Shown here: positions 1 through 64,000 of the stretch, piece after piece
Layout of the letters: every line of letters starts with the position of its first letter
How positions within the stretch are numbered: position 1 is the first letter of the stretch
From: a phage
Direction: 5' to 3' (one strand)
NCBI GenBank assembly: GCA_036253495.1
Contig: GCA_036253495.1_4125.1
Length of the DNA stretch: 64,000 nt
Notes under the pieces: model-generated
The model's input: only the letters and a program-made list of their open reading frames with translations
What the model was told of the DNA's origin: nothing
The model's database searches: none
Made by a program: the position numbers and the translations under genes

Positions 1-88
1 TTCTTATGTATAATTTAATCTGTACTGCTATTGTTCCTTTCTTTTATGAAATTCACAATAACATTAAACGTAAAAAACGAGGTTAATT

Positions 89-442
89 ATGTTTTCTCCT
101 GCTGGGCAAGTTATATTCATGTTATGTACACTGGTATTCTTTATGTTCTCTGTACTACTTGTGATGAAATTCTTTCACATGAAACCATTCAGTACTTGGT
201 ATGATAATATTGTGTACTATATTGGTAATGCTATAACACTCTTTTCAGTTGCATACTATTTCGGTTATTTTGCAATGCTATTTGGGTTATTACTTGAGGC
301 TCGTGCATTGCTTGTAGCTGGTATGATGGCAGATTTAATGTGTATAACACTAGCCTGTATTGGATTTACTGTATGTATGTCGTTAACCATTTTTGACAAA
401 TTATGTAAACTACACAAACGTTTAGGTGAGAGGATGAAATAA
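89..442 (+). CDS. small integral membrane protein
   Basis: 117 aa, several hydrophobic TM-like segments; GAGG SD upstream; first of three coupled ORFs. Confidence 0.6.
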   Translation: MFSPAGQVIFMLCTLVFFMFSVLLVMKFFHMKPFSTWYDNIVYYIGNAITLFSVAYYFGYFAMLFGLLLEARALLVAGMMADLMCITLACIGFTVCMSLTIFDKLCKLHKRLGERMK

Positions 443-825
443 TGACTTACCGTGATTACTTTTGTATTTTTGAAATTGCAGTATTCGCTTTAGGTTCAGT
501 CTGGTTACTTCTATACTACTTCTGTATTAATCCAGTATTCAATTGGGTTCGTCGTGCTGAACAAAGTAGTGCTGGACAAATAGCAGTTGTTATGGGTATG
601 ACATATTATATGTTCGCCGTAGCTTCTGTTGTTATTGAAGTAATATTTGGTGGCATGAATGGTGATGATGGGGCAACGTTCTATGGATTCGTTACATTCT
701 TTAGTGTGCTGATTCCGTGTGGTGCTCTTATTATTACTGCGTTCTATTGGCTATATCGTGGTGTTAAGAAGCTGGAATCAATTCACGTAGATATGCGTTC
801 AAAACGAATGGGGATTGACAAATAA
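442..825 (+). CDS. small integral membrane protein (possibly DUF350/YjfL-like)
   Basis: 127 aa, TM-rich; ATGA start/stop overlap with upstream ORF; sits before DUF1190-like gene as yjfL does before yjfM. Confidence 0.55.
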   Translation: MTYRDYFCIFEIAVFALGSVWLLLYYFCINPVFNWVRRAEQSSAGQIAVVMGMTYYMFAVASVVIEVIFGGMNGDDGATFYGFVTFFSVLIPCGALIITAFYWLYRGVKKLESIHVDMRSKRMGIDK

Positions 826-1376
826 TGAAACGAAGTTCTAATGTCATTCGTGAACGATTTCGTAAAGTAAAAACTATTAAGTACGGAGCGATTGCCTTGG
901 CACTTAGTAGTACTTTTATTATGACTGGATGTGAACGCTCTGAAGATATTTCTGTATATCAGAATGTGGACCAATGTAAAAGAAGTGGTAGCAATCCGGT
1001 ACAATGTGAAGATGATTATAAAAAAGCACTAACTGAATCGGAAAAGGTAGCACCAAAATATAGTTCACAAAGTGATTGCTCTAGTGATTTTGGTAATCAG
1101 TGTCAACAGCATAGCTCTGGATTCTTTTGGATGCCAATTATGAGTGGATTCCATAGTAGTGGTAATGGGTTTGCTAGTCAACCATTATACAACTCTAAAG
1201 GGAACTTCTATGATGCTGGTGGTAACTCCTACGGTAGCAGTACTGCAAAAGGTACAACACGTACTGTATCAAGTTCCGCATTAGCTCCAAAACCTCCTAC
1301 AACGACCACAATCACCCGCAATGGGTTTGGGTCTTCAGTAGCCAGAAGTGCCGCTCACACGAGTTCTGGTGGATAA
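825..1376 (+). CDS. DUF1190 family lipoprotein (YgiB/YjfM-like)
   Basis: signal peptide with lipobox IMTGC; motifs QCQQ, FWMP, APKPPTTTTITRNGFG recalled from E. coli YgiB; ATGA overlap with upstream ORF. Confidence 0.65.
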   Translation: MKRSSNVIRERFRKVKTIKYGAIALALSSTFIMTGCERSEDISVYQNVDQCKRSGSNPVQCEDDYKKALTESEKVAPKYSSQSDCSSDFGNQCQQHSSGFFWMPIMSGFHSSGNGFASQPLYNSKGNFYDAGGNSYGSSTAKGTTRTVSSSALAPKPPTTTTITRNGFGSSVARSAAHTSSGG

Positions 1377-1380
1377 TAAA

Positions 1381-1407
1381 AAAAGCCCACTTAATGTGGG
1401 CTTTTTG
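1381..1407. terminator. bidirectional rho-independent terminator
   Basis: AAAAAGCCCAC-ttaat-GTGGGCTTTTTG between convergent genes. Confidence 0.75.
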
Positions 1408-4341
1408 TTATTTGTGTTTTATGTGTAAAGTGTCTAATATTGTATTGAACAATGATTTAGCAGAAATCATGATTACTTGATCAAAATCTTTAGTATAAGA
1501 AATATTAGCAGTACTGGAAGAATCTTTCACCTCATCCGGTAATGCATCAAACTCTTCTTTTTCCATAATCTTTTCAAGTTCTTCACGAGAAATGGCTTTT
1601 ACGTTTTCAATAGTCCTTAGTTGTATATTATAATCTTTATAATACGAAACTAAGTTCGTTGCGTATGAACCATCTTTAGATGCTGTGCCAGTAAAATCAT
1701 AACATCCTGTATCAGTACTAACCCAATCGATTTTCCCTGAACTACCACTATATACACCTTTGTTAAATTTAATATTAACAACATCGCCAATAGTTTTCAA
1801 TATACCACCTTTACATTCATTAAATGCGTTTAATTGATAACTTGTAGTCATATAGAATTTCGGTTCTAATGTAACAGTATCACCTACAGTTGCTTTCATA
1901 TCAGAAACACTTAAGAACAATTCATTAAATCCTTTTGAATAAGTCTTGGTAATTGTTGTCCCATCCCTGTTAGTTACTGTGTATTCTAAGTCCAATTCAC
2001 AAATACTATTCAATGATAAGTAAGGGATATCAAATTTATCAGTACTAGCATCATAAGGACATCTTGAGGATGGTAGTATACCAGTAGGGTTTGGTACGTA
2101 TTGAACTTTTGTTAACTCATACCCGCTTGCATTCGCTGGTGTAACTGTAATAGACGGTGTAGATATTCCTTTCATTCCACAGAAGTATATGTTATCTGGA
2201 AAATCATTTATTACGAAGTCAGTGACAGGAATATCATAAGTATCTTTATCAGTCCAATTAAGAACAACATTAGAACTGGTTGGATCAACAATATGTTCAC
2301 TAGAACCACAGAAATATACTGATTTGGTATTAGTAATCATTAGTAATGTTTTGGATGATGAGTTCAATTCAAGAACATCTTTCACTTCAAGACCAGATGG
2401 TAATGTCAATGGTAACTTCGTGAATGATGTTAAATCTTGTTCATCTTTAACACCACTAGTCCCCGCCGGAAACTTACCTGAACCATAGAAAACACCTTTA
2501 TTCGTCATGAAATACATGAACGGGGTTGATGTTCCTTTGTCAAATAGTTTAATGTCATCACATGTTAAACCATCAGGTAAACTTACTTTAGATGGAGTTC
2601 TATAAACACCAGGCTTAATACCACCTTCACCATTACTTACATCACCTAGTACATATAAATCTTTACCTAGTTTTAAGAACATTGATTTATTTTTAGCACA
2701 CAAGAATGTATCATATGATTTATCATCAATTGGTAGCTTGGTATACTCGGTGTATGTATGTATTGAATCATCAATCCACGAACTATCACCACTAATGTAA
2801 ATGTGATTGTTTCTGTCAATATAATATGAATACACATCAGTACTGTTCATATATAAAGCATTTAGTGCATTTGTTTTCACTAAGTGATTGAACTTAAGAA
2901 CTTGTTTTCCATCGTACTTATGGGAGTTGACACCAATATCACCATTCAGGCTACTACCAAATGAATATATGTGACCACGTGGTAATAGAACTTGAACACC
3001 ACTTTTGGTTAAATTATATTTGGAGTGCAAGAGATCGTTATATACAACTCTAACTTTCTTAAAGATATCAGTACATTCAATCCACGATTTAGATGGTGTA
3101 CCATCCATTCCTATTATTGCTGGATCACCATAATAATAAGCTTTATTTTCATATGATATTTTAAAAGATGATTTACCATCTTTTGTATTAGCACTGAAAT
3201 ACACATCTTTACTATCTTTAATTGGATAAGTACTATTCTCTACAAAAGTATTATATGAGATATCGTTGTTAGCACTATTAAGAACAAAAGAAGTAGATGT
3301 ACTATTGGACTTATAGACTGCTACGGAAGATGTATCACTGAAATCAATTTTAGTGAACGTATCTTTGTATGTTTCGTTTAATAATCCTACATAAAAAACA
3401 TCAGTGCCATCAGTAACGAATATAGCATTTCTATTATTACATAAAGAAGTAATATTTTTTACTACTTTATTTGAATTATAGTTCGGTAACTTCTTTAATC
3501 CACGAACAAAATTATCACAAATAATACCAGTACCATAGAAGTTATAATCTTTATCACAGTATATAAATGCTGTATCATATGGTGAAGTACTTAAATTCTT
3601 ATAGAATGGGAATGGAGTGAATGTGAATTGTAGAACATTACGCAATTCCCCTACTGTCTCTGTTGGGAATTGTCTGTTTTTATTATTTCCAAGAAAAACA
3701 ACTCTATCTGTTAGGTATGTGTACATAATTCCATATGGTTTTACGTACAAGTCATTATATCCTAATGATAATTTAGTTGGTGATGTTAGTGGACCGGAAT
3801 TTATTTTATTTTGGTTAAAAGAAAATTCATTTGAATTATAACCAGCCCCATATGTATTACCATCAGTACTTAAATAATATACAGTAGCTTCCCCTGCTCC
3901 AAGAAAAGTCTTTACATCAGTTGCTAACGTTTTTTTGAAAGTTGGATAAAATTTATTATATGTTCCCGTTCCCATCATCAGTTCACCATTGCGGTTATGA
4001 CCACGAGCATATAGAATACCTTTGTCTGTATCTAAGAAGAACATTCCATTATATGTTTTGTAAATCTTACCTTTTGTAATATCGAAATTGGAAAAATCAT
4101 CACTAATATCAATGAATATTGTCTCAAGGTTATCTTCAAGGGAGTTTAGAGATTTACCACAATACCATACTGAGTTATCTTTTTTAACAGCAACACAACC
4201 ACACGGACTGGCATCAAAATATGTTACATCGGAAAGAACCAGTGATAAGTTCTTTGTACTGCAATAGTTATCCATTGCATATAAATCGGAATCTTTAAGT
4301 ATATATACGGAATTCCCAACCGCTTTAATCGAATTTATCAT
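1408..4341 (-). CDS. large RCC1-like repeat protein (candidate tail fibre/receptor-binding protein)
   Basis: 977 aa from ATG with GAGGA SD (track TTG start at 4431 lacks SD); GxNxxGELxxG-type blades; lacks MLPFVRM N-terminus. Confidence 0.6.
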   Translation of the reverse strand: MINSIKAVGNSVYILKDSDLYAMDNYCSTKNLSLVLSDVTYFDASPCGCVAVKKDNSVWYCGKSLNSLEDNLETIFIDISDDFSNFDITKGKIYKTYNGMFFLDTDKGILYARGHNRNGELMMGTGTYNKFYPTFKKTLATDVKTFLGAGEATVYYLSTDGNTYGAGYNSNEFSFNQNKINSGPLTSPTKLSLGYNDLYVKPYGIMYTYLTDRVVFLGNNKNRQFPTETVGELRNVLQFTFTPFPFYKNLSTSPYDTAFIYCDKDYNFYGTGIICDNFVRGLKKLPNYNSNKVVKNITSLCNNRNAIFVTDGTDVFYVGLLNETYKDTFTKIDFSDTSSVAVYKSNSTSTSFVLNSANNDISYNTFVENSTYPIKDSKDVYFSANTKDGKSSFKISYENKAYYYGDPAIIGMDGTPSKSWIECTDIFKKVRVVYNDLLHSKYNLTKSGVQVLLPRGHIYSFGSSLNGDIGVNSHKYDGKQVLKFNHLVKTNALNALYMNSTDVYSYYIDRNNHIYISGDSSWIDDSIHTYTEYTKLPIDDKSYDTFLCAKNKSMFLKLGKDLYVLGDVSNGEGGIKPGVYRTPSKVSLPDGLTCDDIKLFDKGTSTPFMYFMTNKGVFYGSGKFPAGTSGVKDEQDLTSFTKLPLTLPSGLEVKDVLELNSSSKTLLMITNTKSVYFCGSSEHIVDPTSSNVVLNWTDKDTYDIPVTDFVINDFPDNIYFCGMKGISTPSITVTPANASGYELTKVQYVPNPTGILPSSRCPYDASTDKFDIPYLSLNSICELDLEYTVTNRDGTTITKTYSKGFNELFLSVSDMKATVGDTVTLEPKFYMTTSYQLNAFNECKGGILKTIGDVVNIKFNKGVYSGSSGKIDWVSTDTGCYDFTGTASKDGSYATNLVSYYKDYNIQLRTIENVKAISREELEKIMEKEEFDALPDEVKDSSSTANISYTKDFDQVIMISAKSLFNTILDTLHIKHK

Positions 4342-4561
4342 GTTTATATCCTCATAAATTGATACCAATTCTAATGTATTTACCCACTTAAAGTACAAAA
4401 AATGATCAATTAAATGGGGAATCTTTAACAAATGAATTCATGATGTACTTGATGAATTGCCCATACCAACGGATTCCCCAGTCCCAGCATACCACATGGT
4501 ATTATCGAACTTTTTTATAATTGTAGTATCATAACCACACCAAACATCATCAACATTAGTA

Positions 4562-5914
4562 TTACAACAATTGTATTTCTGTGAGTGTTTGATATGTTGT
4601 ACCGTTGTACACACCTCTCCAATATACCCTACCTTCAGTACTAACCACTAATAGTCCATATGTTGTAAACCCAAGAGTACCACCAACATACATAGCATCT
4701 TTAATTCGAATACCAATGTCTTCATATGTAAATGAAGCGACTGCTCCCGCTTGCCACGAAGGACTAGCGTAGTAATCACTATAAACACCATGTGCTTTAT
4801 ATATTGATGTTGTTCCTGGTTCAAAAATTACAGTTCCACAGTAGTTCATTCGTATTTTAGTACTGGATGAAGTCGGTACATTTATACCTATGCCATCTTT
4901 TATCCCTGTCGTTAGGACGTTAAAACCACCCGCCACACGGTTGACGTCATTCGCACCGATTAAAAACATACCAACGTTGTATCCCATATAATATACACTA
5001 CTACTTCCATTCCAGAAAGAAAAACCACCACCATTACCACAGCGATATAGTTGTGAATTTGAGCAGTACATCATACCTTCGTTTGTCGCATCAAATTCAT
5101 CTGCTGTTCCTATTGTAGCTACAGTAGTCCACGTTTTAATCACTTGGTTTGTACTAGCTGGTGTTTGTATACCATATCGTATATTATATCCCTTACCAAC
5201 GATTGTACCATCTTCTAATTTAGCATAAAGTACAGGTCTATTACCAACAAAATACATATTATTGTGTGACATGTCTATTGTGCATCTTAATGAAACTACT
5301 TTTTGTGTCAATTGATTATCTTTAGTAAAAGAAGTAAAGTAGTAATCCGATGTTGAGTTGTTTATTAAACCTTGTATTGACAATCCCATATACCAGATTT
5401 CACCATTGCTGTTTAATGCTGCCAAAATACAACTATATTTTGAAGTGTATGCTGGTGATGTTGTTGAAGTTGCTGGTCCTTTATCATATCCACCACAGAA
5501 TACCATCTCCACAACTTCACCTACGTTCGAAAAATAAGAAGATACATTGATAAAACCATTTGTTATAAAAGGTGCTGTATTCATACTTGAATGTGTGAAT
5601 ATCCCATTTGCATATACACCACAAAAATGATATGAACCATCATTATCTTGGACTATTATTCCATTTGATAGTAACCAAAAATTGTTTACATTTTTTCTTA
5701 CTAATTCAACTCCTGCACCATTGGTTGGTGTTATACCAAAAGAAACATATTTTGTTTGACCAATACCATATAAATTTCCATTAGTTGCTAGTATTGCACC
5801 AAACCAGTTCCCACCACCATTCCTATCATGACCCATACCAATGGAGTCGAATTTCTTTACAGTAGGAACTTCAACTTTATTCCCATAATCCAACATTCTT
5901 ACAAAAGGTAACAT
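4562..5914 (-). CDS. RCC1-like repeat protein, MLPFVRM-anchor paralog
   Basis: N-term MLPFVRMLDYGN; RCC1-like blades; SD AAGGAGG 6 nt upstream; track extension to 5980 rejected. Confidence 0.7.
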   Translation of the reverse strand: MLPFVRMLDYGNKVEVPTVKKFDSIGMGHDRNGGGNWFGAILATNGNLYGIGQTKYVSFGITPTNGAGVELVRKNVNNFWLLSNGIIVQDNDGSYHFCGVYANGIFTHSSMNTAPFITNGFINVSSYFSNVGEVVEMVFCGGYDKGPATSTTSPAYTSKYSCILAALNSNGEIWYMGLSIQGLINNSTSDYYFTSFTKDNQLTQKVVSLRCTIDMSHNNMYFVGNRPVLYAKLEDGTIVGKGYNIRYGIQTPASTNQVIKTWTTVATIGTADEFDATNEGMMYCSNSQLYRCGNGGGFSFWNGSSSVYYMGYNVGMFLIGANDVNRVAGGFNVLTTGIKDGIGINVPTSSSTKIRMNYCGTVIFEPGTTSIYKAHGVYSDYYASPSWQAGAVASFTYEDIGIRIKDAMYVGGTLGFTTYGLLVVSTEGRVYWRGVYNGTTYQTLTEIQLL

Positions 5915-5944
5915 ATATCCTCCTTTATTCATTATATTATATTT

Positions 5945-5980
5945 AATCAAAAAAGAAAAGCCAGTACAGAGTACTGGCAT
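5945..5980 (-). terminator. rho-independent terminator between RCC1 paralogs
   Basis: minus-strand GCCAGTAC-tct-GTACTGGC + TTTTCTTTTTTG. Confidence 0.6.
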
Positions 5981-5989
5981 TTAAAATAA

Positions 5990-7165
5990 TCAAAATGTAG
6001 GAAGTTTGAATTCTCTCATAACAGATGAACTGCTTGCAGATACATTATCTGGTGATTTCCCTGCGTAGTATAATTTATTATCAATGAACATATACAATGT
6101 TGCATCATTTCCTGCTACAAGTGATTCACTTTTCTTAAATTTAACACCACTAGGTAAAATTGCTTCAACAAATGAACCTGATTCTCTTGTAGTATTATTT
6201 GCCAATTGACCATTGTTATTATAACCAGTACTATAAATTTTACCTGAACTATAATATACGAGTCCACGAGTACTAGTGTTTTCTATTCGAATGAATTCAC
6301 TATCATCTGGAACTGTCGTTGATAGTACTGGGTTTAACTTATAAGCAGATGATACATTATTATTACCCAATTGACCATAACCTTGAAAGCCTAGTGTATA
6401 CATAGGACATGATTCTGGTGTACCTTTTGTTATAATACCAATATAATTCACACTACAAAAAATGTCTATTACTTCTGTAATAGGTGTACCCTTATATTGA
6501 ACCCAAGGGAATACATACGATTGTTGCTTACCATTTCCCAAAGTACCGGAAGTTGTTGTCCCAGTACGCCACATTGTATCATCAAGTTTAATAATCCAGT
6601 TAGCTGTCGTTATCGATGAACAGAATTTTTTAACATTATCCACTAAAAATGTAAATTGATTATAATATGATGCAGTGTTTATACCAAACTTAGCACCAGT
6701 ATTATCACCTAACAAATATAAACTATTATCTGTACCTAAAATCAAAGCATAATCATAACCCACGTATATATCTTTAATTCTTGAAATTCCAAATTGTGTA
6801 AAATAGCTTGTACATTCTGTGAATGTTGTTATATTATTGGTTGTATTATTACCTAGCCATTTATCTAAACCACTATAAAAGAATCTATCATCATTTGTGC
6901 GTATTAGACAAAAAGCGTTCATTGTACTGCACCAAAAATCTTTAACATTGCTATATATTTTTGTCCATTCAGTTACTGCATTAGTATGACCTAAACCAAA
7001 AATTCCACCATTCTGAAGACCAATAGCCCATATTGAACCATTTTTATCAAGCATCATTGTACATGTATGTGAATAACCACCCGATGGTGTAACTAATTTA
7101 ACAAAATTGGGAATATATGGTAAAACTTTATTTCCATAATCCAACATTCTAACAAAAGGTAACAT
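5990..7165 (-). CDS. RCC1-like repeat protein, MLPFVRM-anchor paralog
   Basis: N-term MLPFVRMLDYGN; motifs GFQGYGQLGNN, GYNNNGQLANN; SD AAGGAGG; track extension rejected. Confidence 0.7.
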   Translation of the reverse strand: MLPFVRMLDYGNKVLPYIPNFVKLVTPSGGYSHTCTMMLDKNGSIWAIGLQNGGIFGLGHTNAVTEWTKIYSNVKDFWCSTMNAFCLIRTNDDRFFYSGLDKWLGNNTTNNITTFTECTSYFTQFGISRIKDIYVGYDYALILGTDNSLYLLGDNTGAKFGINTASYYNQFTFLVDNVKKFCSSITTANWIIKLDDTMWRTGTTTSGTLGNGKQQSYVFPWVQYKGTPITEVIDIFCSVNYIGIITKGTPESCPMYTLGFQGYGQLGNNNVSSAYKLNPVLSTTVPDDSEFIRIENTSTRGLVYYSSGKIYSTGYNNNGQLANNTTRESGSFVEAILPSGVKFKKSESLVAGNDATLYMFIDNKLYYAGKSPDNVSASSSSVMREFKLPTF

Positions 7166-7195
7166 AATTCCTCCTTTATTCATTATACTATATTT

Positions 7196-7230
7196 AATCA
7201 AAAAAGAAATGCCAGCATCGAGTACTGGCA
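7196..7230 (-). terminator. rho-independent terminator between RCC1 paralogs
   Basis: minus-strand imperfect hairpin GCCAG..CTGGC + T-run. Confidence 0.55.
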
Positions 7231-7236
7231 TTATTG

Positions 7237-8424
7237 TTATAGTTGTCTTGGTGTATCAAGTACATATCTATTTGTACTAGGACCACCATCATCATACGTT
7301 CCGGTTGAATAGATATTTTTCATATCAGTTAGAAATGTACGATACGAACCTCTATATATTTTTATTTTATCATACATAGAATATGTTATTTGTGCTGGCA
7401 GTGGACATGCAGTAAATTTACCAATAGTAACATTAGAACCAACACCCAACGAACCAGCATAACTACTCGCATTTAAACCAGTTGCATATACACCAGTACT
7501 CGTAACTAGTATACTAGATTGTGTTGGGTATCCAGTATGGATTGAATACAAAGTTCCAGTTGGTAGAGTAGTACTATTATTTCCTAATACTGCTAGTGCT
7601 GTACTAGTCGTAGTGTTATTACCCCATGCACCATTACTAGCTAAACCACCCACAAGGAACTGTCGTGCTCCTGTACTTGGATTTTCAACTAAAGCACTGA
7701 CCGCACCACTTGAACAACCAGTATATTGTAATGTTTTTGTATATGTTGTACTTGGCTGATATAAAGTATATTCATTATAGGGAGTCCATGTAGTACTGGA
7801 ACTTATACCGGATGTACCACCACCAATATATAAATTATTTTGTGTATCAAAAAACATTACACAGTTATTTGTTGACTGTATTTGTGCAATATCAACATTA
7901 GGTGTGACAGCTTTTACAAATGATCCATCTGTTATTTGTTGAGTTTGTCCAGTACCATCAGCGAATTGTCTACCCCCACTCCAACCAGTACTCCATATTG
8001 TATTATTATCCATTAAGAAAGTAAACCACGTAGTACCTGCATACATCTGTTTAATTGAAGTACTTGAACTTTGTGTGTACAAATTTTCAATATATTGGTT
8101 ATAACTTAAAAATGATGTAGTACTAGTTTCTAAACCAATATGACTACCATATCCACAATAAAAATAATTTAAGTCATTATCTTGTACTAACAAAGTTCCT
8201 TGTGTCACCCAGCAATCTTTGACATTTTCTCTAATTAATGTCCATGATCTTAGTGCATTATTATTTCCTCTCCCAAATTTTCCAAAACTATTACTTCCTC
8301 GTGCGTATAGTTGACCATCAGTATAAAGTACAACAACATCAGTATCAGTTGGTATTATTTTCTTAATTTGAAGTGGAATAGGTACAATATTTCCATAATC
8401 AAACATTCTAACAAAAGGTAACAT
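7237..8424 (-). CDS. RCC1-like repeat protein, MLPFVRM-anchor paralog
   Basis: N-term MLPFVRMFDYGN; SD AAGGAGG; conserved upstream cassette. Confidence 0.7.
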   Translation of the reverse strand: MLPFVRMFDYGNIVPIPLQIKKIIPTDTDVVVLYTDGQLYARGSNSFGKFGRGNNNALRSWTLIRENVKDCWVTQGTLLVQDNDLNYFYCGYGSHIGLETSTTSFLSYNQYIENLYTQSSSTSIKQMYAGTTWFTFLMDNNTIWSTGWSGGRQFADGTGQTQQITDGSFVKAVTPNVDIAQIQSTNNCVMFFDTQNNLYIGGGTSGISSSTTWTPYNEYTLYQPSTTYTKTLQYTGCSSGAVSALVENPSTGARQFLVGGLASNGAWGNNTTTSTALAVLGNNSTTLPTGTLYSIHTGYPTQSSILVTSTGVYATGLNASSYAGSLGVGSNVTIGKFTACPLPAQITYSMYDKIKIYRGSYRTFLTDMKNIYSTGTYDDGGPSTNRYVLDTPRQL

Positions 8425-8455
8425 AATTCCTCCTTTATTCATTATATTATATTTA

Positions 8456-8490
8456 ATCCAAATAAGAAAGCCAGTATCAAGTACTGGCCT
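8456..8490 (-). terminator. rho-independent terminator between RCC1 paralogs
   Basis: minus-strand GCCAGTA-cttga-TACTGGC + TTTCTTATTTGG. Confidence 0.6.
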
Positions 8491-8494
8491 ATAT

Positions 8495-9664
8495 TTAAAC
8501 TGGTGAATCTAATACAAATTCTAAACTACTAATGCCACCATATGTGACATTTGTCCCTGTGCTATATACAAAATTACCATCAGTTATATAAGTTCGGTTA
8601 TACCCACCTGCCATCTGCGACTTACTATAATCAAACCCATCAGGAACGATTGCTTTGGTATATACTAATGCATTATTAGATGTACCAATACCTAACATAC
8701 CAGCTCCTGAAGATTTATTGTAGCCGCAACAATATATACCATCTGTTGTAGCAATAACTTGGTTATAATATGAAGTAATGTTAGCAATGCTTACTACATC
8801 ACCGGGTGGCATTAGTGAAGCAGTTTGAACCTCAAATGCTCTATAATCACTGAGAGAACCATTTATCCCATCTGCTTGTGCACCAAATATTCTCGAACCG
8901 CCATTTGCGATGATGGTTTTACCAGTGGGATCAGTACCAATTGCCATTGCCATTGAAGTACTATTCTCCATATAGTACTTGATATTAATTGTATTTCTTA
9001 AGCTGGTAGGAGCACCATAATATATAGTATATAACTTACCTCCTGAACTTGTAACTGCATTTACTCTTCCTGTATAAAATAGCCATCCTTGGTTTGTAAC
9101 ATAACCGTGCATTAAATTACTTGCAAACAATTTAACAGGTAATTGATCTGCTGCGGTCGGAACAGTACTTTTGACGAATTTTCTAGCAACATTGTTAGTT
9201 GTTGTCCCATCACCCAACTGACCATCACCCCCTGCTCCAGTACTCCATATTGTTTGGTCTGTTAGTAATACACTTGTAGTCTGATAACTAACTGCTATAT
9301 CTAATATTGGTAATGTTAACGTATCGAATGTTGGCATAGCAGAAGTCCATATTGATACTGCTGCCCCTGGCATACCAACAGTTGTTGAACTTCCACTGTA
9401 CCATATTTCATCATTGCTTTTCTTAATAACTATCGACGTGGCTCCCATCCAAAAATCTTGAACATCAGAAGTGCTAAAAGTCCATGTAGTAACAATATTT
9501 TTGTGACCTAAACCCAAAAGACCATTTGTATTCTCACCACGCACATATAAATCACCACTGTTTGTTAAAACAGCAACATTATAGTTGTTAGCTAGTATTT
9601 TTTTAATATTTGGTTTAGCAGGTGCAATATTCCCATACTCTAACATTCTTACAAAAGGTAACAT
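8495..9664 (-). CDS. RCC1-like repeat protein, MLPFVRM-anchor paralog
   Basis: N-term MLPFVRMLEYGN; motif GAGGDGQLGDGTT; SD AAGGAGG; 44-aa track extension rejected. Confidence 0.7.
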   Translation of the reverse strand: MLPFVRMLEYGNIAPAKPNIKKILANNYNVAVLTNSGDLYVRGENTNGLLGLGHKNIVTTWTFSTSDVQDFWMGATSIVIKKSNDEIWYSGSSTTVGMPGAAVSIWTSAMPTFDTLTLPILDIAVSYQTTSVLLTDQTIWSTGAGGDGQLGDGTTTNNVARKFVKSTVPTAADQLPVKLFASNLMHGYVTNQGWLFYTGRVNAVTSSGGKLYTIYYGAPTSLRNTINIKYYMENSTSMAMAIGTDPTGKTIIANGGSRIFGAQADGINGSLSDYRAFEVQTASLMPPGDVVSIANITSYYNQVIATTDGIYCCGYNKSSGAGMLGIGTSNNALVYTKAIVPDGFDYSKSQMAGGYNRTYITDGNFVYSTGTNVTYGGISSLEFVLDSPV

Positions 9665-9695
9665 AATTCCTCCTTTATTCATTATATTATATTTA

Positions 9696-9730
9696 ATCCA
9701 AATAAGAAAGCCAGTATCAAGTACTGGCTT
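9696..9730 (-). terminator. rho-independent terminator between RCC1 paralogs
   Basis: same cassette as 8456-8490. Confidence 0.6.
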
Positions 9731-9734
9731 TAAT

Positions 9735-10883
9735 TCATTGTATAAATGACATATCAACTTCGGTATATCTTGTAGTGTACTGCCCAGAACTTCCACCCAT
9801 TACTAGATTGGAAAAACCAGTATAAAATAACTTACCTTCATCTGTGAGAATCAAACTACCGATGTTATTCAGTACTAAACTGTAAGAACTATTAAAATTA
9901 GCATAGGACTGGGTATAATAGAACTGATTTGTAAGATTACCAACACCCAATTGTCCACCAGTGTTAACCCCAGTTGCAAATATCGTAGTACCAAATCTGC
10001 GAATATGTGAGGCCATATTGCCGACGCAACAATGTACATTCTGAACATCCGAATTCAATAAAGTTGGTGTTGTGTATTGCTTAAGTGTTGTGCCTGTACC
10101 GAATTCATTACCATATGATACCCCATACTGTGTACCACAAGCGTACAATTTATTATCATCTTTAATAAAAAATGTACTCTGATAACTTACATCGACATCT
10201 ATAACATTAGTCTGTATTCTAACAACTCCAGTACTAGCAGTTTGATTGCCTGTCCCTAACTGATAGTAAGTGTTAATACCACAACCCCATAATGTATTAT
10301 CTTCTTTTAGGTATATGTTACCAACAGCTTTTTTTACCGATGATATGGCTTCAATCTTAACAAAGGCGTTAAATGAATTTGTATTTGTGCCATTACCAAA
10401 AGATGATCTGGTTGATGTGCTGTTTGTTCCGCAGCAATATAAAGTACCATCAGTTGTTATCAAATTCACTTTAAGATCACTGTAACTACTCATGTATTTT
10501 ATATCAGAAACATTAATACCACTGGATGTTATCCATGAAGTACAATCTGTCCACGTGTTATAATATGCACCTGAACCAGAAAACGCACTCGGACTTCCAG
10601 TTATAAACACTTTTCCAGTACCGTCTTCTTCATATAATTGACAACCACTACTGTTATTTTCCAAAAGGACTCTTTTAACATTAGTCGCACTAAGAATAAA
10701 TTTACTCGACGCTACACCAGTTCCAGTACCCTGACTGACTGCCGCTGATGCATACAAATTTTTCGTGTATGTATCATGAAAATACATAGCACTACCGCCG
10801 GAATATATTTTAAAACGTGTACTAGGATCAGGCGGGTTAGGTGCAATATTCCCATAATCTAACATTCTTACAAAAGGTAACAT
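9735..10883 (-). CDS. RCC1-like repeat protein, MLPFVRM-anchor paralog
   Basis: N-term MLPFVRMLDYGN; motifs GINTYYQLGTGN, GVNTGGQLGVGN; close paralog of 13279-14427. Confidence 0.7.
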   Translation of the reverse strand: MLPFVRMLDYGNIAPNPPDPSTRFKIYSGGSAMYFHDTYTKNLYASAAVSQGTGTGVASSKFILSATNVKRVLLENNSSGCQLYEEDGTGKVFITGSPSAFSGSGAYYNTWTDCTSWITSSGINVSDIKYMSSYSDLKVNLITTDGTLYCCGTNSTSTRSSFGNGTNTNSFNAFVKIEAISSVKKAVGNIYLKEDNTLWGCGINTYYQLGTGNQTASTGVVRIQTNVIDVDVSYQSTFFIKDDNKLYACGTQYGVSYGNEFGTGTTLKQYTTPTLLNSDVQNVHCCVGNMASHIRRFGTTIFATGVNTGGQLGVGNLTNQFYYTQSYANFNSSYSLVLNNIGSLILTDEGKLFYTGFSNLVMGGSSGQYTTRYTEVDMSFIQ

Positions 10884-10915
10884 AATTCCTCCTTTATTCA
10901 TTATACTATATTTAA

Positions 10916-10950
10916 TACAAAAAAGAAAAGCCAGTATCAAGTACTGGCAT
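10916..10950 (-). terminator. rho-independent terminator between RCC1 paralogs
   Basis: minus-strand GCCAGTA-cttga-TACTGGC + T-run. Confidence 0.6.
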
Positions 10951-10954
10951 TATG

Positions 10955-12064
10955 TTATTTTGGTAAATCAATTTTAGTAAAGACTGCAACATCCTCGCTT
11001 GCACCGGGAATGGCGTAATACGTTCCAGTACTATATACATCTCCATTTTTGGTTAATATTGAAGTCAAACCATCACTAAAAAGAACATCCCTAATCTCAC
11101 TAACTTCAACGGGTAATTGTAAATTTGTAGCACTATATATAGCACCAGTTTGAGAATTGTTTAATCCCAAACCACGGTTCGCCCCAACACCCTTCTGATA
11201 TGTACTGGTAATTACCATTTGTGTAGCAGTATTTAATGCAGGTGAATTCGTCATAAACAACGGAGAACTATTAGGAAAAGTACTTGCAGGAACTGCACGG
11301 AATGTAGTCGTGCCTGAACTAAGAAAGTTTGGAGTTTGACCACATACGAAATATGATGTACCATTATAGTAATTAAATGCATTACCACCAATGGCTGCAT
11401 CGATTACACCAGAACTACGTAATCCCCAAGTGTTAATTTGTGTTTGGTCCCCTGTACCATGCTGCCCACTGCTATTCCATCCAGAACTATATAGCTTATT
11501 ATCTAATGTAATATACATACTATCATTTGCATTAGTCATTACTTTACGCACGTTAGTAGCACATTGAGTTAATGTGTAAATCGATGATGAGCCAATACCT
11601 AAAGAACCACGATATCCATTATCTCCTGCACCATAGAGTACTGAACTAGTGCTAAGTACAAATATTAAACCATTTGTACATACAATATTAGCAATTTCAC
11701 TCACTGGTATAGCATTGGTAAACCAATTAGTCCTTTCAACTAATATAGTACTGTAAGAAGTAGTTGTAGAAGATGAGAACCAGTACGTTTCACCCGATGT
11801 CCATATCGTATTATCATTTTTAATAATAACAAGTGTACGACCACCCACGAAAAAATTAGAAACATCTGAACTTACTAATATCCATGAAGATACCGTGTTG
11901 TTATTACCATTTCCAGATTCACCACCTTGATTTCTACCTATGTAATATAAATCATGTGAATCAGTCAATAAGAATTGACCCTGTGTAGAAGCACCAACTT
12001 TAATTATATTTTTAGGACCGGGTGTAATATTTCCATAATCAAACATTCTAACAAAAGGTAACAT
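10955..12064 (-). CDS. RCC1-like repeat protein, MLPFVRM-anchor paralog
   Basis: N-term MLPFVRMFDYGN; motif GWNSSGQHGTGD; SD AAGGAGG. Confidence 0.7.
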   Translation of the reverse strand: MLPFVRMFDYGNITPGPKNIIKVGASTQGQFLLTDSHDLYYIGRNQGGESGNGNNNTVSSWILVSSDVSNFFVGGRTLVIIKNDNTIWTSGETYWFSSSTTTSYSTILVERTNWFTNAIPVSEIANIVCTNGLIFVLSTSSVLYGAGDNGYRGSLGIGSSSIYTLTQCATNVRKVMTNANDSMYITLDNKLYSSGWNSSGQHGTGDQTQINTWGLRSSGVIDAAIGGNAFNYYNGTSYFVCGQTPNFLSSGTTTFRAVPASTFPNSSPLFMTNSPALNTATQMVITSTYQKGVGANRGLGLNNSQTGAIYSATNLQLPVEVSEIRDVLFSDGLTSILTKNGDVYSTGTYYAIPGASEDVAVFTKIDLPK

Positions 12065-12074
12065 ATTTCCCTCC

Positions 12075-13205
12075 TTAATTTAATAATGCCCCTGGCAAAT
12101 CCACTTTGACGAATTGTGCATATGCTGAGGAATTTTGATCAAAGTTTGGTCCCAATCCATAAAATGAGCTAATGCCGTCTTCATTTGTGTATATGATATA
12201 AACGTTCTTTACATCATTTCCGCATATAAATCGAATGTCTTTCGTTTGTGTTCCCGCTGGAACATTACGAAGGTTAACAACGCCATTACTTGCATTGTTA
12301 TCAGCCGACGCAATTGGTAATTGATTTTGATCATATTGACCACGCATATTTTTTGCATCTAAACCAAACACAGTATTTGATACCGCACCAACTTTCAAAA
12401 ATGAACCAAAACTATTATTGAATGACTTTGGAAATTTACCACTATAAACACTTCTCCCATCTGATAATACCGCTGAACTGAATGCCCCGCTATTCGATAT
12501 GGCAAATTCATTGTAAGGAAGTGTACCCATTTTGGTATATACAGAATATGAATTAGTGGAAGTATTATCAATAATCTTATTACCATTATATCCAATACCA
12601 TACTGGTATCCGTCTGCATCTTGAACTATACACAAAGGACCACTTGGGGTTTGTGTCAACGAAACAACACGTTCAACTTGTATATCACCAAATGTATTTC
12701 TTCGCCATGTTCTATCTATTATAGTACTAGTATTACCCAAAGATAATGCCACACTATATAATAGATTGTTTTCAGTAAAAATGGCAACATAATATGGGTG
12801 GTTAATAACTTGCTTCATCCCAGCATCAATAACTTCCTGTGGAATATGATCAGTAACATCCAACCAATCAAGGTTAGATGATGCAATATCTGGAGTACTG
12901 AATTTGTCAAATCTAGTTGAGCCACAAACTAGCACTCTATCATCATTTGTCAAAGCCACTGTGCTAGTCTGCATATTAGAACTGAATGATTTAACATTAC
13001 TAATGTTAGACTTGTACCAACCCTTATCAGCAGCACCCACCGTGAATCCGGTTCCCATTGATCCACTTGTACTTGTACCATAAGCCCACATCTCACCACT
13101 ATATGTTAGTGCCATACAGTGGCTTCCATTTGCTTGGAAATCCTTTATACCAGTGGGAGCAACCACTGTATTCCCATAATTAAACATTCTAACAAAAGGT
13201 AACAT
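12075..13205 (-). CDS. RCC1-like repeat protein, MLPFVRM-anchor paralog
   Basis: N-term MLPFVRMFNYGN; tightly coupled to downstream paralog (10-nt gap, SD AAGGAGGG). Confidence 0.65.
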   Translation of the reverse strand: MLPFVRMFNYGNTVVAPTGIKDFQANGSHCMALTYSGEMWAYGTSTSGSMGTGFTVGAADKGWYKSNISNVKSFSSNMQTSTVALTNDDRVLVCGSTRFDKFSTPDIASSNLDWLDVTDHIPQEVIDAGMKQVINHPYYVAIFTENNLLYSVALSLGNTSTIIDRTWRRNTFGDIQVERVVSLTQTPSGPLCIVQDADGYQYGIGYNGNKIIDNTSTNSYSVYTKMGTLPYNEFAISNSGAFSSAVLSDGRSVYSGKFPKSFNNSFGSFLKVGAVSNTVFGLDAKNMRGQYDQNQLPIASADNNASNGVVNLRNVPAGTQTKDIRFICGNDVKNVYIIYTNEDGISSFYGLGPNFDQNSSAYAQFVKVDLPGALLN

Positions 13206-13237
13206 ATTTCCCTCCTTTATTCATTATACTATATTTA

Positions 13238-13272
13238 ATCAAAAATAAAAGCCAGTACTTGAGTACTGGCAT
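13238..13272 (-). terminator. rho-independent terminator between RCC1 paralogs
   Basis: minus-strand GCCAGTACTC-aa-GTACTGGC + TTTTATTTTTG. Confidence 0.6.
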
Positions 13273-13278
13273 ATTAAT

Positions 13279-14427
13279 TCATTGTATAAATGACATATCT
13301 ACTTCTGTATAATTAAGAACGTTCTGTCCAGAAATACCACCCATTACTACTATTGCAATGCCACAATAATATAATTTTCCAGTATCCGTAAGTATAAGTG
13401 ATCCAGATGGACTGCGTACCAAATTACAAGAGGTATTAAACGAAGTATATGAAGGAGTATAGGAGTACTGATTAATATTATTACCAACACCTAATTGACC
13501 AGACGAGTTGCTTCCAGATGCATAAAGTACTTCATCACCTTTAACTATATGTGATGCCATGTTACCAACACAAGTATATAAACTATAAACACCTGCACTC
13601 AATAATGTGGGAGTTTTATATTGTATATCAGTAGAAGAGGAAGTACCACCTGTACCAAATTCGTTCCCATATTGTGCACCGAACTGTTTACCACAAGCGT
13701 ACAAATTATTATCCGATTTGATAAAAAATGTACTCTGATAACTTACATTAAAATCTATAACATCCGAAGAAATCATCGTCACCCCAGTAATAGAAGTTTG
13801 ATTACCCGTGCCCAACTGGTAGTAATAGTTAAAACCACAACCCCATAAAGTATTATCTTCTCGCAAATAAATGTTACCAACTGCCTTTTTAACCGAAGTT
13901 ATAGTATCTACTCTTTTGAATGTGTTAAAAGAATTAATGTTTGTACCATCACCAAATGATGATATGTTCGATATATTGTTAGCTCCACAACAATACAATG
14001 TACCATCGTTTGTTATCAAATTCACCTTCATATCATAAAAACTACTCATGTATTTTATATCAGAAACATTAATACCACTTGATGTTATCCACGTAGTACA
14101 GTCCGTCCACAAAGTTTTTCTATCAGTTACACCAGTGAATGCCTTCGTGTTACCAGTGATAAAAACTTTTCCAGTACCTTTCTCTTCATACAATTGACAA
14201 TCACTACTGTTATCTTCCAATAGAACTCGTTTAACATTCTCCGCACAAAGAATAAATTTACTCGATGCTACACCTGTACCAGTACCCCAATTCGTCGCAG
14301 AAGATGCATACAACTTATCAGTATAAGTATCATGAAGATACATGGAATCACTGGAATATATTTTAAAACGTCCATCATCACCAGGGGCAATATTCCCATA
14401 ATCAAACAATCTAACAAAAGGTAACAT
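13279..14427 (-). CDS. RCC1-like repeat protein, MLPFVRM-anchor paralog
   Basis: N-term MLPFVRLFDYGN; motifs GFNYYYQLGTGN, GSNSSGQLGVGN; first gene of minus-strand cluster. Confidence 0.7.
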   Translation of the reverse strand: MLPFVRLFDYGNIAPGDDGRFKIYSSDSMYLHDTYTDKLYASSATNWGTGTGVASSKFILCAENVKRVLLEDNSSDCQLYEEKGTGKVFITGNTKAFTGVTDRKTLWTDCTTWITSSGINVSDIKYMSSFYDMKVNLITNDGTLYCCGANNISNISSFGDGTNINSFNTFKRVDTITSVKKAVGNIYLREDNTLWGCGFNYYYQLGTGNQTSITGVTMISSDVIDFNVSYQSTFFIKSDNNLYACGKQFGAQYGNEFGTGGTSSSTDIQYKTPTLLSAGVYSLYTCVGNMASHIVKGDEVLYASGSNSSGQLGVGNNINQYSYTPSYTSFNTSCNLVRSPSGSLILTDTGKLYYCGIAIVVMGGISGQNVLNYTEVDMSFIQ

Positions 14428-14475
14428 AATTCCTCCTTTATTCATTATAATATATTTAATCAAAAAAGAAAACCC

Positions 14476-14504
14476 TTGACACCCTTTCAGTACTGATGTA
14501 CTAT
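14476..14504 (+). promoter_or_regulatory. sigma70-like promoter for family A array (divergent from RCC1 cluster)
   Basis: TTGACA - 17 nt - TACTAT, then SD AAGGAG and ATG at 14530. Confidence 0.55.
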
Positions 14505-14529
14505 ATGAGAAATCTAAGGAGAATCGTAC

Positions 14530-14757
14530 ATGCCATATGCTCTAAAGTACTACATCAATGAACTAAATGAACTAGAGTACGCAAAGGTTCTCTCTGACCA
14601 ATCGTGGCTAATTGAACTAAAAAATCAGAAGAGCACTGGGTGTAACCTTATGCTTGGTAGTGCACTGAATACCCTTACTGTGAGCATTGTACACAATACA
14701 CTATTAGGGGATACCCGTAAACAATTTTTAAACATCTTAGTACTAGTGGCTATATGA
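14530..14757 (+). CDS. small hypothetical protein, family A-like
   Basis: SD AAGGAG; first ORF after divergent promoter; N-term YALKYY. Confidence 0.55.
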   Translation: MPYALKYYINELNELEYAKVLSDQSWLIELKNQKSTGCNLMLGSALNTLTVSIVHNTLLGDTRKQFLNILVLVAI

Positions 14758-14954
14758 ACATTAACCCGTACTACATCAATGCATTGCACCCTGGGCTACA
14801 AGATGCAATGAAGAACCAAAAAACAGTACTGAAAAATGCTAAACGCATACCAGGACTCCTGAACTCAAACAGGAATAACCTCATCTGGAATGCAATAGAA
14901 GGTAACGAAAGTATGCAGTACTATTTCATCTTAACACTACTATTGGAGTACTAA
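14754..14954 (+). CDS. small hypothetical protein, family A
   Basis: ATGA overlap with upstream; N-term PYYINAL, C-term LTLLLEY. Confidence 0.6.
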   Translation: MNINPYYINALHPGLQDAMKNQKTVLKNAKRIPGLLNSNRNNLIWNAIEGNESMQYYFILTLLLEY

Positions 14955-14955
14955 T

Positions 14956-15165
14956 ATGAATACTGAACATAAAGAATTCTACACCAAATACCTCAGCAAC
15001 GAAGAACAAATGTTTCTAAGGAGTGTACCACCTGTAAGTATAGACACACCCAACACAAGGAATTGCTTTAATAATTGTATACGTAGTACTCTAGAAGCTA
15101 TTGAATGCAATAACAAAAATATGCAGTACTCAAGTTTAATCGGACTAATATACTTCTATGAATAA
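14956..15165 (+). CDS. small hypothetical protein, family A
   Basis: N-term HKEFYTKYL, C-term LIGLIYFYE; coupled. Confidence 0.65.
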   Translation: MNTEHKEFYTKYLSNEEQMFLRSVPPVSIDTPNTRNCFNNCIRSTLEAIECNNKNMQYSSLIGLIYFYE

Positions 15166-15352
15166 TCATAAAGATTTCTACTGTAGTAAACTACACAAGC
15201 AAGACCAGCTATCATTCTCTTTAGCACCACCTATGAGAAAGGATAATCTATATTACAATTACGATTTCAGGATGGCGACACGTTATGCAATAGAACATCA
15301 GTTCCCTGAAACTAAGTACCGCTCTATCCTGAACCTCATCTTTAAGTTCTAA
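15158..15352 (+). CDS. small hypothetical protein, family A
   Basis: N-term HKDFYCSKL, C-term LNLIFKF. Confidence 0.65.
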   Translation: MNNHKDFYCSKLHKQDQLSFSLAPPMRKDNLYYNYDFRMATRYAIEHQFPETKYRSILNLIFKF

Positions 15353-15363
15353 AAAGGTACTAT

Positions 15364-15576
15364 ATGAAAACTACAAACATTCATCAGTACTACATAGATA
15401 TTCTACCTAAAGATGTACAGTTCATACTTAAACAAGAATTCAGTACTTTTAAAAAACTTAAAAGAACCGCACCTTCAGCAATCATCCTGCACCACAAACA
15501 TGTCGTGCGTAATATTCTACAAGGTGCAACAGGGACCGAGTACTTTAATATAGTAAGGCTAATTACATTACAATGA
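15364..15576 (+). CDS. small hypothetical protein, family A
   Basis: N-term HQYYIDIL, C-term IVRLITLQ. Confidence 0.6.
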   Translation: MKTTNIHQYYIDILPKDVQFILKQEFSTFKKLKRTAPSAIILHHKHVVRNILQGATGTEYFNIVRLITLQ

Positions 15577-15758
15577 ATCATATAAGCTACTATTACCAAA
15601 AACTATCCGACAGAGACAAGTACAGCCACAACTCCCATGTGTGGTACTACAAACGCGGCAGTATAAGAGACAAACAACATTACTTCTGTACTGCTATAAA
15701 AGAAGTACTAACAACTAAGTACACGTACAGAGCAGTACTTAAACTTATTGAAATGTAG
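15573..15758 (+). CDS. small hypothetical protein, family A
   Basis: N-term SYYYQKL, C-term VLKLIEM; ATGA overlap. Confidence 0.6.
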   Translation: MNHISYYYQKLSDRDKYSHNSHVWYYKRGSIRDKQHYFCTAIKEVLTTKYTYRAVLKLIEM

Positions 15759-15766
15759 AGAATACA

Positions 15767-15946
15767 ATGCTAGAATACTACCTAAGCGTAATTTACCCAG
15801 AAGATAGATACGGCTTCAATTACTTCTCAATGAGCTATCATTGTAGTTCGCAAAGAAAACAAAGAAAATTACTCCTGAATTGTACTAAATTGGCACAGGA
15901 CGAAATGTTCACATATAATGAAGTACTGAAACTAATTTCTATCTAA
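15767..15946 (+). CDS. small hypothetical protein, family A (59 aa, not in ORF track)
   Basis: MLEYYLSVIY...YNEVLKLISI; below the 60-aa track cutoff. Confidence 0.6.
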   Translation: MLEYYLSVIYPEDRYGFNYFSMSYHCSSQRKQRKLLLNCTKLAQDEMFTYNEVLKLISI

Positions 15947-15954
15947 GGTACACT

Positions 15955-16134
15955 ATGCAAGAATTCTATATCTATAAACTCCAGAACAAAGATAGATACA
16001 TCTATAATCAATTCCAAAGGTACTACACAGTCGGGAACAAAAGAGATAAAAAACGATACCTGCTATCATGTACAGTAGAAGCACAAAACGAAAAGTACAC
16101 GTACAGAGAAGTACTGAAACTAATCTCTATATAA
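15955..16134 (+). CDS. small hypothetical protein, family A (59 aa, not in ORF track)
   Basis: MQEFYIYKLQNKDRY...YREVLKLISI; close paralog of 15767-15946. Confidence 0.6.
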   Translation: MQEFYIYKLQNKDRYIYNQFQRYYTVGNKRDKKRYLLSCTVEAQNEKYTYREVLKLISI

Positions 16135-16144
16135 GGAATAAACT

Positions 16145-16324
16145 ATGCTAGAGTACTACACCGATAATCTCAGTACTAAGGATCGTTTCATGTACGACAC
16201 CTTCGTGAAGTACTACAACCTGGGAACAAAAAGTACTAAAACTATTAATCTCAATAGCTGCATTCATCACGTCCTGACAAAAAATAACCCATACAGAGAA
16301 ATAATCTCGCTTGTAACAGTATAA
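16145..16324 (+). CDS. small hypothetical protein, family A (59 aa, not in ORF track)
   Basis: MLEYYTDNLSTKDRF...YREIISLVTV; overlapping antisense track ORF 16148-16429 rejected. Confidence 0.6.
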   Translation: MLEYYTDNLSTKDRFMYDTFVKYYNLGTKSTKTINLNSCIHHVLTKNNPYREIISLVTV

Positions 16325-16352
16325 GCAGTATAAGCAATTTAAGGAGACTAAA

Positions 16353-17024
16353 ATGAAACTCAATCCACAAAGCAAACGATACCTACAGCACTTCAAGTAC
16401 CTGCAATCAATCCAGGCTGAATCTACCACTAATGCATATACTTATCACCCTAATGTACTAAAGAACCTAAAGAAAAGTAAAAAAACCAGTACAAATGGAG
16501 TTAACGTATCAAAGAACCTTGAATTGTACATGAAGAAAAATAATATAGCTGTTCATTATATGAATATCTATAATACTGATTTAAAAGTATTGAGTACTAA
16601 TACGAGCATGAAGGTACTAAAGAACGCATCCTTCATCATCCATATGCAGTTGGATAATACCCCGTGCACTTTAATGCTATACTTCGGGAATACATACTTC
16701 TTCGGGAATTGTAACACCTCCCACGATGTCAATACAGCACAATTCCAAATGGGTGGCATATACAGTATGGGTTCAGAAGAAATACACGATAACATGCATT
16801 TCTTCCAACAGCAACGTACAGAAGAAACTAAATCAATTGTAGAATTCCTCAAAGAACTAGAACACAAAGAATTATCAGAAGAAGAACTATTCATGTACAG
16901 TACTGTAATCGATAATCCTGTACTGTACAAAAACGCGTACAATCTTACAAAACATGTACAGGAACTTATCAGTACTAATAAGAAAATTCATCACCTCATT
17001 ACATATATTACAAACTATGCATAA
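16353..17024 (+). CDS. hypothetical protein (223 aa) with family C-like EEELFMYSTVID motif
   Basis: SD AAGGAGA; embedded in family A array; C-terminal motif resembles family C core. Confidence 0.6.
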   Translation: MKLNPQSKRYLQHFKYLQSIQAESTTNAYTYHPNVLKNLKKSKKTSTNGVNVSKNLELYMKKNNIAVHYMNIYNTDLKVLSTNTSMKVLKNASFIIHMQLDNTPCTLMLYFGNTYFFGNCNTSHDVNTAQFQMGGIYSMGSEEIHDNMHFFQQQRTEETKSIVEFLKELEHKELSEEELFMYSTVIDNPVLYKNAYNLTKHVQELISTNKKIHHLITYITNYA

Positions 17025-17199
17025 AGAATACTACGTAAGTAAACTTACAATAGATCTCCAAAAACTTATTCCCCAAAAACCTGTAGATTTCAAAGATAAA
17101 AGCCAAACTATATTCTACCGATATCAAACAGAATCTGCAATAAATGAAGATGATATCTATAACTTGTACAATGTACTAACACTTATATACAGGTACTAA
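17017..17199 (+). CDS. small hypothetical protein, family A
   Basis: start MHKEYYVSKL overlaps upstream stop (ATGCATAA); C-term LTLIYRY; track extension rejected. Confidence 0.65.
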   Translation: MHKEYYVSKLTIDLQKLIPQKPVDFKDKSQTIFYRYQTESAINEDDIYNLYNVLTLIYRY

Positions 17200-17200
17200 T

Positions 17201-17389
17201 ATGCACAAAGAATACTACACAAAATATTTCCCAATGTACCTCATAACTAATCTATTAGATAAACCTCGCGGTATCAATGCACAAAACGATAAAAAGTACT
17301 TTACTATGTGCACTAAAGCATGTATACAAGATTATGATAGCTATCATCGAGCACTGTACCACACCCTGTACCTCGCATTCGTGTACTAA
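17201..17389 (+). CDS. small hypothetical protein, family A
   Basis: MHKEYYTKYFPM...LYLAFVY. Confidence 0.7.
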   Translation: MHKEYYTKYFPMYLITNLLDKPRGINAQNDKKYFTMCTKACIQDYDSYHRALYHTLYLAFVY

Positions 17390-17398
17390 GGAAATAAT

Positions 17399-17584
17399 AT
17401 GCATAAAGAATACTACATAAATAAACTCCCAATGCATCTACAATACCTTGTACCAACAAAACCATTGGGTATAGAAAAAGACTACGAAAAAGACTACTTC
17501 GTTAAGTGCACTAAATCCTCGATAGATATTGACGACTATAATCGAGTACTGTATCACATCCTTTTACTAATATATAAGTACTAA
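17399..17584 (+). CDS. small hypothetical protein, family A
   Basis: MHKEYYINKLPMHLQYLVPTKPLGI...LLLIYKY. Confidence 0.7.
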   Translation: MHKEYYINKLPMHLQYLVPTKPLGIEKDYEKDYFVKCTKSSIDIDDYNRVLYHILLLIYKY

Positions 17585-17585
17585 T

Positions 17586-17774
17586 ATGAACGACTATAAA
17601 GAATACTACCAAGATAAACTCCCAATGCATCTCCAACACCTTGTGCCAACAAAACCATTGGGCATAAAAGATCATGCAAAAATAATGTTCCAACAATGTA
17701 CTAAGTACACCCTAATATACGATGACAATCCATATATGCTGTACTACATAACAATGCTAATATTCAGGTACTAA
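17586..17774 (+). CDS. small hypothetical protein, family A
   Basis: MNDYKEYYQDKLPMHLQHLVPTKPLGI...MLIFRY. Confidence 0.7.
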   Translation: MNDYKEYYQDKLPMHLQHLVPTKPLGIKDHAKIMFQQCTKYTLIYDDNPYMLYYITMLIFRY

Positions 17775-17776
17775 TC

Positions 17777-17977
17777 ATGTATAAAGAATACTATATGAGT
17801 AAACTATCAAGCACCGAAAGAATCTGGTGCGAAGCCGCCGCCCCCGTTAATCCAAAAAGTGCATACGCAAAAATGGGCTTTAGGAAAGCTACAACGAACT
17901 CAATTGAAGCTCTAGAACAAGATGACACTAAAGCACTATACTCTAACCTAATGTTGCTAGTATATATCTATGGATAA
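17777..17977 (+). CDS. small hypothetical protein, family A
   Basis: MYKEYYMSKL...LLVYIYG. Confidence 0.65.
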   Translation: MYKEYYMSKLSSTERIWCEAAAPVNPKSAYAKMGFRKATTNSIEALEQDDTKALYSNLMLLVYIYG

Positions 17978-18161
17978 TTATAAAGAATACTATAAACAAT
18001 TTGTTAAAGAGAACTACAAAGATGCCGTCCCCGTAATCCCTTTAAATTCCCATGACCCAAGTTCTATATTCTTGTTTAAGGACGCAATACGTACAGTACT
18101 CAATACTAAAGATGAACAGGTGCAGTACGTATTCTTACTATTACTTATATACAGACACTAA
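17970..18161 (+). CDS. small hypothetical protein, family A
   Basis: MDNYKEYYKQF...LLLIYRH. Confidence 0.65.
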   Translation: MDNYKEYYKQFVKENYKDAVPVIPLNSHDPSSIFLFKDAIRTVLNTKDEQVQYVFLLLLIYRH

Positions 18162-18162
18162 T

Positions 18163-18360
18163 ATGAATGACCATAAAGAATTCTATATAAGTAAACTCAA
18201 AGAGAATGAACAAGTATGGATTAACGCTCTAATCCCTCTACCAATGACTCGATATGAATTTAATAAATGTACTAATATAGCAATAGACCCTTCTCCTGTT
18301 CTAGAGAATGTACAGTACAATCAGTACTACTATATCTTAATGCTTATATATAGGAAGTAA
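18163..18360 (+). CDS. small hypothetical protein, family A
   Basis: MNDHKEFYISKL...LMLIYRK; track N-terminal extension from 18052 rejected. Confidence 0.65.
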   Translation: MNDHKEFYISKLKENEQVWINALIPLPMTRYEFNKCTNIAIDPSPVLENVQYNQYYYILMLIYRK

Positions 18361-18990
18361 TTAAACACATATAGCTAGGGGAAGCTCCGTAGTGCAAGCA
18401 TTATACAGGCTTTAACATATGTTGCATATGTTAAAATTCAGCCTGGACAAATGCGATCACTAGGATTCTCCCCAGGCTAAACCCCGTAATCATAAGTAAT
18501 CATATATAAACATTTAAGTAATCATTTATAATCATTGTAGTGAACAGTATTGAGTACTAGAGTGCAGGAATGATTCAGAATGATTCAGTACTGATATCCC
18601 ACTAAGTAGGCAAATGAAGTCGCCCAAAATTTACATAATTTTACAGTACTGAACAATTGCAAAACAAATCATTTCCAATCAAAAGTAATCACGGAATGAC
18701 CAGTACTGAAAACTCCCAATCACCTATTCAAAAAAGTTCAATTTACCCTTTGTCAAAAATCCCGAATACCCATTGGGGAAAATTCCGAATACCCCTTGAG
18801 GCTCCAGCAAAAAGTTGGTTAGTACTCCATCGTAAATCTGGATCGTAAAAATTTTGGAGTACCTATGAAATAAAAGTTGGATCTTCGAAAGTTGAAATTT
18901 ACATTGGGACATATAGGATTAGTGGGATATAATGAGTTTTGAAGAGATACAGAGTATACGATTTCAGTACTGAATAATGGAAGAAATCTA

Positions 18991-19018
18991 TTGACATTAT
19001 GATTCAGTACTGTATAAT
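18991..19018 (+). promoter_or_regulatory. sigma70-like promoter with no downstream ORF
   Basis: TTGACA - 16 nt - TATAAT with AGTACTG spacer; T-run about 115 nt downstream. Confidence 0.5.
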
Positions 19019-19140
19019 GTTCTACATAGAGTGATGAATTGCCGCAAACAATTCAGAGCCTTAGCCCTCCTGTCGTGAGACAGTACAGAAGAGATTGAAT
19101 CCTCCTATGCAGTGGTTCATCTTTGACAACCTCTTTTTTC
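19019..19140 (+). ncRNA. candidate small non-coding transcript
   Basis: starts after promoter 18991-19018; no ORF or SD; internal hairpin CTGTC-gtga-GACAG; ends at CCTCTTTTTTCG. Confidence 0.25.
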
Positions 19141-19150
19141 GTAATATAAA

Positions 19151-19219
19151 CAGTACTGTTATTAACAGAATGGTAGCAGTACTGTTATTAACAGAATGGT
19201 AGCAGTACTGATATTAATC
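19151..19219. repeat. tandem direct repeat (26 bp x 2.6)
   Basis: CAGTACTGTTATTAACAGAATGGTAG x2 then CAGTACTGATATTAATC. Confidence 0.85.
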
Positions 19220-19372
19220 TAATATAATGTTACCATGCAATGTGGTGAATTTCCCTTAACAGTATTCAGTACTACATGATAGTCTTCATCCTCCTAGGGT
19301 AACATAGTGAGGGCTATGATGGCAGTACTGAATACTCCCTTCTTAAAGATAGATCTATGGTATAGTACTGAC

Positions 19373-19413
19373 GGATTTTGGGCGTAGTAACCCTGGGTGG
19401 ATTTTGGACGTAG
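19373..19413. repeat. direct repeat GGATTTTGG(G/A)CGTAG x2
   Basis: two copies 11 bp apart; related motif recurs at ~19745 and ~19950. Confidence 0.7.
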
Positions 19414-19444
19414 AGATGCCTAGCCCTCCAGAAGTCTGGAAGTA

Positions 19445-19592
19445 AAGATGGCTATCCCTCTAGACGGCTGGATGGCTGGATGGCTAGATTTCTAGATGGC
19501 TGTACTGCTAGACGTTTGGACGGCTAAACGGCTAGATGGTTAAACGTCTGGATGTATAGACGGTTAAATCAAAATTTTTATTTTGTTTTTTC
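19445..19592. repeat. iteron-like array plus AT-rich tract (candidate replication origin)
   Basis: about 10 degenerate copies of (T/G)(A/G)GA(T/C)GG(C/T)T in ~125 bp, followed by AAAATTTTTATTTTGTTTTTTCC. Confidence 0.4.
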
Positions 19593-19725
19593 CAATAGTT
19601 CCCCTACCGCGTGGGGATGGTTTCCCCGCAGTATCTGGAGTTAGATTTTTCTGAATCTGGAAACATTATCCCAGTTTTAGCGGGGTATGTCAACCGCCTG
19701 GATGAATATTTTTAAAAAATAATCT

Positions 19726-19808
19726 AGTACTGAATTTTGGGCGTAACTATGCACCCGGTGGGCTAGAGTCTTTCTCGACTTGATGAAATAATTATAGCAG
19801 TACTGAAT
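19726..19808. repeat. ~80-bp repeated intergenic element (copy 1)
   Basis: AGTACTGAATTTTGGGCGTA..GCACCCGGTGGGCTAGAG..TAATTATAGCAGTACTGAA; copies at 19944-20030 and 24041-24127. Confidence 0.6.
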
Positions 19809-19943
19809 TATAAAAGCAATAGCCTAAGTGTAAAAAGTTTTAATTAATTTGCTTGCCATCCTGGGGCGTACTATGGTACTATGATTCAGTACTGAGAAAG
19901 TACTTTGACCCGCTAGGGTGCGGGAGTGTATCCTTTTTAAATT

Positions 19944-20030
19944 TACTGAATTTTGGGCGTAGTTCCGCACCCCCTGGGGTATCCGCTTTCTCGCGTCTAT
20001 GTAGTAATTATACGCTTTTTTAGTACTGAG
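19944..20030. repeat. ~80-bp repeated intergenic element (copy 2)
   Basis: ACTGAATTTTGGGCGTAG..CACCCCCTGGGG..TAATTATACG..AGTACTGA. Confidence 0.55.
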
Positions 20031-20269
20031 TCAATAGCTAAAAACAAAATAATTGAAAATAATTTAACGCGTTTAAACGGCCCGTAAAGCCCTGGATTGT
20101 TGGGAGTGGTGCAAATGTATAGCTTAGGTGTATTAATGCGTTAGAATGCGTCTGAGGCCGTTTTAAGGGTATAGTACTGAATAATTGTACTCACTGGATT
20201 GATTCAGTACTGAATGATAGTACTCCTATATAGAAAGAAAACTATTTTAAAAGTATTTGCAGAAAGTAC

Positions 20270-20297
20270 TTGCATACTATGTTTAAGGGCGTATAAT
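20270..20297 (+). promoter_or_regulatory. early promoter
   Basis: AAAGTACTTGCAT ... TATAAT GTTTTACATC. Confidence 0.6.
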
Positions 20298-20353
20298 GTT
20301 TTACATCGAGACGGGGGAAACGCTCCTAACTCACTTTAATAGGAATTAAAACG

Positions 20354-20716
20354 ATGGCGACTCAAATCACTAAAATCATTGCTAACCTGGTTAACTTTCG
20401 CGAAGAGATGAAAGATCTTCCGGCTGAGACTGTAAAGATTCATATTTCAGCTTATCGGGAATTGATTGCAATGTTGCCGCTTAAGCGTGAACAATACGCC
20501 GCTACTGTGATGCTTGATGCGATGATCCACAAGATGATTGCCAGTGATTTAACGATGGCTTATCAGTACATGGGCGAACTATTTGCGGTGTATAGTAAAC
20601 CAGTGCCTGGGATGGAAAGTACAGAAGTATTGCACGGCTTAAACTTAAAACAAGATGCATGGGATAATATGCCTCGTTTCCTGGTATGGGCTGACAGTGG
20701 CAAGATTTACGAATAA
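20354..20716 (+). CDS. hypothetical early protein
   Basis: 120 aa; promoter TTGCAT/TATAAT upstream; SD AGGA. Confidence 0.65.
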   Translation: MATQITKIIANLVNFREEMKDLPAETVKIHISAYRELIAMLPLKREQYAATVMLDAMIHKMIASDLTMAYQYMGELFAVYSKPVPGMESTEVLHGLNLKQDAWDNMPRFLVWADSGKIYE

Positions 20717-20730
20717 GTTTTAAAAAGTAC

Positions 20731-20758
20731 TTGCAAAGTAAGTTTAAAAGCGTATAAT
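20731..20758 (+). promoter_or_regulatory. early promoter + 5' stem-loop
   Basis: TTGCAA-16-TATAAT; hairpin GTGGGGAA-tag-TTCCCCAC at ~20770-20789. Confidence 0.65.
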
Positions 20759-20810
20759 GTTTTACATCAGGTGGGGAATAGTTCCCCACTATATAAGAGG
20801 ATTTTTAATT

Positions 20811-21050
20811 ATGGCTACTACTAAAACTTTCAACGGTCACAAAAACAAAACTCATTGGAATGTAAGCCTTTGGATTAATAACGATGAGTCATTGTATCGT
20901 CTGGCGAAAGAATTTATCGACGCTAATACTAATCGTAATGATGCGGCCCGTCATATGATGCTATTTTTAGAACAAATTGGACAAGATAAAACTCCAGACG
21001 GTTTCAAGTATAGCACTACGGCGATCCGTGCTGCAATGGTTGGAATGTAA
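20811..21050 (+). CDS. hypothetical early protein
   Basis: 79 aa from MATTKTF; promoter + 5' hairpin + SD AGAGGA; track extension rejected. Confidence 0.65.
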   Translation: MATTKTFNGHKNKTHWNVSLWINNDESLYRLAKEFIDANTNRNDAARHMMLFLEQIGQDKTPDGFKYSTTAIRAAMVGM

Positions 21051-21071
21051 GAGAATAGATTTAAAGTACTA

Positions 21072-21096
21072 TTGCACGGTGATAGTACTTTATAAT
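21072..21096 (+). promoter_or_regulatory. possible promoter (weak spacing)
   Basis: TTGCAC ... TATAAT with short spacer. Confidence 0.3.
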
Positions 21097-21132
21097 AGAT
21101 TTCTTTTATACAACAACGATAGGGGTAACAGC

Positions 21133-21399
21133 ATGAATATTATATACTTTGCAACGCGTGAACAAGCTCGGCAAGCGGCAAAGGTTGACGGTGCAACGTT
21201 TAAAGATATGGGCGTACAATCTGAACGTGGTAAACGTTGGGCCGTAGTAAAGCAAAGTACAGCCCGATCAATTCAGTACTGGCTATCGGCTTTAAAGAGT
21301 CCTGATAGTGTATCGCGTCGAGTGGTAGAAATAAAGCACGACCGCAAGGGCAACCGTGTTACTGTGTACAGTACTAAAAAGATTGCAGTACTTGAATAA
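21133..21399 (+). CDS. hypothetical early protein (paralog of 33805-34200)
   Basis: 88 aa; shares FYATREQAR..GA.FKDMG..RWAV and HDRKGNRVTVYS with 33805-34200. Confidence 0.65.
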   Translation: MNIIYFATREQARQAAKVDGATFKDMGVQSERGKRWAVVKQSTARSIQYWLSALKSPDSVSRRVVEIKHDRKGNRVTVYSTKKIAVLE

Positions 21400-21405
21400 A
21401 AGTAC

Positions 21406-21433
21406 TTGCAAAGTAATTAGATTAACGTATAAT
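21406..21433 (+). promoter_or_regulatory. early promoter + 5' stem-loop
   Basis: TTGCAA-16-TATAAT; hairpin GTGGGGAA/TTCCCCAC. Confidence 0.65.
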
Positions 21434-21486
21434 ACTTTCTATCAGGTGGGGAATAGTTCCCCACTACAAATAAGAGGATTTTTAAA

Positions 21487-21717
21487 ATGGCTATTATGTA
21501 TATGACCGAAGTTAAAACCGTAAAAGATACTACCACTAATAAAACTACTTACTTACAGCGGGTATGCGGTGTATGGCAACGTATTAGTAAAGCAAAGTAC
21601 TTTAAATTAACATCATATGCTAATCGTTCGGATTCATTCAGTACTGAAATAAAAGGTAATAAATTACACCAATACGGCACTTATTATTATTATAGCCTGG
21701 ACGCGATTGCAGTCTAA
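21487..21717 (+). CDS. hypothetical early protein
   Basis: 76 aa; 5' region nearly identical to that of 20811-21050. Confidence 0.65.
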   Translation: MAIMYMTEVKTVKDTTTNKTTYLQRVCGVWQRISKAKYFKLTSYANRSDSFSTEIKGNKLHQYGTYYYYSLDAIAV

Positions 21718-21747
21718 GCAGTTTACAAATCTTTACAATTGCCGGTA

Positions 21748-21776
21748 TTGACTTATTTTGTCAGTACTGGCATAAT
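21748..21776 (+). promoter_or_regulatory. sigma70-like promoter in non-coding region
   Basis: TTGACT-17-CATAAT. Confidence 0.5.
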
Positions 21777-21968
21777 GTATCTATTGAAACGAACAATTTG
21801 GCCCACGGGGTGCGGGAGTGTATCTATAGAAAAAGTAGTTTAGTACAGTTACAATTGTGCACCCTATGGGTTAGCTGTTGTCATGGGGTATATTATACCA
21901 GTACTTGATAATGCTGTCAATACTTTTTTTTTACTATTCAGTACTGAAAACTATTTTTTAAAAAGTAC

Positions 21969-21996
21969 TTGCATACTATGTTTAAAGGCGTATAAT
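21969..21996 (+). promoter_or_regulatory. early promoter (upstream of structured leader)
   Basis: AAAAAGTACTTGCAT ... TATAAT GTTTTACATCAG. Confidence 0.6.
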
Positions 21997-22002
21997 GTTT
22001 TA

Positions 22003-22085
22003 CATCAGGACGGGGAACGAAATAAGTAACTCCCCGTTAAGTAGCCCAGGAGTAAGGCACACGAAAAACTCCCCTGATAAAATAG
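22003..22085 (+). other. conserved structured 5' leader RNA between tandem promoters (copy 1)
   Basis: ACGGGGAAcgaaataagtaaCTCCCCGT hairpin then CCAGGAG...CTCCCCTG; copy at 32613-32694 shows covariation. Confidence 0.5.
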
Positions 22086-22114
22086 TTTGACAAATGTTTT
22101 TAAAAGCGTATAAT
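22086..22114 (+). promoter_or_regulatory. second (proximal) promoter
   Basis: TTGACA-17-TATAAT, 30 nt before ATG 22147. Confidence 0.55.
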
Positions 22115-22146
22115 ACTTACATCAACTACTGAATGAGAGTTACAAA

Positions 22147-22821
22147 ATGAAAACTATCACTACTACTACTTTCGTTATGGATTTTTCTGAATTGAATGAG
22201 GGTGGCAAAGCGAAAACTATCACTACTACTACTTATGTTATGGCTTTTTCTGAATTGACCGCAGAACAACAAACGTCAGCTATCGAACTGGTTCGGGATC
22301 GTGAGCGTTCATGCGGGGATGATTTCTTTTCTGAGTCAGTGATCGAATACTATAAAGAAACATTATTGCCGGAATATGGCATTAATGACGCAGATTTACG
22401 ATTCAGTGGTTTTTGGTCGCAGGGTGACGGTGCATCAATCAGTACTGATCACGTTGACGGTGTGAAGTTTTTACGCAAGATTAAAGCATTAACTAAGTAT
22501 CGTTCTATCCGTCACCTGCTGAATGAAGATGATTTGGCAATGAGTGTAAAGCGTTCTCACTCCCACTACTCGCATGAAAACACTGTAAGCGGGTACATTG
22601 AATCGGCTTACACTGATTTAACCGCAAAACAAGAAACGTTAGTTAATGAGCTTGAGGAACTACTCACTGAAACTATTCGTGAATTATCTCGCAAGTTGTA
22701 CCGTGATTTAGAGAATGCATATGAGGATCAATTCACTACTGAGAACATTGTAGCACTGATTGAGGGTAACGAATATCAATTCAATGTTATTGATGGCGTA
22801 GTAGAATCAATCGAATATTAA
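22147..22821 (+). CDS. hypothetical protein with N-terminal in-frame tandem duplication
   Basis: 224 aa; KTITTTT(F/Y)VM(D/A)FSEL repeated twice; tandem promoters and structured leader upstream. Confidence 0.65.
   Translation: MKTITTTTFVMDFSELNEGGKAKTITTTTYVMAFSELTAEQQTSAIELVRDRERSCGDDFFSESVIEYYKETLLPEYGINDADLRFSGFWSQGDGASISTDHVDGVKFLRKIKALTKYRSIRHLLNEDDLAMSVKRSHSHYSHENTVSGYIESAYTDLTAKQETLVNELEELLTETIRELSRKLYRDLENAYEDQFTTENIVALIEGNEYQFNVIDGVVESIEY
22150..22262 (+). repeat. in-frame tandem duplication (~66-bp period) at 5' end of CDS 22147-22821
   Basis: AAAACTATCACTACTACTACTT..GTTATGG.TTTTTCTGAATTGA present twice. Confidence 0.8.
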
Positions 22822-22877
22822 TTCAGTACTGAATCAATGGCGGGAGTGGTTCCCGCCTATAACCAGGAGTAAGCATC

Positions 22878-23111
22878 ATGATCGAACAAATTCAAACGAC
22901 TACTAGCCGGAGCGGAACGAAAGTACATTCCATCGCTGATACTGATAAAGGTGTACCCTATTGTGCTGTACACGTAAACACTGACGGTGACTATTGGTTA
23001 ACTGTATACGGGCGTTACTCGTTTGCTTTTAGTGCACATAGTAAGATCCTGGAAGTAGTGAAGCCAACGGGTAAAAATATTACCGCTGAAATGTTTTATA
23101 AAAAGCACTAA
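22878..23111 (+). CDS. hypothetical early protein (paralog of 24247-24483)
   Basis: 77 aa; GVPYCAVHVNTDG.YW.TVYG..SF and PTGKNITAEMFYKK shared with 24247-24483. Confidence 0.65.
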   Translation: MIEQIQTTTSRSGTKVHSIADTDKGVPYCAVHVNTDGDYWLTVYGRYSFAFSAHSKILEVVKPTGKNITAEMFYKKH

Positions 23112-23118
23112 AAAGTAC

Positions 23119-23146
23119 TTGCAAAGTAATTAGATTAACGTATAAT
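23119..23146 (+). promoter_or_regulatory. early promoter + 5' stem-loop
   Basis: TTGCAA-16-TATAAT; hairpin GCGGGAA/TTCCCGC. Confidence 0.65.
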
Positions 23147-23196
23147 ACTTTATATCGAGAGCGGGAATAGTTCCCGCCTATACTGAGGATTATCTA

Positions 23197-23478
23197 ATGA
23201 GCAAAGTAATTAACTATACAGTACTAAGCAAGTCATTGTCTATCAGTGAGTGCACCGATGGTTATTGGCTTTATGATGAAACGCGTGGCATGAATTTAGC
23301 TATGCAGGAGAAAACTACTGATGCGGCATATCTTAAAGCACTGGAATACTACCAGAAGCGTTTAAAGGAAGTAGAAAACGATTATAATAACCTGAAAGCG
23401 AAAGTAGATAATTTCGTTGGTCAATTCGTTGACGATGACGAGGGGCACTACTGCGACCGTTGCGGATCTTACAGTTAA
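23197..23478 (+). CDS. hypothetical early protein
   Basis: 93 aa; promoter + hairpin GCGGGAA/TTCCCGC upstream. Confidence 0.6.
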   Translation: MSKVINYTVLSKSLSISECTDGYWLYDETRGMNLAMQEKTTDAAYLKALEYYQKRLKEVENDYNNLKAKVDNFVGQFVDDDEGHYCDRCGSYS

Positions 23479-23495
23479 GTACTAAGGATTATATA

Positions 23496-23699
23496 ATGAG
23501 TGATTTAATTGAACGTATCAAAGAGCTTGAAGAAAAAGAATTGCAGCTAATCGGCTTACAGAATAAAATCTATCATGATTTGGGGAGTTTTATCAATGCC
23601 TGGGATAGTGGCGATCCTGATGCGTTACCTGCTAACCGCCAGGCGATGATCAATGATGTGCGTCGTGTCTTTGAGTATGTTTTTAAGCAATTAAATTAA
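23496..23699 (+). CDS. hypothetical early protein
   Basis: 67 aa from MSDLIERIKELEE; SD AAGGA; track start 23460 rejected. Confidence 0.55.
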   Translation: MSDLIERIKELEEKELQLIGLQNKIYHDLGSFINAWDSGDPDALPANRQAMINDVRRVFEYVFKQLN

Positions 23700-23706
23700 A
23701 AAGTAC

Positions 23707-23734
23707 TTGCAATTAGTTTTCAGTACTGTATAAT
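23707..23734 (+). promoter_or_regulatory. early promoter + 5' stem-loop
   Basis: TTGCAA ... cAGTACTG TATAAT; hairpin GGGGAGAA/TTCTCCC. Confidence 0.65.
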
Positions 23735-23784
23735 AGTTTACATCAAGGGGAGAAATGGTTCTCCCTGGTAATGAGGAAAATACA

Positions 23785-24006
23785 ATGGCTAACATTACTA
23801 CCCTTTCCCAACTTGAAGCACTGGTTAAATCTATGCGGGAACATGCCGACAATATCGGCGTAAAAGATCCAGCCGTTTGCTTCTGCGACGATGTAAATGA
23901 TGATACACTGGTAATAGCAGAAGTCCAGGACGTTTCTAACTATTCATCGCGTTACACTGGCGGTGTAGCAAATAAAGGTGACTTCTGTTTATACCTTACT
24001 AAGTAA
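23785..24006 (+). CDS. hypothetical early protein
   Basis: 73 aa from MANITTLSQ; promoter + hairpin upstream; terminator downstream. Confidence 0.65.
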   Translation: MANITTLSQLEALVKSMREHADNIGVKDPAVCFCDDVNDDTLVIAEVQDVSNYSSRYTGGVANKGDFCLYLTK

Positions 24007-24010
24007 TACA

Positions 24011-24040
24011 GAGGGGATCGATTGATCCCCTTTATTTTGC
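24011..24040 (+). terminator. rho-independent terminator
   Basis: GGGGATC-gatt-GATCCCC + TTTATTTT. Confidence 0.7.
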
Positions 24041-24127
24041 AGTACTGAATCATTTAATAGACGGATCTATGCACCCGGTGGGTTAGAGACTGTATCGTCT
24101 TGATGTAGTAATTATGCCAGTACTGGA
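24041..24127. repeat. ~80-bp repeated intergenic element (copy 3)
   Basis: AGTACTGAA..CTATGCACCCGGTGGGTTAGAG..GTAATTATGCCAGTACTGG. Confidence 0.6.
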
Positions 24128-24172
24128 TGCAGTTGTCAAGAACTATTTTTCAAATACTTTTTATTAAAATAC

Positions 24173-24200
24173 TTGCTAATAGTTTTTAAACGCGTATAAT
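24173..24200 (+). promoter_or_regulatory. early promoter + 5' stem-loop
   Basis: TTGCTA-16-TATAAT; hairpin GGGGAgcgGTTCCCC. Confidence 0.6.
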
Positions 24201-24246
24201 GTTTTGCATAGGGGAGCGGTTCCCCTGGTAACTAAGGAATAAGAAA

Positions 24247-24483
24247 ATGCTTGAACAAATCAAAACAACGTCTGCGAATGTAACGGGAACGGTATCACAC
24301 TTTATTGGTGATGAATCGCGGGGCGTACCCTATTGTGCTGTACATGTAAACACTGATGGCAACTACTGGTTTACGGTTTACGGATCTTATTCATTTGGTC
24401 GACCTGGACATCAAAAAATCCTGGATAAAGTACAGCCAACGGGTAAAAATATCACTGCTGAAATGTTTTATAAAAAATCATAA
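24247..24483 (+). CDS. hypothetical early protein (paralog of 22878-23111)
   Basis: 78 aa; promoter + hairpin upstream. Confidence 0.65.
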   Translation: MLEQIKTTSANVTGTVSHFIGDESRGVPYCAVHVNTDGNYWFTVYGSYSFGRPGHQKILDKVQPTGKNITAEMFYKKS

Positions 24484-24488
24484 AGTAC

Positions 24489-24516
24489 TTGCAATTAGTT
24501 TTTAGTACTGTATAAT
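24489..24516 (+). promoter_or_regulatory. early promoter + 5' stem-loop
   Basis: TTGCAA-16-TATAAT; hairpin GGGGGAAC/GTTCCCC. Confidence 0.65.
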
Positions 24517-24566
24517 ATTTTACATAGCAAGGGGGAACGGTTCCCCTGGTAACTAAGGATAATCAA

Positions 24567-24866
24567 ATGAAAATTGCAATCATCGCCCTGGCTTTATCTG
24601 TTTCCTCTTTCGCTGTTAATGCGTCATTAGATGTACCTGGTGATAAATTCATTCAGTGCACAGTAGCAATGACAGATGAAAGTACTGGCGAGATTGTTTT
24701 AAAGGATCTGGAATTACAGCCAGAAGCATTTAAAAACGGGCCGTTCCATGAAGAAGACGAAAAAGGTAGCACAACAATTTATTATGATGCAATGAAAAAA
24801 CGTGGTTCTGTCACTGTTATGGATACTGAGAAAGTAACGCATACAGGCGTTATTAACTGCCTATAA
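24567..24866 (+). CDS. small secreted protein (signal peptide)
   Basis: MKIAIIALALSVSSFAVNA then mature part; terminator downstream. Confidence 0.65.
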   Translation: MKIAIIALALSVSSFAVNASLDVPGDKFIQCTVAMTDESTGEIVLKDLELQPEAFKNGPFHEEDEKGSTTIYYDAMKKRGSVTVMDTEKVTHTGVINCL

Positions 24867-24885
24867 TACATCAGTACTGAATCAC

Positions 24886-24915
24886 TAGCCCACTATAAGC
24901 AGTGGGCTTTTTTGT
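24886..24915 (+). terminator. rho-independent terminator
   Basis: AGCCCACT-ataagc-AGTGGGCT + TTTTTG. Confidence 0.75.
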
Positions 24916-24961
24916 AGTATCGTAGTACTGGAATACTTTGAAAATAGTTTTAAAAAAGTAG

Positions 24962-24990
24962 TTGACATTACCGCAAAAAGGCGTAGAATG
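24962..24990 (+). promoter_or_regulatory. promoter with long leader (H-NS-like gene)
   Basis: TTGACA-17-TAGAAT; ~120-nt leader before ATG 25113. Confidence 0.55.
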
Positions 24991-25112
24991 TATTACATCA
25001 AGACGGGGAACACTAAGTAGACCGCCAGTAAGTCGAACGAAAAACTGGACACGTCGAGAAAACTTTGATACACTAACTAACGTAAACTAAACTTTAATTG
25101 AGGAATTACATA

Positions 25113-25595
25113 ATGGCTAACGTAAAATCATTCATCAAAGCACTGGTAGCAAATGAAACTAACGTAGCGGCAGAAATCCTGGCCGAACTGGATAGCGATA
25201 CCATGAAAGCAGTACGCAACAATTTTAACATTGCGTACAGCGAAGCGAAAGAACTGCAAGCTAATAAAGCGGCAGCACTTGAAGCTGAGAAGGCAGCACG
25301 CGAAGCTGAATTGCAGAAAACGATTGAAGATATTAACGCCGCCGTCGCTGGGCTTGATCTGGAAGTAGTTACCGAAATGGCACGTAAAGCCCTGGCAGCG
25401 AAATACGGGGAAGACAAGCCAGAAGTAAAAGCTAAAAAATGGATTCAAGAACGTGTGACGGTTGTACTGGATAATGGCGAGGAATACACTGTACCAGTAC
25501 GCGGTAACTGCATTGCGGTAGTACTGGATGCTATCAAAGAAAGCGGATTGACTCGCGAGGAATGGATCGAATCTCATCGCAAAGTTGAAGCATAA
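25113..25595 (+). CDS. H-NS-like protein candidate (coiled-coil N-terminus, H-NS-like C-terminal domain)
   Basis: Ala/Glu/Lys-rich N-terminal half; C-terminus LDNGEEYTVPVRGNCIAVVLDAIKESGLTREEWI resembles H-NS [33 protein letters not shown]; long 5' leader; terminator. Confidence 0.45.
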   Translation: MANVKSFIKALVANETNVAAEILAELDSDTMKAVRNNFNIAYSEAKELQANKAAALEAEKAAREAELQKTIEDINAAVAGLDLEVVTEMARKALAAKYGEDKPEVKAKKWIQERVTVVLDNGEEYTVPVRGNCIAVVLDAIKESGLTREEWIESHRKVEA

Positions 25596-25615
25596 CAATT
25601 AAAGTACTGAATCAC

Positions 25616-25646
25616 TAGCCCACCTTAAACAGTGGGCTTTTTTTGT
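25616..25646 (+). terminator. rho-independent terminator
   Basis: AGCCCAC-cttaaac-AGTGGGCT + TTTTTTT. Confidence 0.75.
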
Positions 25647-25663
25647 GTCTATAGTATCCCAGT

Positions 25664-25733
25664 CCACCAGCACCGCCTAGAATCGATTCTAACGCATTAA
25701 ACTGATTATCTGATGCATCGCCCTAGCTGGTGG
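25664..25733. repeat. inverted repeat bounded by Chi octamers
   Basis: CCACCAGC (25664-25671) and GCTGGTGG (25726-25733); inner inverted CGATTCTAACGCATT / CGTTAGAATGCGATT. Confidence 0.6.
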
Positions 25734-25798
25734 CGTTAAGGTCGTTAGAATGCGATTGAGAGCGTTTAAAGTATTTTGCAAAAAGTAATAAAAAGTAC

Positions 25799-25826
25799 TT
25801 GCACGATAAAGAGATTAGCGTATAAT
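25799..25826 (+). promoter_or_regulatory. early promoter
   Basis: AAAAAGTACTTGCAC-16-TATAAT. Confidence 0.6.
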
Positions 25827-25871
25827 TAATTACATCAAGGCGAGACACCTTAACTAACTGAGGATATAAAG

Positions 25872-26024
25872 ATGAATACTTATGAACTGGATTGTTTCAC
25901 TTTACAAGTAATGTCAGTATGCAGTAAAAAAGATTGGTCATCAAAGGAATTTAAAGCAGTTATCGCGTGTGCAAAACACGGCAAGACTATCAATGAAACG
26001 GCATCAATCATTGATAAACTTTAA
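25872..26024 (+). CDS. small hypothetical protein (50 aa, not in ORF track)
   Basis: promoter TTGCAC/TATAAT upstream, SD GAGGA; MNTYELDCFTLQVMSVCSKK... Confidence 0.5.
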   Translation: MNTYELDCFTLQVMSVCSKKDWSSKEFKAVIACAKHGKTINETASIIDKL

Positions 26025-26032
26025 AAAATAGT

Positions 26033-26061
26033 TTGACAATAGTTTTAAGTACTGCGATAAT
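26033..26061 (+). promoter_or_regulatory. early promoter
   Basis: TTGACA-17-GATAAT. Confidence 0.55.
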
Positions 26062-26094
26062 ACATACATCAACTACTGAATAGGAATCAAAACA

Positions 26095-26322
26095 ATGGCT
26101 ATCGTAATCACTCGCGTAACTGGTACTACTGGCAATTCTTCTACTGTTGCTGTAATTACTAATAAGAAAGGTGCGGAATTGCATTTTGCAATGGATACCT
26201 GGGCAGTGAATGAGTTCGGTCAGTGGGCTAGTGTAGAATACATTGAATCCTATCAAGTGCCATCGATTAGCTTAACTGATTTAGGTGTAGAACGTATCCT
26301 TTGCCTGGATGAATTAAATTAA
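26095..26322 (+). CDS. hypothetical early protein
   Basis: 75 aa; promoter TTGACA/GATAAT upstream. Confidence 0.6.
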   Translation: MAIVITRVTGTTGNSSTVAVITNKKGAELHFAMDTWAVNEFGQWASVEYIESYQVPSISLTDLGVERILCLDELN

Positions 26323-26330
26323 AAAAGTAC

Positions 26331-26358
26331 TTGCAAAGTAAATCAAATAAAGTATAAT
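26331..26358 (+). promoter_or_regulatory. early promoter + 5' stem-loop
   Basis: TTGCAA-16-TATAAT; hairpin GGGGAGAA/TTCTCCCC. Confidence 0.65.
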
Positions 26359-26408
26359 ACATTACATCAAGGGGAGAAATGGTTCTCCCCACTAAGAGGA
26401 AACGAAAA

Positions 26409-26552
26409 ATGAAAACTTGTCAATGTGGTAAAAAATCTATTACTGGTTTAAAGCGGGGCGTTGCTCTTTGTCAGTATCACTATAATGCTCAAGTATGGGG
26501 TAAAGAGTGGGCCGACCGGGTTGAAGCATCAAAGAAAGCAAAAAGTAAGTAA
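26409..26552 (+). CDS. small Cys-rich protein (47 aa, not in ORF track)
   Basis: MKTCQCGKK...CQYHY; promoter + hairpin + SD AGAGGA upstream. Confidence 0.5.
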   Translation: MKTCQCGKKSITGLKRGVALCQYHYNAQVWGKEWADRVEASKKAKSK

Positions 26553-26571
26553 AAATATTATCACAGTACTA

Positions 26572-26600
26572 TTGACATAGATTGATAGTACTGGCATAAT
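26572..26600 (+). promoter_or_regulatory. early promoter (duplicated cassette, copy 1)
   Basis: TTGACA-17-CATAAT; same 90-bp cassette at 26857-26947 and 30738-30827. Confidence 0.6.
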
Positions 26601-26643
26601 AGATTTTATCAAGACAACACATATTAATTTAAGGAATACTAAA

Positions 26644-26856
26644 ATGGCTATCATTATTAAAAACAAAGTTAACAAGACTATCGTTAAACTGGCAGAAGTG
26701 AAAGAAGGTTATAAAGTATCTTGGGAGGGTTTTTATAGGATGTTCACAGATATAGACGATGCAATCAAGTACTACACTGATACGGTTGCTGACTTTGTTC
26801 GTTCTGATGTAGTAATGGCAGTTGCACAACATAAAGCATCGAAAGAAAGTAAGTAA
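26644..26856 (+). CDS. hypothetical early protein (cassette paralog, cf. 30828-31007)
   Basis: 70 aa; near-identical promoter/leader to 26857-26947 and 30738-30827. Confidence 0.65.
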   Translation: MAIIIKNKVNKTIVKLAEVKEGYKVSWEGFYRMFTDIDDAIKYYTDTVADFVRSDVVMAVAQHKASKESK

Positions 26857-26875
26857 AATTATTATCACAGTACTA

Positions 26876-26904
26876 TTGACATAGTTTGATAGTACTGGCA
26901 TAAT
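26876..26904 (+). promoter_or_regulatory. early promoter (duplicated cassette, copy 2)
   Basis: TTGACA-17-CATAAT. Confidence 0.6.
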
Positions 26905-26947
26905 AGATTTTATCAAGACAACACATATTAATTTAAGGAATACTAAA

Positions 26948-27271
26948 ATGGCTAAAACTATCATTAACACCGTATCCCTGGCTGCAATCCGTGCAATCAA
27001 TGTTGACGGTAAACGTTGGACTGATTCATATGGCAATACTTATCATTCTTGTCATGTAAGCGTTGAACTGGATAACGGTGTGAATGATCTGGCGGTTGAA
27101 TCATTTACTTATGGCTATGAAGATGCATATCAACAAACGGCGTTATCTCTCTTAAAGGAATCAGTAGATGGGCTTGATACTGTTGAAACCTCCCTTAATC
27201 GTTTGTGCAATGATTTGTCTATCCCGTTGCATTGTACTGTACAGAATGTTAAACGCAAAAAAGATCTTTAA
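26948..27271 (+). CDS. hypothetical early protein (paralog of 33386-33709)
   Basis: 107 aa; RWTDS.GNTYHSC, FTYGY, VKRKKD shared with 33386-33709. Confidence 0.7.
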   Translation: MAKTIINTVSLAAIRAINVDGKRWTDSYGNTYHSCHVSVELDNGVNDLAVESFTYGYEDAYQQTALSLLKESVDGLDTVETSLNRLCNDLSIPLHCTVQNVKRKKDL

Positions 27272-27351
27272 TTAGCTTTACTTTATGCAGATACTTTGAT
27301 ATAGTGTCTGCATAGGGGAAAGAAATTAAATTAACTTAAGAGGATAGTATA

Positions 27352-27621
27352 ATGAAAAATATCAGTACTTTAATCGATGCAGGTACGCATGTTCGTCGGT
27401 CTATGGTTGCAACCAGTACTACAAAACAAGTAGCGAGCGGTTATCTTGTATTTGTGCACGATGGTAAACTCCTGGAACGTTCAATCAATTTTGATGTTAA
27501 AAACAATTGCCGTTTTATTATCTTTAAGCGTGAACAATATAAAATTGATTTACCAGCGAAGCCCATAAGCGGGGCGTACAACGTGCAATCATTGTTTGAG
27601 CGTCAACCATACACCTATTAA
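27352..27621 (+). CDS. hypothetical early protein
   Basis: 89 aa; SD AAGAGGA. Confidence 0.6.
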   Translation: MKNISTLIDAGTHVRRSMVATSTTKQVASGYLVFVHDGKLLERSINFDVKNNCRFIIFKREQYKIDLPAKPISGAYNVQSLFERQPYTY

Positions 27622-27672
27622 TCAAAACATCGTTAGCGGTTGATTTAGGCCGCTTATATTGAGGATTATACC

Positions 27673-27942
27673 ATGAACGTTAATCAAGTACTGAATGAAG
27701 TTGAAAGCATCATTAAACCAATGAAACGAATTGATGCAATTCCTACACCGGAAGAATGCCGCCTTTATGAGCGTTACAGTGTAGAACAAGCCCAGGCGAT
27801 GGCCCGTATCCGTCCGGTTGCTAGTACTGAGAACGCGGATCAGGACGTTACAGGGGATTATATCATTAATCCAGTACTAGGGAAGATGCCGCCAATCACC
27901 GAAGAACAAAAAGACTATTTGAGCCAGTACTTAAAAGGTTAA
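27673..27942 (+). CDS. hypothetical early protein
   Basis: 89 aa; SD GAGGA. Confidence 0.6.
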   Translation: MNVNQVLNEVESIIKPMKRIDAIPTPEECRLYERYSVEQAQAMARIRPVASTENADQDVTGDYIINPVLGKMPPITEEQKDYLSQYLKG

Positions 27943-27947
27943 TTAAT

Positions 27948-28157
27948 ATGCTTACTGTACAGGATAAGATCGACATCTTAAAGGTTAATATGTATGTGAT
28001 TGATGCAGATCCTGAAAAAGTATTTGCATACGATGATTCTAATCGTAGTCCTTTCTATTGTAGTCATGTAGTTGGATACGTGCCGTTGGCGTATGTTATC
28101 GAAAGAGTGGTTGATGCAGCATACAATCATTTTTTAGAAAATAATACTTGCAATTAG
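27948..28157 (+). CDS. hypothetical early protein
   Basis: 69 aa; closely follows upstream ORF. Confidence 0.55.
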   Translation: MLTVQDKIDILKVNMYVIDADPEKVFAYDDSNRSPFYCSHVVGYVPLAYVIERVVDAAYNHFLENNTCN

Positions 28158-28175
28158 TTTTCAGTACTGTATAAT
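28148..28175 (+). promoter_or_regulatory. early promoter + 5' stem-loop
   Basis: TTGCAA-16-TATAAT; hairpin GCGGGAA/TTCCCGC. Confidence 0.65.
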
Positions 28176-28229
28176 GATTTGCATCGAGAGCGGGAATGGT
28201 TCCCGCCTAACTCAAAGAGAGAAAATATA

Positions 28230-28472
28230 ATGGAAACTATTTTAATCAAAGACACTGCAACTACTGTTACTTATGATAATGATTGTATTATCCCTGGCAC
28301 TGATTACGGTGAACGTGTACCCGTTCAAGTCGAGATTGATACTACATACATTGACCAGGCTGAAAAGTGTATCACTATTGTTATTGGTGAATATCGTTTT
28401 CTACCAGAAGAGATCCAAAAATGGCAGTATATGATTGACCGTGCGAAATTAGTCGCACAAAGTTTAAAATAA
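28230..28472 (+). CDS. hypothetical early protein
   Basis: 80 aa from METILIKD; promoter + hairpin upstream; track extension rejected. Confidence 0.6.
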   Translation: METILIKDTATTVTYDNDCIIPGTDYGERVPVQVEIDTTYIDQAEKCITIVIGEYRFLPEEIQKWQYMIDRAKLVAQSLK

Positions 28473-28475
28473 TAC

Positions 28476-28503
28476 TTGCAATTAGTTTTCAGTACTGTAT
28501 AAT
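28476..28503 (+). promoter_or_regulatory. early promoter + 5' stem-loop
   Basis: TTGCAA-16-TATAAT; hairpin GGGGAG/CTCCCC. Confidence 0.65.
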
Positions 28504-28554
28504 GTTTTACATGAAGGGGAGAAATAGTACTCCCCACTAATTAAGGAATATGAA

Positions 28555-28701
28555 ATGAAAGCATCAAAAAAGAGTAATACTAAGAAAGCATGTTCACCTT
28601 TCGCTGGGGTATTCCCTTTACGTTTCGTTGATGAAGTGGTTTCCTACCCGCCGGGCCTTACTCCTGAGATGGTAGAAAGTTTGCGTAAATCTAAAAAATA
28701 G
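28555..28701 (+). CDS. small basic protein (48 aa, not in ORF track)
   Basis: MKASKKSNTKKACSPF...; promoter + hairpin + SD AAGGA upstream. Confidence 0.5.
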   Translation: MKASKKSNTKKACSPFAGVFPLRFVDEVVSYPPGLTPEMVESLRKSKK

Positions 28702-28704
28702 TAC

Positions 28705-28732
28705 TTGCAATTAGTTTTCAGTACTGTATAAT
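28705..28732 (+). promoter_or_regulatory. early promoter + 5' stem-loop
   Basis: TTGCAA-16-TATAAT; hairpin GGGGAAA/GGTTCTCCCC. Confidence 0.65.
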
Positions 28733-28782
28733 GTTTTACATAGAGGGGGGAAATGGTTCTCCCCGATACTAGGAGAATCAAA

Positions 28783-28935
28783 ATGAAACAATATAATGCT
28801 CGGTTTGATGTTACTATCGGCAACGGCAAAGGTCAATTTTCTTTCAGTACTCGTCGCAGTTATACAGAAAACTTCCTGCGTAATTGTGCATTGACCGCCG
28901 CACAAATTAAACATTACTTCCAGGCTAAAAAATGA
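28783..28935 (+). CDS. small hypothetical protein (50 aa)
   Basis: MKQYNARFDV...; promoter + hairpin + SD AGGAGA; track extension rejected. Confidence 0.55.
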   Translation: MKQYNARFDVTIGNGKGQFSFSTRRSYTENFLRNCALTAAQIKHYFQAKK

Positions 28936-29021
28936 AATCATTGGCTTATTACAGTTCGGCGGTGATCGGTGCATTGATCGCGGCATTGTTAGTAACCTAT
29001 CTATTCTTTGTGGTGATTTAA
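28932..29021 (+). CDS. small hydrophobic membrane peptide (29 aa)
   Basis: MKSLAYYSSAVIGALIAALLVTYLFFVVI; ATGA overlap with upstream stop. Confidence 0.4.
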   Translation: MKSLAYYSSAVIGALIAALLVTYLFFVVI

Positions 29022-29159
29022 ATGAATCCTAACGGTTTAATTTATAGTACTCCTAAAACGAAAGCAGATAAAGCGAAAGCACGTAAAGCGAAAGTAAAGG
29101 AGTACATCAAGCAAGGCATGACGCGAAAAGCAGCAGTACTAAAAGCTAAAAATAAATGA
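29022..29159 (+). CDS. small Lys-rich protein (45 aa)
   Basis: MNPNGLIYSTPKTKADKAKARKAKVKEY...; directly follows membrane peptide. Confidence 0.4.
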   Translation: MNPNGLIYSTPKTKADKAKARKAKVKEYIKQGMTRKAAVLKAKNK

Positions 29160-29164
29160 AAAAA

Positions 29165-29197
29165 GTGGTTGACTTCGGTCAGCCATTTTGCTATTAT
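29165..29197 (+). promoter_or_regulatory. composite terminator-hairpin/promoter element (copy 1, divergent)
   Basis: AAAAAGTGGTTGACTTCGGTCAGCCATTTTGCTATTAT: hairpin spans -35 TTGACT and spacer; -10 TATTAT. Confidence 0.5.
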
Positions 29198-29278
29198 ATA
29201 TTCATTGAGAGATAGCTCACTAGCCCACCGGGTGCGGAAGTGTAAATAAAATATATCAATCTAATAAGGAGTACTACA

Positions 29279-29461
29279 ATGTTTAAACCAATCGAACTAG
29301 CGGCATCACATATCATCGGTAAACCTGCCGTTATCATACGCCAGGAAGACGTAAACCTATGGATCATCTATGTAGACATGAAAGAGATTGAGCGTCACGA
29401 TGATTTCAAATCAGCGTCAATTGCGTATGATATGGCGTTATGTGAGTATCAAAGAGATTAA
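29279..29461 (+). CDS. hypothetical early protein
   Basis: 60 aa; SD AAGGAG; composite terminator/promoter element upstream. Confidence 0.6.
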   Translation: MFKPIELAASHIIGKPAVIIRQEDVNLWIIYVDMKEIERHDDFKSASIAYDMALCEYQRD

Positions 29462-29481
29462 AAGTATTTTGCAAAAAGTAC

Positions 29482-29509
29482 TTGCATTGTACTTAGAATC
29501 AAGTATAAT
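29482..29509 (+). promoter_or_regulatory. early promoter + 5' stem-loop
   Basis: TTGCAT-16-TATAAT; hairpin GGGGAAAC/GTTTCCCC. Confidence 0.65.
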
Positions 29510-29561
29510 GTTTTACATAGCAAGGGGAAACGGTTTCCCCTGGTAACTAAGGAAATGAATT

Positions 29562-30029
29562 ATGAATAGCATCGAATTCGTCGCAGCAGTACAAGAAAAC
29601 TTCCTGAAAGTATTCCCTAACGGTTTCTTTATCGCCCGACCTTTACCGCTGGGTGGCGACGTGGGGATCACTATGTCACTGACTCGCGAGCTTGCCGACT
29701 GCCCCCACAATATCCGCGATAACGACCGCATGATGATGACCTTTGCGATCCACGGTATGAAGTTCGGGGATAGCGACGAATACACAGACAAGCTGATCAT
29801 GGAACCGTACCGCAGCGTTATCAGTACTATTCCACGTAAACAGTACTACGCGATGGGACATGACAAAATCCCTACCCGTAAGACTACAAACACGCCTGAG
29901 AAGCTGTTAGCGACTCTTAACAAGTATATTCGGGCCGCAGGTAAACAGGTGTTAGATCTTAAAGCATTAAACGAGATTTACCAACAGGAAAACATCAAAG
30001 AGCAGTACTTAGAAATTAACGTAAAATAG
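29562..30029 (+). CDS. hypothetical early protein
   Basis: 155 aa; promoter TTGCAT/TATAAT + hairpin GGGGAAAC/GTTTCCCC upstream. Confidence 0.7.
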   Translation: MNSIEFVAAVQENFLKVFPNGFFIARPLPLGGDVGITMSLTRELADCPHNIRDNDRMMMTFAIHGMKFGDSDEYTDKLIMEPYRSVISTIPRKQYYAMGHDKIPTRKTTNTPEKLLATLNKYIRAAGKQVLDLKALNEIYQQENIKEQYLEINVK

Positions 30030-30032
30030 TAC

Positions 30033-30061
30033 TAGACAACACAACGGGGCTATTATATAAT
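30033..30061 (+). promoter_or_regulatory. promoter
   Basis: TAGACA-17-TATAAT within imperfect palindrome. Confidence 0.45.
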
Positions 30062-30093
30062 AGTCCCATCTTAAGCAAACAAGGAACTACAAA

Positions 30094-30432
30094 ATGATCT
30101 CAATCGCTCAATCTAACTTTGAAAACGAAATCATCGCCCAGGCACTGCGTTTAAATGATGGTCGGGCCGAAATTAATTACGGTTTCAATTCAGGCGGTTG
30201 TGAAAACTATCAGTACTTTGTAACGGCTGATGGCGGTGTCCTGGGAATCAATACAGTTATTGTAAACATTCAGAAAATTAATTTCAATGATCCAGAAGAT
30301 AGCCAGTTTTACATCACGGGCGTAGACGTGAACTATGAGGATGACTCACTAACTGATGATTGCACTGGTGAGAAGTTAGAAAGTGCATACGGTGAAGATG
30401 ATTATCAGTCCGGTCCAGAAGATTTCGAATAA
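30094..30432 (+). CDS. acidic hypothetical protein (candidate DNA-mimic)
   Basis: 112 aa; highly acidic C-terminal half (NDPEDSQFY...YEDDSLTDD...YGEDDYQSGPEDFE). Confidence 0.6.
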   Translation: MISIAQSNFENEIIAQALRLNDGRAEINYGFNSGGCENYQYFVTADGGVLGINTVIVNIQKINFNDPEDSQFYITGVDVNYEDDSLTDDCTGEKLESAYGEDDYQSGPEDFE

Positions 30433-30445
30433 TATAAAAAATAGT

Positions 30446-30473
30446 TTGACAATAGATTATAGTACTGTATAAT
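30446..30473 (+). promoter_or_regulatory. early promoter + 5' stem-loop
   Basis: TTGACA-16-TATAAT; hairpin GGGGAGAA/TTCTCCCC. Confidence 0.65.
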
Positions 30474-30524
30474 AAGTTACATCAAGGGGAGAATAGTTCT
30501 CCCCACAAACAGAGAGAAAACAAA

Positions 30525-30737
30525 ATGGCTAATATCCGCACTGTACTGAAAAATGCAAAACAAGTTTTATTTTCTGATCATGAAAATTTCAACAAGGATA
30601 TCACAGGCGTTCGGAATATCAAAGATGTAAAAAATGTTATGGGTATCTATTGCAATATGAAACGTGTTGGCACGTTCGGCGATAAAGTACTATACCAGGC
30701 AGGGGATTACAATTTTACACTGACTATCATTAACTAA
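30525..30737 (+). CDS. hypothetical early protein
   Basis: 70 aa; promoter + hairpin upstream. Confidence 0.65.
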   Translation: MANIRTVLKNAKQVLFSDHENFNKDITGVRNIKDVKNVMGIYCNMKRVGTFGDKVLYQAGDYNFTLTIIN

Positions 30738-30756
30738 AAATATTATCACAGTACTA

Positions 30757-30785
30757 TTGACAACGTTTGATAGTACTGACATAAT
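30757..30785 (+). promoter_or_regulatory. early promoter (duplicated cassette, copy 3)
   Basis: TTGACA-17-CATAAT. Confidence 0.6.
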
Positions 30786-30827
30786 AACTTTTATCAAGAC
30801 AACGCATATTAACTTAAGGAATTAAAA

Positions 30828-31007
30828 ATGGCTATTATCGCAAAAACTGAAATCGTTGGTCTGGATTCTATCATCATGACGTTTGAAGATCAAAAAGGGA
30901 TGTATGTAGTTTCCTATGGTGATTATGTTCGGGAGTATGAAACGGTAGACGAAGCCTTTGAAAGTTACATTCGCCAGGTGAATAAAGCATACGACGACTA
31001 CCGCTAA
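30828..31007 (+). CDS. small hypothetical protein (59 aa, not in ORF track), cassette paralog of 26644-26856
   Basis: MAIIAKTEIVGLDS...; same promoter/leader cassette as 26553-26643. Confidence 0.55.
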   Translation: MAIIAKTEIVGLDSIIMTFEDQKGMYVVSYGDYVREYETVDEAFESYIRQVNKAYDDYR

Positions 31008-31034
31008 AATATATTACCAGTACTATTAAAGATA

Positions 31035-31062
31035 TTGACATAGTTTGATAGTACTGTATAAT
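31035..31062 (+). promoter_or_regulatory. early promoter
   Basis: TTGACA-16-TATAAT. Confidence 0.6.
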
Positions 31063-31106
31063 AAGTTTTATCAACAGTAGTTAACTTAACCTAAGAGAGA
31101 AAGAAA

Positions 31107-31250
31107 ATGATCGCACTGGATTCATTCATCGAAGCAGTACTGGCAAAAACTGGCGAAGATCTGACCGCAGAACAATACGCAATGATCGAACAATGCCAGC
31201 AAGACGGTAAATCGGTGAAAGATACTGTTAAGATTATCCGCAAGATGTAA
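31107..31250 (+). CDS. small hypothetical protein (47 aa, not in ORF track)
   Basis: MIALDSFIEAVLAKTGEDLTAEQYAMIEQCQQDGK...; promoter upstream, terminator downstream. Confidence 0.5.
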   Translation: MIALDSFIEAVLAKTGEDLTAEQYAMIEQCQQDGKSVKDTVKIIRKM

Positions 31251-31255
31251 GATTA

Positions 31256-31288
31256 TAGCCCACTGGTTAACGCTGGTGGGCTTTTTAG
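31256..31288 (+). terminator. rho-independent terminator (contains Chi octamer)
   Basis: AGCCCAC-tggttaacgctg-GTGGGCT + TTTT; includes GCTGGTGG. Confidence 0.65.
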
Positions 31289-31362
31289 TATATACCTATC
31301 CGATAGTACTACAAAATAGATTAGCTCGTTAGAATGCGTTTGAGAGCGTTTAAATAAGTACT

Positions 31363-31390
31363 AAAAAGTATTGACAGTACTGATAGATAG
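31363..31390 (+). promoter_or_regulatory. early promoter + 5' stem-loop
   Basis: TTGACA-16-TATAAT; hairpin GGGGAA-acatc-TTCCCC. Confidence 0.65.
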
Positions 31391-31445
31391 TGTATAATGT
31401 TTTACATGAAGGGGAAACATCTTCCCCTACTAAGAGGAAAACAAA

Positions 31446-31634
31446 ATGGAACAATTATCAAGTATTTTAGTACAAGATGAATACGGCAATCCAGGAAGTG
31501 CTATCATTGTTCGGGGTAATAAGGCAACGTTTGTTATTGCTGGTGGACCTGTACAGCGTAGCATTAAAAACAATGCCGTTACTATTAATAATGTACGCTA
31601 TCGTTTAGATAAAGAATTAATTCATAAACTTTAA
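31446..31634 (+). CDS. hypothetical early protein
   Basis: 62 aa; promoter + hairpin upstream. Confidence 0.65.
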   Translation: MEQLSSILVQDEYGNPGSAIIVRGNKATFVIAGGPVQRSIKNNAVTINNVRYRLDKELIHKL

Positions 31635-31642
31635 AAAAGTAC

Positions 31643-31670
31643 TGGACAATAGATTATAGTACTGTATAAT
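31643..31670 (+). promoter_or_regulatory. early promoter + 5' stem-loop
   Basis: TGGACA-16-TATAAT; hairpin GGGGAGAA/TTCTCCCC. Confidence 0.6.
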
Positions 31671-31720
31671 AAGTTACATGAAGGGGAGAAATGATTCTCC
31701 CCAGTACTGAGGAAAGAAAA

Positions 31721-31933
31721 ATGCAAGGTCAACTAATCGTTCGTAAATGGTCTGATACTAACGCTAAACCGTGGGATGTACAATACATCGCCCCCAATGG
31801 TGAATCCAGATATCAACCAGGTGTAACGCATAGTACTGAGCAATATGCCGCCGCACACCGTGAACGCCTGTTACAATCCATGCAGCAAGGCTTCGGTGAA
31901 AAATTCATCCAAGATCATTGGCTGAAAGATTAA
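31721..31933 (+). CDS. hypothetical early protein
   Basis: 70 aa from MQGQLIVRKW; promoter + hairpin; track extension rejected. Confidence 0.65.
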   Translation: MQGQLIVRKWSDTNAKPWDVQYIAPNGESRYQPGVTHSTEQYAAAHRERLLQSMQQGFGEKFIQDHWLKD

Positions 31934-31941
31934 AAAAGTAT

Positions 31942-31969
31942 TTGACAAAGTATCACAGTACTGTATAAT
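31942..31969 (+). promoter_or_regulatory. early promoter + 5' stem-loop
   Basis: TTGACA-16-TATAAT; hairpin GGGGAGAA/TTTCTCCCC. Confidence 0.65.
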
Positions 31970-32020
31970 TAATTACATCAAGGGGAGAAGTTTTCTCCCC
32001 ACCATATAAGGGTAACAGTT

Positions 32021-32110
32021 ATGCACATGAATCCGTTCATAGTAGTAATTGCAATCATTATGGCAGTACAGGCCGTATTAGTTTACTTAAGCAAAGCAGG
32101 AGTTATCTAA
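32021..32110 (+). CDS. small hydrophobic membrane peptide (29 aa)
   Basis: MHMNPFIVVIAIIMAVQAVLVYLSKAGVI; promoter + hairpin upstream. Confidence 0.4.
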   Translation: MHMNPFIVVIAIIMAVQAVLVYLSKAGVI

Positions 32111-32111
32111 A

Positions 32112-32285
32112 ATGATCCATGTAGAATTATCAGTACTGAAAGATTTGTTTTATCGGATGGGTACTACTGGCGAATATCCGAAGGGTGATACCGCAAAACT
32201 TTTTGTATCACTCGACTTATGGCAACGCGAACAATTAGTAACGTCCTGGCGTAAAGGTAAAGCCGACAAGGGGGCCGTAGCATGA
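32112..32285 (+). CDS. small hypothetical protein (57 aa, not in ORF track)
   Basis: MIHVELSVLKDLFYRMGTTGEYPKGD...; preferred over antisense track ORF 32150-32332. Confidence 0.45.
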   Translation: MIHVELSVLKDLFYRMGTTGEYPKGDTAKLFVSLDLWQREQLVTSWRKGKADKGAVA

Positions 32286-32431
32286 AAGAATACATTTTCG
32301 AAGTTACGTTTTTGGGTAAAGGTATGCATCAACTGATACGGTCCAGCGGATACAGTGTTAACCAGGCGTGGAATAACTTAAAACAAATGTACCCGAACGC
32401 TATCACATATCGCAACCCTCGCGAGGCATAA
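32282..32431 (+). CDS. small hypothetical protein (49 aa, not in ORF track)
   Basis: MKEYIFEVTFLGKGMHQLIRSSGYS...; ATGA overlap with upstream ORF. Confidence 0.45.
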   Translation: MKEYIFEVTFLGKGMHQLIRSSGYSVNQAWNNLKQMYPNAITYRNPREA

Positions 32432-32446
32432 AATAAATTGAAAAAA

Positions 32447-32479
32447 GGGATTGACTCCGGTCAGTCCCTTTGCTATTAT
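32447..32479 (+). promoter_or_regulatory. composite terminator-hairpin/promoter element (copy 2)
   Basis: AAAAAAGGGATTGACTCCGGTCAGTCCCTTTGCTATTAT. Confidence 0.55.
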
Positions 32480-32578
32480 ATACGCATAGAAACAAATTAG
32501 CCCACCGGGTGCATAAATGTATCTATTGTTTGCTGGTGGAGGTATTATCTAGTACTGAAAACTATTTTTAAAAAGTAC

Positions 32579-32606
32579 TTGCATTGTACTTAGAATCAAG
32601 TATAAT
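32579..32606 (+). promoter_or_regulatory. early promoter (upstream of structured leader)
   Basis: TTGCAT-16-TATAAT GTTTTACATCAG. Confidence 0.6.
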
Positions 32607-32612
32607 GTTTTA

Positions 32613-32694
32613 CATCAGGACGGGGAATGAAACAAGTAACCCCGTTAAGTAGTCCAGGAGTAAGACATAAGAAAACCTCCCCTGATAAAATAGT
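32613..32694 (+). other. conserved structured 5' leader RNA between tandem promoters (copy 2)
   Basis: ACGGGGAAtgaaacaagtaaCCCCGT then CCAGGAG...CCTCCCCTG. Confidence 0.5.
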
Positions 32695-32722
32695 TTGACA
32701 ATAGAAAGTAAACGAGTATAAT
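32695..32722 (+). promoter_or_regulatory. second (proximal) promoter
   Basis: TTGACA-16-TATAAT before ATG 32755. Confidence 0.55.
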
Positions 32723-32754
32723 ACTTACATCAACCACTGATAAGGAAACATAAA

Positions 32755-33030
32755 ATGCGGATTCTACTGACAGCTAACGAAATCGAGCAAGTACTGACTA
32801 CTAACCTGGAACAATGGAAACGTGATGCAGATATCCAGGCGGTACAATGGCTTAACGATAAGTTAACGCCAGATGACTTAAGCAAGATTGTTGACCCTCA
32901 ATTCTATGAAGATATTCACGACACGGCTTTAAGCGTCGAGGATGTACTTGATAAGCACTACATTGATATTGATTTGCAGGTTTACGGTCGTAAAAACTTT
33001 ATCACTATTCACGACATTTACAATACTTAA
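32755..33030 (+). CDS. hypothetical early protein
   Basis: 91 aa; tandem promoters and structured leader upstream. Confidence 0.65.
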   Translation: MRILLTANEIEQVLTTNLEQWKRDADIQAVQWLNDKLTPDDLSKIVDPQFYEDIHDTALSVEDVLDKHYIDIDLQVYGRKNFITIHDIYNT

Positions 33031-33033
33031 GTA

Positions 33034-33061
33034 TTGACAAAGTATCTTAGTACTGTATAAT
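33034..33061 (+). promoter_or_regulatory. early promoter + 5' stem-loop
   Basis: TTGACA-16-TATAAT; hairpin GAGGGGAA/TTCCCCTC. Confidence 0.65.
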
Positions 33062-33115
33062 AGTTTACATCAAGAGGGGAATGGTTCCCCTCCTAACAAA
33101 GAGAGAGAAATAAAA

Positions 33116-33298
33116 ATGGCTAAGTGCACTATCTGTAAGAAAGAAATCGTATTAGTTCCAAGTGCCCGTGAACGTGCCGCTCGGTTCGGTGGCAAAGCGT
33201 CAGACTATACAAAAATGTTTACTGCCCATGCAGATTGCCAGGTAGCAAAACGTTCACAAGAAAGCGTAGAATTAATGCGTAAACTTTCCAAAAAATAA
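33116..33298 (+). CDS. small zinc-ribbon-like protein
   Basis: 60 aa; CTIC...HADC motif; promoter + hairpin upstream. Confidence 0.6.
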   Translation: MAKCTICKKEIVLVPSARERAARFGGKASDYTKMFTAHADCQVAKRSQESVELMRKLSKK

Positions 33299-33301
33299 GT
33301 A

Positions 33302-33329
33302 TTGACAAAGTATCTTAGTACTGTATAAT
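33302..33329 (+). promoter_or_regulatory. early promoter + 5' stem-loop (duplicate of 33034)
   Basis: TTGACA-16-TATAAT; hairpin GAGGGGAA/TTCCCCTC. Confidence 0.65.
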
Positions 33330-33385
33330 AGTTTACATCAAGTGAGGGGAATGGTTCCCCTCCTAACTAAAAGAGAGAAATAAAA

Positions 33386-33709
33386 ATGGCTATGATCCTC
33401 ACCCAGAAAGTAGAACTGAAAATTGTAACATCCTTTGACATTAAAGTTAATCGGTGGACTGATTCACACGGCAATACTTACCACTCTTGCTACGTGTCTG
33501 CGTTAATTGGCGACCGCTGGGAGGATTTAGGACATGAAACCTTTACTTACGGTTACGGCACACAAGGCGAATACACGGGCTTGGAGATCATTAAAGAAAC
33601 GGTTATAGGTTTCAACCCGAAAGAAAAAGTTATTCATCAAATAGAAAAAGAGATCAACAAAGAAATAACAGTTCGCTACAACGATGTAAAACGTAAGAAA
33701 GACATGTAA
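33386..33709 (+). CDS. hypothetical early protein (paralog of 26948-27271)
   Basis: 107 aa; upstream promoter/hairpin nearly identical to that of 33116. Confidence 0.7.
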   Translation: MAMILTQKVELKIVTSFDIKVNRWTDSHGNTYHSCYVSALIGDRWEDLGHETFTYGYGTQGEYTGLEIIKETVIGFNPKEKVIHQIEKEINKEITVRYNDVKRKKDM

Positions 33710-33731
33710 TAGAATCCATTTAAAGTACTAT

Positions 33732-33760
33732 TTGACATTGCCCAGATAGTACTTTATAAT
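33732..33760 (+). promoter_or_regulatory. early promoter
   Basis: TTGACA-17-TATAAT. Confidence 0.6.
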
Positions 33761-33804
33761 AGACTCTAGCTTGTAGTACTAACTTAACTAATAGGATGTA
33801 TACC

Positions 33805-34200
33805 ATGATTACTAAATTCTACGCTACCCGTGAAGCTGCCCGTATTGTTGCACGCGAGGAAGGAGCAGCATTTAAAGACATGGGCACGACCGCACCGAAA
33901 GGCCAACGCTGGGCCGTACAGTTCAAAGAAATCTCTGATATTGTGAATTCACCTGAACCAGTACTAACAGCAGCAGAACAGAAGAAAGCTGATGAACTGT
34001 CAGCAGTACTTAACGCTCAAGATGAATTTATCGCGGGTTCTGATATCAAAGTACAGGTAAATGCTAATGCATGGACTCACGCGGATCACCTGGCTAACCT
34101 GAAGCGTCCAAGTGAACTGGTTCGCAACCAGAAAGAGATCCGACACGACCGTAAGGGTAATCGTGTAACAGTATACAGTAAACGCCGCCAGGTTATCTAA
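33805..34200 (+). CDS. hypothetical early protein (paralog of 21133-21399)
   Basis: 131 aa from MITKFYATREAAR; SD AGGA; terminator downstream. Confidence 0.65.
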   Translation: MITKFYATREAARIVAREEGAAFKDMGTTAPKGQRWAVQFKEISDIVNSPEPVLTAAEQKKADELSAVLNAQDEFIAGSDIKVQVNANAWTHADHLANLKRPSELVRNQKEIRHDRKGNRVTVYSKRRQVI

Positions 34201-34221
34201 TAACTTGCAGTACTAACAACA

Positions 34222-34250
34222 CGGCGGGATCAGTTCCCGCCTTTTTTATA
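34222..34250 (+). terminator. rho-independent terminator
   Basis: GGCGGGA-tcagt-TCCCGCC + TTTTTT. Confidence 0.75.
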
Positions 34251-34262
34251 GGATAAACTAAA

Positions 34263-34517
34263 ATGATTAAGGTACAACTATCTAAAGATAATATCTTGCG
34301 GGTACACTATAAAGCCCCTCAGAGAATCATCACAAAGGCCGTACAGCTTGCTAATGAGTTTATTAATGGTAATCTATTGCCCAGGAAGTTAAGCAACGGC
34401 AAACTGCGTGTAATCGATGTAGACACTAACAACAGGATAGTAATCGAGAATACCGGAAAGATAAACCTCTATGAACACCAACAATATAATAAGAAAATAA
34501 AACTAATATCACGTTGA
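34263..34517 (+). CDS. hypothetical early protein
   Basis: 84 aa; SD AGGA. Confidence 0.6.
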   Translation: MIKVQLSKDNILRVHYKAPQRIITKAVQLANEFINGNLLPRKLSNGKLRVIDVDTNNRIVIENTGKINLYEHQQYNKKIKLISR

Positions 34518-34542
34518 CAGTACTCAATTGTTTTAGTACTAT
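34514..34542 (+). promoter_or_regulatory. early promoter
   Basis: TTGACA-17-TACTAT. Confidence 0.55.
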
Positions 34543-34570
34543 GTATCTATACCAACACGGGAGAAACAAA

Positions 34571-34789
34571 ATGAAATTATCTAAAATCGAAAAGAAAACT
34601 ATTGATGAAGCAGTTAAGCACGGTTATACCTTTCGTAATGATTCACATTTTACCAATTTTCAACAAGGGTATCGTACTATTAAAAAACTAATTGACAAAG
34701 GTTTATTAGTTAAAGTAGATAACGGTAACGGCGTGGAGTATCAGCCAACACAAGACGCATTATCTTTAAAGAAATATGCAATTATCTAA
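34571..34789 (+). CDS. hypothetical early protein
   Basis: 72 aa from MKLSKIEKK; promoter TTGACA/TACTAT; SD GGGAGA; track extension rejected. Confidence 0.6.
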   Translation: MKLSKIEKKTIDEAVKHGYTFRNDSHFTNFQQGYRTIKKLIDKGLLVKVDNGNGVEYQPTQDALSLKKYAII

Positions 34790-34818
34790 TTGACAGTACT
34801 CAAATGTTTTAGTACTAT
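34790..34818 (+). promoter_or_regulatory. early promoter (duplicate of 34514)
   Basis: TTGACA-17-TACTAT. Confidence 0.55.
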
Positions 34819-34854
34819 ATGTACATACCAACACGGAATAACTGGAGAAACAAA

Positions 34855-35082
34855 ATGATTAATATCTTAGAACGCATCAAAGAAACTACTACGCTGGTGG
34901 ATCTACTCAATGTACTGACTTTTAAAGTAACTCGGTTTAGTACTCCTGAATTTATCAACCTCATTGATAGTAAAGGTGAATACCGCATCACTATTGAAAA
35001 TGGTCGTGCTAATGTATTCAGTACTAAATCAGGTAAAACCGCAATTCATTCTGTAATTGCAAATAAAACTGTTGCAATCTAA
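34855..35082 (+). CDS. hypothetical early protein
   Basis: 75 aa from MINILERIK; duplicated promoter as upstream gene. Confidence 0.6.
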   Translation: MINILERIKETTTLVDLLNVLTFKVTRFSTPEFINLIDSKGEYRITIENGRANVFSTKSGKTAIHSVIANKTVAI

Positions 35083-35100
35083 TTAGTACTAACATATAAT
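35072..35100 (+). promoter_or_regulatory. promoter + 5' stem-loop (kinase-like gene)
   Basis: TTGCAA-17-TATAAT; hairpin GCAGGGA/TCCCTGC. Confidence 0.55.
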
Positions 35101-35151
35101 AGTCACATCAAGGCAGGGAATACCTCCCTGCTATCTTAAAGAGTAAATGCA

Positions 35152-35736
35152 ATGCGTAATTATACTAAATTCATCCGGGCACTGGCAGAAATGGAAACTA
35201 ACAAAGAGATCCTTACAGCTTGTCGGTTGGCTGGTCTGGAGATCATCGGGGCCGGATCATCCCGTATCGTATTCGCTTTAAATGATCGGTTAGTGATTAA
35301 GGTCGCTAATTGTGACGCTGGCGTAGAACAAAATGAAACAGAATGTAAGGTATGGAATTTTTTAGATTATGACCGCCCTCACCTTAAACAGTACTTTGCT
35401 AAGGTGCATATGCATTTAAGCGATCCTGATAATATGTTTATTGTTATGGATCGTTTGAGTACTGCAAGCAAAGGCAGTGTAAAGCACGTTAACGCTTGCA
35501 ATGAATTAAAGTACAATGTCAAACGTAACACTATTGAACGCCAACACCATTTCGCTGATGCACTACAACACGTTGATGATACCTTATCAACACTAACGAT
35601 AAGAGATATCAGAAAGCAGAACATAGGCCAAGATCGCAATGGCCTGATTAAAGTACTTGATTACGGTTTAACCCGCAATATCTGGAATCAGTACTATAAA
35701 CAACGCGACGTAAAAGCCGTAACTATAACACGATAA
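35152..35736 (+). CDS. protein kinase-like protein (candidate small Ser/Thr or atypical kinase)
   Basis: 194 aa; Gly-loop IIGAGSSRIVF, Lys motif LVIKV, catalytic-loop-like IRDIRKQNIG, DFG-like VLDYG. Confidence 0.5.
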   Translation: MRNYTKFIRALAEMETNKEILTACRLAGLEIIGAGSSRIVFALNDRLVIKVANCDAGVEQNETECKVWNFLDYDRPHLKQYFAKVHMHLSDPDNMFIVMDRLSTASKGSVKHVNACNELKYNVKRNTIERQHHFADALQHVDDTLSTLTIRDIRKQNIGQDRNGLIKVLDYGLTRNIWNQYYKQRDVKAVTITR

Positions 35737-35750
35737 AAAAGATTAAAAAA

Positions 35751-35783
35751 GGGATTGACTCCAGTCAGTCCCTTTGCTATTAT
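35751..35783 (+). promoter_or_regulatory. composite terminator-hairpin/promoter element (copy 3)
   Basis: AAAAAAGGGATTGACTCCAGTCAGTCCCTTTGCTATTAT. Confidence 0.55.
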
Positions 35784-35878
35784 ATAGTCATTGAGAGATA
35801 ACTCACTGACCCATAGGGTGCATAAGTGTATCTATAATATAAGTATTGTCAGTACTGAAAACTATTTTAAAAAAGTAC

Positions 35879-35906
35879 TTGCATTGTACTTAGAATCAAG
35901 TATAAT
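35879..35906 (+). promoter_or_regulatory. early promoter + 5' stem-loop
   Basis: TTGCAT-16-TATAAT; hairpin GGGGGAAAC/GTTCTCCC. Confidence 0.65.
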
Positions 35907-35958
35907 GTTTTATATCGAGAGGGGGAAACGGTTCTCCCTGGCAATAAGGAATAAAATC

Positions 35959-36180
35959 ATGACTACAATGACTTGCATTTACGCTTCCAATCTTCTGAAT
36001 GATGCGGCCTTTAATGTTGATTCAGAATATCAATGTTATCGGGATGAAAATAAAAAAGTTTTTGTAGTTGATAATAATGGTTTCCATATTGAATTGCAAT
36101 CCGGCTTCACTGGCGTTGATGGTAAATCAGTATGGGGCGTACAGGATGATAAAGGTACATATCATTTTAAACGTAATTAA
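35959..36180 (+). CDS. hypothetical early protein
   Basis: 73 aa from MTTMTCIY; promoter + hairpin; track extension from 35791 rejected. Confidence 0.6.
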   Translation: MTTMTCIYASNLLNDAAFNVDSEYQCYRDENKKVFVVDNNGFHIELQSGFTGVDGKSVWGVQDDKGTYHFKRN

Positions 36181-36183
36181 GTA

Positions 36184-36211
36184 TTGACAAAGTATCTTAG
36201 TACTGTATAAT
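36184..36211 (+). promoter_or_regulatory. early promoter + 5' stem-loop
   Basis: TTGACA-16-TATAAT; hairpin GGGGAGAA/TTCTCCCC. Confidence 0.65.
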
Positions 36212-36263
36212 AGTTTACATCAAGGGGAGAATAGTTCTCCCCGATACTAAAAGGAATAAAATC

Positions 36264-36671
36264 ATGACTACTACTAATCAAGCTCGGTCCATCGCCAACG
36301 ATAAAAATCATGCTGCAATGGTCGCTGGTTACATTGAAGCTATGCAATTCAGTACTGTACACAATGAGAACGGCGAATACCTGGAAGATTATGAATTATC
36401 AGAGCAAGCCCATCAAGCGGCAGTGATTGCATGTTCACGTTTCCTTGCTGTACATGGTGAAGATATGGAAACAGTACAAAAACACCATAATCCTGATTAT
36501 ACTTATAATCATGCAGGTCATGATCTCTTTCTTACTCGCGAAGGTCACGGTACTGGCTTTTGGGATCGTGATATCGGTCACTATGACGATGTATTCACTA
36601 AGTACTGCGAAGAAATCAACGTTTGCGATCCCTATGTAGGCGATGATAATCTAATCTATATGGGCGAATAA
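36264..36671 (+). CDS. hypothetical protein with His/Asp-rich motif
   Basis: 135 aa; HAGHDLFLTREGHGTGFWDRDIGHYDD suggests metal-binding/hydrolase-like site (speculative). Confidence 0.65.
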   Translation: MTTTNQARSIANDKNHAAMVAGYIEAMQFSTVHNENGEYLEDYELSEQAHQAAVIACSRFLAVHGEDMETVQKHHNPDYTYNHAGHDLFLTREGHGTGFWDRDIGHYDDVFTKYCEEINVCDPYVGDDNLIYMGE

Positions 36672-36677
36672 AAGTAC

Positions 36678-36705
36678 TTGACAAAGTATATCAGTACTGT
36701 ATAAT
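36678..36705 (+). promoter_or_regulatory. early promoter + 5' stem-loop
   Basis: TTGACA-16-TATAAT; hairpin GGGGAGAA/TTCTCCCC. Confidence 0.65.
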
Positions 36706-36758
36706 AGTTTACATCAAGGGGAGAATAGTTCTCCCCACCAATAAAAGGAAACAACATT

Positions 36759-37031
36759 ATGTCAAGCTACTCCGCTACTATGATCATTAAAGATATGAAC
36801 GGTAATCCTACTTCTGCTGGTGGATCATTTGGAAACATTAACTTAGATGGTCGGTTATCAATGGAATCAGCCATCAATGCAGCGAAAGAAGTTTTTAAGA
36901 ATGAATGTACTGTAAGCAAGCTAGATTATATGGGCTTCGCTATCGAGAAAACTAAACGTTTTGTGGACTACAAAAATCCACTAATGATTGATACTAACCT
37001 GAAAGCTAACGAAGTGGAATACTTATTATGA
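36759..37031 (+). CDS. hypothetical early protein
   Basis: 90 aa; promoter + hairpin upstream. Confidence 0.65.
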   Translation: MSSYSATMIIKDMNGNPTSAGGSFGNINLDGRLSMESAINAAKEVFKNECTVSKLDYMGFAIEKTKRFVDYKNPLMIDTNLKANEVEYLL

Positions 37032-37219
37032 CAGTTGAAGAAGTTAAAAAAGTACTGGCAGTACTACGCTATCATAATCATTGCAAGGTGAAGAATGATC
37101 CTGATTATGTTGATTCATCCCTGGAGGAAGACACCTTAAACGCGATAAGCCATATGCAAACATTAGCAAAGCGTATGACCGAAAAGAATAGGCCGGACTA
37201 TATCGGAAATAAAATTTAA
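37028..37219 (+). CDS. hypothetical early protein
   Basis: 63 aa; ATGA overlap with upstream ORF. Confidence 0.55.
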   Translation: MTVEEVKKVLAVLRYHNHCKVKNDPDYVDSSLEEDTLNAISHMQTLAKRMTEKNRPDYIGNKI

Positions 37220-37226
37220 AAAGTAC

Positions 37227-37254
37227 TTGCATTGTAGTTAGATTAAAGTATAAT
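37227..37254 (+). promoter_or_regulatory. early promoter + 5' stem-loop
   Basis: TTGCAT-16-TATAAT; hairpin GGGGGAAA/TTTCCCCT. Confidence 0.65.
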
Positions 37255-37306
37255 GTTTTATATCGAGAGGGGGAAATGGTTTCCCCTCAAGTCCAGGAGA
37301 TACACC

Positions 37307-37570
37307 ATGAACACTATCGAAATCACTATTAATGCTCACGTATACGACAACGTAGTACTGCAAACTACTATGACCGCTAACGATACCAGTACTTTGCGGA
37401 ATACTGTTATAAGTGCTGTATGTGCCGCTATCGGTGATGTATCCCTGGAAAATGCAGAACACATCAACAACGGTTTCACTATGTGCAAACGTGATAACGC
37501 AAAACATATCATCGTAGAAGGTTACGGCGGTGTAGAATATAACCTTTATATGAAAAAAGTACTTGCATAG
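37307..37570 (+). CDS. hypothetical early protein
   Basis: 87 aa from MNTIEITINAH; 3' end overlaps next promoter. Confidence 0.6.
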   Translation: MNTIEITINAHVYDNVVLQTTMTANDTSTLRNTVISAVCAAIGDVSLENAEHINNGFTMCKRDNAKHIIVEGYGGVEYNLYMKKVLA

Positions 37571-37590
37571 TAACTAAAACAAAGTATAAT
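37563..37590 (+). promoter_or_regulatory. early promoter + 5' stem-loop
   Basis: TTGCAT-16-TATAAT; hairpin GGGGGAG-atatc-CTCCCCC. Confidence 0.65.
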
Positions 37591-37638
37591 GTTTTGCATA
37601 GGGGGAGATATCCTCCCCCACTAATAAGGAGTACTACG

Positions 37639-37863
37639 ATGGCTAATCATGATGAACTGATTCGGGAAGTAGCTAACCTGGCGGCAGAAAAGAAATCATT
37701 TGATTCTATCTATAACACCGCTCACCGTGATTCAGTACTGGCATGTAATCAGGATCAAAAAGATGAACTGATCGCAACCTATCATGAAGCATGGAAGTAT
37801 TACCGTCAATGGGAGAAAGAAGAAAAAGCATCAACCATAAGAGGATTAAATAATCTAGTATAA
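37639..37863 (+). CDS. hypothetical early protein
   Basis: 74 aa from MANHDELIREV; SD AAGGAG. Confidence 0.6.
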   Translation: MANHDELIREVANLAAEKKSFDSIYNTAHRDSVLACNQDQKDELIATYHEAWKYYRQWEKEEKASTIRGLNNLV

Positions 37864-37869
37864 CAATAA

Positions 37870-37900
37870 AAGGGGATGATAATATCCCCTTAATAATTTC
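37870..37900 (+). terminator. possible terminator (weak U-tract)
   Basis: GGGGAT-gataat-ATCCCC + TTAATAATTT. Confidence 0.4.
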
Positions 37901-37915
37901 TATAATAGGTTAACA

Positions 37916-38182
37916 ATGAAAAAGAAAACAACATATCGCTATAATAAAAATTATCAATCCGTTGTATTAGATCACTCTATGCTCCCGCTCGTTGTCCCTG
38001 CCGTTGGTGTAGTCTATCAATCCATATACTGGTCAAGGAAACAACAAAAGTACTTAAAAGGCCCACTAGCACGTTATGAGGGTAACGGTGTATGGTCCGA
38101 TCCGTTACATCCAATCACTACGCGTTATATTGAATATTTTCCTTATTGTGACTACATTGAAATACATCCTAAATTTAATTGA
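37916..38182 (+). CDS. hypothetical early protein (paralog of 38263-38520)
   Basis: 88 aa; shares NG.W.DP..PI and YIE motifs with next gene. Confidence 0.6.
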   Translation: MKKKTTYRYNKNYQSVVLDHSMLPLVVPAVGVVYQSIYWSRKQQKYLKGPLARYEGNGVWSDPLHPITTRYIEYFPYCDYIEIHPKFN

Positions 38183-38187
38183 TAGTA

Positions 38188-38215
38188 TTGACAGTACTAA
38201 CTGATAGTGTATAAT
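38188..38215 (+). promoter_or_regulatory. early promoter + 5' stem-loop
   Basis: TTGACA-16-TATAAT; hairpin GGGGGAATACTCCCCC. Confidence 0.65.
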
Positions 38216-38262
38216 GTTTTGCATAGGGGGAATACTCCCCCAATATTAAAAGGGGAATCATC

Positions 38263-38520
38263 ATGGAACAATTCACACAATATCGGGTAAATCCTCAAGC
38301 TATGGCCTACGTAGAAGACCATAAAACGTTACCAGTACTGCAACCAGTTAAAGGCCGTATCTATCGTGGCCTTGCATGGAATACGGCCCAGGATGGATAT
38401 AAAACCGTTGCCGTGGGGATGTATTGCGGGAATGGTGAATGGTTTGATCCTAACAATCCGATTGCACTTGACAGTACTGAAAAAATGAAATGGGCCGACT
38501 ATATCGAGGATATCTCATAA
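38263..38520 (+). CDS. hypothetical early protein (paralog of 37916-38182)
   Basis: 85 aa; promoter + hairpin GGGGGAATACTCCCCC upstream. Confidence 0.65.
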   Translation: MEQFTQYRVNPQAMAYVEDHKTLPVLQPVKGRIYRGLAWNTAQDGYKTVAVGMYCGNGEWFDPNNPIALDSTEKMKWADYIEDIS

Positions 38521-38525
38521 AACTA

Positions 38526-38554
38526 TTTGACAGTACTATCATATAGTGTATAAT
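38526..38554 (+). promoter_or_regulatory. early promoter + 5' stem-loop
   Basis: TTGACA-17-TATAAT; hairpin GCGGGGGAA/TTCTCCCGC. Confidence 0.65.
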
Positions 38555-38609
38555 GTTTTACATAGAGCGGGGGAATAGTTCTCCCGCCAATAGTTTGGAG
38601 TAAAACATT

Positions 38610-38810
38610 ATGTCAATCGCTATCGCCCTGGTTGAAGTACTGAAAGAAGCTAAAGCTAACCTGATCGACGTAAAGATCCAGGAACTACAATCCGGCTTAA
38701 TCGGCTGTACTTGTACCGCTGGTGGGGCGACAGATTATCGTGAATTCGAATCACTCGAATCTATGGTTCGGTATCTTACAATGATCGTGGAAGATTGGAA
38801 GATCATCTAA
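38610..38810 (+). CDS. hypothetical early protein
   Basis: 66 aa; promoter + hairpin upstream. Confidence 0.6.
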   Translation: MSIAIALVEVLKEAKANLIDVKIQELQSGLIGCTCTAGGATDYREFESLESMVRYLTMIVEDWKII

Positions 38811-38828
38811 CAAAAAAGAATAAAAAAA

Positions 38829-38861
38829 GGGATTGACTCCGGTCAGTCCCTTTGCTATTAT
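38829..38861 (+). promoter_or_regulatory. composite terminator-hairpin/promoter element (copy 4)
   Basis: AAAAAAAGGGATTGACTCCGGTCAGTCCCTTTGCTATTAT. Confidence 0.55.
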
Positions 38862-38974
38862 ATACGCATAGACAAAAACTAGCCCACAGGGTGCATAGGT
38901 GTATCTAAAATATATAGTTAATAACGGTGAGTAACTATCTGCTGGTGGAGTGAAAACTATTAATAAAAAACTAT

Positions 38975-39002
38975 TGACAAAGTATAGCAGTACTGCAATA
39001 AT
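38975..39002 (+). promoter_or_regulatory. promoter
   Basis: TTGACA-16-AATAAT. Confidence 0.5.
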
Positions 39003-39055
39003 GTATCTCGTAGGGCGGCAATGGTGCGACGGTCCACAAAGTTAGGAGATTCAAA

Positions 39056-39388
39056 ATGAGTACTTCAATCGCTATCGTAAACGCTTTCATCCGTACCAAT
39101 GTTTCATCTGTATTCATTGACGGGCTGGATCGGGAAGTAGAATACTCAATCATTATCGCACAAACTGCAAACGGTGCTCGGTATATCCTCAATGATAGTG
39201 AAGCAAATCACTACTACTACACTAAAGCTACTGGCTTTAAACGCATCGATGCGGACGTAGTATACGCTAAGATGAATAAGCTGGTAGACAAGATTAACGC
39301 TAAAGGTACTATCGATTTACAGTACTGGACCGAAACCGATCCAGAATATGGATCACATCGCTACCTGAATCCAGGTATTAAAATGTAA
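39056..39388 (+). CDS. hypothetical early protein
   Basis: 110 aa; SD AGGAGA; promoter TTGACA upstream. Confidence 0.65.
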   Translation: MSTSIAIVNAFIRTNVSSVFIDGLDREVEYSIIIAQTANGARYILNDSEANHYYYTKATGFKRIDADVVYAKMNKLVDKINAKGTIDLQYWTETDPEYGSHRYLNPGIKM

Positions 39389-39395
39389 AAAGTAC

Positions 39396-39423
39396 TTGCA
39401 TAGTACTTAGTAAAGTGTATAAT
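39396..39423 (+). promoter_or_regulatory. early promoter + 5' stem-loop
   Basis: TTGCAT-16-TATAAT; hairpin GAGGGGGAAA/GGTTCTCCCTC. Confidence 0.65.
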
Positions 39424-39477
39424 GTTTTACATAGAGAGGGGGAAATGGTTCTCCCTCCTAAATTAAGGAGTTTTATC

Positions 39478-39879
39478 ATGACCTTCTCAATCACTTCTTA
39501 CGCTGACGTTTTAGTACTGGCTCGGACTTTTGGTAAAGATGCACTGGAGTACGCTGTAAGTAATGGTACTATCCAACCGGAGCAGTGCCGCATCATTGGA
39601 AACTGCAAACGTTGGGCGGTATCCAATACTATTGCACTGGAAAACTTCAACGATGGCAACAATGAATATTCTGTTGATGTAGTATTCGAAGCCGTTGATC
39701 TCGGCGGTATCTATAACACTAACCTGAATGATGTGCGTATCGTTCGCACGGGGTTCGGTGCTTATGATGTATCTATTCGTGAAGCTATGAACACCGGATA
39801 CATTAGCAAGGACTTACTTGCTCACATCATGCAGCTGTGGACGGAACGTAACGAAGCACGCACTATCTTAGGACTGTAA
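39478..39879 (+). CDS. hypothetical early protein
   Basis: 133 aa from MTFSITSYADV; promoter + hairpin; track extension rejected. Confidence 0.65.
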   Translation: MTFSITSYADVLVLARTFGKDALEYAVSNGTIQPEQCRIIGNCKRWAVSNTIALENFNDGNNEYSVDVVFEAVDLGGIYNTNLNDVRIVRTGFGAYDVSIREAMNTGYISKDLLAHIMQLWTERNEARTILGL

Positions 39880-39947
39880 GCATTACACATCACCAAACAT
39901 CATAGGCCGCTCTCTAGCGGCCTTAACTATATCAGGAGTACACACAC

Positions 39948-40157
39948 ATGATCTATACAGTATACAGCGTTCTAGGTACTATTGCAGGCGTACACGATAA
40001 CGTCAATGATGCTATGCGTACAGTACTGCAACAGGTTCCACTAAAGCCTAAGACTATTAAGCAGATGACAGCACGACTAACCAGGGCAAAGGCTGGCGGT
40101 GAAGTCTGGCAGGACTACGCGGATACGCAGATTATCATTGCAGTAAGTAATGATTAA
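39948..40157 (+). CDS. hypothetical protein
   Basis: 69 aa; SD AGGAG; strong terminator downstream. Confidence 0.6.
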   Translation: MIYTVYSVLGTIAGVHDNVNDAMRTVLQQVPLKPKTIKQMTARLTRAKAGGEVWQDYADTQIIIAVSND

Positions 40158-40199
40158 TGAATTAAATGATTCAGTACTAAAACTATTAGTCAGAAAATA

Positions 40200-40236
40200 A
40201 TCGGTGCATTTTTAAAATGCATCGTTTTTTATTTTA
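40200..40236 (+). terminator. rho-independent terminator at end of early region
   Basis: CGGTGCATTTT-ta-AAATGCATCG + TTTTTTATTTT. Confidence 0.7.
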
Positions 40237-40339
40237 ACCAGTACACTATAACGTATGAAATAGTTTCGACCTGTTATTATAACTTAGGGCAACTAGGGGC
40301 GGGTAATTGCTTAGCTCGTGTGAAGGGGTTCATAGGGTA

Positions 40340-40368
40340 TTGACTTTTTATATGAATCGTGTATTATA
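40340..40368 (+). promoter_or_regulatory. promoter for family B array
   Basis: TTGACT-17-TATTAT, then SD AAGGGAG and ATG 40398. Confidence 0.55.
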
Positions 40369-40397
40369 TGATTGATATTAATTTTAAGGGAGTCCCT

Positions 40398-40595
40398 ATG
40401 CGTATTTTAACACAAGAAGAGCATCACGAAAGACTTATCAATAACATGGCTATGATAATGTATAAGTCTCATAAACGTGGTAATGCCTATAAACGTGAAT
40501 TAGTTATGGAACTATTCTTAGGAACTAACTTACAAAATGAATATGTTAAACTATATGTAAAAGAGTTATGTTTAGAGATAAATGGTAAACTATGA
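40398..40595 (+). CDS. small protein, family B (LGTNYQ-motif)
   Basis: first array member; promoter TTGACT/TATTAT and SD AAGGGAG upstream; FLGTNLQNEYV. Confidence 0.65.
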   Translation: MRILTQEEHHERLINNMAMIMYKSHKRGNAYKRELVMELFLGTNLQNEYVKLYVKELCLEINGKL

Positions 40596-40792
40596 AAATG
40601 CGTACATTAACTCAAGATGAATATCATCATATACTACGTAAAAACACGGCAAGAATTTACCAAAGCAATGTGCACTTAGAAAGAGTTGAGTTGTACCTGT
40701 TGATTACGATGGGAACAAACTATCAGGAAGTGTGGATAACTCACTATTTGGAATCTTTGAAAGCTGACATACGAGCTAGGAGAAAACTATGA
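40592..40792 (+). CDS. small protein, family B
   Basis: MKMRTLTQDEY...MGTNYQEVWI; ATGA overlap. Confidence 0.65.
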   Translation: MKMRTLTQDEYHHILRKNTARIYQSNVHLERVELYLLITMGTNYQEVWITHYLESLKADIRARRKL

Positions 40793-40989
40793 AAATGCGT
40801 ACATTAACCGAAAAAGAATATCAAGCTCTACTACGTAAAAACATGGTAAGGATTTACCAAAGCGATGTGCACTTAGAAAGAGTTGAGTTGTACCTTTTGA
40901 TTACAATGGGAACCAACTATCAGGAAGCATTGATATCGAAATATTTGGAATCTTTGAAAGCTGACATACGAGCGAGGTGCAAACATTGA
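40789..40989 (+). CDS. small protein, family B
   Basis: MKMRTLTEKEY...MGTNYQEALI; near-duplicate of previous. Confidence 0.65.
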   Translation: MKMRTLTEKEYQALLRKNMVRIYQSDVHLERVELYLLITMGTNYQEALISKYLESLKADIRARCKH

Positions 40990-41195
40990 AAATCATAACA
41001 CAGACACAAGCATTTGGTCGTATATTGAAATACCTTGATGACATGATAGATATACATAGTGACCTCCCTAAAACTGTAATCGACGCCAAAAGAGCAGAAT
41101 ATCGCATGATGGCTGTACTGAACACAAACTTTCAGGAAGAGTATGTCAATGATTGGATTGGATTTTTAATTGAAGATATAAAGAGTAAACTATGA
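40977..41195 (+). CDS. small protein, family B (divergent)
   Basis: non-ATG start (GTG at 40977 or TTG near 40986); LNTNFQEEYV. Confidence 0.5.
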   Translation: MQTLKIITQTQAFGRILKYLDDMIDIHSDLPKTVIDAKRAEYRMMAVLNTNFQEEYVNDWIGFLIEDIKSKL

Positions 41196-41404
41196 TTATA
41201 TTAACACCAGAGCAATATAGGAAACGTTACAATTCTAAGCAGATTGAAATCTTGCTGATATATGCAGACAGGGATGATGTATACTTATCAAAAGTTATGG
41301 AAAAAGAATTACTTATGGGTGTCTTCTTAGGAACTGACCACCAGAAATCTTATGTCCAAGAGTATCTAATAGCTCTTGAGAAATACATCAGGAGTAAACT
41401 ATGA
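41192..41404 (+). CDS. small protein, family B
   Basis: FLGTDHQKSYV; ATGA overlap. Confidence 0.6.
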   Translation: MIILTPEQYRKRYNSKQIEILLIYADRDDVYLSKVMEKELLMGVFLGTDHQKSYVQEYLIALEKYIRSKL

Positions 41405-41625
41405 ACTGCATTAATAACTTTGAATACGAGGCTCGCTCAAGGTGTGCATCTCAAAAAGAGAACCACATTTACTTCACTATGATGTACTTATCTTGGAATG
41501 AAATTGAAGAAATGGTTGCTGAAGTATGGCTGTTTGAATTCATGGGGACGCAGTATCAGAATAGGTTTGTGGGTGAGTATCTTAATGTTCTTATGAAACA
41601 TATAGAAAGAAAGGGAATGAACTAA
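41401..41625 (+). CDS. small protein, family B
   Basis: FMGTQYQNRFV; ATGA overlap. Confidence 0.6.
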   Translation: MNCINNFEYEARSRCASQKENHIYFTMMYLSWNEIEEMVAEVWLFEFMGTQYQNRFVGEYLNVLMKHIERKGMN

Positions 41626-41876
41626 TGAAAGTATTATCAAGCACTGAGTATCAATCTGCCCTATTCTCTTTACTAAACACCCTTCGCAAGAACAATGAAC
41701 TTTATCCTTCCCCTGAGAATGATGTAGTTAATGGTGACGTGTTTCTACTTAAATTCGTTGGAACTAATAAACAAGATATCTTCACTGATCGTTATATCAA
41801 TGCACTAAGAAACCTTGTAGCGTATAAAACCCGCCAGGCCAAAAGAGAATGGAAGAGACAATGCGATCCAGAATAA
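41625..41876 (+). CDS. small protein, family B
   Basis: FVGTNKQDIFT; start overlaps upstream stop. Confidence 0.6.
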   Translation: MKVLSSTEYQSALFSLLNTLRKNNELYPSPENDVVNGDVFLLKFVGTNKQDIFTDRYINALRNLVAYKTRQAKREWKRQCDPE

Positions 41877-42109
41877 ATCACATCATGTACGTTAAACTAT
41901 TTCAGAAACTAATCCACAAACACTATGATACAGTATCTGATAAACTCACTAATGATATCAGCAGACTTATTCACTGTGAAGCAGAGATGCTTGTACTGAT
42001 GACGGGAGACGATACACAAACAATCTCTAAGGCAATAGAGAACTATCTGGAAGCATATCAACAACATATAAGAACGGAAGTCTGGAGACGAGAGAATGAA
42101 AATCCTTAG
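41861..42109 (+). CDS. small protein, family B-like (start uncertain)
   Basis: overlaps upstream 3' end; track start 41849. Confidence 0.5.
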   Translation: MRSRINHIMYVKLFQKLIHKHYDTVSDKLTNDISRLIHCEAEMLVLMTGDDTQTISKAIENYLEAYQQHIRTEVWRRENENP

Positions 42110-42311
42110 TGGGTATGAATATTACAGGCTGTTGCGAACTATACAAGCAAAAGTTTCTAGTATTTCTTTAAACAAATCTATTGCACAAGTGGACAAATGT
42201 GTTATAATAACTGAAATGAAGCTATCTATCTTCATTGGGACAAACTATCAAAGCATCTACACTGACGCATGGTTAGCAAGTCTACGTAACAAGGTGATAT
42301 CCAGAGAATGA
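42096..42311 (+). CDS. small protein, family B
   Basis: FIGTNYQSIYT. Confidence 0.6.
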   Translation: MKILSGYEYYRLLRTIQAKVSSISLNKSIAQVDKCVIITEMKLSIFIGTNYQSIYTDAWLASLRNKVISRE

Positions 42312-42526
42312 AAAAATTACAAGGTTTTGAATATATTAAGCTTCTGCAAACCTGTGAAATCCAAAGAAGAAAGATTCAAAAGGCTAAAAGAATTACCGCA
42401 GAACGAAAGTTTACACTGATAACTGAAGTCTATGTAGAGGCACTCTTAGGCACAAACTATCAACAAACGTATATAGACCTATGGATTGATGCACTCCAGA
42501 AAGAGGTTAAAAGTAAATGCAAATGA
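42308..42526 (+). CDS. small protein, family B
   Basis: LLGTNYQQTYI; ATGA overlap. Confidence 0.6.
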   Translation: MKKLQGFEYIKLLQTCEIQRRKIQKAKRITAERKFTLITEVYVEALLGTNYQQTYIDLWIDALQKEVKSKCK

Positions 42527-42741
42527 TTAATTTAAGTAAAGATGAATATTATGTACGTCTTGCAAAAACTTATTCATTACGCAAGGCCATTTATGAAAGT
42601 CACATTATTGAACAATCAAATAAGTGGATTGTAGTAAATGAAATCAAGATGCTTTCAGTCTTAGGAACAAACTATCAAGCGAGTGCTGTACTGAAGGTCA
42701 TTAATGCACTTCAAAATGAGGTCCAAAGTAAATGCAAATGA
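42517..42741 (+). CDS. small protein, family B
   Basis: MQMINLSKDEY...LGTNYQASAV. Confidence 0.6.
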   Translation: MQMINLSKDEYYVRLAKTYSLRKAIYESHIIEQSNKWIVVNEIKMLSVLGTNYQASAVLKVINALQNEVQSKCK

Positions 42742-42995
42742 TCAATTTAAGTCAAGATGAATATAACGAGCGACTTGCAAAAATCTCACCTAAACGTAAT
42801 GCAATCTATCACAGCCAAGAAATTCAACACAGTAAGAAGATGATTATGTTTCGTGAGTTAAAGATGGGTGTCTTCTTAGGAACAAACTATCAAGAGACAG
42901 AAGTAAATCGCGTCATAACCGAGTTACTCATGGAAATCAGAGGTAAGCTGTACTTTCATCAAATGACCCAACCACTGAGGTGTAATGAGAAATGA
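42732..42995 (+). CDS. small protein, family B
   Basis: MQMINLSQDEY...LGTNYQETEV. Confidence 0.6.
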   Translation: MQMINLSQDEYNERLAKISPKRNAIYHSQEIQHSKKMIMFRELKMGVFLGTNYQETEVNRVITELLMEIRGKLYFHQMTQPLRCNEK

Positions 42996-43228
42996 ATAAA
43001 ATTAATAACATCAACTTAGCAGAAAGATTTGATAGAATTGGGGAAGCTCTGAGAAGATACGATAAAGCATATGGTCATTTAAGCTTTACCATAGAAACGA
43101 GATATGCCCTTGAAGAAGAGTTTAAAATGCATAGTCTCTTAGGCACACAGTATCAAAAACAATATGTTCAAAAATGGATTGAATGTTTAATCCAAACAAT
43201 TCATGTGAGGAACATAAAATGCAAATGA
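42992..43228 (+). CDS. small protein, family B
   Basis: LLGTQYQKQYV; ATGA overlap. Confidence 0.6.
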   Translation: MNKINNINLAERFDRIGEALRRYDKAYGHLSFTIETRYALEEEFKMHSLLGTQYQKQYVQKWIECLIQTIHVRNIKCK

Positions 43229-43473
43229 TATACTTAACAGACGATGAAATAAAAGAAAGAATAATTAAATCCAGAAAACATACAAATCAACTGCCAAAAG
43301 ACCCAAATCAAACCCCTGCTGAAAGGAGTGCAGAAGTATTATATCAACAACTCCTGTACTTTCTTGGAACTGATAGACAGGATTATTATGTTCGATCGAT
43401 TCTTAGATATCTTAAAATGACTATTCAGGAAAAGATACATGACCAAATATATAAAAATCTTAACAGTCAATGA
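43219..43473 (+). CDS. small protein, family B
   Basis: MQMIYLTDDE...LGTDRQDYYV; track extension from 43183 rejected. Confidence 0.6.
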   Translation: MQMIYLTDDEIKERIIKSRKHTNQLPKDPNQTPAERSAEVLYQQLLYFLGTDRQDYYVRSILRYLKMTIQEKIHDQIYKNLNSQ

Positions 43474-43690
43474 ATATCATAAGATTATCATGAAGACTAA
43501 TATTGAGAATTCTAAAAAATCAAATACCAAGTACATTCTGGAACACACATTTGAAGAACGACAATTAGCTTTAGTTGAAGCAAAACTTCTTGCACTATTA
43601 GGGACTAACTATCAAGACGAGTACGTAAGAAAACTAATATACCTTTTAACTAAACACATCAGGAAAAGAAATGCAGCACTTGACAGATGA
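43439..43690 (+). CDS. small protein, family B
   Basis: LLGTNYQDEYV; start overlaps upstream gene. Confidence 0.55.
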   Translation: MTKYIKILTVNEYHKIIMKTNIENSKKSNTKYILEHTFEERQLALVEAKLLALLGTNYQDEYVRKLIYLLTKHIRKRNAALDR

Positions 43691-43880
43691 CGAATACGGT
43701 GTTATCATCCTTGATGTTATCAATAAAGAATACCATAGGAAACAACGATACGCTTGTTATGAAGATAAACAGCTTTCTATAGCTGAACAACAATTAGTTC
43801 ATTTATTAGGAACAAACTATCAAGAACAATGCACTGAACGTTACCTGTATCTACTGTCGAGGAAAACACAAAGATTATGA
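43671..43880 (+). CDS. small protein, family B
   Basis: LLGTNYQEQCT. Confidence 0.6.
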   Translation: MQHLTDDEYGVIILDVINKEYHRKQRYACYEDKQLSIAEQQLVHLLGTNYQEQCTERYLYLLSRKTQRL

Positions 43881-44092
43881 AAATTTTAAGCGAAGGTGAT
43901 GAAGTAATATTACTTATAGAGAATTCAAGTAAATTCTTAAACATATCACTGTCTGATATAGATGAAGATGACAAAGAAGTACTGAGAGCAGATTTAAGAG
44001 TACTGTTACATCTCGGAACAAACCTACAAGAACAATTTGTTGAGGACTACATCAATGAACTTAAAGAATCAGTACTGAGAAGATGCAAATGA
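43877..44092 (+). CDS. small protein, family B
   Basis: HLGTNLQEQFV; ATGA overlap. Confidence 0.6.
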   Translation: MKILSEGDEVILLIENSSKFLNISLSDIDEDDKEVLRADLRVLLHLGTNLQEQFVEDYINELKESVLRRCK

Positions 44093-44325
44093 AAATCATT
44101 TCACCTACTGAATACAACCAACTATTAAGTAGTTTAATTCCAAAGTTGCATCGTAGCTGGTCAGCAGAATTATCACAGGATGAAAAAAATATTCTAATAA
44201 GTGAAATCTATGTTCTAGCTACTATAGGAACTAACTATCAAGAACACATCATCGTGGATTATATTAATACACTTAAAAGGGTAATACAATTAAAATGCAC
44301 AGACAGCACATACACAAACCCCTAG
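44083..44325 (+). CDS. small protein, family B
   Basis: TIGTNYQEHII. Confidence 0.6.
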   Translation: MQMKIISPTEYNQLLSSLIPKLHRSWSAELSQDEKNILISEIYVLATIGTNYQEHIIVDYINTLKRVIQLKCTDSTYTNP

Positions 44326-44525
44326 GAACAGCAGAATACATTGAACTAATGGCAGCAAACTTCTCATCCTTTCAGAAACTGAGGCAAGAATCAAATAATG
44401 ATTTAGAATATCATATCAAAAGTTCAGATTTAAGATTGTTACTCACTCTAGGAACAGACAGTCAGTACAAATTCGTACAGGAGCATATTAGAGCACTTTT
44501 AAATGGCATCAGGGATAAACTATGA
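44295..44525 (+). CDS. small protein, family B
   Basis: TLGTDSQYKFV; start overlaps upstream gene. Confidence 0.55.
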   Translation: MHRQHIHKPLGTAEYIELMAANFSSFQKLRQESNNDLEYHIKSSDLRLLLTLGTDSQYKFVQEHIRALLNGIRDKL

Positions 44526-44737
44526 AGGAAATATCAAATCAAGAGTACTTGGCACTATTCAGAAAAAATAAGAAAGAATTTATTGTACTTGATACAAGAA
44601 CTGATATAGGGGAACTTGAAAAAAATCTTTTGCGTTCAGATATGATAGTACTGATACTCTTAGGAACACAGCATCAAGAAAGAACTGTTAATTCACACAT
44701 AGAAATACTTAAGAAGCTTATACAGGAAAAGTTATGA
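44522..44737 (+). CDS. small protein, family B
   Basis: LLGTQHQERTV; ATGA overlap. Confidence 0.6.
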   Translation: MKEISNQEYLALFRKNKKEFIVLDTRTDIGELEKNLLRSDMIVLILLGTQHQERTVNSHIEILKKLIQEKL

Positions 44738-44955
44738 GAATCATAACACAAAAAGATATGTTTAAGTTAGCAAGGGATCATGCATCTGAAATTGATGCTA
44801 TAGTATCAAAAAGTTACAATGACCCTTATACACAAGATGTACACTACAATGAATTATGGGTGTATATACTTTTAGATACAAATTATCAAGAGCAAGCAGT
44901 ACAGAGGTATTTGAGTGCTTTAAGTACTGCTACTGCTAATGGAATAGGTGTTTAA
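44734..44955 (+). CDS. small protein, family B
   Basis: LLDTNYQEQAV; ATGA overlap. Confidence 0.6.
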   Translation: MRIITQKDMFKLARDHASEIDAIVSKSYNDPYTQDVHYNELWVYILLDTNYQEQAVQRYLSALSTATANGIGV

Positions 44956-44957
44956 AA

Positions 44958-45299
44958 ATGAAAACTAATATTCAACTTAAGGTTTATAAATCATTTGCAA
45001 GTACATATATCAAATGCAGTCTATGTAAAGATGTAATGGACTACAAAGGTAAGCCATTCACGATTACTTACGATTCTACAAGAGGTTTTTATATATCTTT
45101 TGCTGATTACAAATATAACATGTACGAACACATTGACATTGAAGATTTAAGTACTTTATCTGAAGAAGAATACTTTCAAGAATCATTAGTATGGGATTTA
45201 GAGTTTCCTATGCCATTGGTACATAAGATGATAGTACTAATAAAAGAAACTAAACAGGAGCCTAATAGTGCTTATGAAGAACACATTATTGAGTACTGA
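44958..45299 (+). CDS. small protein, family C (EEYFQxS-motif) inside family B array
   Basis: SEEEYFQESLVWD. Confidence 0.65.
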   Translation: MKTNIQLKVYKSFASTYIKCSLCKDVMDYKGKPFTITYDSTRGFYISFADYKYNMYEHIDIEDLSTLSEEEYFQESLVWDLEFPMPLVHKMIVLIKETKQEPNSAYEEHIIEY

Positions 45300-45302
45300 A
45301 CC

Positions 45303-45533
45303 ATGAAAAGATTATCATTCGAAGAGTACTGCAAGCTTATTAATACTTTACAACCACAAATAAAACAAATAAATTCTCTTCCTATATCCCAAGAAGAACG
45401 TGCAGTACTGAAAGATGAGTTAATTTTAAAATGCACAGTAGGTACTAACTATCAAGCTGATAGTGTTCGTTATCTAATTTGGGGTTTAATGTGCATAATA
45501 GAGAACAAAGCAGTTGACAGTACTCTAATGTAG
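45303..45533 (+). CDS. small protein, family B
   Basis: TVGTNYQADSV. Confidence 0.6.
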   Translation: MKRLSFEEYCKLINTLQPQIKQINSLPISQEERAVLKDELILKCTVGTNYQADSVRYLIWGLMCIIENKAVDSTLM

Positions 45534-45542
45534 TGCTATAGT
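45514..45542 (+). promoter_or_regulatory. internal promoter
   Basis: TTGACA-17-TATAGT. Confidence 0.45.
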
Positions 45543-45582
45543 GTCAGTACTTTTTCGAGCGTTAAAATATAGGGTACAGATT

Positions 45583-45828
45583 ATGTTAAAATTTTTAAAT
45601 TTCCTTATCGTCTTGTGTATTGTTCTTGGGATTGCACCGTTTGTATTAGCGTATCTGGATTCAGATGAAATGCACAAGATGAATTGCACAAAGACAGGAC
45701 AGAGTAGAAAAGAGACGGTTATGATGCCCGTAACGGTTATTGTGAATAACATGCCGATTACAAACATGGTCCCTACCCTAACGACAACGTACCAGTACTC
45801 TTGTGATGACGGAGAGAGGTGGAGATAA
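45583..45828 (+). CDS. small membrane protein
   Basis: MLKFLNFLIVLCIVLGIAPFVLAYL TM segment; promoter TTGACA/TATAGT upstream; track start 45541. Confidence 0.5.
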   Translation: MLKFLNFLIVLCIVLGIAPFVLAYLDSDEMHKMNCTKTGQSRKETVMMPVTVIVNNMPITNMVPTLTTTYQYSCDDGERWR

Positions 45829-45835
45829 TGCGATA

Positions 45836-46162
45836 ATGCGTAAGATCAATTGTATAAAAAGAGCGAATACATGTTTCATTGCGTTGACCAATGTACCGGG
45901 TGGGTCTGGTGTTAAGATATTTGAGTACAATAAAGTTGATAATTGTTTCTATTGGGTAGAAGGTATCAAATCATATGAAAATACGATAGCAGTACCGAAT
46001 CTAGTTGATATCTCTGAAGAAGAAGAGTTTCAGTACATGTTAGTACACGATGATTCTTTTGGGTTGACATACAAAGAGATGAAGGAAGTACAAAGGCAGA
46101 TGATATCATGTATGAATATTTCTAAGCATTTCCTTCAAAATATTCATCCAATTTACGTATAA
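45836..46162 (+). CDS. small protein, family C
   Basis: SEEEEFQYMLVHDD; start uncertain (track 45803). Confidence 0.55.
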   Translation: MRKINCIKRANTCFIALTNVPGGSGVKIFEYNKVDNCFYWVEGIKSYENTIAVPNLVDISEEEEFQYMLVHDDSFGLTYKEMKEVQRQMISCMNISKHFLQNIHPIYV

Positions 46163-46171
46163 GAGATTAAT

Positions 46172-46507
46172 ATGAAATTCAACATTCATAGAATTAATTC
46201 CGGTTGTATATTTGCTTATACGCATGAGAATTACAAGAAGTACATGAATCATGAAGTACATTATGTTTTTGAGGACGGTAAAGAATATTTTGCTTATTTG
46301 AGTCCCAGGAGTTTAGGTAAGTACGAGTTGCTTCAGGATCTTTCTCTTATGCAGGAAGATGAATTATTTCAGTACAGTCTAATTCATGACCCTTATATGT
46401 TTGATATAGATATTATGTGCAGTTTACAGAAGAGGATGAAAGAAGTTTGGGATTCGATTAAAAGAGGTGATTGTATAGAATATGATAGTATACAAGAAGA
46501 TGCCTAA
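46172..46507 (+). CDS. small protein, family C
   Basis: QEDELFQYSLIHDP. Confidence 0.65.
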   Translation: MKFNIHRINSGCIFAYTHENYKKYMNHEVHYVFEDGKEYFAYLSPRSLGKYELLQDLSLMQEDELFQYSLIHDPYMFDIDIMCSLQKRMKEVWDSIKRGDCIEYDSIQEDA

Positions 46508-46700
46508 CGGATATGAATTGAAGTACAGACATTTTATTCGAAATGTAGATTCAGATCCTTTTAATGTTAAAATGGCAGAGTTCGATTTATTATTTTATCT
46601 AGGAACGAGAGCACAGCCACAATTCGTTGATGCATACATAAGGGCTTTACGAACAGAGATAGTATGCACACCAAAGGAGTCTAAATGTACAAAAATGTAA
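46482..46700 (+). CDS. small protein, family B-like inside family C array
   Basis: FYLGTRAQPQFVDAYIRAL. Confidence 0.55.
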   Translation: MIVYKKMPNGYELKYRHFIRNVDSDPFNVKMAEFDLLFYLGTRAQPQFVDAYIRALRTEIVCTPKESKCTKM

Positions 46701-46942
46701 ACCATCATTTGTACGCATCAAAGTACAGGGATTTTTGTTTACAAGGGGGCGATGAAGATTTTGCTTTGCGATTATCGGAATTTAATATGTTATTTTATCT
46801 TGGTACATCAGTACAAGAAGAAATGGTACAGAAATTTATCAAGCACCTTGAACGAAAAATTCATACGCAAATTTTGGTTGTTAAGTTACAGAATGAGATA
46901 AATGAATACAATGCAGAATCTAACAATAGTACAGGATCTTAG
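46685..46942 (+). CDS. small protein, family B-like inside family C array
   Basis: FYLGTSVQEEMVQKFIKHL. Confidence 0.55.
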   Translation: MYKNVNHHLYASKYRDFCLQGGDEDFALRLSEFNMLFYLGTSVQEEMVQKFIKHLERKIHTQILVVKLQNEINEYNAESNNSTGS

Positions 46943-47303
46943 ACCAGTAATAATGATGTTAAATGCAAGACGAGATTTATGGCACGAAATGCATAACAAG
47001 AAGGATTCATTTGCACAAATCAATTTAGTCTTTCAGGAGTTAATCCAGAGTGCATTGGATGTTATTGAACCAAAATACAAAGATGGTATATTCTGTGTAA
47101 AGAATGCAGTTCGTCCTCATGCAATTCCAAGGAAAATTAAGTTAGCTAGATTAACATTTGACGAGAGGGATTTCTTCAGTTATAATCCCAGTACAGCTTT
47201 ATATTTTATTCCTGATTCAGACAAATATCATCCTATCCATTACGGATGGATTATGTCTTATATAGTAAATGAAACGGAATACCCTATTAAATGGGAAAGA
47301 TGA
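46902..47303 (+). CDS. hypothetical protein
   Basis: 133 aa; start overlaps upstream gene; no family motif. Confidence 0.5.
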   Translation: MNTMQNLTIVQDLRPVIMMLNARRDLWHEMHNKKDSFAQINLVFQELIQSALDVIEPKYKDGIFCVKNAVRPHAIPRKIKLARLTFDERDFFSYNPSTALYFIPDSDKYHPIHYGWIMSYIVNETEYPIKWER

Positions 47304-47479
47304 TGATAGATGTTAAGACATTAAATGCATTACAGGATTCATTATTAGATAGTATTAAGCTGTATTACAATATGCATTTGAGGGGTGGTATCAATGATTA
47401 CAATTATTATTTGAGTGTAATTATATTTGAGCATCTTTCAGTACAGGATAGAATTTTACACAAGTACAAACATTATTGA
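47291..47479 (+). CDS. small hypothetical protein
   Basis: 62 aa; coupled. Confidence 0.45.
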   Translation: MGKMMIDVKTLNALQDSLLDSIKLYYNMHLRGGINDYNYYLSVIIFEHLSVQDRILHKYKHY

Positions 47480-47850
47480 GGAAACAAAATATGTTCAATA
47501 AAATCATGTTCATTTTAACATTTGTGTTTTTATCATTCACAAACACCGCTCATGCAGTACATGCAGAACAGGCATCATCGGATGTACCGTTATATGAAAC
47601 ATACAAATTTGATTGCAGATTGCAGAATAATGAAATAATCAATATCTTTTTACACAATACAGAAGTACCTTATTTGCAGATTGAAGCAACGAAGTACATG
47701 TATTATGGTACGAATTCGGTACAGGAATTTTTATTCAAACACACCAATCAGGATGTAATTATATCATTGCAGTACGTTGATAGTTCATTGTCTTTAATGC
47801 ATTTCAAGAATGCAGAGGGATTAGTTACAGTGCTCAAATGCTATAGGTAA
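47476..47850 (+). CDS. small secreted protein (signal peptide)
   Basis: MFNKIMFILTFVFLSFTNTAHA signal-like N-terminus; ATGA overlap. Confidence 0.55.
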   Translation: MRKQNMFNKIMFILTFVFLSFTNTAHAVHAEQASSDVPLYETYKFDCRLQNNEIINIFLHNTEVPYLQIEATKYMYYGTNSVQEFLFKHTNQDVIISLQYVDSSLSLMHFKNAEGLVTVLKCYR

Positions 47851-47856
47851 TAATAT

Positions 47857-48372
47857 ATGAATGAAATTGAATTATTAACGCACAAGATTAGTACAATAAT
47901 GCTTATGCTCAAAAATAATCATCCTATACATAAGTACATTGATATAGATGAATTACGCATAGAAGATAGGCATGGTAAATTATCGTTTATGTTTCACAAT
48001 GCAAATAATGCAGGGAATGTTAACGTTTGTATTGCAGCATTTACCCAAGCCAATCCAGTACAAACATCTCCTGTTGTATACGAAAATAAAGAAGGGTATT
48101 TGTGGGTAAACACAAACGATTATTTCTTTTATGATTTGAAACAAGATGATGAAGTAGAAGAACGAATTGATTTAATTGATATTAGTACAGATTGTAGTGC
48201 TGAATTATTTCAGAAATCGTTATTATATAGTCCTCGTCAAATGCATTATCTAAAGTTATTCAGTTCATTGTACGCGAATCCTTTAATTAAGGGTTTTAAA
48301 TTTTATATAAAAGTTCCTGACATTCAAGCAGTTTATGATATTTTGATGCAAGGATATAGTTATGAAGTATAG
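47857..48372 (+). CDS. small protein, family C
   Basis: SAELFQKSLLYSP. Confidence 0.65.
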   Translation: MNEIELLTHKISTIMLMLKNNHPIHKYIDIDELRIEDRHGKLSFMFHNANNAGNVNVCIAAFTQANPVQTSPVVYENKEGYLWVNTNDYFFYDLKQDDEVEERIDLIDISTDCSAELFQKSLLYSPRQMHYLKLFSSLYANPLIKGFKFYIKVPDIQAVYDILMQGYSYEV

Positions 48373-48670
48373 AATGCTCTATACAAAAGATATGATTTAT
48401 GTTGAATTAGAAGGCGATGAAGACGGTTGGAATTTGATTTATTCATGTAGTTCAGGTTGGTACATGGCACATTTAAATGATAACGAAGTCACAGATTATT
48501 TTGTAGATTTCAATACATTATCCGACGAAGAATTGTTTCAACAGCAATTAGTGATTGACACAGGTGGATATGATGTGTTATTATTAAAAAAGATACAGAA
48601 AGCTGTTATGAATTTTAATGCCCAGGTATCCGAATGGGAAAGGAAATATTATGACCTCGAAGTACAATAA
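48362..48670 (+). CDS. small protein, family C
   Basis: SDEELFQQQLVIDT. Confidence 0.6.
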   Translation: MKYRMLYTKDMIYVELEGDEDGWNLIYSCSSGWYMAHLNDNEVTDYFVDFNTLSDEELFQQQLVIDTGGYDVLLLKKIQKAVMNFNAQVSEWERKYYDLEVQ

Positions 48671-49019
48671 TACATTTGATATCAATAAGTTAACAGAATG
48701 GTTTTATAATATTGAAATTGAAGCTATTCCGTATCATAAGTACGAACAAAGTGATTTGCGTAGTATAGATATTCGTGAGTTGTATGCATATTATCAGAGT
48801 GCATTAGAGATGCATAAGATATTTTTGAGTACAGAATACATGACACGTTGTAAGGATGCGTTTGATGAATTCAAGAAGAATGATAATTTAGTACAGAAAT
48901 ATGTAATAGCAAAGTACATGTACCTTCAGGGAATTACAAGTACAGTGGAATTCAATACAGTTCTTGCTTTAGTTGAGATTATTTTATTATGCAAAAATGT
49001 AAAGTGGAATTTAGTTTAG
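48651..49019 (+). CDS. hypothetical protein
   Basis: from MTSKYNNTF with SD AAGGAAA; track start 48618. Confidence 0.5.
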   Translation: MTSKYNNTFDINKLTEWFYNIEIEAIPYHKYEQSDLRSIDIRELYAYYQSALEMHKIFLSTEYMTRCKDAFDEFKKNDNLVQKYVIAKYMYLQGITSTVEFNTVLALVEIILLCKNVKWNLV

Positions 49020-49486
49020 AGAGTGCTGTACAGTACGTTAAGTACATTGAAGGTGTATACAATATAATGAAAGCATATGAAGGAAAAGGATATGCTTCAA
49101 TAAATCACAAATATGATTATATTAACAATCAGTTAGAAGAATCAAATTCAGGTAAAGTGCTTTTTAGTTTTTTATATTTTGCTCCTGACAATGTATATCC
49201 TGATGAAAATGATCTTCGTCTGGAAAGAGATGACCTTTGGTATATGTATCCAGGACGTGATAAGCCAATGGATGATGCTTTGTTGGAAATCAAATACAGT
49301 ACAGAACCTTTGACACCGGAGTTGTGGTTCCAGTACAGTACAATACATGAAGAAATTGATATCTTTTTCTACGCAATATATAAGATGCTTTATGAGAATG
49401 GTGTGCTTAAGAATCATGTATATTTTTATTTCCAGCAAATGAAAAATGTATATGAGTCCTTTTACCCAACCGAGCCTGTATCGTAA
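48989..49486 (+). CDS. small protein, family C
   Basis: TPELWFQYSTIHEE; start overlaps upstream. Confidence 0.6.
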   Translation: MQKCKVEFSLESAVQYVKYIEGVYNIMKAYEGKGYASINHKYDYINNQLEESNSGKVLFSFLYFAPDNVYPDENDLRLERDDLWYMYPGRDKPMDDALLEIKYSTEPLTPELWFQYSTIHEEIDIFFYAIYKMLYENGVLKNHVYFYFQQMKNVYESFYPTEPVS

Positions 49487-49512
49487 GATATGGGCTTTTT
49501 TACGTTTTGGTA

Positions 49513-49541
49513 TTGACACAGTACAGAATCGGTGCTAACAT
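49513..49541 (+). promoter_or_regulatory. possible internal promoter
   Basis: TTGACA-17-TAACAT (weak -10). Confidence 0.35.
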
Positions 49542-49568
49542 ACCTGAACCATTTTTAAGGAGAACCCA

Positions 49569-50111
49569 ATGCAAACATCGCAAAAATCGCAAAAATCGCA
49601 AGTACAGAAAGCAATGACATTCAATGAAATTGGTGCATTTAAAGATAAGATTATTGATTGTATTGAATACGCGATTTGTAGTAATATCAAAAGTATAGAG
49701 GTATTTAACAAGTCAAATCGCTCTTACCATATGATGTACATTGCAAACAATAATGGTATCATTCCATTTGTTTCGGATAGTACAATATGGTTCGCTTGCG
49801 ATGTGAAAAAATACACAATAGGTTCATATGTCTTCGGTAAACATGGTGATCTAATTATTCCTGAGCATTGTATGCAAGAAGAAGAATATTTTCAAAAGCA
49901 ATGTGTACATGAACCATTAGAGATGGTTGCTTTATATATGATACCTTATATCTCTAAATGTGTTCATGAGAATAAAGCTCCGTGGAATCATGAATTTGTA
50001 TCGTTGAAGTTATTGTATAATGTTTTAGTACAATATTATGATTACAGACACGAGGGTACAATCAGCGATGTATGGGATTTCGAAAATTTAAGGGTAAAAA
50101 CATATGAATAA
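49569..50111 (+). CDS. small protein, family C
   Basis: QEEEYFQKQCVHEP; N-terminal QKSQKSQ repeat; SD AAGGAG; weak promoter upstream. Confidence 0.65.
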   Translation: MQTSQKSQKSQVQKAMTFNEIGAFKDKIIDCIEYAICSNIKSIEVFNKSNRSYHMMYIANNNGIIPFVSDSTIWFACDVKKYTIGSYVFGKHGDLIIPEHCMQEEEYFQKQCVHEPLEMVALYMIPYISKCVHENKAPWNHEFVSLKLLYNVLVQYYDYRHEGTISDVWDFENLRVKTYE

Positions 50112-50742
50112 TTTTCCAAGAAATGCTTCACCGTATGAGGTGATGAAGTTCATGGAGCCTCATGTTCCTTATATGTTTGAAATGCTAAAGAAGTTCAATG
50201 CTATTTTCCCTGAGAATTCAAAATTGGAGATTCCATTTGATTCCGCATCCAGATACAGTGCATCCTGTGGTAAATTAGTTTTAGTTATCGGTAGTGACAG
50301 AATTGGTTTCAGGGAAGTATTTGACACGTCATTAGCATTTGGTATATTCGATAACAACAATAACATCACATACATTGACAAGTACATTTGCGACATAGCA
50401 GGTTCATCTAAGCCGGATTCCTTTGTGGATTCAGTTGCAGATTATGGTGTTTCAAAAGATGGTAATGTAATAAGTACAAAGACGTTCATATCATTATCGT
50501 TAGACGATGACATATGTTACATTGCAGGTCAAGAGTACGAGGGTGTAGAGGAAGTGCTTTTTCAAATGTCCTTAGTACAGAAGGATATGGTGGACCCTAC
50601 CGAAATCCTGAAGTTGTGCAAATATGCAAATGAGTACAAGAAATTGATTGAACCTGGGTTTAGTTTCAGTGCACAGAGTCCGCATTTTCAGATAAAAGTA
50701 TATGAAGATTTCATTTTGAAGTTAAAAGAGATTGTGTTATAA
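50104..50742 (+). CDS. small protein, family C
   Basis: VEEVLFQMSLVQKD. Confidence 0.65.
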   Translation: MNNFPRNASPYEVMKFMEPHVPYMFEMLKKFNAIFPENSKLEIPFDSASRYSASCGKLVLVIGSDRIGFREVFDTSLAFGIFDNNNNITYIDKYICDIAGSSKPDSFVDSVADYGVSKDGNVISTKTFISLSLDDDICYIAGQEYEGVEEVLFQMSLVQKDMVDPTEILKLCKYANEYKKLIEPGFSFSAQSPHFQIKVYEDFILKLKEIVL

Positions 50743-50794
50743 TACGCAATAACATGCAATAACACACAATACAACAAAGACGGGAGTGATTTAG

Positions 50795-51331
50795 ATGATC
50801 CAGCACAAACATTTTGAGTACGAGTTCGCTGACAATTTAGTAAAAATCGTACAGGCGTTTGAGGCTGGGGATTTTGACCACATCTATCCTAAGCACAAGG
50901 AAGGATGGCTTGAGCCTAAGAGCGATATTGAAAAGTATCCATCTATTGTGTATTACAGGAGAGATACGGTAATGCACGCTGTAGGTGAGAAGATGCAGTT
51001 AGAGTATTGTCTTTTGTTCAATGCTATTACATCGGCTACATCAGCATCTGAAGAGTTCGCTCCAGTGAATTGGATTCGTTATTTGGATATGAGCAAGAGA
51101 GAGGAAGAAACCTTTTTTGCTTTAACAAAGCACGTTGATATTGCAACCTTGAATCCTAACATCCTGAGTCCTGAAGAATATTTTCAGGAGTCCTTAGTAC
51201 AAGATCCTTATGTTTTACAGGTGCAGCAAGTATATAATGTATTACGTGCTAATGTGAAAACGAATTTCTTTTTAGCTTTAACGTGGTACGATAGGTTAGT
51301 AAAAGATCTCAAAGAGATTAAGGGGGAGTAA
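50795..51331 (+). CDS. small protein, family C
   Basis: SPEEYFQESLVQDP; SD GGGAG. Confidence 0.65.
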   Translation: MIQHKHFEYEFADNLVKIVQAFEAGDFDHIYPKHKEGWLEPKSDIEKYPSIVYYRRDTVMHAVGEKMQLEYCLLFNAITSATSASEEFAPVNWIRYLDMSKREEETFFALTKHVDIATLNPNILSPEEYFQESLVQDPYVLQVQQVYNVLRANVKTNFFLALTWYDRLVKDLKEIKGE

Positions 51332-51897
51332 TGCTGGACCTTCAGGACATAGAAAGTACATGCAAAGCGATAGAAGATGATTTAGAATACATCAAGGGGT
51401 TGTATTTAATTGTAGATAGGATTTACAAAAATCCGAATGCGTTTCAGGAAACGTACCAGCATGATAAATTTCGTCACGAACCAATCATTACGCTTATGTC
51501 GGATTTATCGATTTACGAAAGAAAATCCAACAAATCACATAGTGTATTATTTGTGAGTACAGATAGATTTTACAGTACAACATCAATTTGTTCAGATGTA
51601 TCATGTGCATGGTTCAGTTCAAATGAATATATAACAGTTAAAAATAATGGCGAAAATGAGAAATTAAAAGTAAGTGAGCTTATTGATTTGATGCCATATA
51701 GTCCTGATGTTGTGTTTCAGTACAGTACATTGCACGATTATAATTCAATACGATATCGTTATTTTGTTAAGCATTATTATGATACCTTCGGGGAGTTGAC
51801 GGAGAAGTTAACGTTGAGATTTGACCGTGATATCGATCTCGTTGCAATGCTTCAGTACATACAGTACGTGTTTGATAAGGACGCGGAAAAGGGGTAA
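51331..51897 (+). CDS. small protein, family C
   Basis: SPDVVFQYSTLHDY. Confidence 0.65.
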   Translation: MLDLQDIESTCKAIEDDLEYIKGLYLIVDRIYKNPNAFQETYQHDKFRHEPIITLMSDLSIYERKSNKSHSVLFVSTDRFYSTTSICSDVSCAWFSSNEYITVKNNGENEKLKVSELIDLMPYSPDVVFQYSTLHDYNSIRYRYFVKHYYDTFGELTEKLTLRFDRDIDLVAMLQYIQYVFDKDAEKG

Positions 51898-52097
51898 TTT
51901 TAAAATGATAAATATAGGCTTGTTTTTGGGGGTCAAAAAAATTTTCGCTGAAAAACATGTTAAGGTATATGTTTAATATAAAATTTTATATTGTGTTTTT
52001 CAGAGTACAGTTCATGTTTCCTTAAACAAAAAATACCCCGCCGCCGAACGTGCTCCTTATATTGTAGTTTACCTTATTAATTATAGTAGAGGTTATT

Positions 52098-52454
52098 ATG
52101 AGCAATGATTTTGCTATTCACAGTTTTTTCTACAAAAAGGTTGAGTTCTATTGTAATCTCGTTAAGGGTGATACCAATCATTCGTTGGACCAATATATTA
52201 AGTACACCTCAAATGGATTTTCTTTTATTGATTACGGTCGAGTGGGTGGTGGTGTTAATGAACCTCTACTGGACTATACAGAAATGGATGAGGCTACACT
52301 ATTTCAGGAATCATTAGTGTTCGATAAGAAATATATTTGTACACTAGATGAAGTTATTGGTATTCAGAATATCATGAAAGAACACTCTGCGAAGTGCATG
52401 ATAGAATTAACTCAAGATAAGCACAAGACTGTTCAGTACCATTTCAATCTTTAG
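52098..52454 (+). CDS. small protein, family C
   Basis: DEATLFQESLVFDK; SD AGAGG. Confidence 0.65.
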   Translation: MSNDFAIHSFFYKKVEFYCNLVKGDTNHSLDQYIKYTSNGFSFIDYGRVGGGVNEPLLDYTEMDEATLFQESLVFDKKYICTLDEVIGIQNIMKEHSAKCMIELTQDKHKTVQYHFNL

Positions 52455-52465
52455 GGGTCTTAACT

Positions 52466-52810
52466 ATGACATACAATGAATACCGTGAAATAGATCTTCT
52501 CCAGAATACATTATATGAAATTGAAGATTTAATGCACGGATGGACAAGTCTTTCTTTCTTTAATGAAATGTTCGAAGAAATAAAAGTAGTACTACAGAAA
52601 AAACATAATGGTACTAAAATTAAAATAAAGACTTTCACTGGAGAAGTCTGGTGCGGAGAAATTGTGAAATACATTATAACTCGCAATAACGCATCATTCT
52701 GTTTGAATACTGGTCATTACAGAAATCATTTCAACAATAGCAGTACTCAAATTATTTCCGAGGAAGAATACAATGAGCACTGTAATAAACTTCTTAAGAG
52801 TAGATTCTAA
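52466..52810 (+). CDS. hypothetical protein
   Basis: 114 aa; no clear family motif. Confidence 0.5.
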   Translation: MTYNEYREIDLLQNTLYEIEDLMHGWTSLSFFNEMFEEIKVVLQKKHNGTKIKIKTFTGEVWCGEIVKYIITRNNASFCLNTGHYRNHFNNSSTQIISEEEYNEHCNKLLKSRF

Positions 52811-53136
52811 TGAATACTAAAATATATGTTTCTTCAAGTACAATGGGAAGTGGTTTTACTTATACGTGCTTTTTTACTACATTGAATAAAACACCTATAT
52901 TGATTATTCGTGATTTCAATGAATGTAATATAGAGTACGTATCCAAAACAGATAAGCTTCCTAATTACATCGAATGCGAATACATGGAGAACTATGAAAG
53001 TTTTATATTTCAGGAATCATTAGTATGGGATAAAGAAATCGATTTCTTTATGTACCTTGCATTACAAAAGTACTACAGAGATAACAAGGACCAAATAGTT
53101 CGTTCTTGCATTTATTCTATTAATCTGGAGTACTGA
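52810..53136 (+). CDS. small protein, family C
   Basis: YESFIFQESLVWDK. Confidence 0.65.
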   Translation: MNTKIYVSSSTMGSGFTYTCFFTTLNKTPILIIRDFNECNIEYVSKTDKLPNYIECEYMENYESFIFQESLVWDKEIDFFMYLALQKYYRDNKDQIVRSCIYSINLEY

Positions 53137-53306
53137 TGCTTAAAAAAGAACAAATGGAATCATTAATGAATGCAGTTATTCGTCGTTTTGTTAAAGACAT
53201 TAGTCATAAAAACTGTATTACAAATGACAGGTACGGTATAGAATTGTATATAGCTAATATTCACATGGCGTACAGAGAATATATTAAGACACGTCACAGG
53301 GGTTGA
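53136..53306 (+). CDS. small hypothetical protein (56 aa, not in ORF track)
   Basis: MLKKEQMESLMNAVIRRF...KTRHRG; ends with same CACAGGGGTTGA junction as 53308-53790. Confidence 0.4.
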   Translation: MLKKEQMESLMNAVIRRFVKDISHKNCITNDRYGIELYIANIHMAYREYIKTRHRG

Positions 53307-53307
53307 A

Positions 53308-53790
53308 ATGAGTTTAGAAAGTGCATTGAAAGAAGCAAAGAAGATTCATGAGTACATGAATATGGCAAAAGAAGGTTCAGTTTACGGTATTTTCAAAGAC
53401 ACAAGTACTCAATATTATGTCTCTGATAACCTCATTGATAATGACTTCCCAGATACAGAAACGTGCGTACTAGATACCGACCCTAATGATTATGAATGTT
53501 TCATTGATATGCATAATGAGTACATGGTCTATGTTAATGATGGAGATATTACCATCTACAGTACTGTCCACGATACCGATGACATTATAATTCCGTGTGC
53601 AGTACTGGAAGGTCCGTGGGATAGTGAAGAGTATTACTTCCAACAAAGTACTGTATACAATGAAGAAGAACTTGATTGTATTGTAATTATGTGGTACTTT
53701 AAAAGTATTGGTTCTGAGAACTTCTATTTCGATTACAGATACGTAAAGAAAACTGTAGATAACGGTATTAATAAACTTCACAGGGGTTGA
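53308..53790 (+). CDS. small protein, family C
   Basis: MSLESALKEAKKIHEY...SEEYYFQQSTVYNE. Confidence 0.7.
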   Translation: MSLESALKEAKKIHEYMNMAKEGSVYGIFKDTSTQYYVSDNLIDNDFPDTETCVLDTDPNDYECFIDMHNEYMVYVNDGDITIYSTVHDTDDIIIPCAVLEGPWDSEEYYFQQSTVYNEEELDCIVIMWYFKSIGSENFYFDYRYVKKTVDNGINKLHRG

Positions 53791-53791
53791 A

Positions 53792-54235
53792 ATGAGTTTA
53801 GAAAGAGCACTAGAACTAGCCAACAAAATACATCACTTCCACGATAACATAAAAAGTGGGTTCTATGGTGATAAAGTAAGTGCATTTGGTAATGAGTATT
53901 ATCTATCAGGTATAAAGACATACTCTGCTGATATTTTACTTATGGGTCATGATAAAGACAATACTATACAGTACTCTTCATGTAGTCAATATACTAGTTT
54001 TATGGTATATATTCCAGGTACTAAGATTACTTTTGACACAACAAATACACCTGTTGACTTCGGGGTACTTGATGGCCCGTGGGGTACTGAAGAGTATTAC
54101 TTCCAACAGAGTCTCATTTTTAACCAAGAAATGCTTGATTCCTTGGTTGTGTTGTGGTACTTTAAGGAATTGAATTTTGAACCATTCTTTCTTGACTGGG
54201 GAGCATGTGAATATTTAAGTACAGGGGATTTGTAA
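53792..54235 (+). CDS. small protein, family C
   Basis: MSLERALELANKIHHF...TEEYYFQQSLIFNQ. Confidence 0.7.
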   Translation: MSLERALELANKIHHFHDNIKSGFYGDKVSAFGNEYYLSGIKTYSADILLMGHDKDNTIQYSSCSQYTSFMVYIPGTKITFDTTNTPVDFGVLDGPWGTEEYYFQQSLIFNQEMLDSLVVLWYFKELNFEPFFLDWGACEYLSTGDL

Positions 54236-54690
54236 TGTCGTTACAAAGTGCATTGAAAGAAGCAAAGAAGATTCATGAGTACATGATTAAGGTCAAAGGT
54301 GGAGAAATTCCAGGTATCTTCAAAATGTCAGAGACAGAATATTGCACGAAGAATATTGAGGATTTTGATGGTTCTGATACATTAGTACTGCAATGTGATG
54401 ATTATGATCATGATAATTGTGGTTATAACCCTTTGTACTACTTTATCAATTACTACCCAGGGTCAGATATAACCGTATACAACCCTGATTATTATGGTAA
54501 AGATTTGACAATTCCGTTTTCAGTACTGGATGGTCCGTGGGATAGTGAAGAGTATTACTTTCAGCAAAGTACTGTATATACTGAACATGAACTCGATACT
54601 CTGGTCATTATGTGGTACTTTAAAAGTATAGATTCAACATGTTTCTATATGGATTATGAATACATAGAGACACAGAAATATAAGAGGTAA
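54235..54690 (+). CDS. small protein, family C
   Basis: MSLQSALKEAKKIHEY...SEEYYFQQSTVYTE. Confidence 0.7.
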   Translation: MSLQSALKEAKKIHEYMIKVKGGEIPGIFKMSETEYCTKNIEDFDGSDTLVLQCDDYDHDNCGYNPLYYFINYYPGSDITVYNPDYYGKDLTIPFSVLDGPWDSEEYYFQQSTVYTEHELDTLVIMWYFKSIDSTCFYMDYEYIETQKYKR

Positions 54691-54695
54691 TTGTA

Positions 54696-55142
54696 ATGTT
54701 TTTTTATTATTATGAAGTAAATGATAAGTTGGTTCAGGATATTGTACAAATAATCAAGTACTTCAATGATAATCCTAACGTATTGGGTAGTGAGCTTGAA
54801 TACGAGAAAGGTGGGTGTGTATATTTTACTTTCTGTGGTGGGTGCTCGGAAGAGCAATCATTTTTCAATTCTTATTCAAATTACATCTCCTATAATGCAC
54901 TTGCAGACGAGTTGATTGTGGTACGTGACAGTAGTGATGACCGTACAGTGTATACCAGAGAGACAATACAAAGTGTAGGTAATGAAGAAGGATACTTTCA
55001 ATTGAGTACAGTACTTAATCATGAAGAACTACATGTATTACGTTTGTTTTATCTTATTAGTACTATGAACTTGAAGCACGATCAGGTATACATTGATTTA
55101 GATTACTTTGAGTACTTACGTAAGATTAGTTCTAAAAAATAA
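54696..55142 (+). CDS. small protein, family C
   Basis: NEEGYFQLSTVLNH. Confidence 0.65.
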   Translation: MFFYYYEVNDKLVQDIVQIIKYFNDNPNVLGSELEYEKGGCVYFTFCGGCSEEQSFFNSYSNYISYNALADELIVVRDSSDDRTVYTRETIQSVGNEEGYFQLSTVLNHEELHVLRLFYLISTMNLKHDQVYIDLDYFEYLRKISSKK

Positions 55143-55152
55143 GTTCATGCTA

Positions 55153-55180
55153 TTGACAAGAGCCTGTACTGTGTTACAAT
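55153..55180 (+). promoter_or_regulatory. internal promoter
   Basis: TTGACA-16-TACAAT. Confidence 0.5.
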
Positions 55181-55214
55181 GCACAGTAATATTAATTCAA
55201 AAGGTGCACATTAA

Positions 55215-55748
55215 ATGATTATTGATGCTTACAATGCTGAGGAAATGCAGGAATTATCTCGTAAAATCAACATTATAGTTCCTTTGCTTAAGGATTGCAG
55301 TACTGGTTTGATTCCATCACGAGACATTATTAAAGAAGGATACTACCTACAGGCAGTCTATAAGGGTGGTACATTTCATCGTTGTCGTGTATTACGTGAT
55401 GGCCTTCCTGCACTTACACTCATTGGTATTGGTATTGCCTTATGCGGTACGAACCGTTTGTACTTGAATGAAAAAAATCAAATCATGAATTTGTTTTATA
55501 CAGGAAAAAGTACTGAATTATATTTTGGTATTCAGAACTGGTGGGATACAGTAAAGAGTAGTACTATTGAAATCCCAAAATACAATTACAACGCATTTGA
55601 AGAGCAGATGTTTCAATTGTCATGTACAGATGACATGTACATGATTCTACGTCTATATATGGAGATGCAAATGAACTTCAGAAGTAATTTATACATTGAT
55701 ACTTCAACATTTGAATTCGAAGATGTATTCGTTGATGGTATACTATGA
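55215..55748 (+). CDS. small protein, family C (divergent)
   Basis: FEEQMFQLSCTDD; promoter TTGACA/TACAAT upstream. Confidence 0.6.
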   Translation: MIIDAYNAEEMQELSRKINIIVPLLKDCSTGLIPSRDIIKEGYYLQAVYKGGTFHRCRVLRDGLPALTLIGIGIALCGTNRLYLNEKNQIMNLFYTGKSTELYFGIQNWWDTVKSSTIEIPKYNYNAFEEQMFQLSCTDDMYMILRLYMEMQMNFRSNLYIDTSTFEFEDVFVDGIL

Positions 55749-55972
55749 AGTATATTCCAAAACACCAGTACTACAGGATGTGTTCTGACATTTACACAAA
55801 ATGGAATACATTTCATCCCCTTTTGAAGAAGAGGCGTCCATATCATGATTACAAGTTGAATCATTTTCTTGGAACTAATTATCAAGAGGTTGTGATGAAA
55901 GATTACATTTTTAACCTTCAGAAATTAATTCAGAATAAAGTTCAAGGAAAGGGGGAGTCACCGTGGGTATAA
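55745..55972 (+). CDS. small protein, family B-like inside family C array
   Basis: HFLGTNYQEVVMKDYIFNL. Confidence 0.55.
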   Translation: MKYIPKHQYYRMCSDIYTKWNTFHPLLKKRRPYHDYKLNHFLGTNYQEVVMKDYIFNLQKLIQNKVQGKGESPWV

Positions 55973-56169
55973 GACACAGAGACATGCAAGATATTCTTAA
56001 CCAATACAGTGCTCAAATGTTCACTGCAATCAGGTCTTCCAATCAAAATGACGTGTCGGAATTACAGTTACTGATGTACATAGGGACACAATACCAGGAG
56101 GCTTCAGTTGAGACGTATATTAAGTACCTATTGGGTATTATAAGGATGAAAAATGGACAATACTTTTGA
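55963..56169 (+). CDS. small protein, family B-like inside family C array
   Basis: MYIGTQYQEASVETYIKYL. Confidence 0.55.
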   Translation: MGIRHRDMQDILNQYSAQMFTAIRSSNQNDVSELQLLMYIGTQYQEASVETYIKYLLGIIRMKNGQYF

Positions 56170-56389
56170 ACAAGCACCAGCATCGGATTTTAGTTATGGG
56201 TTTATTATAGATATATTTTCTGGTACTGAAGAATCGGATATACCTCTCTATATCTTTGCTAATATGCGTTATATTTTTCGTATTGCAGAGGACAGTGACA
56301 AATCTGATATGTCTTTTATGATTAAAAAAATTATATACCTATCGTGCTATGAATATATGAATAAAATGAGCGAACACTATGACCTATGA
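56153..56389 (+). CDS. small hypothetical protein
   Basis: 78 aa; coupled. Confidence 0.45.
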   Translation: MDNTFEQAPASDFSYGFIIDIFSGTEESDIPLYIFANMRYIFRIAEDSDKSDMSFMIKKIIYLSCYEYMNKMSEHYDL

Positions 56390-56927
56390 TGAGATAATTT
56401 CTTTTGCAAATAAGTTAAGTACACTAACCAAATTGACGGAAGTAGTACTGCAAGATGAGCGTATACTTTCTAGGAGTGAGCTAATTGTTTCACAACACGA
56501 TTACATGACGTATATGTCTTTCAGATCGTCAGGCCGAACAATTATTAAGTTCGGTTCTGTTCCTGAAACAAATGGAAAATTATCTATGTGCACCCATAAC
56601 AATGGGGAATTGTATGGATTAGTGTACAGAAAAGATTCGACAGTACTGAATACTTTTAATGCAGGTGCGAGTGCAGTTGATGTTACATCATTAAGCGATG
56701 TTGACAAACACATAGATTTACCACACCTTGAAATTAATGAAGAAAGTGTTTTTCAGTTAAGTACAGTGTACAATGATATTGAAGTGTTTGGTATTTCTTT
56801 GTGGAATATCCTTCGTTTAAGGGATGATGCTCCTGTATTTGTATATGCAAATTATGAAGACATTGATACTTGTATTGATGAAATGGAGAAATACATTGAT
56901 CAATTTAAACAAAACTTCCACATTTGA
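56379..56927 (+). CDS. small protein, family C
   Basis: NEESVFQLSTVYND. Confidence 0.65.
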   Translation: MTYDEIISFANKLSTLTKLTEVVLQDERILSRSELIVSQHDYMTYMSFRSSGRTIIKFGSVPETNGKLSMCTHNNGELYGLVYRKDSTVLNTFNAGASAVDVTSLSDVDKHIDLPHLEINEESVFQLSTVYNDIEVFGISLWNILRLRDDAPVFVYANYEDIDTCIDEMEKYIDQFKQNFHI

Positions 56928-57474
56928 TATTCACGAGAAAGCTAAGCTACTCATCAGTACTGCTGAATATTATTACGATACAGTACTGAGTCAATCACCT
57001 TCTACATTTCGTGATTTAGTTAAATCATTTAATAAAACACAAAAAGAATGTGAGCTTTCATATAATGGTGTGAACTTTATGTATATTAAACCATATATGT
57101 CAAAGCGTGATTTGATTAAATGCAATGATGATTTCAAGATTGATCGTGATTTAAATCGTTTCTTCTACGATGTAAGAAGCAATCTGTATCAACTTACATT
57201 AAATTCCAGTACTTCTTTCATTATTGGATTGGGTAAGAATTTAGGCACAGGTACTTCATTTTATAATAAAGGTGCAGTACAAGATGTGGATCTCAATCCA
57301 AGTACTGATGTTGCATTCCAACAGGATTTGATTATGAATGTGGATTCAGCATCAGTATACAGTTCTAATGTTCTGTGTAAGGAATTTCAGAATTCCAAAA
57401 TTCTTGAGTTATTGTACATTGCGGATTGCAATATACTGTACAAATTTTGTACTCATCTGAAGGAGATTTTATGA
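56824..57474 (+). CDS. hypothetical protein, family C-like (start uncertain)
   Basis: TDVAFQQDLIMNVD; track start overlaps upstream gene by ~100 nt, true start probably internal. Confidence 0.5.
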   Translation: MMLLYLYMQIMKTLILVLMKWRNTLINLNKTSTFDIHEKAKLLISTAEYYYDTVLSQSPSTFRDLVKSFNKTQKECELSYNGVNFMYIKPYMSKRDLIKCNDDFKIDRDLNRFFYDVRSNLYQLTLNSSTSFIIGLGKNLGTGTSFYNKGAVQDVDLNPSTDVAFQQDLIMNVDSASVYSSNVLCKEFQNSKILELLYIADCNILYKFCTHLKEIL

Positions 57475-57839
57475 AAAAAGAAATTAGAATCCAATTCGGT
57501 ATGAGGAAAAAAGAGGTCATTTGTACACTGAATCATGAGGTCGTGGAAAGGTTTGATGCATTACAAAAATTCTCCCATTTTGTTCTTGTACTATATGAAA
57601 ATGGGTCTTTTAAAATCTTCACATATGATGATTCAAAAAATTATCGTAATGATTTTGTAAATCTTACAGTACTGTCAGAAGAGGAATTCTTTCAGGAAAG
57701 TACAGTTTGGGATTTACCAGGAGCACCAATTGAATACGTCCGTGCTACACAGGTAGAGATGATCAAAGCAATGCAGAACTATCCAGAAGATCATATGACT
57801 AAGTTTCCTGAATCTATTCATGTAGAGGTTGAGTACTGA
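57471..57839 (+). CDS. small protein, family C
   Basis: from MKKEIRIQFG with SD AAGGAG; SEEEFFQESTVWD; track start 57426 rejected. Confidence 0.65.
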   Translation: MKKEIRIQFGMRKKEVICTLNHEVVERFDALQKFSHFVLVLYENGSFKIFTYDDSKNYRNDFVNLTVLSEEEFFQESTVWDLPGAPIEYVRATQVEMIKAMQNYPEDHMTKFPESIHVEVEY

Positions 57840-58177
57840 TGGATTTAGTAAAAGTTACTATAGCCAAACATCAGTACTATGTAATGATTGAGTTAGGTTA
57901 TAACCACAAGAAAGAACATTTTTATTATCTTACATATGAAAAGAATATGTTCAAGATAATCACTAATAATTTAGCACGAGATGTATATCATATTTTTGAT
58001 TACAGTGATTATAGTGAAGAAGAGTTATTTCAGGAATCATTAGTATGGGAGTACAATAGAATTGTAGATATTGAAAAGTTAATTAAGTATCAACAACTAA
58101 TGAAAGATATAATGAATAACTATCCATGTAAACTACAAAGAGAACTGGAATTTATTGTCCAATACAAAGAGGTTTAA
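57839..58177 (+). CDS. small protein, family C
   Basis: SEEELFQESLVWEY. Confidence 0.65.
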   Translation: MDLVKVTIAKHQYYVMIELGYNHKKEHFYYLTYEKNMFKIITNNLARDVYHIFDYSDYSEEELFQESLVWEYNRIVDIEKLIKYQQLMKDIMNNYPCKLQRELEFIVQYKEV

Positions 58178-58179
58178 TT

Positions 58180-58716
58180 ATGTTAGATTATGACAGAATA
58201 GAGAAAGATGATTGGGACGGTACTCACCATTTAAAGGTTGACACTTTTGAACACGCTCGCAGTACTGCTCAAGATCTTATGCAAATCCATGAGTTCATTT
58301 GTAATAACAGAGAGACTTCTATTTGGACAAAATCTGACAGATTTATTGATTCAAGTTATGATTACTTCAGTATTCGTTCAAATCATCTAGATGATGACGG
58401 GTACAGTGTTGATATGTTCAATATCAACAAATTTAATGACCCTGAATATGATCCAAAATACAGCGGTGGATTTTTAAGTTATTCCCCTAACTATGACAGA
58501 ATAAAGTTCTTTTACGTAGATACTGACATTGTTCTTCCATTTATCGAAGAAGAACTTACAGAAGAACTGTTCTTTCAGATGAGTACTGTTGACGACCCGT
58601 ACATAGTTGGTGTACAATTCATGTTCTCTTGGCTTAAACAGAATAACTTCCCTCCTTTTTATGTTGACCTTACTTTTTACGATCTAATTTGGAATTTTGT
58701 TCGTAATCCATCTTGA
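58180..58716 (+). CDS. small protein, family C
   Basis: TEELFFQMSTVDDP. Confidence 0.65.
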   Translation: MLDYDRIEKDDWDGTHHLKVDTFEHARSTAQDLMQIHEFICNNRETSIWTKSDRFIDSSYDYFSIRSNHLDDDGYSVDMFNINKFNDPEYDPKYSGGFLSYSPNYDRIKFFYVDTDIVLPFIEEELTEELFFQMSTVDDPYIVGVQFMFSWLKQNNFPPFYVDLTFYDLIWNFVRNPS

Positions 58717-58741
58717 CACCTCCTTCTGTGCATGATATAAT
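58713..58741 (+). promoter_or_regulatory. internal promoter
   Basis: TTGACA-17-TATAAT. Confidence 0.55.
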
Positions 58742-58772
58742 CTTTTTCATCTAATACGAAAAGGATCATATC

Positions 58773-59279
58773 ATGCAATTCAATCCTGAACTCTCATACA
58801 GTAATGCTATAACTTTTGCAGACAATTTAATTCGCATTCATAACTTTTTAAGAGATGTTGAAACTAATTTTGACGTTACATATGTGGACCCCAAAAGTGG
58901 TGAAATGTTTACCGATACAGTACAGGTATCCAGTATCCTGTCATTTCGTATGCATATGTTATACAGCAAAGTTGAAGCACATAATAATGTCAGAATTCTT
59001 GGTTCGTCATTCTTTGGATTCAATGCGAAAGCGAAAGGTACTCTTCGTTTTTATAAAGAATTTTTGGAGTACGAAGATATAGAATATATAGATCTCATTG
59101 ATATCAATGATGAGTGTGAATACTTTCAGTACTGCACAATCTATTCAGAAGATGTGGTTTTTGCATTAACTGCAATATCTGAATTGCATAAAAAATTACC
59201 ACCAGATGCCCAATTTTACTTTGACCTTAGTGATTATGATATCATGTTGGATCATATTAATCGTGTAGGAGAATTGTAA
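58773..59279 (+). CDS. small protein, family C
   Basis: DECEYFQYCTIYSE; promoter TTGACA/TATAAT upstream. Confidence 0.65.
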   Translation: MQFNPELSYSNAITFADNLIRIHNFLRDVETNFDVTYVDPKSGEMFTDTVQVSSILSFRMHMLYSKVEAHNNVRILGSSFFGFNAKAKGTLRFYKEFLEYEDIEYIDLIDINDECEYFQYCTIYSEDVVFALTAISELHKKLPPDAQFYFDLSDYDIMLDHINRVGEL

Positions 59280-59782
59280 TGCCTGATATTAGTAAACTTA
59301 ATTACGATGAGATTGAACAGTACGCAAAAGATATCTACGAAATCTATGATGAATTCAAGAACAATACTACAGCATTTGGTTCAATGTATTCTCGAAAAAA
59401 GAGTCTTAACAGGGATAGGAAAAGTTGTTTAACATATACACAGAAATCGGGCGAAATGATGGAAATCTTCTGTGAATCATTTGATGATAGTGAATATAGT
59501 GTAGGCATGAATTACCTATCTTACTCAAAAAAAGGTGAAGTTGTAGTAGATTTACGTCTTGAAAATGGTCGTAATAGAAAGAGTAGTATCAATGAAGAAG
59601 ATGTAAAACTAATTTCTGAAGAAGATTACTTTCAGTTAAGTACTACTATGAATATGTTGGTATTGAGTGTCATAACACTCTACGGTTTCCTTCGATATAA
59701 GCATGAAATTGAAACTGACTTCTATTTTGATTTGAATGATTTTGAAGTATGCAAGGGATATCTAAATGGGAAAAGTAGTTGA
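59279..59782 (+). CDS. small protein, family C
   Basis: SEEDYFQLSTTMN. Confidence 0.65.
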   Translation: MPDISKLNYDEIEQYAKDIYEIYDEFKNNTTAFGSMYSRKKSLNRDRKSCLTYTQKSGEMMEIFCESFDDSEYSVGMNYLSYSKKGEVVVDLRLENGRNRKSSINEEDVKLISEEDYFQLSTTMNMLVLSVITLYGFLRYKHEIETDFYFDLNDFEVCKGYLNGKSS

Positions 59783-60104
59783 TATTGAGTACATGCACGA
59801 TGGTGATGAAATTTTCATTGTCCAAAAAGAATGCAAGGCTGGACATTGGGTTATCTTCTCTGTAGAAGAGGATGAATCCATTGTATCTTTTATTTCTACT
59901 AAACACAAAGATACGAATTTAGAACTTCTTTACAATTTAAGTGAAGAAGAACTATTTCAAATGAGCACTGCATTTGAATATGATGTATACGAATTATTAG
60001 ATGTACAGAATATTTTGTTGGAGTCTCTTCAGAAACTAAAACACAAAGATTTATTTCTGGTTAAATCATTTATGATGCACAAATATACACTTGAGGTGGA
60101 TTAA
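59766..60104 (+). CDS. small protein, family C
   Basis: SEEELFQMSTAFEYD. Confidence 0.6.
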   Translation: MGKVVDIEYMHDGDEIFIVQKECKAGHWVIFSVEEDESIVSFISTKHKDTNLELLYNLSEEELFQMSTAFEYDVYELLDVQNILLESLQKLKHKDLFLVKSFMMHKYTLEVD

Positions 60105-60535
60105 TGTATTTTGAAATTATAAAAGTTAAATCAAAGGCGTTACTTAATACAAGATTTCAAACGTATGGTTGCACTCATAGTGTAATGCTGGATGATAATA
60201 ACGAATTGTATTATTCTAAAGTAACACAACCAGTACCGGAGAATAAATTCTATATCTATTCTCACAAAGATAACTCACAATATGACATTGAGAATCTCGC
60301 TGTAATGCCACCTGACGAGCTATTTCAGTACAGCTTAGTATGTCCTTACCGTGGTGATATTGACCTTCTCAAGAAGATTCAGGAGGGTTTAATGGACTTT
60401 GTGCCTAAGTCTAGCCCTGAATATTTTTCAACTAATGTAGAGTTTTTAAAGATCGAAAGAGAAATTCCTGATTATATGCTTAGTGATGATGAGTTCTACG
60501 ATAAGCATTTCCCAGGAAAAAAATGGAGAGATTAA
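60104..60535 (+). CDS. small protein, family C
   Basis: PPDELFQYSLVCPY. Confidence 0.65.
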   Translation: MYFEIIKVKSKALLNTRFQTYGCTHSVMLDDNNELYYSKVTQPVPENKFYIYSHKDNSQYDIENLAVMPPDELFQYSLVCPYRGDIDLLKKIQEGLMDFVPKSSPEYFSTNVEFLKIEREIPDYMLSDDEFYDKHFPGKKWRD

Positions 60536-61005
60536 TGACATTCCAGGAAGATATTGATTTTGCAAAAAAGATTTACAAAATTCATCTTATAATGGAAAGT
60601 ACTGAGTTCCAAAAGCGTTCATATGTCGATAAGATTAAAAGCTGTGATAAAAGTTCATTTGTCATAAAACTACCAACATTCAAATCCAAAAGAGAGGCCA
60701 TCTACGCTACGATTTATGATGATTCAGAATACAATCTAATGGATTTGTACATGACCTTTACCCCAGGGAATACACTTGTATGTTACTTCCAATGGGAGGA
60801 AGAGACAATTGTACTTGATAATATAAGTTCTTATAAGCCCACTGAAGAGACGCACTTTCAGTTATCTTTGATCTATACAGAAGAAACGGTTCGTGCTATA
60901 ATGTTGTATTCATATCTCAATAGTGTAAATGCCAGTGCTTTCTATCTGGATTTAGTACATCTTGAACTTATTGAGGAATTACTTGCAGAGGAACTTTCTC
61001 TATGA
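60523..61005 (+). CDS. small protein, family C
   Basis: TEETHFQLSLIYTE. Confidence 0.6.
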   Translation: MERLMTFQEDIDFAKKIYKIHLIMESTEFQKRSYVDKIKSCDKSSFVIKLPTFKSKREAIYATIYDDSEYNLMDLYMTFTPGNTLVCYFQWEEETIVLDNISSYKPTEETHFQLSLIYTEETVRAIMLYSYLNSVNASAFYLDLVHLELIEELLAEELSL

Positions 61006-61472
61006 TAGAATCCGACGAGTTAGTACTGGATGGTCACGTTATCCGATACGATTCATTTGCGGCGTGTATTGATTTTGCAAAGATTTTGATGAAGATTTAT
61101 CATGCTGGTAATAATGGTAAATTTGACAAAGTGTTTGAAAAATCATTTACTCATAATGCATGGTATTACGCTGGTACTGAAGTTTTAAACATAGGGGAAT
61201 CAGTGTGTGATAATGAATCATTCATGAGCTTTGATTACTATTATATTCAGTACCATTCATACCTTGATAAAATTTGTGTTCATGACAGTGATTTTAAAGT
61301 ATTACCTTCATATATTGAAATATGTAATGAAGAGATGTACTTTCAAAACTCATTATTATATACAAGTAATATACTTTTACTATCTGTGATTGTAACATAC
61401 TTAAGAAGCGAAGGACTTAATTCCTTTTATATTGATTTGGATTTCTTTAATACATTTTTGGAACATTTATAA
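61002..61472 (+). CDS. small protein, family C
   Basis: NEEMYFQNSLLYTS. Confidence 0.65.
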   Translation: MIESDELVLDGHVIRYDSFAACIDFAKILMKIYHAGNNGKFDKVFEKSFTHNAWYYAGTEVLNIGESVCDNESFMSFDYYYIQYHSYLDKICVHDSDFKVLPSYIEICNEEMYFQNSLLYTSNILLLSVIVTYLRSEGLNSFYIDLDFFNTFLEHL

Positions 61473-61481
61473 AGGTGCTAT

Positions 61482-61988
61482 ATGTCGAGGAAACTATCAG
61501 AACTAATAAAGTTCGCAAAGGATTGTCTTGATACAATAACTTATTTGTACGTTAATGAAGTTAATTTGCATAGATATTTCGCTATCCATCACAGTACTGA
61601 ATCGTCTTTCAATATTCGTCACGGTGCTCATAGTATATATTTTCATACTAAAGCTGAAGATCGTCTGGCTCATTCTATGTTTGAGAAAGGTAAAACGGAC
61701 TATATTCTATTTCGTTCAGATGGTTCTGATATAAAATATATTTCACACCAAAGAGGAAAAGCCCAATTTATTAATCATATACTTCCGTACATTACGGATT
61801 TAACGGATGAAAATTATTTCCAAAATTCATTAATTTACAATGACTCTGAACTTAAAGCTATGTTTATTCTATCGTACTTTAAAAAATATAGTGAGTTTCA
61901 GAGAATTAGTTTTGAATTTGCTTCAATGAAGCACTTTATTAAACAGGTAAGGATTTTAAAAAATGCTGACAAACGAAACAATAGATAA
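61482..61988 (+). CDS. small protein, family C
   Basis: TDENYFQNSLIYND. Confidence 0.65.
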   Translation: MSRKLSELIKFAKDCLDTITYLYVNEVNLHRYFAIHHSTESSFNIRHGAHSIYFHTKAEDRLAHSMFEKGKTDYILFRSDGSDIKYISHQRGKAQFINHILPYITDLTDENYFQNSLIYNDSELKAMFILSYFKKYSEFQRISFEFASMKHFIKQVRILKNADKRNNR

Positions 61989-62574
61989 AATTAGTCAGAT
62001 AAGTTTAGAACTAATTCGTATTCATGAATTTGCATGGCGTCTAACAAATCGTGTTATTTCATTTCATACCAGTACTGACCAAAATTCTACATACAAATTT
62101 GACCGTGGTGACAAATGGTTTGATTTAATGGATGAAAATGATAAATGTATCATCTGCGTAAGAACTGAATTGACCGACCGCAACAGTGCAAGAGATTTAG
62201 ATATATATATGCCCAGTTCTTATATTTGTATCTCAAGAAGCGATGGTATTTTTATTAGTTCATCTGGACTTAATTATCTTAATAAAGTCTACATTGATAT
62301 GGATGAAGAAGAATACTATGTCACAACACATGAACCTGAATTTCTGGATATTCCAGATGATGATGTACTCGACGAAACATTGTTTCAGTACTCATTAATT
62401 CACAACGCCTGTGTTATTGATGCTATTAAATTTTGTAAAAATCTATCCCCTAAATTACCATTAACAAAGTATATCAAATTAGAACCTGAAATATTCAAAG
62501 AACAGGACTGGGATGGGTTATTACTTAAATTAAAAAGTATTACTGAAGAAAACATATGTACAATTGAGGATTAA
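61963..62574 (+). CDS. small protein, family C
   Basis: LDETLFQYSLIHNA; start overlaps upstream gene. Confidence 0.6.
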   Translation: MLTNETIDKISQISLELIRIHEFAWRLTNRVISFHTSTDQNSTYKFDRGDKWFDLMDENDKCIICVRTELTDRNSARDLDIYMPSSYICISRSDGIFISSSGLNYLNKVYIDMDEEEYYVTTHEPEFLDIPDDDVLDETLFQYSLIHNACVIDAIKFCKNLSPKLPLTKYIKLEPEIFKEQDWDGLLLKLKSITEENICTIED

Positions 62575-62578
62575 TTGA

Positions 62579-63211
62579 ATGAGTACAAAAAGAAAACCAA
62601 TTTCAAAGTACGTTTTTCATCGCCTAGAATATAAGCACTGCATTGCGTATGCACGAGCCTTAACGGACATATTACCACGTCTGAAAGATGATAAGTTCCT
62701 TGAATGTTATGACATGCGTTTTCATAACAATGTTCTTGAGTACATAGAATCAGATGATAGTGAGTTGAATGAAGTATGGCTTGATTTCAGTCCTAGTGGT
62801 TTAGATAAAAATAGAGTTGGGAACTTGGGTCTATTTTATACGCACTGCTTGAACTTCGATTTGTCAGATAAAACATTAGTACTGGATAGTAATGAGGTAC
62901 TTAGATTGAACCTCAATGTTATGGATTATTCAGAAGAATCATTCTTTCAAAATAGTTTAATATATGAACCGAATGATTTATTATATACTATTGTTTTCCC
63001 ATATCTACATGAGCACCTTAAAGGTACTACAGTTCAAAGAGCAGACATTACCTTTAGTTTAGTAAATTTATTCAAGTACAGTGACGTATTCAAAGAAATA
63101 TGTATTGAAGGCGGTTACTTCGATGACCTTGCTGATTTGAATAACATGGCGTTTGAAAATGATAATTATTTTAACGATACCTATATAGGCGGTTCAAGGA
63201 TAATGAAATGA
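62579..63211 (+). CDS. small protein, family C
   Basis: SEESFFQNSLIYEP. Confidence 0.65.
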   Translation: MSTKRKPISKYVFHRLEYKHCIAYARALTDILPRLKDDKFLECYDMRFHNNVLEYIESDDSELNEVWLDFSPSGLDKNRVGNLGLFYTHCLNFDLSDKTLVLDSNEVLRLNLNVMDYSEESFFQNSLIYEPNDLLYTIVFPYLHEHLKGTTVQRADITFSLVNLFKYSDVFKEICIEGGYFDDLADLNNMAFENDNYFNDTYIGGSRIMK

Positions 63212-63759
63212 GTTTACCATTAACAATAAACCCAGTACTAAAAGATCTATCTAAAGTTATTATGAACTTTTTTCCTATTGTACTACAAGATATAAAACCT
63301 ATATCAAATCTTGGTTCATGTTATATTCGACACAGTAATAATAAAAACGGTACTATAGGTACTTTGTACATTAGTGATAGTTCATTGTTTCTTTTGCACC
63401 CTGAGTTATCAGATGAAGAAATTGCAGATGGTTGTTCGGAGGCACAGAATCGTGTACTCACCCGTTATCCATATGTGTACATAAGCAGCATTAAACATAA
63501 AAATCTTGCTAATAACTTTTGCCAATGCAATCACGGTGATAACTTAATAGATTTAAATGTTGACGATGGGGTGCTTTTCCAGTACAGTACTCTATATGAT
63601 CAGTTAACAATGGATATCATTGAGTTGGATAAGTTAGTGCGTGATTACATCCCTGATGGTTTCTATCTTACAATGGATCTTAATGTACTGAATTCCGTAA
63701 TGGAACAAGGCACTCTACCAAACATTCTGAGAGACTTACGAGCATTTAAAAGACCCTGA
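63208..63759 (+). CDS. small protein, family C
   Basis: DDGVLFQYSTLYDQ; last array member, terminator follows. Confidence 0.65.
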   Translation: MSLPLTINPVLKDLSKVIMNFFPIVLQDIKPISNLGSCYIRHSNNKNGTIGTLYISDSSLFLLHPELSDEEIADGCSEAQNRVLTRYPYVYISSIKHKNLANNFCQCNHGDNLIDLNVDDGVLFQYSTLYDQLTMDIIELDKLVRDYIPDGFYLTMDLNVLNSVMEQGTLPNILRDLRAFKRP

Positions 63760-63775
63760 TGGGTCTTTTTTCGTT
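63749..63775 (+). terminator. rho-independent terminator after family C array
   Basis: AGACCC-tgat-GGGTCT + TTTTTCGTTT. Confidence 0.75.
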
Positions 63776-63781
63776 TATAGG

Positions 63782-63810
63782 TTGACATTAGTAATGTAGA
63801 GTGTTAGAAT
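63782..63810 (+). promoter_or_regulatory. promoter
   Basis: TTGACA-17-TAGAAT after terminator. Confidence 0.5.
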
Positions 63811-63841
63811 ATTGTAACCTATTTAAAAGAGAGCGTATTTT

Positions 63842-64000
63842 ATGGATAGCATTGTAAATATTATTGAATGCATGATTTATATTTTTAAAAACAGTCCTGA
63901 TAATAAGACTGTTAATTTTGAGTTAGGTGAATTAAATATCAACCCAAAAGAATCTCCATCAGTATATTCTAATATTACATTGTTCATTAGTGGTTTAGGT
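63842..64000 (+). CDS. hypothetical protein (3' end beyond window)
   Basis: ATG after promoter TTGACA/TAGAAT and SD AAGAGAG; MDSIVNIIECMIYIF... Confidence 0.5.
   Translation, partial: MDSIVNIIECMIYIFKNSPDNKTVNFELGELNINPKESPSVYSNITLFISGLG

Follow-up and report, generated by a model that had tools for sequence, protein, structure and literature searches.

Identification of three motif copies in the window

What is the approximately 28-nt motif that occurs three times in the 64 kb of phage DNA analysed here (the window), and does a shared regulator use it as operator or enhancer, as an earlier note on this DNA had proposed? All three copies are on the + strand (20138-20165, 25742-25769 and 31326-31353) and are co-oriented with local transcription. 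A pattern search gave exactly three matches, 20139-20165 (+), 25743-25769 (+) and 31327-31353 (+), the first with one mismatch (...CCGTTTTA), and none of 100 dinucleotide shuffles contained any match. When scanned with a PWM derived from 14 diverse motif copies the three sites scored 42-45 bits, as compared to at most 12 bits for shuffled sequence, and no weaker copies were detected in the 64 kb. The three-copy motif is thus confirmed, with none expected by chance, and copies are indeed present near ~20136, ~25735 and ~31325, those coordinates being 2-8 nt off.

The motif is composed of three helically phased units, (G/T)CGTT-N5, followed by a T-run, and its GCG repeats have a 10-bp periodicity. 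It had also been described as partially palindromic (CGTTAGAATGCG versus CGCATTCTAACG), which does not hold: the two strings are reverse complements of each other, and when the 12-mer is compared with its reverse complement, just 4 of the 12 positions agree. Altogether, the motif is supported as a genuine, non-random and conserved cis element of non-coding DNA, with a terminator on one side and an early promoter on the other (Table 1).

Table 1. Coordinates of the motif copies and neighbouring features in the window
Feature	Position	Strand	Sequence or evidence
Full rcd-like unit, site 1	20056..20170	+	nhmmer profile A5, hmm 9-102, E 3.6e-4
Motif, site 1	20138..20171	+	GCGTTAGAATGCGTCTGAGGCCGTTTTAAGGGTA; T5 'RR3-type' copy
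Early promoter of sigma70 type, downstream of site 1	20271..20298	+	TTGCAT ... TATAAT
Intrinsic terminator-like hairpin and T-run upstream of site 2	25617..25645	+	
Chi-bounded inverted repeat	25664..25733	.	CCACCAGC ... GCTGGTGG; interleaved with the site 2 arms
Full rcd-like unit, site 2	25673..25776	+	alignment A5, pair counts, inverted repeat I1, nhmmer
Motif, site 2	25742..25769	+	TCGTTAGAATGCGATTGAGAGCGTTTAA
Early promoter of sigma70 type, downstream of site 2	25799..25827	+	TTGCAC ... TATAAT
Intrinsic terminator-like hairpin (Chi inside) and T-run upstream of site 3	31257..31288	+	
Solo motif, site 3	31326..31353	+	TCGTTAGAATGCGTTTGAGAGCGTTTAA; no complementary arm
Early promoter of sigma70 type, downstream of site 3	31371..31398	+	TTGACA-16-TATAAT

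The motif in the early-promoter array of a predicted terminal repeat

The window derives from an Asteriusvirus-like jumbo coliphage, with the motif copies sitting in a predicted terminal repeat that carries a dense early-promoter array. In vB_Ec-M-J the annotated DTR spans positions 1-21525 and has motif copies at 1488, 7481 and 11794, and the genome end maps to window position ~18,590, so that by synteny the window copies would be inside a long direct terminal repeat. The 348-kb genome of 121Q has three motif matches, confined to the terminal repeats. In both vB_Ec-M-J and 121Q the third copy is found at another location, overlapping a ribosome-binding site.

Every copy in the window precedes an early promoter of sigma70 type and has the same orientation, as expected if a phage-encoded regulator used the motif to co-control the three adjacent promoters. 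The array consists of repeated modules of a promoter and a 5' stem-loop; it has at least 24 near-identical early promoters, but the motif is present at only 3 of them. The distance from the motif end to the -35 element varies as well (~105, 29 and 17 nt for sites 1, 2 and 3); the 40-70 bp given previously is a rough description of the ~132, 56 and 44 nt between motif start and -35 start. Together with the lack of a palindrome, the differently placed third copy in the related phages and the presence of the same element in plasmids, islands and the unrelated phage families Demerecviridae and Machinavirus, this renders a phage operator very unlikely. The non-random, conserved cis element of the earlier proposal stands, whereas the reasoning towards a shared regulator is not supported in view of palindromy, promoter count, spacing and plasmid copies.

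Probable relationship to the XerC-proximal block of plasmid cer sites

The motif is most probably a phage-borne version of a conserved block of ~30 nt that is placed against the XerC arm in ArgR-type cer sites, and the same element as IRB/IRB' of phage T5, as judged by sequence comparison; it would thus be a plasmid-type module acquired by the phage rather than a palindromic operator. It was found in ~1,300 plasmids (1,291 for the 171-bp element), where it is placed immediately next to the XerC arm in cer-type sites. In pZH49-6 and pMS196 the XerC/XerD core follows immediately after the motif, and such a core was identified in ColE1 and six plasmids. The plasmid element can be aligned with cer of ColE1 over the whole stretch between ARG box and core, the junction of block and XerC arm being GCGTCAGAAAGCGATTGAGAGCGTTTTAGAG|GGTACGTACAA in the plasmid and GCCGTGATCGCGCTGAACGCGTTTTAGC|GGTGCGTACAA in ColE1, and the block is common to six divergent cer-like sites. 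Local alignment of the phage sites with pZH49-6 gave z values of 5.6-16.5, the homology being confined to the XerC-proximal block.

We also checked the phage copies for the remaining parts of a cer-type site, defined as a 28-30-bp arrangement of XerC arm, central region and XerD arm with an ARG box ~98 bp upstream of the XerC arm. The ARG box is absent from the phage copies, local alignments with plasmid mrs and ColE1 cer recovering only a block of 25-38 bp. Matches resembling the XerD arm occur in the window at chance level (17 observed, 12.6 expected) and none adjoins a motif copy; of the XerC arm no more than the outer GGTA is left, and this at site 1. Lacking ARG box and XerC/XerD core, none of the phage copies is therefore a recombination site. 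An ARG-box-like string noticed by eye at site 2 was rejected as a poor match.

To which part of cer the block corresponds can be deduced for ColE1. RNAI is encoded on the - strand, hence RNAII on the + strand, rcd has the same orientation as RNAII, with entry from the accessory side (PMC2831885), and Pcer has a 15-bp spacer and gives rise to an Rcd RNA of ~70 nt (PMC5935869). As TTGCAT-15-TAAAAT at 3795-3821 fits this geometry, we infer that it is Pcer and that the block forms the 3' end of rcd, where it would encode the 3' arm and the tail of the RNA.

Rcd-like layout of sites 1 and 2

Sites 1 and 2 retain an Rcd-like layout, i.e. a complementary 5' arm, a loop of ~50-70 nt and the motif as 3' arm and tail, and site 3 is a solo 3' segment. 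At site 2 a perfect 9-bp stem can form between the 5' arm ATTCTAACG (25686-25694) and the 3' arm CGTTAGAAT (25743-25751), which is followed by the tail; the 48-nt loop contains Chi. The 5' arm is the inverted partial copy that had been reported near 25686, and the Chi-bounded inverted repeat reported around it is likewise present, with CCACCAGC at 25664-25671 and GCTGGTGG at 25726-25733. A -10-like hexamer, TAGAAT (25678-25683), precedes the motif by 64 nt, as does TAAAAA in pZH49-6. At site 1 inverted arms upstream of the motif (20065-20082, TAACGCGTTTAAACGGCC) are complementary to parts of it, allowing two alternative pairings with arms of 11-14 nt (inverted repeats I1/I4). Profile A5, from whose training set site 1 was left out, detected the full unit at this site, and the unit is kept in 121Q and vB_Ec-M-J. 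The match of site 3 is limited to hmm 65-99, and a 5' arm is present neither there nor in the examined T5-like copies (T5, including its RR3 copy, and Spc35).

In alignment A5, site 2 of the window has the -10-like hexamer at the 64-nt offset, the 5' arm and a similar loop length in common with copies from other Asteriusviruses and from prophages and islands of E. coli. Across this family 74.8% of stem cells are paired versus 32-44% with the partner slid. Nine cells are changed on both sides, a count reached by 3 of 500 shuffles and corresponding to about three independent compensatory events, and there are seven G.U versus three A.C cells. EC.P1 and phAPEC6 have uncompensated changes in the 3' arm, and RNA folds of phage copies are not better than those of shuffles (z -1.1, 0.07, 0.27 and 0.46). 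At the position equivalent to Pcer the -35/-10 scores reach 5-9 of 12 at best, which random 80-mers equal, a plasmid-only profile detected the motif part alone in phages, and Rfam has no Rcd model. Conservation is strongest in the unpaired tail, a pattern that would fit a DNA-binding site equally well.

Rcd binds tryptophanase and raises indole, stalling division and growth of the host. By analogy, the phage element may work as an Rcd-type structured RNA or hairpin, which we regard as the leading, though doubtful, reading of its mechanism. The element would be transcribed in sense direction together with the terminal-repeat early region, which, if T5 is a guide, would enter the cell early, and the resulting RNA would act on a host protein instead of serving as operator for the adjacent promoters. 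The combined explanation, cer/rcd identity plus an Rcd-type mechanism, is put forward tentatively as somewhat short of an even chance. A docking site for a host protein and a non-functional relic are close rivals of the RNA reading.

Distribution in T5-like phages and other mobile DNA

The same 28-nt core was found in all Asteriusviruses matched and in more than 100 T5-like phages, and further carriers are an Erwinia jumbo phage, a related 221-kb viral contig and E. coli prophages and islands, so that together with the plasmids the motif is widespread among the mobile DNA of enterobacteria. In T5 the copy at 5282-5307 corresponds to IRB and that at 6189-6214(-) to IRB', and a third, unannotated copy at 9270-9297 is located 35 bp from palD/IRD', beside the injection-stop (iss) region. 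No function for T5 IRB has been reported in the literature searched. Homology of site 1 to T5-like copies extends over ~56 nt (20131-20186; local alignment with T5, Spc35 and L013, z 10.8-14.1). Site 3 corresponds to the T5 'IRB'-type' copy, with which it has the 5' flank TTAGCT in common (z 7.5-12), and the 22-nt core of site 2 is identical to that of the copy in E. coli prophages. Thus, two subtype-specific correspondences, site 1/RR3 and site 3/IRB', connect the Asteriusvirus and T5-like copies. As in the window, the T5 RR3 copy, L052/Caitlin and the islands L069 and L071 carry the motif co-oriented with local transcription.

The host range of the element bears on the target of a putative RNA. 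According to a published study, Salmonella lacks tnaA (PMC3405474); since the motif is nevertheless retained in Salmonella T5-like phages and Salmonella plasmids, tryptophanase cannot be the general target.

Host-protein docking, relic or endonuclease site

Another reading is that a host architectural protein, PepA/ArgR-type or other, docks on the motif and bends the DNA, wrapping the three 10-bp-phased GCGTT units and thereby organising the terminal-repeat DNA or insulating or tuning the downstream early promoter; in T5 the motif would be an extra host-protein site in the iss cluster, near the LexA-like box and DnaA boxes. The primary sequence is kept in the unpaired tail and also where the motif stands alone, and the helical phasing, the occurrence in hosts without tnaA and the T5 location, at 35 bp from palD and the DnaA-box element of each inverted unit, are in line with this. 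The plasmid copies adjoin the XerC arm within the region assigned to PepA and curvature, and as motif-bearing plasmids of 2-5 kb encode no candidate regulator, any binder must be a host protein rather than a phage regulator. However, PepA has no recognisable motif according to the literature, and the motif is absent from two other PepA-dependent DNAs, the psi site and the carAB operator (PWM score <4), so that the block is cer/rcd-specific and not a generic PepA signature. No ARG box accompanies the phage copies, the motif lacks a FIS-type G-N13-C core, and DnaA-box consensus matches are not enriched in the window (12 observed, 12.45 expected), none being near a motif site. Promoter spacing is variable, one copy overlaps a ribosome-binding site, and coordinated changes of the arms would not be expected for a host-protein site. 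We thus consider docking somewhat unlikely.

The copies might also be non-functional cer/rcd fragments that recombined from plasmids or islands into permissive non-coding DNA and spread among co-infecting phages, possibly via gene conversion around free-standing HNH endonuclease genes. Cer-like sites are hot spots of recombination and gene capture (PMC7315355), in agreement with such an origin, as are the differing truncation of the copies, the variable placement of the third copy across Asteriusviruses and a site 2 motif that varies more than its flanks among these phages. HNH genes of two subfamilies abut the motif, 18 nt away in an E. coli prophage and ~200 nt from T5 IRB. The window, in contrast, has no HNH gene, and all T5-like and Asteriusvirus copies examined have kept the motif in the same places. 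The restriction to terminal repeats in 121Q and the two subtype-specific correspondences between the phage families also speak against this reading. A pure relic is accordingly unlikely. The same HNH genes could point to the motif as recognition or landing site of a homing endonuclease, its raised variability reflecting escape from cleavage. But most copies, including all in the window, have no neighbouring HNH gene, the motif is intact beside those that exist, and cer/rcd already explains the plasmid copies, leaving this reading scarcely probable.

Implications

Returning to the cer/rcd explanation, the element, if functional, would be the first phage homologue of the Rcd checkpoint RNA and would provide a testable handle on the host factor acting on the first DNA injected. 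This would bear on the way in which two-step injection and pre-early control operate in T5, a problem 50 years old. More speculatively, and with rather low probability, the terminal-repeat cer/rcd modules of T5-like phages and Asteriusviruses, located in T5 on the DNA that is first to enter the cell, may hijack a host factor, either by an Rcd-like RNA that arrests host division and growth via tryptophanase/indole or another target, or by bringing the accessory machinery of cer to the DNA end as it enters. T5 IRB/IRB' and the RR3 copy would then be functional parts of the injection-stop and pre-early control region. If the element is a relic only, it documents the exchange of a non-coding module among plasmids, islands and unrelated virulent phages. 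The probable identity joins a repeat of the T5 first-step-transfer/iss region (IRB), a terminal-repeat element of 350-kb jumbo coliphages and the XerC-proximal/rcd segment of plasmid cer sites, three elements treated separately in the literature searched.

Comparison with known systems

As in the Rcd stem, the 5' half of the motif pairs with an upstream arm at sites 1 and 2, the loop being of similar length and the offset of a -10-like hexamer equal, whereas the phage copies lack ARG box, XerC/XerD core and a convincing Pcer; the ColE1 copy itself has diverged to below the PWM threshold. The pSC101 psi site and the E. coli carAB operator are similar to cer in that their accessory DNA is wrapped by PepA.

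With T5, where the element is inverted repeat B/B' and belongs to the non-coding Repeat Regions 1-3 (RR3 being the third) of the first-step-transfer DNA, the window shares the sequence family, the location in non-coding DNA of a long terminal repeat and the number of three copies per repeat. The T5 copies, however, border a LexA-like palindrome as well as DnaA-box elements (IRC-spacer-IRD), whereas the window has no DnaA-box cluster, and IRB/IRB' are full-length inverted copies 0.2-0.9 kb apart instead of a 50-nt hairpin. T4-type PeSL cassettes are modules of an early promoter and a stem-loop that are thought to mediate gene shuffling. Like these, the motif behaves as a small portable intergenic module with differing junctions in related genomes; in contrast to them, it is positioned outside the promoter/stem-loop unit, occurs at three junctions only and has its relatives among the cer/rcd elements of plasmids.

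Three copies of the motif among the early promoters

The window shares about 90% identity with Asteriusvirus jumbo coliphages such as 121Q, PBECO4 and G17. Its early region contains at least 24 near-identical σ70-type promoter units (AAAAGTACTTGCA ... TATAAT); behind every promoter come a GC hairpin (e.g. GGGGAGAAATGGTTCTCCCC) and then a Shine-Dalgarno (SD) sequence, an arrangement that resembles the T4-type promoter/stem-loop cassettes. The motif stands upstream of only three promoters of this array. The three places named in the earlier note were confirmed: the window harbors exactly three matches to the consensus, all on the plus strand, and none of 100 dinucleotide-preserving shuffles yielded any match. 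In a scan with a position weight matrix (PWM) derived from 14 diverse motif copies the three sites scored 42-45 bits versus at most 12 bits in shuffled sequence, and no weaker copies were detected in the window. In the relative 121Q a search at genome scale likewise turned up three pattern matches, and no more, in 348,532 bp. The inverted partial copy described upstream of site 2 is perfectly complementary to the first part of that site, the reported Chi-bounded inverted repeat was also recovered, and complementary arms are present upstream of site 1 as well. Two further statements did not hold: the argument for a partial palindrome fails, because CGCATTCTAACG is merely the reverse complement of CGTTAGAATGCG, and the spacing between motif and promoter varies, the end of the motif being about 105, 29 and 17 nt from the -35 element at sites 1, 2 and 3, respectively. 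The motif is best described as three 10-bp-phased units, (G/T)CGTT-N5, followed by a terminal T-run.

Coordinates of motif copies, associated elements and other repeats
Feature	Position	Strand	Remark
Window, site 1	20138-20165	+	consensus match 20139-20165, 1 mismatch
Window, site 2	25742-25769	+	consensus match 25743-25769
Window, site 3	31326-31353	+	consensus match 31327-31353
Inverted partial copy, site 2	25686-25694		complementary to 25743-25751
Chi-bounded inverted repeat	25664-25671 / 25726-25733
Complementary arms, site 1	20065-20082
Early promoter array	18,980-39,460
Non-coding leader	18,590-20,350		~1.7 kb
Leader repeats, GGCTGGATGG-type	19,460-19,570
Leader repeats, ATTTTGGGCGTAG	near 19,380, 19,735, 19,950		three copies
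Chi (GCTGGTGG)	1215, 25726, 31272, 31539, 32532, 34893, 36816, 38718, 38941	+
Chi	25664	-
Tandem ~1.25-kb repeated units	5,820-14,500	-	paralogous genes, conserved 5' regions
197-bp tandem duplication	40,587-40,980
~212-bp periodic coding repeats	42,208-44,889
T5 copy	5282-5307		annotated inverted repeat B (IRB)
T5 copy	6189-6214	-	annotated inverted repeat B' (IRB')
T5 copy (RR3)	9270-9297		unannotated; 35 bp left of palD/IRD', at start of DnaA-box element

The phage vB_Ec-M-J has an annotated direct terminal repeat (1-21525) with motif copies at 1488, 7481 and 11794, and the end of its genome corresponds to position ~18,590 of the window, which by synteny would place all three window copies within the terminal repeat. 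Site 1 is located inside the non-coding leader directly after this predicted genome end. The third copy of vB_Ec-M-J (locus L002, 11794-11825) and 121Q (locus L024, 3418) differs from window site 3 in its junction; here the ACAGGACG segment functions as SD region for the following gene, EcMJ_028, and this copy is therefore certainly transcribed.

Chi occurs nine times on the plus strand of the window, with about 0.2 expected per strand, and nearly all copies fall into the early/terminal-repeat region (25,664-38,948), one within a terminator stem and another in the site 2 unit, within its loop; the site 1 unit of 121Q has a Chi in its loop as well. The hexamer AGTACT is found 271 times (about 22 expected), most densely at 12-40 kb and often within CAGTACTG or AAAGTACTTGCA, near promoters and in the leader.

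ARAGORN detected no tRNA or tRNA fragment in the window, and Rfam, which has no Rcd model, gave no match in the window or related loci and only RNAI in ColE1. Comparison by eye with consensus sequences revealed no convincing match to FIS, IHF, boxA, marbox, RcsB or ArgR half-sites. A boxA-like CGCTCTCAA on the opposite strand was rejected as it occupies positions that vary between copies, and a promoter within the motif (TTGAGA-17-TAGAAT/TACAAC) exists in some T5-like phages and plasmids and is absent from the window copies.

Relationship to the plasmid cer/rcd element

Homology of the motif to the plasmid dimer-resolution site cer, and to the gene rcd for Rcd RNA inside it, is well supported. 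In plasmids the motif is directly followed by GGTACGTACAA-N6-TTATGGTAAAT; the ColE1 cer core, GGTGCGTACAATTAAGGGATTATGGTAAAT, is found at 3909-3938, and alignment of the plasmid element to ColE1 cer spans the ARG box through the core. The 171-bp plasmid element is present in 1,291 PLSDB plasmids, and in six divergent cer-like sites the XerC arm is preceded by a common block, GCGTCAGAA-CGCG-T-AG-GCGTTTTAG. Homology between phage copies and plasmid sites is limited to this XerC-proximal block of 25-38 bp. In published work the ARG box is placed 98 bp upstream of the XerC site, and there is no usable consensus for PepA (PMC2409434). The motif is not a generic PepA signature, as neither psi nor the carAB operator contains it, both being PepA-dependent and lacking rcd. 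The EcoRI PR promoter 'embedded in cer' was likewise discarded, its -35 element lying in the central region of the core, outside the motif.

The rcd promoter Pcer has a spacer of 15 bp and Rcd comprises about 70 nt (PMC5935869; PMC5357621); rcd points in the same direction as RNAII, entry being from the accessory side (PMC2831885). As RNAI is on the minus strand of ColE1, we infer from these data that Pcer of ColE1 is TTGCAT-15-TAAAAT at 3795-3821 and that Rcd runs rightward for 70-78 nt, with the motif-homologous block (3881-3908) as its 3' arm and tail.

Distribution in bacteria and phages

A scan of IMG/VR gave 80 matches, reference loci included, the majority on T5-like contigs and three in 121Q. 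In one group, prophage contigs from isolate genomes, the motif core is identical to site 2, and a 221-kb contig has a motif region that matches the Erwinia jumbo phage Caitlin as well; what groups E, F and H contributed was dismissed as chance matches in coding regions. Among complete E. coli genomes 521 of 5,426 carry the motif, invariably on accessory DNA: in prophages, 18 nt past a gene for a small HNH endonuclease; in integrated islands at eut/intZ and tRNA-Thr; and on plasmids (a 100-kb colicin plasmid and 5-kb mobilizable plasmids). Matches of a 14-16-base pattern in bacterial genomes were mostly due to chance, only an E. albertii prophage being genuine among the matches listed. One E. 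coli island (locus L071, about 5150-5200) has a promoter-plus-hairpin layout like that of the window downstream of its motif copy.

Searching with a 41-nt stretch centered on the site 2 region retrieved Asteriusviruses and more than 100 T5-like phages, and T5 itself possesses three copies per 10-kb terminal repeat. Judged by alignment, the phage-to-phage homology is subtype-specific: for window site 1 the match is the T5-like RR3 copy, along ~56 nt (z 10.8-14.1), and for site 3 it is the IRB' type including the TTAGCT flank (z 7.5-12). T5 palindrome D (TACTGTATAAATATACAGTA; locus L003, 9330-9349 and 6130-6150), positioned between the motif and the DnaA boxes, resembles a LexA SOS box. In T5-like RR3 copies with TTGAGA in the motif (e.g. 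locus L001, 3013-3047) a promoter-like site, TTGAGA-17-TAGAAT, reads into palindrome D. The DnaA-box element of T5 has been proposed as injection-stop signal (Davison, preprint); that preprint assigns IRB no function and draws no connection with Xer or PepA. Whereas a DnaA-box cluster adjoins the motif in the T5 injection-stop (iss) region, such boxes are not enriched in the window and none is near its sites.

Proposed Rcd-like architecture of motif copies

Site 2 of the window was aligned with plasmid rcd regions, with four further Asteriusviruses, with two copies from O157 prophages and with two islands. Common to the aligned sequences is a layout in which a hexamer resembling a -10 element is followed by a 5' arm, a loop of ~45 nt that varies, and the motif as 3' arm and tail; TAGAAT is located 64 nt before the motif at site 2, and TAAAAA at the same offset in pZH49-6. 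A profile built from this alignment matched the site 1 sequences (window, 121Q, vB_Ec-M-J), all left out of profile building, almost over the full length, and only the motif part of site 3 and the T5-like copies. The putative stem is moderately supported: 74.8% of its cells are paired, a share that falls to 32-44% on sliding the partner; nine cells changed on both sides, a number reached in only 3 of 500 shuffles, which amounts to about three independent compensatory events (CTGACGC/GCGTCAG, CTGCCGC/GCGGCAG, CTAACG/CGTTAG, CTGACGAG/CTCGTCAG), with seven G.U versus three A.C cells. Covariation within the Asteriusviruses alone was not usable, these sequences being too similar and the observed changes uncompensated.

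Several results argue against an Rcd-like architecture: a plasmid-only profile detects just the motif part in phages, the RNA folds of phage copies are no better than those of shuffles, no Pcer-like promoter better than random exists at the equivalent position, arm changes in EC.P1 and phAPEC6 are uncompensated, and at site 2 the motif varies more among Asteriusviruses than its flanks.

Possible functions of the motif

In contrast to the homology, the mechanism is not well supported. The single most likely one, which we put forward tentatively, is that the motif may act as an Rcd-type structured RNA or hairpin, as suggested by the covariation of the arms, the layout common to sites 1 and 2, an orientation that in most contexts is sense with respect to transcription, and the absence of the block from the PepA-dependent sites without rcd. 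The unpaired tail and solo copies are conserved as well, which, together with the 10-bp phasing, the placement against the XerC arm and the T5 copies among LexA-like and DnaA boxes, would fit a DNA site for a host protein. Its occurrence in phages and plasmids of Salmonella, a host without tnaA (PMC3405474), likewise fits such a site, which is conceivable, if not probable. That the copies are relics is slightly less likely still, with the variability of the motif, the shifting position of the third copy between phages and the nearby HNH genes in its favor. Small free-standing HNH genes lie 18 nt (O157 prophage, locus L066, 6074-6361) and about 200 nt (T5, 5513-5853) from the motif and belong to two weakly related subfamilies (E 0.001); tblastn found no HNH endonuclease in the window. 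A phage-encoded operator is unlikely, since plasmids of 2-5 kb contain the element and encode no regulator.

Comparison with known systems

The plasmid cer/rcd element and the T5 IRB repeat are each known separately, and our literature search returned no paper connecting the two, or either of them with jumbo-phage terminal repeats. The link to cer/rcd is unexpected and makes the repeats of the T5 iss region experimentally approachable, their function being unproven. Whereas cer plasmid sites combine an ARG box with a Xer core, the homology of the phage copies extends to neither. New, relative to both known elements, is an orphan cer/rcd segment without recombination core, maintained as two subtypes within the terminal repeats of virulent phages from two unrelated families.

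Follow-up and report, generated by a model that had tools for sequence, protein, structure and literature searches.

Promoter-hairpin cassettes in the early region of a 121Q-like jumbo coliphage and a candidate role in the mRNA leader

An array of early-promoter cassettes

The window, a 64-kb stretch of phage DNA, belongs to an Asteriusvirus, a 121Q/PBECO4-like (Rak2-like) jumbo coliphage. On its plus strand, between 20.7 and 39.5 kb, 26 sigma70-type promoters are each followed by a G-rich hairpin of 6-9 bp, and a 27th hairpin (22839-22857) stands without a promoter (Table 1). All covariance-model matches within the window fall inside 20.76-39.47 kb. Every cassette has the same order, namely an AT-rich UP-like stretch, the sigma70 promoter, a conserved initial region reading ..TTTACAT.., a GC-rich stem-loop, a short linker that stays unpaired, then the SD and the ATG, and the gene behind it is small and of the ORFan type. 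These promoters (TTGACA/TTGCAA, N16, TATAAT) are near-consensus and host-type, and the loops measure 3-8 nt, mostly TAG, TGG, CGG or ATGG.

A sequence-only reading of this DNA had described about 30 such promoters with hairpins. Our inventory bears out the motif and the hairpins themselves, but the recount gives 26 with a canonical hairpin; about 24 further promoter-like cassettes in these 20 kb, or roughly half of the region's promoters, have none. When promoter-like sites are defined loosely, a strong hairpin is present at 22 of 78, compared with 0.1% of shuffled downstream segments. That reading overlooked the hairpin-less half, as well as the similarity of the units to the recombining promoter-early stem-loop (PeSL) cassettes and the presence of the same architecture in an rV5-like phage and, with other stem sequences, in RaK2 and Munch.

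The hairpin begins 8-14 nt past the -10 hexamer (mean 11.9, s.d. 1.3), farther than the 5-10 nt first estimated, and ends 5-12 nt before the SD. The distance from hairpin to ATG is 14-23 nt, and 17-23 nt in all units but one. The hairpin keeps a constant position with respect to the -10 as well as the start codon, in this genome and in other genera. Host RNA polymerase would initiate about 8 nt past the -10, on the A in the conserved CAT. In a leader of some 45 nt, the hairpin would then extend from about +4/+8 to about +25. Its proposed location in the predicted transcript is supported: it sits just past the predicted start and before an unpaired SD. Counted from that start, 4-7 unpaired nt precede most hairpins, and the predicted leaders fold into exactly one hairpin, leaving SD and AUG unpaired.

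The promoter-less hairpin is preceded by a stop codon and a ATTCAGTACTGAAT palindrome, and its 121Q ortholog likewise lacks a promoter. For the genes of the cassettes at 35072 and 38188, the 121Q orthologs have a promoter without a hairpin.

Table 1. Cassettes and related hairpins of the early array (loops in lower case)
Feature	Span	Strand	-10	Hairpin	Stem and loop	ATG
Cassette	20731..20813	+	20753-20758 (-35 at 20731)	20770-20790	GGTGGGGAA tag TTCCCCACT	20811
Cassette	21406..21489	+	21428	21445-21465	GGTGGGGAA tag TTCCCCACT	21487
Promoter-less hairpin	22839..22880	+		22839-22857	GGCGGGAG tgg TTCCCGCC, then SD	22878
Cassette	23119..23199	+	23141	23161-23177	GCGGGAA tag TTCCCGC	23197
Cassette	23707..23787	+	23729	23747-23766	GGGGAGAA atgg TTCTCCCT	23785
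Cassette	24173..24249	+	24195	24209-24227	TAGGGGAG cgg TTCCCCTG	24247
Cassette	24489..24569	+	24511	24531-24547	GGGGGAA cgg TTCCCCT	24567
Cassette	26331..26411	+	26353	26371-26390	GGGGAGAA atgg TTCTCCCC	26409
Cassette	28148..28232	+	28170	28190-28206	GCGGGAA tgg TTCCCGC	28230
Cassette	28476..28557	+	28498	28516-28535	GGGGAG aaatagta CTCCCC	28555
Cassette	28705..28785	+	28727	28745-28764	GGGGGGAA atgg TTCTCCCC, internal G·U	28783
RB49-type PeSL	29162..29197	+	TATTAT, after tail		12-bp hairpin, -35 (TTGACT) in arm, T-rich tail	
Cassette	29482..29564	+	29504	29523-29541	AGGGGAAA cgg TTTCCCCT	29562
Hairpin over -10, RB49-like position	30046..30067	+	30056 (TATAAT)	30046-30067	GGGGCTATT atat AATAGTCCC	
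Cassette	30446..30527	+	30468	30486-30504	GGGGAGAA tag TTCTCCCC	30525
Cassette	31371..31448	+	31393	31410-31428	AGGGGAA acatc TTCCCCT	31446
Cassette	31643..31723	+	31665	31683-31702	GGGGAGAA atga TTCTCCCC	31721
Cassette	31942..32023	+	31964	31982-32000	GGGGAGAA gtt TTCTCCCC	32021
RB49-type PeSL	32444-32479					
Cassette	33034..33118	+	33056	33074-33092	GAGGGGAA tgg TTCCCCTC	33116
Cassette	33302..33388	+	33324	33344-33362	GAGGGGAA tgg TTCCCCTC	33386
Cassette	35072..35154	+	35095	35112-35132	GGCAGGGA atacc TCCCTGCT	35152
RB49-type PeSL	35748-35783					
Cassette	35879..35961	+	35901	35920-35939	AGGGGGAA acgg TTCTCCCT, internal G·U	35959
Cassette	36184..36266	+	36206	36224-36242	GGGGAGAA tag TTCTCCCC	36264
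Cassette	36678..36761	+	36700	36718-36736	GGGGAGAA tag TTCTCCCC	36759
Cassette	37227..37309	+	37249	37267-37288	GAGGGGGAA atgg TTTCCCCTC, internal G·U	37307
Cassette	37563..37641	+	37585	37601-37619	GGGGGAG atatc CTCCCCC	37639
Cassette	38188..38265	+	38210	38226-38241	GGGGGA atac TCCCCC	38263
Cassette	38527..38612	+	38549	38567-38587	GCGGGGGAA tag TTCTCCCGC, internal G·U	38610
RB49-type PeSL	38826-38861					
Cassette	39396..39480	+	39418	39436-39457	GAGGGGGAA atgg TTCTCCCTC, internal G·U	39478

Compensatory change in the stem

The covariation set comprised 46 covariance-model matches from four phages; because these are paralogous and orthologous copies, its cells are not independent events. 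Within that set pairing holds in 97.2% of cells; the shuffled value is 84.6%, none of 500 shuffles reaches 97.2%, and sliding the alignment register lowers pairing to 55-80%. Five of the eight stem pairs have changed on both sides, with 42 double-change cells observed against 9.2 expected, counts that paralogy inflates. G·U intermediates are common, one GC/AU-variable pair being counted 22 times as GC, 13 as AU and 9 as GU, and the few A·C cells fall at flanking positions or come from register artefacts, the interior ones arising from 4-nt loops in the model alignment. The stem is kept by compensatory change, and selection is on structure, not sequence, as had been claimed from the sequence. 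In 20 of the 27 hairpins the sense strand is the stabler of the two (mean -0.95 kcal/mol, Wilcoxon p = 0.004), and this better folding favours selection acting on the sense single strand, that is, on the RNA.

A palindrome just downstream of a promoter occupies the classic operator position, and loops as short as 3 nt bear a superficial likeness to N4 hairpin promoters. It is nevertheless highly improbable that a dimeric repressor uses the inverted repeat as an operator in duplex DNA to block early promoters at +5 to +25, or that a polymerase other than the host's reads it as an N4-like hairpin promoter. The half-sites differ in sequence but remain complementary, only one strand tolerates G·T, a perfect sigma70 promoter is already present upstream, and the arms are 3-8 bp apart. 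The DNA-level hairpin promoter element suggested earlier is likewise disfavored.

Recognition of the RNA itself has more to be said for it. The hairpin could be a shared RNA operator through which a phage or host RNA-binding protein or endonuclease coordinates translation shut-off, processing or decay of about 26 early mRNAs; such action would come when the infection passes its early phase. One structure is held at one position beside the SD across a whole temporal transcript class, the top of the stem is near-invariant within the genus (GAA..TTC, with AU in 44/44 and 41/44 distinct sequences), a few loop sequences predominate, and the promoter-less copy has been retained beside an SD. In addition, in silico deletion of the hairpin barely alters predicted ribosome-site accessibility (0.645 vs 0.631, p about 0.05), a weak cis effect that would leave room for a trans factor. 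However, no candidate protein was identified, the loops vary in size and sequence, and RaK2 and Munch, in which the hairpin lies at the same offset, have wholly different loops and unrelated stems (GGGGATACA/TGTATCCCT, GGGAATGAA/TTCATTCCC and AGGAGGT/ACCTCCT), so that any recognizing factor would need to read the shape or co-evolve lineage by lineage. On balance we regard an RNA operator as unlikely, if far from negligible.

PeSL-like cassettes, terminators and differences in gene content

The closest known kind of element is the PeSL cassette of the T4-like phages RB49/phi1, PST/T4 and nt-1/KVP40 (Arbiol et al. 2010, PMC2839356; Comeau et al. 2014, PMC4122927), and the units described here resemble PeSLs as recombining cassettes. 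Common to both are a sigma70 early promoter close to consensus and preceded by AT-rich sequence, a stable stem-loop (in many cases GGGG..CCCC), an SD and an ATG. In both, copies recur between small ORFans of a hyperplastic early region, and related phages differ by indels and replacements whose breakpoints lie inside the cassettes. The window also contains RB49-type copies, in which the hairpin covers the -35 and is followed by a T-rich tail (Table 1); these were scored as terminator-like in a terminator scan. By our own reading, the RB49 hairpin is placed ahead of the start site, either in the spacer separating -35 from -10 or on the -10 itself, whereas the 26 hairpins here lie downstream of the -10 within the promoter's own transcript and have no T-run; the phages carrying them are Rak2-like jumbo and rV5-like phages, not Straboviridae.

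The RB49 stem-loop, which on inspection has no obvious U-tract, reduced downstream lacZ as strongly as rrnB T1 (PMC2839356), but given the downstream position and the lack of a T-run, that terminator role is not directly transferable. None of the 26 hairpins is followed by a T-run, although true T-run terminators are used close by (24887, 25617, 31257 and 34223), and the leader hairpin is not a canonical intrinsic terminator. Could it still attenuate, as proposed for PeSLs, damping upstream read-through or conditionally ending its own transcripts to set levels in a dense array? The RB49 precedent, the frequency of premature 5'-UTR termination in Pseudomonas phages (PMC10914365) and the lack of any other terminator between most genes of the array all point that way. 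An efficient terminator at about +30 would, however, kill the output of its own strong promoter, and the RB49 hairpins lie inside the promoter, not beyond the -10; we therefore think attenuation improbable.

Gene-content differences between related phages are located at the cassettes. Of 22 synteny breakpoints relative to 121Q, 14 fall in cassettes, which make up 14% of the region (p = 1.6e-7), some of them inside the hairpin itself (24209, 28202 and 35132), and cassette-flanked whole genes are present or absent between the two phages. Gene-plus-cassette units are also common to an rV5-like (Vequintavirinae) phage, at 80-87% identity. Orthologous genes in different phages bear different hairpin variants, and in a Yersinia relative most early promoters have no hairpin. 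The clustered breakpoints and shared units would suit a role in DNA, where an extruded hairpin or cruciform might be a recombination hot spot or a protein target, and the PeSL authors speculated on a recombination protein binding GGGG..CCCC (PMC2839356). Alternatively, duplication and recombination might spread the cassette, with the hairpin simply hitch-hiking. Yet homology over the whole cassette (about 85 bp) suffices for recombination, pure hitch-hiking leaves the pairing kept across unrelated stems unexplained, and a G·U bias on the sense strand is unexpected for a double-stranded cruciform, though a hairpin in sense-strand single-stranded DNA could still fit. A DNA-level role is accordingly quite improbable.

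A candidate stabilizing element in the leader

The explanation we lean toward, while giving it somewhat less than an even chance, is that each unit is a portable early-expression cassette whose hairpin is a candidate stabilizing element of the 5' leader. The hairpin would lock most of an AU-rich leader into a stable helix (predicted at -10 to -16 kcal/mol) abutting the SD-bound ribosome. Hardly any exposed single-stranded RNA would then remain for decay through RppH and RNase E, and early mRNAs would last longer and be expressed uniformly, whatever gene the cassette joins. The repeated cassettes would at the same time supply homology for recombination, allowing early genes to be shuffled in the PeSL manner.

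There is precedent in Escherichia coli, where RppH and RNase E require a single-stranded 5' end and 5' secondary structure therefore stabilizes mRNAs (PMC3997798), and in vacA mRNA, which is stabilized by a 5'-UTR stem-loop (PMC4843948). On the other hand, a substrate with a pAUCA-stem end was still cut in a 5'-monophosphate-dependent manner, and an orthogonal stem-loop hardly hindered scanning by RNase E (PMC11194081). These studies suggest that both enzymes could still engage an end with 4-7 unpaired nt (PMC11194081, PMC3997798), so simple 5'-end protection is weaker than it looks. Stabilization is further weakened by the promoters that function without a hairpin, about half of those in the array and most early ones in the Yersinia relative, by the small predicted effect of hairpin deletion on the ribosome site, and by the terminator-like behavior of the RB49 stem-loop, which has no clear U-tract. 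Since one conserved hairpin has no promoter, location at a 5' end is not required.

Lambda nut sites, which consist of boxA and a boxB hairpin downstream of early promoters, similarly place a small RNA hairpin in the transcript soon after each early promoter. They differ in that no loop or boxA-like element is conserved here across lineages, and in that the hairpin recurs at every gene, some 7 nt from the SD, instead of once per operon. T7 gene 10 transcripts have a 5' stem-loop (GGGAGACCACAACGGUUUCCC), and the G-rich 5' arm seen here resembles the phi10 leader. Stabilizing 5'-terminal stem-loops are found in bacteria in ompA and papA (reviewed in PMC3997798) and in vacA (PMC4843948). As in all four, a short leader carries a GC-rich hairpin close to its 5' end and, beyond it, an accessible SD; what sets the present case apart is about 26 covarying copies on sigma70 transcripts, and a predicted unpaired 5' tail that, at mostly 4-7 nt, is long for strict 5'-end protection.

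RpoD-like early promoters with an UP element were described in the Rak2-like phages CBB and GAP32 (PMC5259590), and sigma70-like promoters in rV5 (PMC3606486). The terms stem-loop and hairpin do not occur in the text of the CBB paper, and the rV5 paper, which does not mention a leader hairpin, uses stem-loop for terminators only. The promoters in these phages are of the same kind as those described here and are likewise concentrated upstream of short hypothetical early genes.

Promoter-hairpin cassettes of the early array

Direct reading of 19-40 kb, together with scans for promoter-like sites, gave about 50 promoter-like cassettes on the + strand, 26 of them with a hairpin. These 26 share a -35 box of TTGACA, TTGCAA or TTGCAT and, after 16 bp (17 bp at 35095), a perfect TATAAT followed by (G/A)NTTTACAT(C/A/G); with its AT-rich upstream stretch, the promoter reads AAAAAGTAC before TTGACA/TTGCAA, N16 and TATAAT. 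After each promoter comes a G-rich hairpin, beginning 8-14 nt past the -10 (mean 11.9, sd 1.3), with a 6-9 bp stem and a 3-8 nt loop (TAG, TGG, CGG, ATGG, ATGA, GTT, ACATC, ATACC and AAATAGTA among others). The SD starts 5-12 nt 3' of the hairpin and the ATG follows the hairpin at 14-23 nt, or at 17-23 nt everywhere except in the 35112 unit. The predicted leaders fold to this hairpin alone, at -10.6 to -15.9 kcal/mol, with SD and AUG unpaired; the G-rich 5' arm resembles the T7 gene 10 leader. The copies are spread over 19 kb and precede ORFs of 29-194 amino acids. A 27th hairpin precedes an SD and an ATG but has no promoter, and neither has its counterpart in the Asteriusvirus 121Q.

A covariance model built from the hairpin and its flanks recovered all hairpins of the array and found no match elsewhere in the 64 kb, and a strong hairpin follows 22 of 78 loosely defined promoter-like sites, compared with 0.1% of shuffled downstream segments. 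The coupling of promoter and hairpin described in the sequence-only reading is thus borne out far beyond chance, while its count of about 30 has to be revised to 26 among the approximately 50 promoter-like cassettes.

Bases 20200-26200 are 86-94% identical to Asteriusvirus genomes (121Q, PBECO4, G17, phAPEC6, A4 and others), jumbo coliphages of the Rak2-like group with genomes of ~350 kb. The counterpart stretch in 121Q is an array of ~80 short genes on the + strand, with few exceptions annotated as hypothetical proteins, and adjoins a − strand array of RCC1-like repeat genes. In the related phage CBB, stretches with many RpoD-like promoters bearing UP elements have been interpreted as early genes (PMC5259590).

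The repeated − strand genes of the window, RCC1-like repeat proteins according to the 121Q annotation, share one terminator, made up of GCCAGTAC-ttga-GTACTGGC and a T-run and including the AGTACT motif. The non-coding gap between the two arrays, with its repeats (Table), could be an origin or regulatory region.

In nine hairpins the loop includes or adjoins an ATG, and five of these ATGs share the reading frame of the gene, which is within chance. In these five, no stop codon intervenes before the gene ATG, which lies 30-33 nt further on (MVLPTKRKRK-M and similar). We rejected the loop ATG as a real start, as the SD-like arm lies just 2 nt 5' of it, too close, and the frame agreement is no better than chance; loop ATGs may be false starts that ORF callers could pick.

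Coordinates of features in the window, or in another phage where named
Feature	Coordinates	Remarks
RCC1-like repeat genes, − strand	5960-13270	
Non-coding gap	18900-20250	separates − strand gene array from + strand early array
26-bp repeat in gap	19151-19217	2.6 copies, CAGTACTGTTATTAACAGAATGGTAG
Iteron-like array in gap	19460-19554	GGCTGGAT and CTAGATGG units
Promoter-less hairpin	22839-22857	
Hairpins with in-frame loop ATG	23755, 26379, 28753, 31691, 39445	ATGG/ATGA loop
Hairpins with largest sense-antisense gaps	28745, 35920, 37267, 38567, 39436	internal G·U pairs
Segments absent from 121Q	24247-24483, 28231-28701, 33116-33298, 36264-36671, 37307-37570	cassette-flanked
Genuine terminators of the region	24887, 25617, 31257, 34223	flagged by terminator scan
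Hairpins with -35 in arm	29162, 32444, 35748, 38826	flagged by terminator scan
Elements with RB49-type hairpin position	29162, 32444, 35748, 38826, 30046	
Promoter with ~85-nt element	22004-22092, 32614-32700	
Diverged copy of ~85-nt element	24997-25085	
~85-nt element in A73	L124:14918-15006	
TATTAT unit	29162-29260, 32444-32540, 35748-35850, 38826-38925, 21748-21830	terminator-like hairpin bearing -35 (AAAGGGATTGACTCCGGTCAGTCCCTTT)
TATTAT unit in RaK2	L123 near 9215, 15802, 17239, 21171, 23817, 25691	
Second promoter class	26557-26640, 26861-26945, 30742-30825, 31011-31105	TATTATCACAGTACTATTGACAtagNttgatAGTACTGGCATAAT

Covariation and RNA-level pairing

MAFFT alignments of the units were inconsistent with the structure, because 3- and 4-nt loops displace the 5' arm, and were discarded in favor of equal-length cuts, a covariance model and model-made alignments. 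Also left unused was a scan of viral contigs with a promoter-anchored pattern (GTATAATNNTTTACAT), since outside 121Q it returned mostly single chance matches. In Escherichia phage CMSTMSU (MH494197), the G and C runs of many orthologous hairpins are 1-2 bases shorter than in the other genomes and the stems are broken; we suspect homopolymer sequencing errors in that UNVERIFIED_ORG record, and the phage was therefore left out of the pair counts.

These counts draw on 46 model hits, which come from the window, 121Q, the rV5-like Vequintavirinae phage A73 and Salmonella phage Munch, with eight pairs counted per stem. Standard pairs occupy 97.2% of cells versus 84.6% in column shuffles (none of 500 shuffles reached 97.2%), and sliding the partner by 1-3 columns gave only 55-80% pairing. 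Changes on both sides occur in five of the eight pairs, and double-change cells number 42 where 9.2 were expected, with the reservation that the cells are not independent events, because the copies are related to each other.

Comparison across genera is stronger support for structure than the pair counts. In RaK2 (Alcyoneusvirus), hairpins stand at the same offset past the early promoters, with a hairpin-to-ATG distance that is also mostly 20-22 nt, and their stems are unrelated (5' arm/3' arm: GGGGATACA/TGTATCCCT, GGGAATGAA/TTCATTCCC, GGAGATTCCA/TGGAATCTCC, GGGGCAA/TTGCCCC, AGGAGGT/ACCTCCT, GGGAGAGA/TCTCTCCC; loops TAG, TGA, TTA, TAA, ACAAC and GAATAA). Hairpins differ between phages at orthologous genes as well: the gene at 21487 has GGTGGGGAA/TTCCCCACT in the window versus GCGGGAA-cac-TTCCCGC in 121Q, and at the gene at 39478 the A73 version of the stem is GGGCGGCA/TGCCGCTC. 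The excess pairing, the double-changed pairs and the RaK2 stems together support the earlier claim of compensatory change under selection for structure.

One pair alternates between GC and AU, and there we counted 22 GC, 13 AU and 9 GU cells and no A·C; the rare A·C cells at other pairs come either from the flanks of 7-bp stems or from register artefacts that 4-nt loops cause. In RNA folding, 20 of 27 hairpins are more stable when formed by the sense strand than when formed by the antisense strand (mean -0.95 kcal/mol, Wilcoxon p = 0.004), with the largest gaps due to internal G·U pairs (Table), and the spacing between arms varies from 3 to 8 nt. The G·U bias, the sense-strand stability and the variable spacing argue against a palindrome bound by protein as a double strand. 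Such a double-strand DNA operator would have conserved half-sites at fixed spacing; here the arms covary, the spacer varies and the G·T bias lies on one strand, making both this operator and the previously suggested DNA-level hairpin promoter element unlikely. The evidence favors pairing within the sense strand when single, in the simplest case within the transcript, and selection on RNA-level structure is supported.

Relation to PeSL cassettes and possible function

The closest described kind is the PeSL, the promoter-early stem-loop cassette of T4-like phages, in which a GGGG..CCCC stem-loop accompanies a sigma70-like promoter that has an AT-rich stretch upstream; it recurs between ORFans in hyperplastic regions, is thought to be a terminator or attenuator, and has been shown to mediate modular shuffling (PMC2839356, PMC4122927). 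Mini-circles formed by recombination between cassettes are another feature of PeSLs, assayed in RB49 by inverse PCR. The window cassettes likewise combine a near-consensus sigma70 early promoter and AT-rich upstream region with an adjacent stable stem-loop, often polyG..polyC, are repeated between small ORFans of a hyperplastic region, and contain indel or replacement breakpoints between close relatives. Unlike the hairpins of RB49, which on direct reading of its sequence lie between or over the promoter boxes, the 26 window hairpins lie 3' of the -10 and have no T-run. Judged by placement and T-run only, none of the 26 sits within or upstream of the boxes as an upstream terminator, and the RB49-type position is found in the window at only five other elements (Table). 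Lying in the leader, the hairpin is thus a positional variant of the PeSL, with different implications for mechanism. The papers on CBB/GAP32 (PMC5259590) and rV5 (PMC3606486) give promoters but not leader hairpins, and our literature search found none described for Asteriusvirus, CBB/GAP32 or rV5. PeSL-type mobile promoter cassettes are thus seen beyond the T4-like phages, in Rak2-like jumbo phages and one rV5-like phage, and the move of the stem-loop into the transcript parts the PeSL terminator reading from an RNA-leader reading in a way that simple reporters can test.

The terminator scan, which flagged genuine terminators of the region as well as four hairpins with the -35 in an arm, found no T-run after any of the 26 hairpins, whose tails are ACTAAGAGG, GGTAACTAAGG and similar rather than the U-tract of an intrinsic terminator. 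Judged on sequence, the leader hairpin is not a canonical terminator. Attenuation of the PeSL type is still a rival reading, and premature termination in the 5'-UTR is frequent in Pseudomonas phages (PMC10914365).

The reading we put first is that of a cis-acting element in the leader, which would stabilize early mRNAs: the hairpin would limit how much RNA is single-stranded from the 5' end to the bound ribosome, and less single-stranded RNA would in turn stabilize the message. Known stabilizing stem-loops of the ompA type sit at the extreme 5' end of the primary transcript with few nucleotides unpaired, and their disruption shortens mRNA half-life. RppH and RNase E require single-stranded 5' ends (PMC3997798), and mRNAs are stabilized by 5'-UTR stem-loops (PMC4843948). 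This reading has weak points. The start site is a predicted one (the A of CAT, 8 nt past the -10) and leaves 1-7 unpaired nt, mostly 4-7; four unpaired nt still permit 5'-dependent cleavage by RNase E, to whose scanning a simple stem-loop is a poor obstacle (PMC11194081). Half of the promoters work without a hairpin. Predicted ribosome-site accessibility barely depends on it: the unpaired probability was 0.645 in the primary transcript and 0.631 after in silico deletion, and the corresponding values in a read-through context were 0.582 and 0.554 (p ~0.05-0.07 across both), a shift so tiny that an insulator role is unsupported. Sequestration of the SD by the pyrimidine arm was rejected, as at most four weak pairs could be found by eye.

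An RNA operator for a trans-acting factor is another rival to the stabilizing element; a boxB-type protein-binding hairpin would have a conserved loop sequence or size, which the loops of neither the window nor RaK2 show. We think it rather improbable that the hairpin is a regulon-wide RNA tag on the early transcripts of large enterobacterial myoviruses (Rak2-like, rV5-like), read by shape by a dedicated phage factor that co-evolves per lineage to switch off, process or protect the early class at once, with hairpin-carrying cassettes moving between unrelated phage families as ready-made co-regulated units. Rfam gave no family at gathering score anywhere in the window.

Cassette exchange and neighboring repeats

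Collinear blocks between the window and 121Q stop and resume at cassettes. Of 22 breakpoints, 14 fall inside hairpin cassettes, which make up 14.4% of the region (binomial p = 1.6e-7), an excess to be read with the caveats that selection against breaks in coding sequence drives breakpoints to intergenic cassettes and that alignments extending through similar cassettes also draw breakpoints there; two more lie within 10 nt past the ATG of a cassette. A recombination role at the DNA level is a further rival reading to set beside this excess. Five cassette-flanked segments are absent from 121Q (Table), orthologous genes carry swapped cassettes, and in the window a hairpin cassette precedes the genes at 35152 and 38263, for which 121Q has a hairpin-less promoter. 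Phage A73, with nine model hits in its early array, has cassette-plus-gene units in common with the window at 80-87% identity. In Yersinia Eneladusvirus fHe-Yen9-03, a hairpin follows only one of ~20 annotated promoters, and the element is therefore accessory and confined to certain lineages. The cassettes would explain the sites of gene gain and loss in the early, ORFan-rich regions of these phages, which are candidates for therapy, and form a natural library of ~26 strong sigma70 promoters per genome with a standardized leader that could serve as expression parts.

Several other repeated elements lie near the cassettes. In the window we counted 59 copies of the palindrome CAGTACTG versus 0.83 expected. 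For AGTACT, 44 kb of 121Q gave 212 occurrences, 40 kb of RaK2 gave 222 and 24 kb of Munch gave 93, but 30 kb of A73 only seven; its sites lie in coding and non-coding DNA, often immediately 5' of the -10 (cAGTACTGTATAAT).

At two loci, a full early promoter is followed by a ~85-nt non-coding element in place of a gene, with a second promoter directly after. This element, which is conserved in A73, is closed by the stem AUCAGG/CCUGAU, has ACGGGG/CCCCGU as its inner hairpin, and may be a small RNA. Another repeated unit has a -10 of TATTAT, followed by the motif ..AGCCCAC(C/A)GGGTGC(A/G)NA(A/G)(A/G)TGTATCTAT.. with no ORF directly downstream; kept in Asteriusvirus and RaK2, the motif could be a non-coding leader or small RNA. 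Finally, a second promoter class without the hairpin has a 17-bp spacer, an extended -10 TG, two flanking AGTACT motifs and an unstructured AU-rich leader, and takes the place of the hairpin cassette before some orthologous genes in 121Q and A73.
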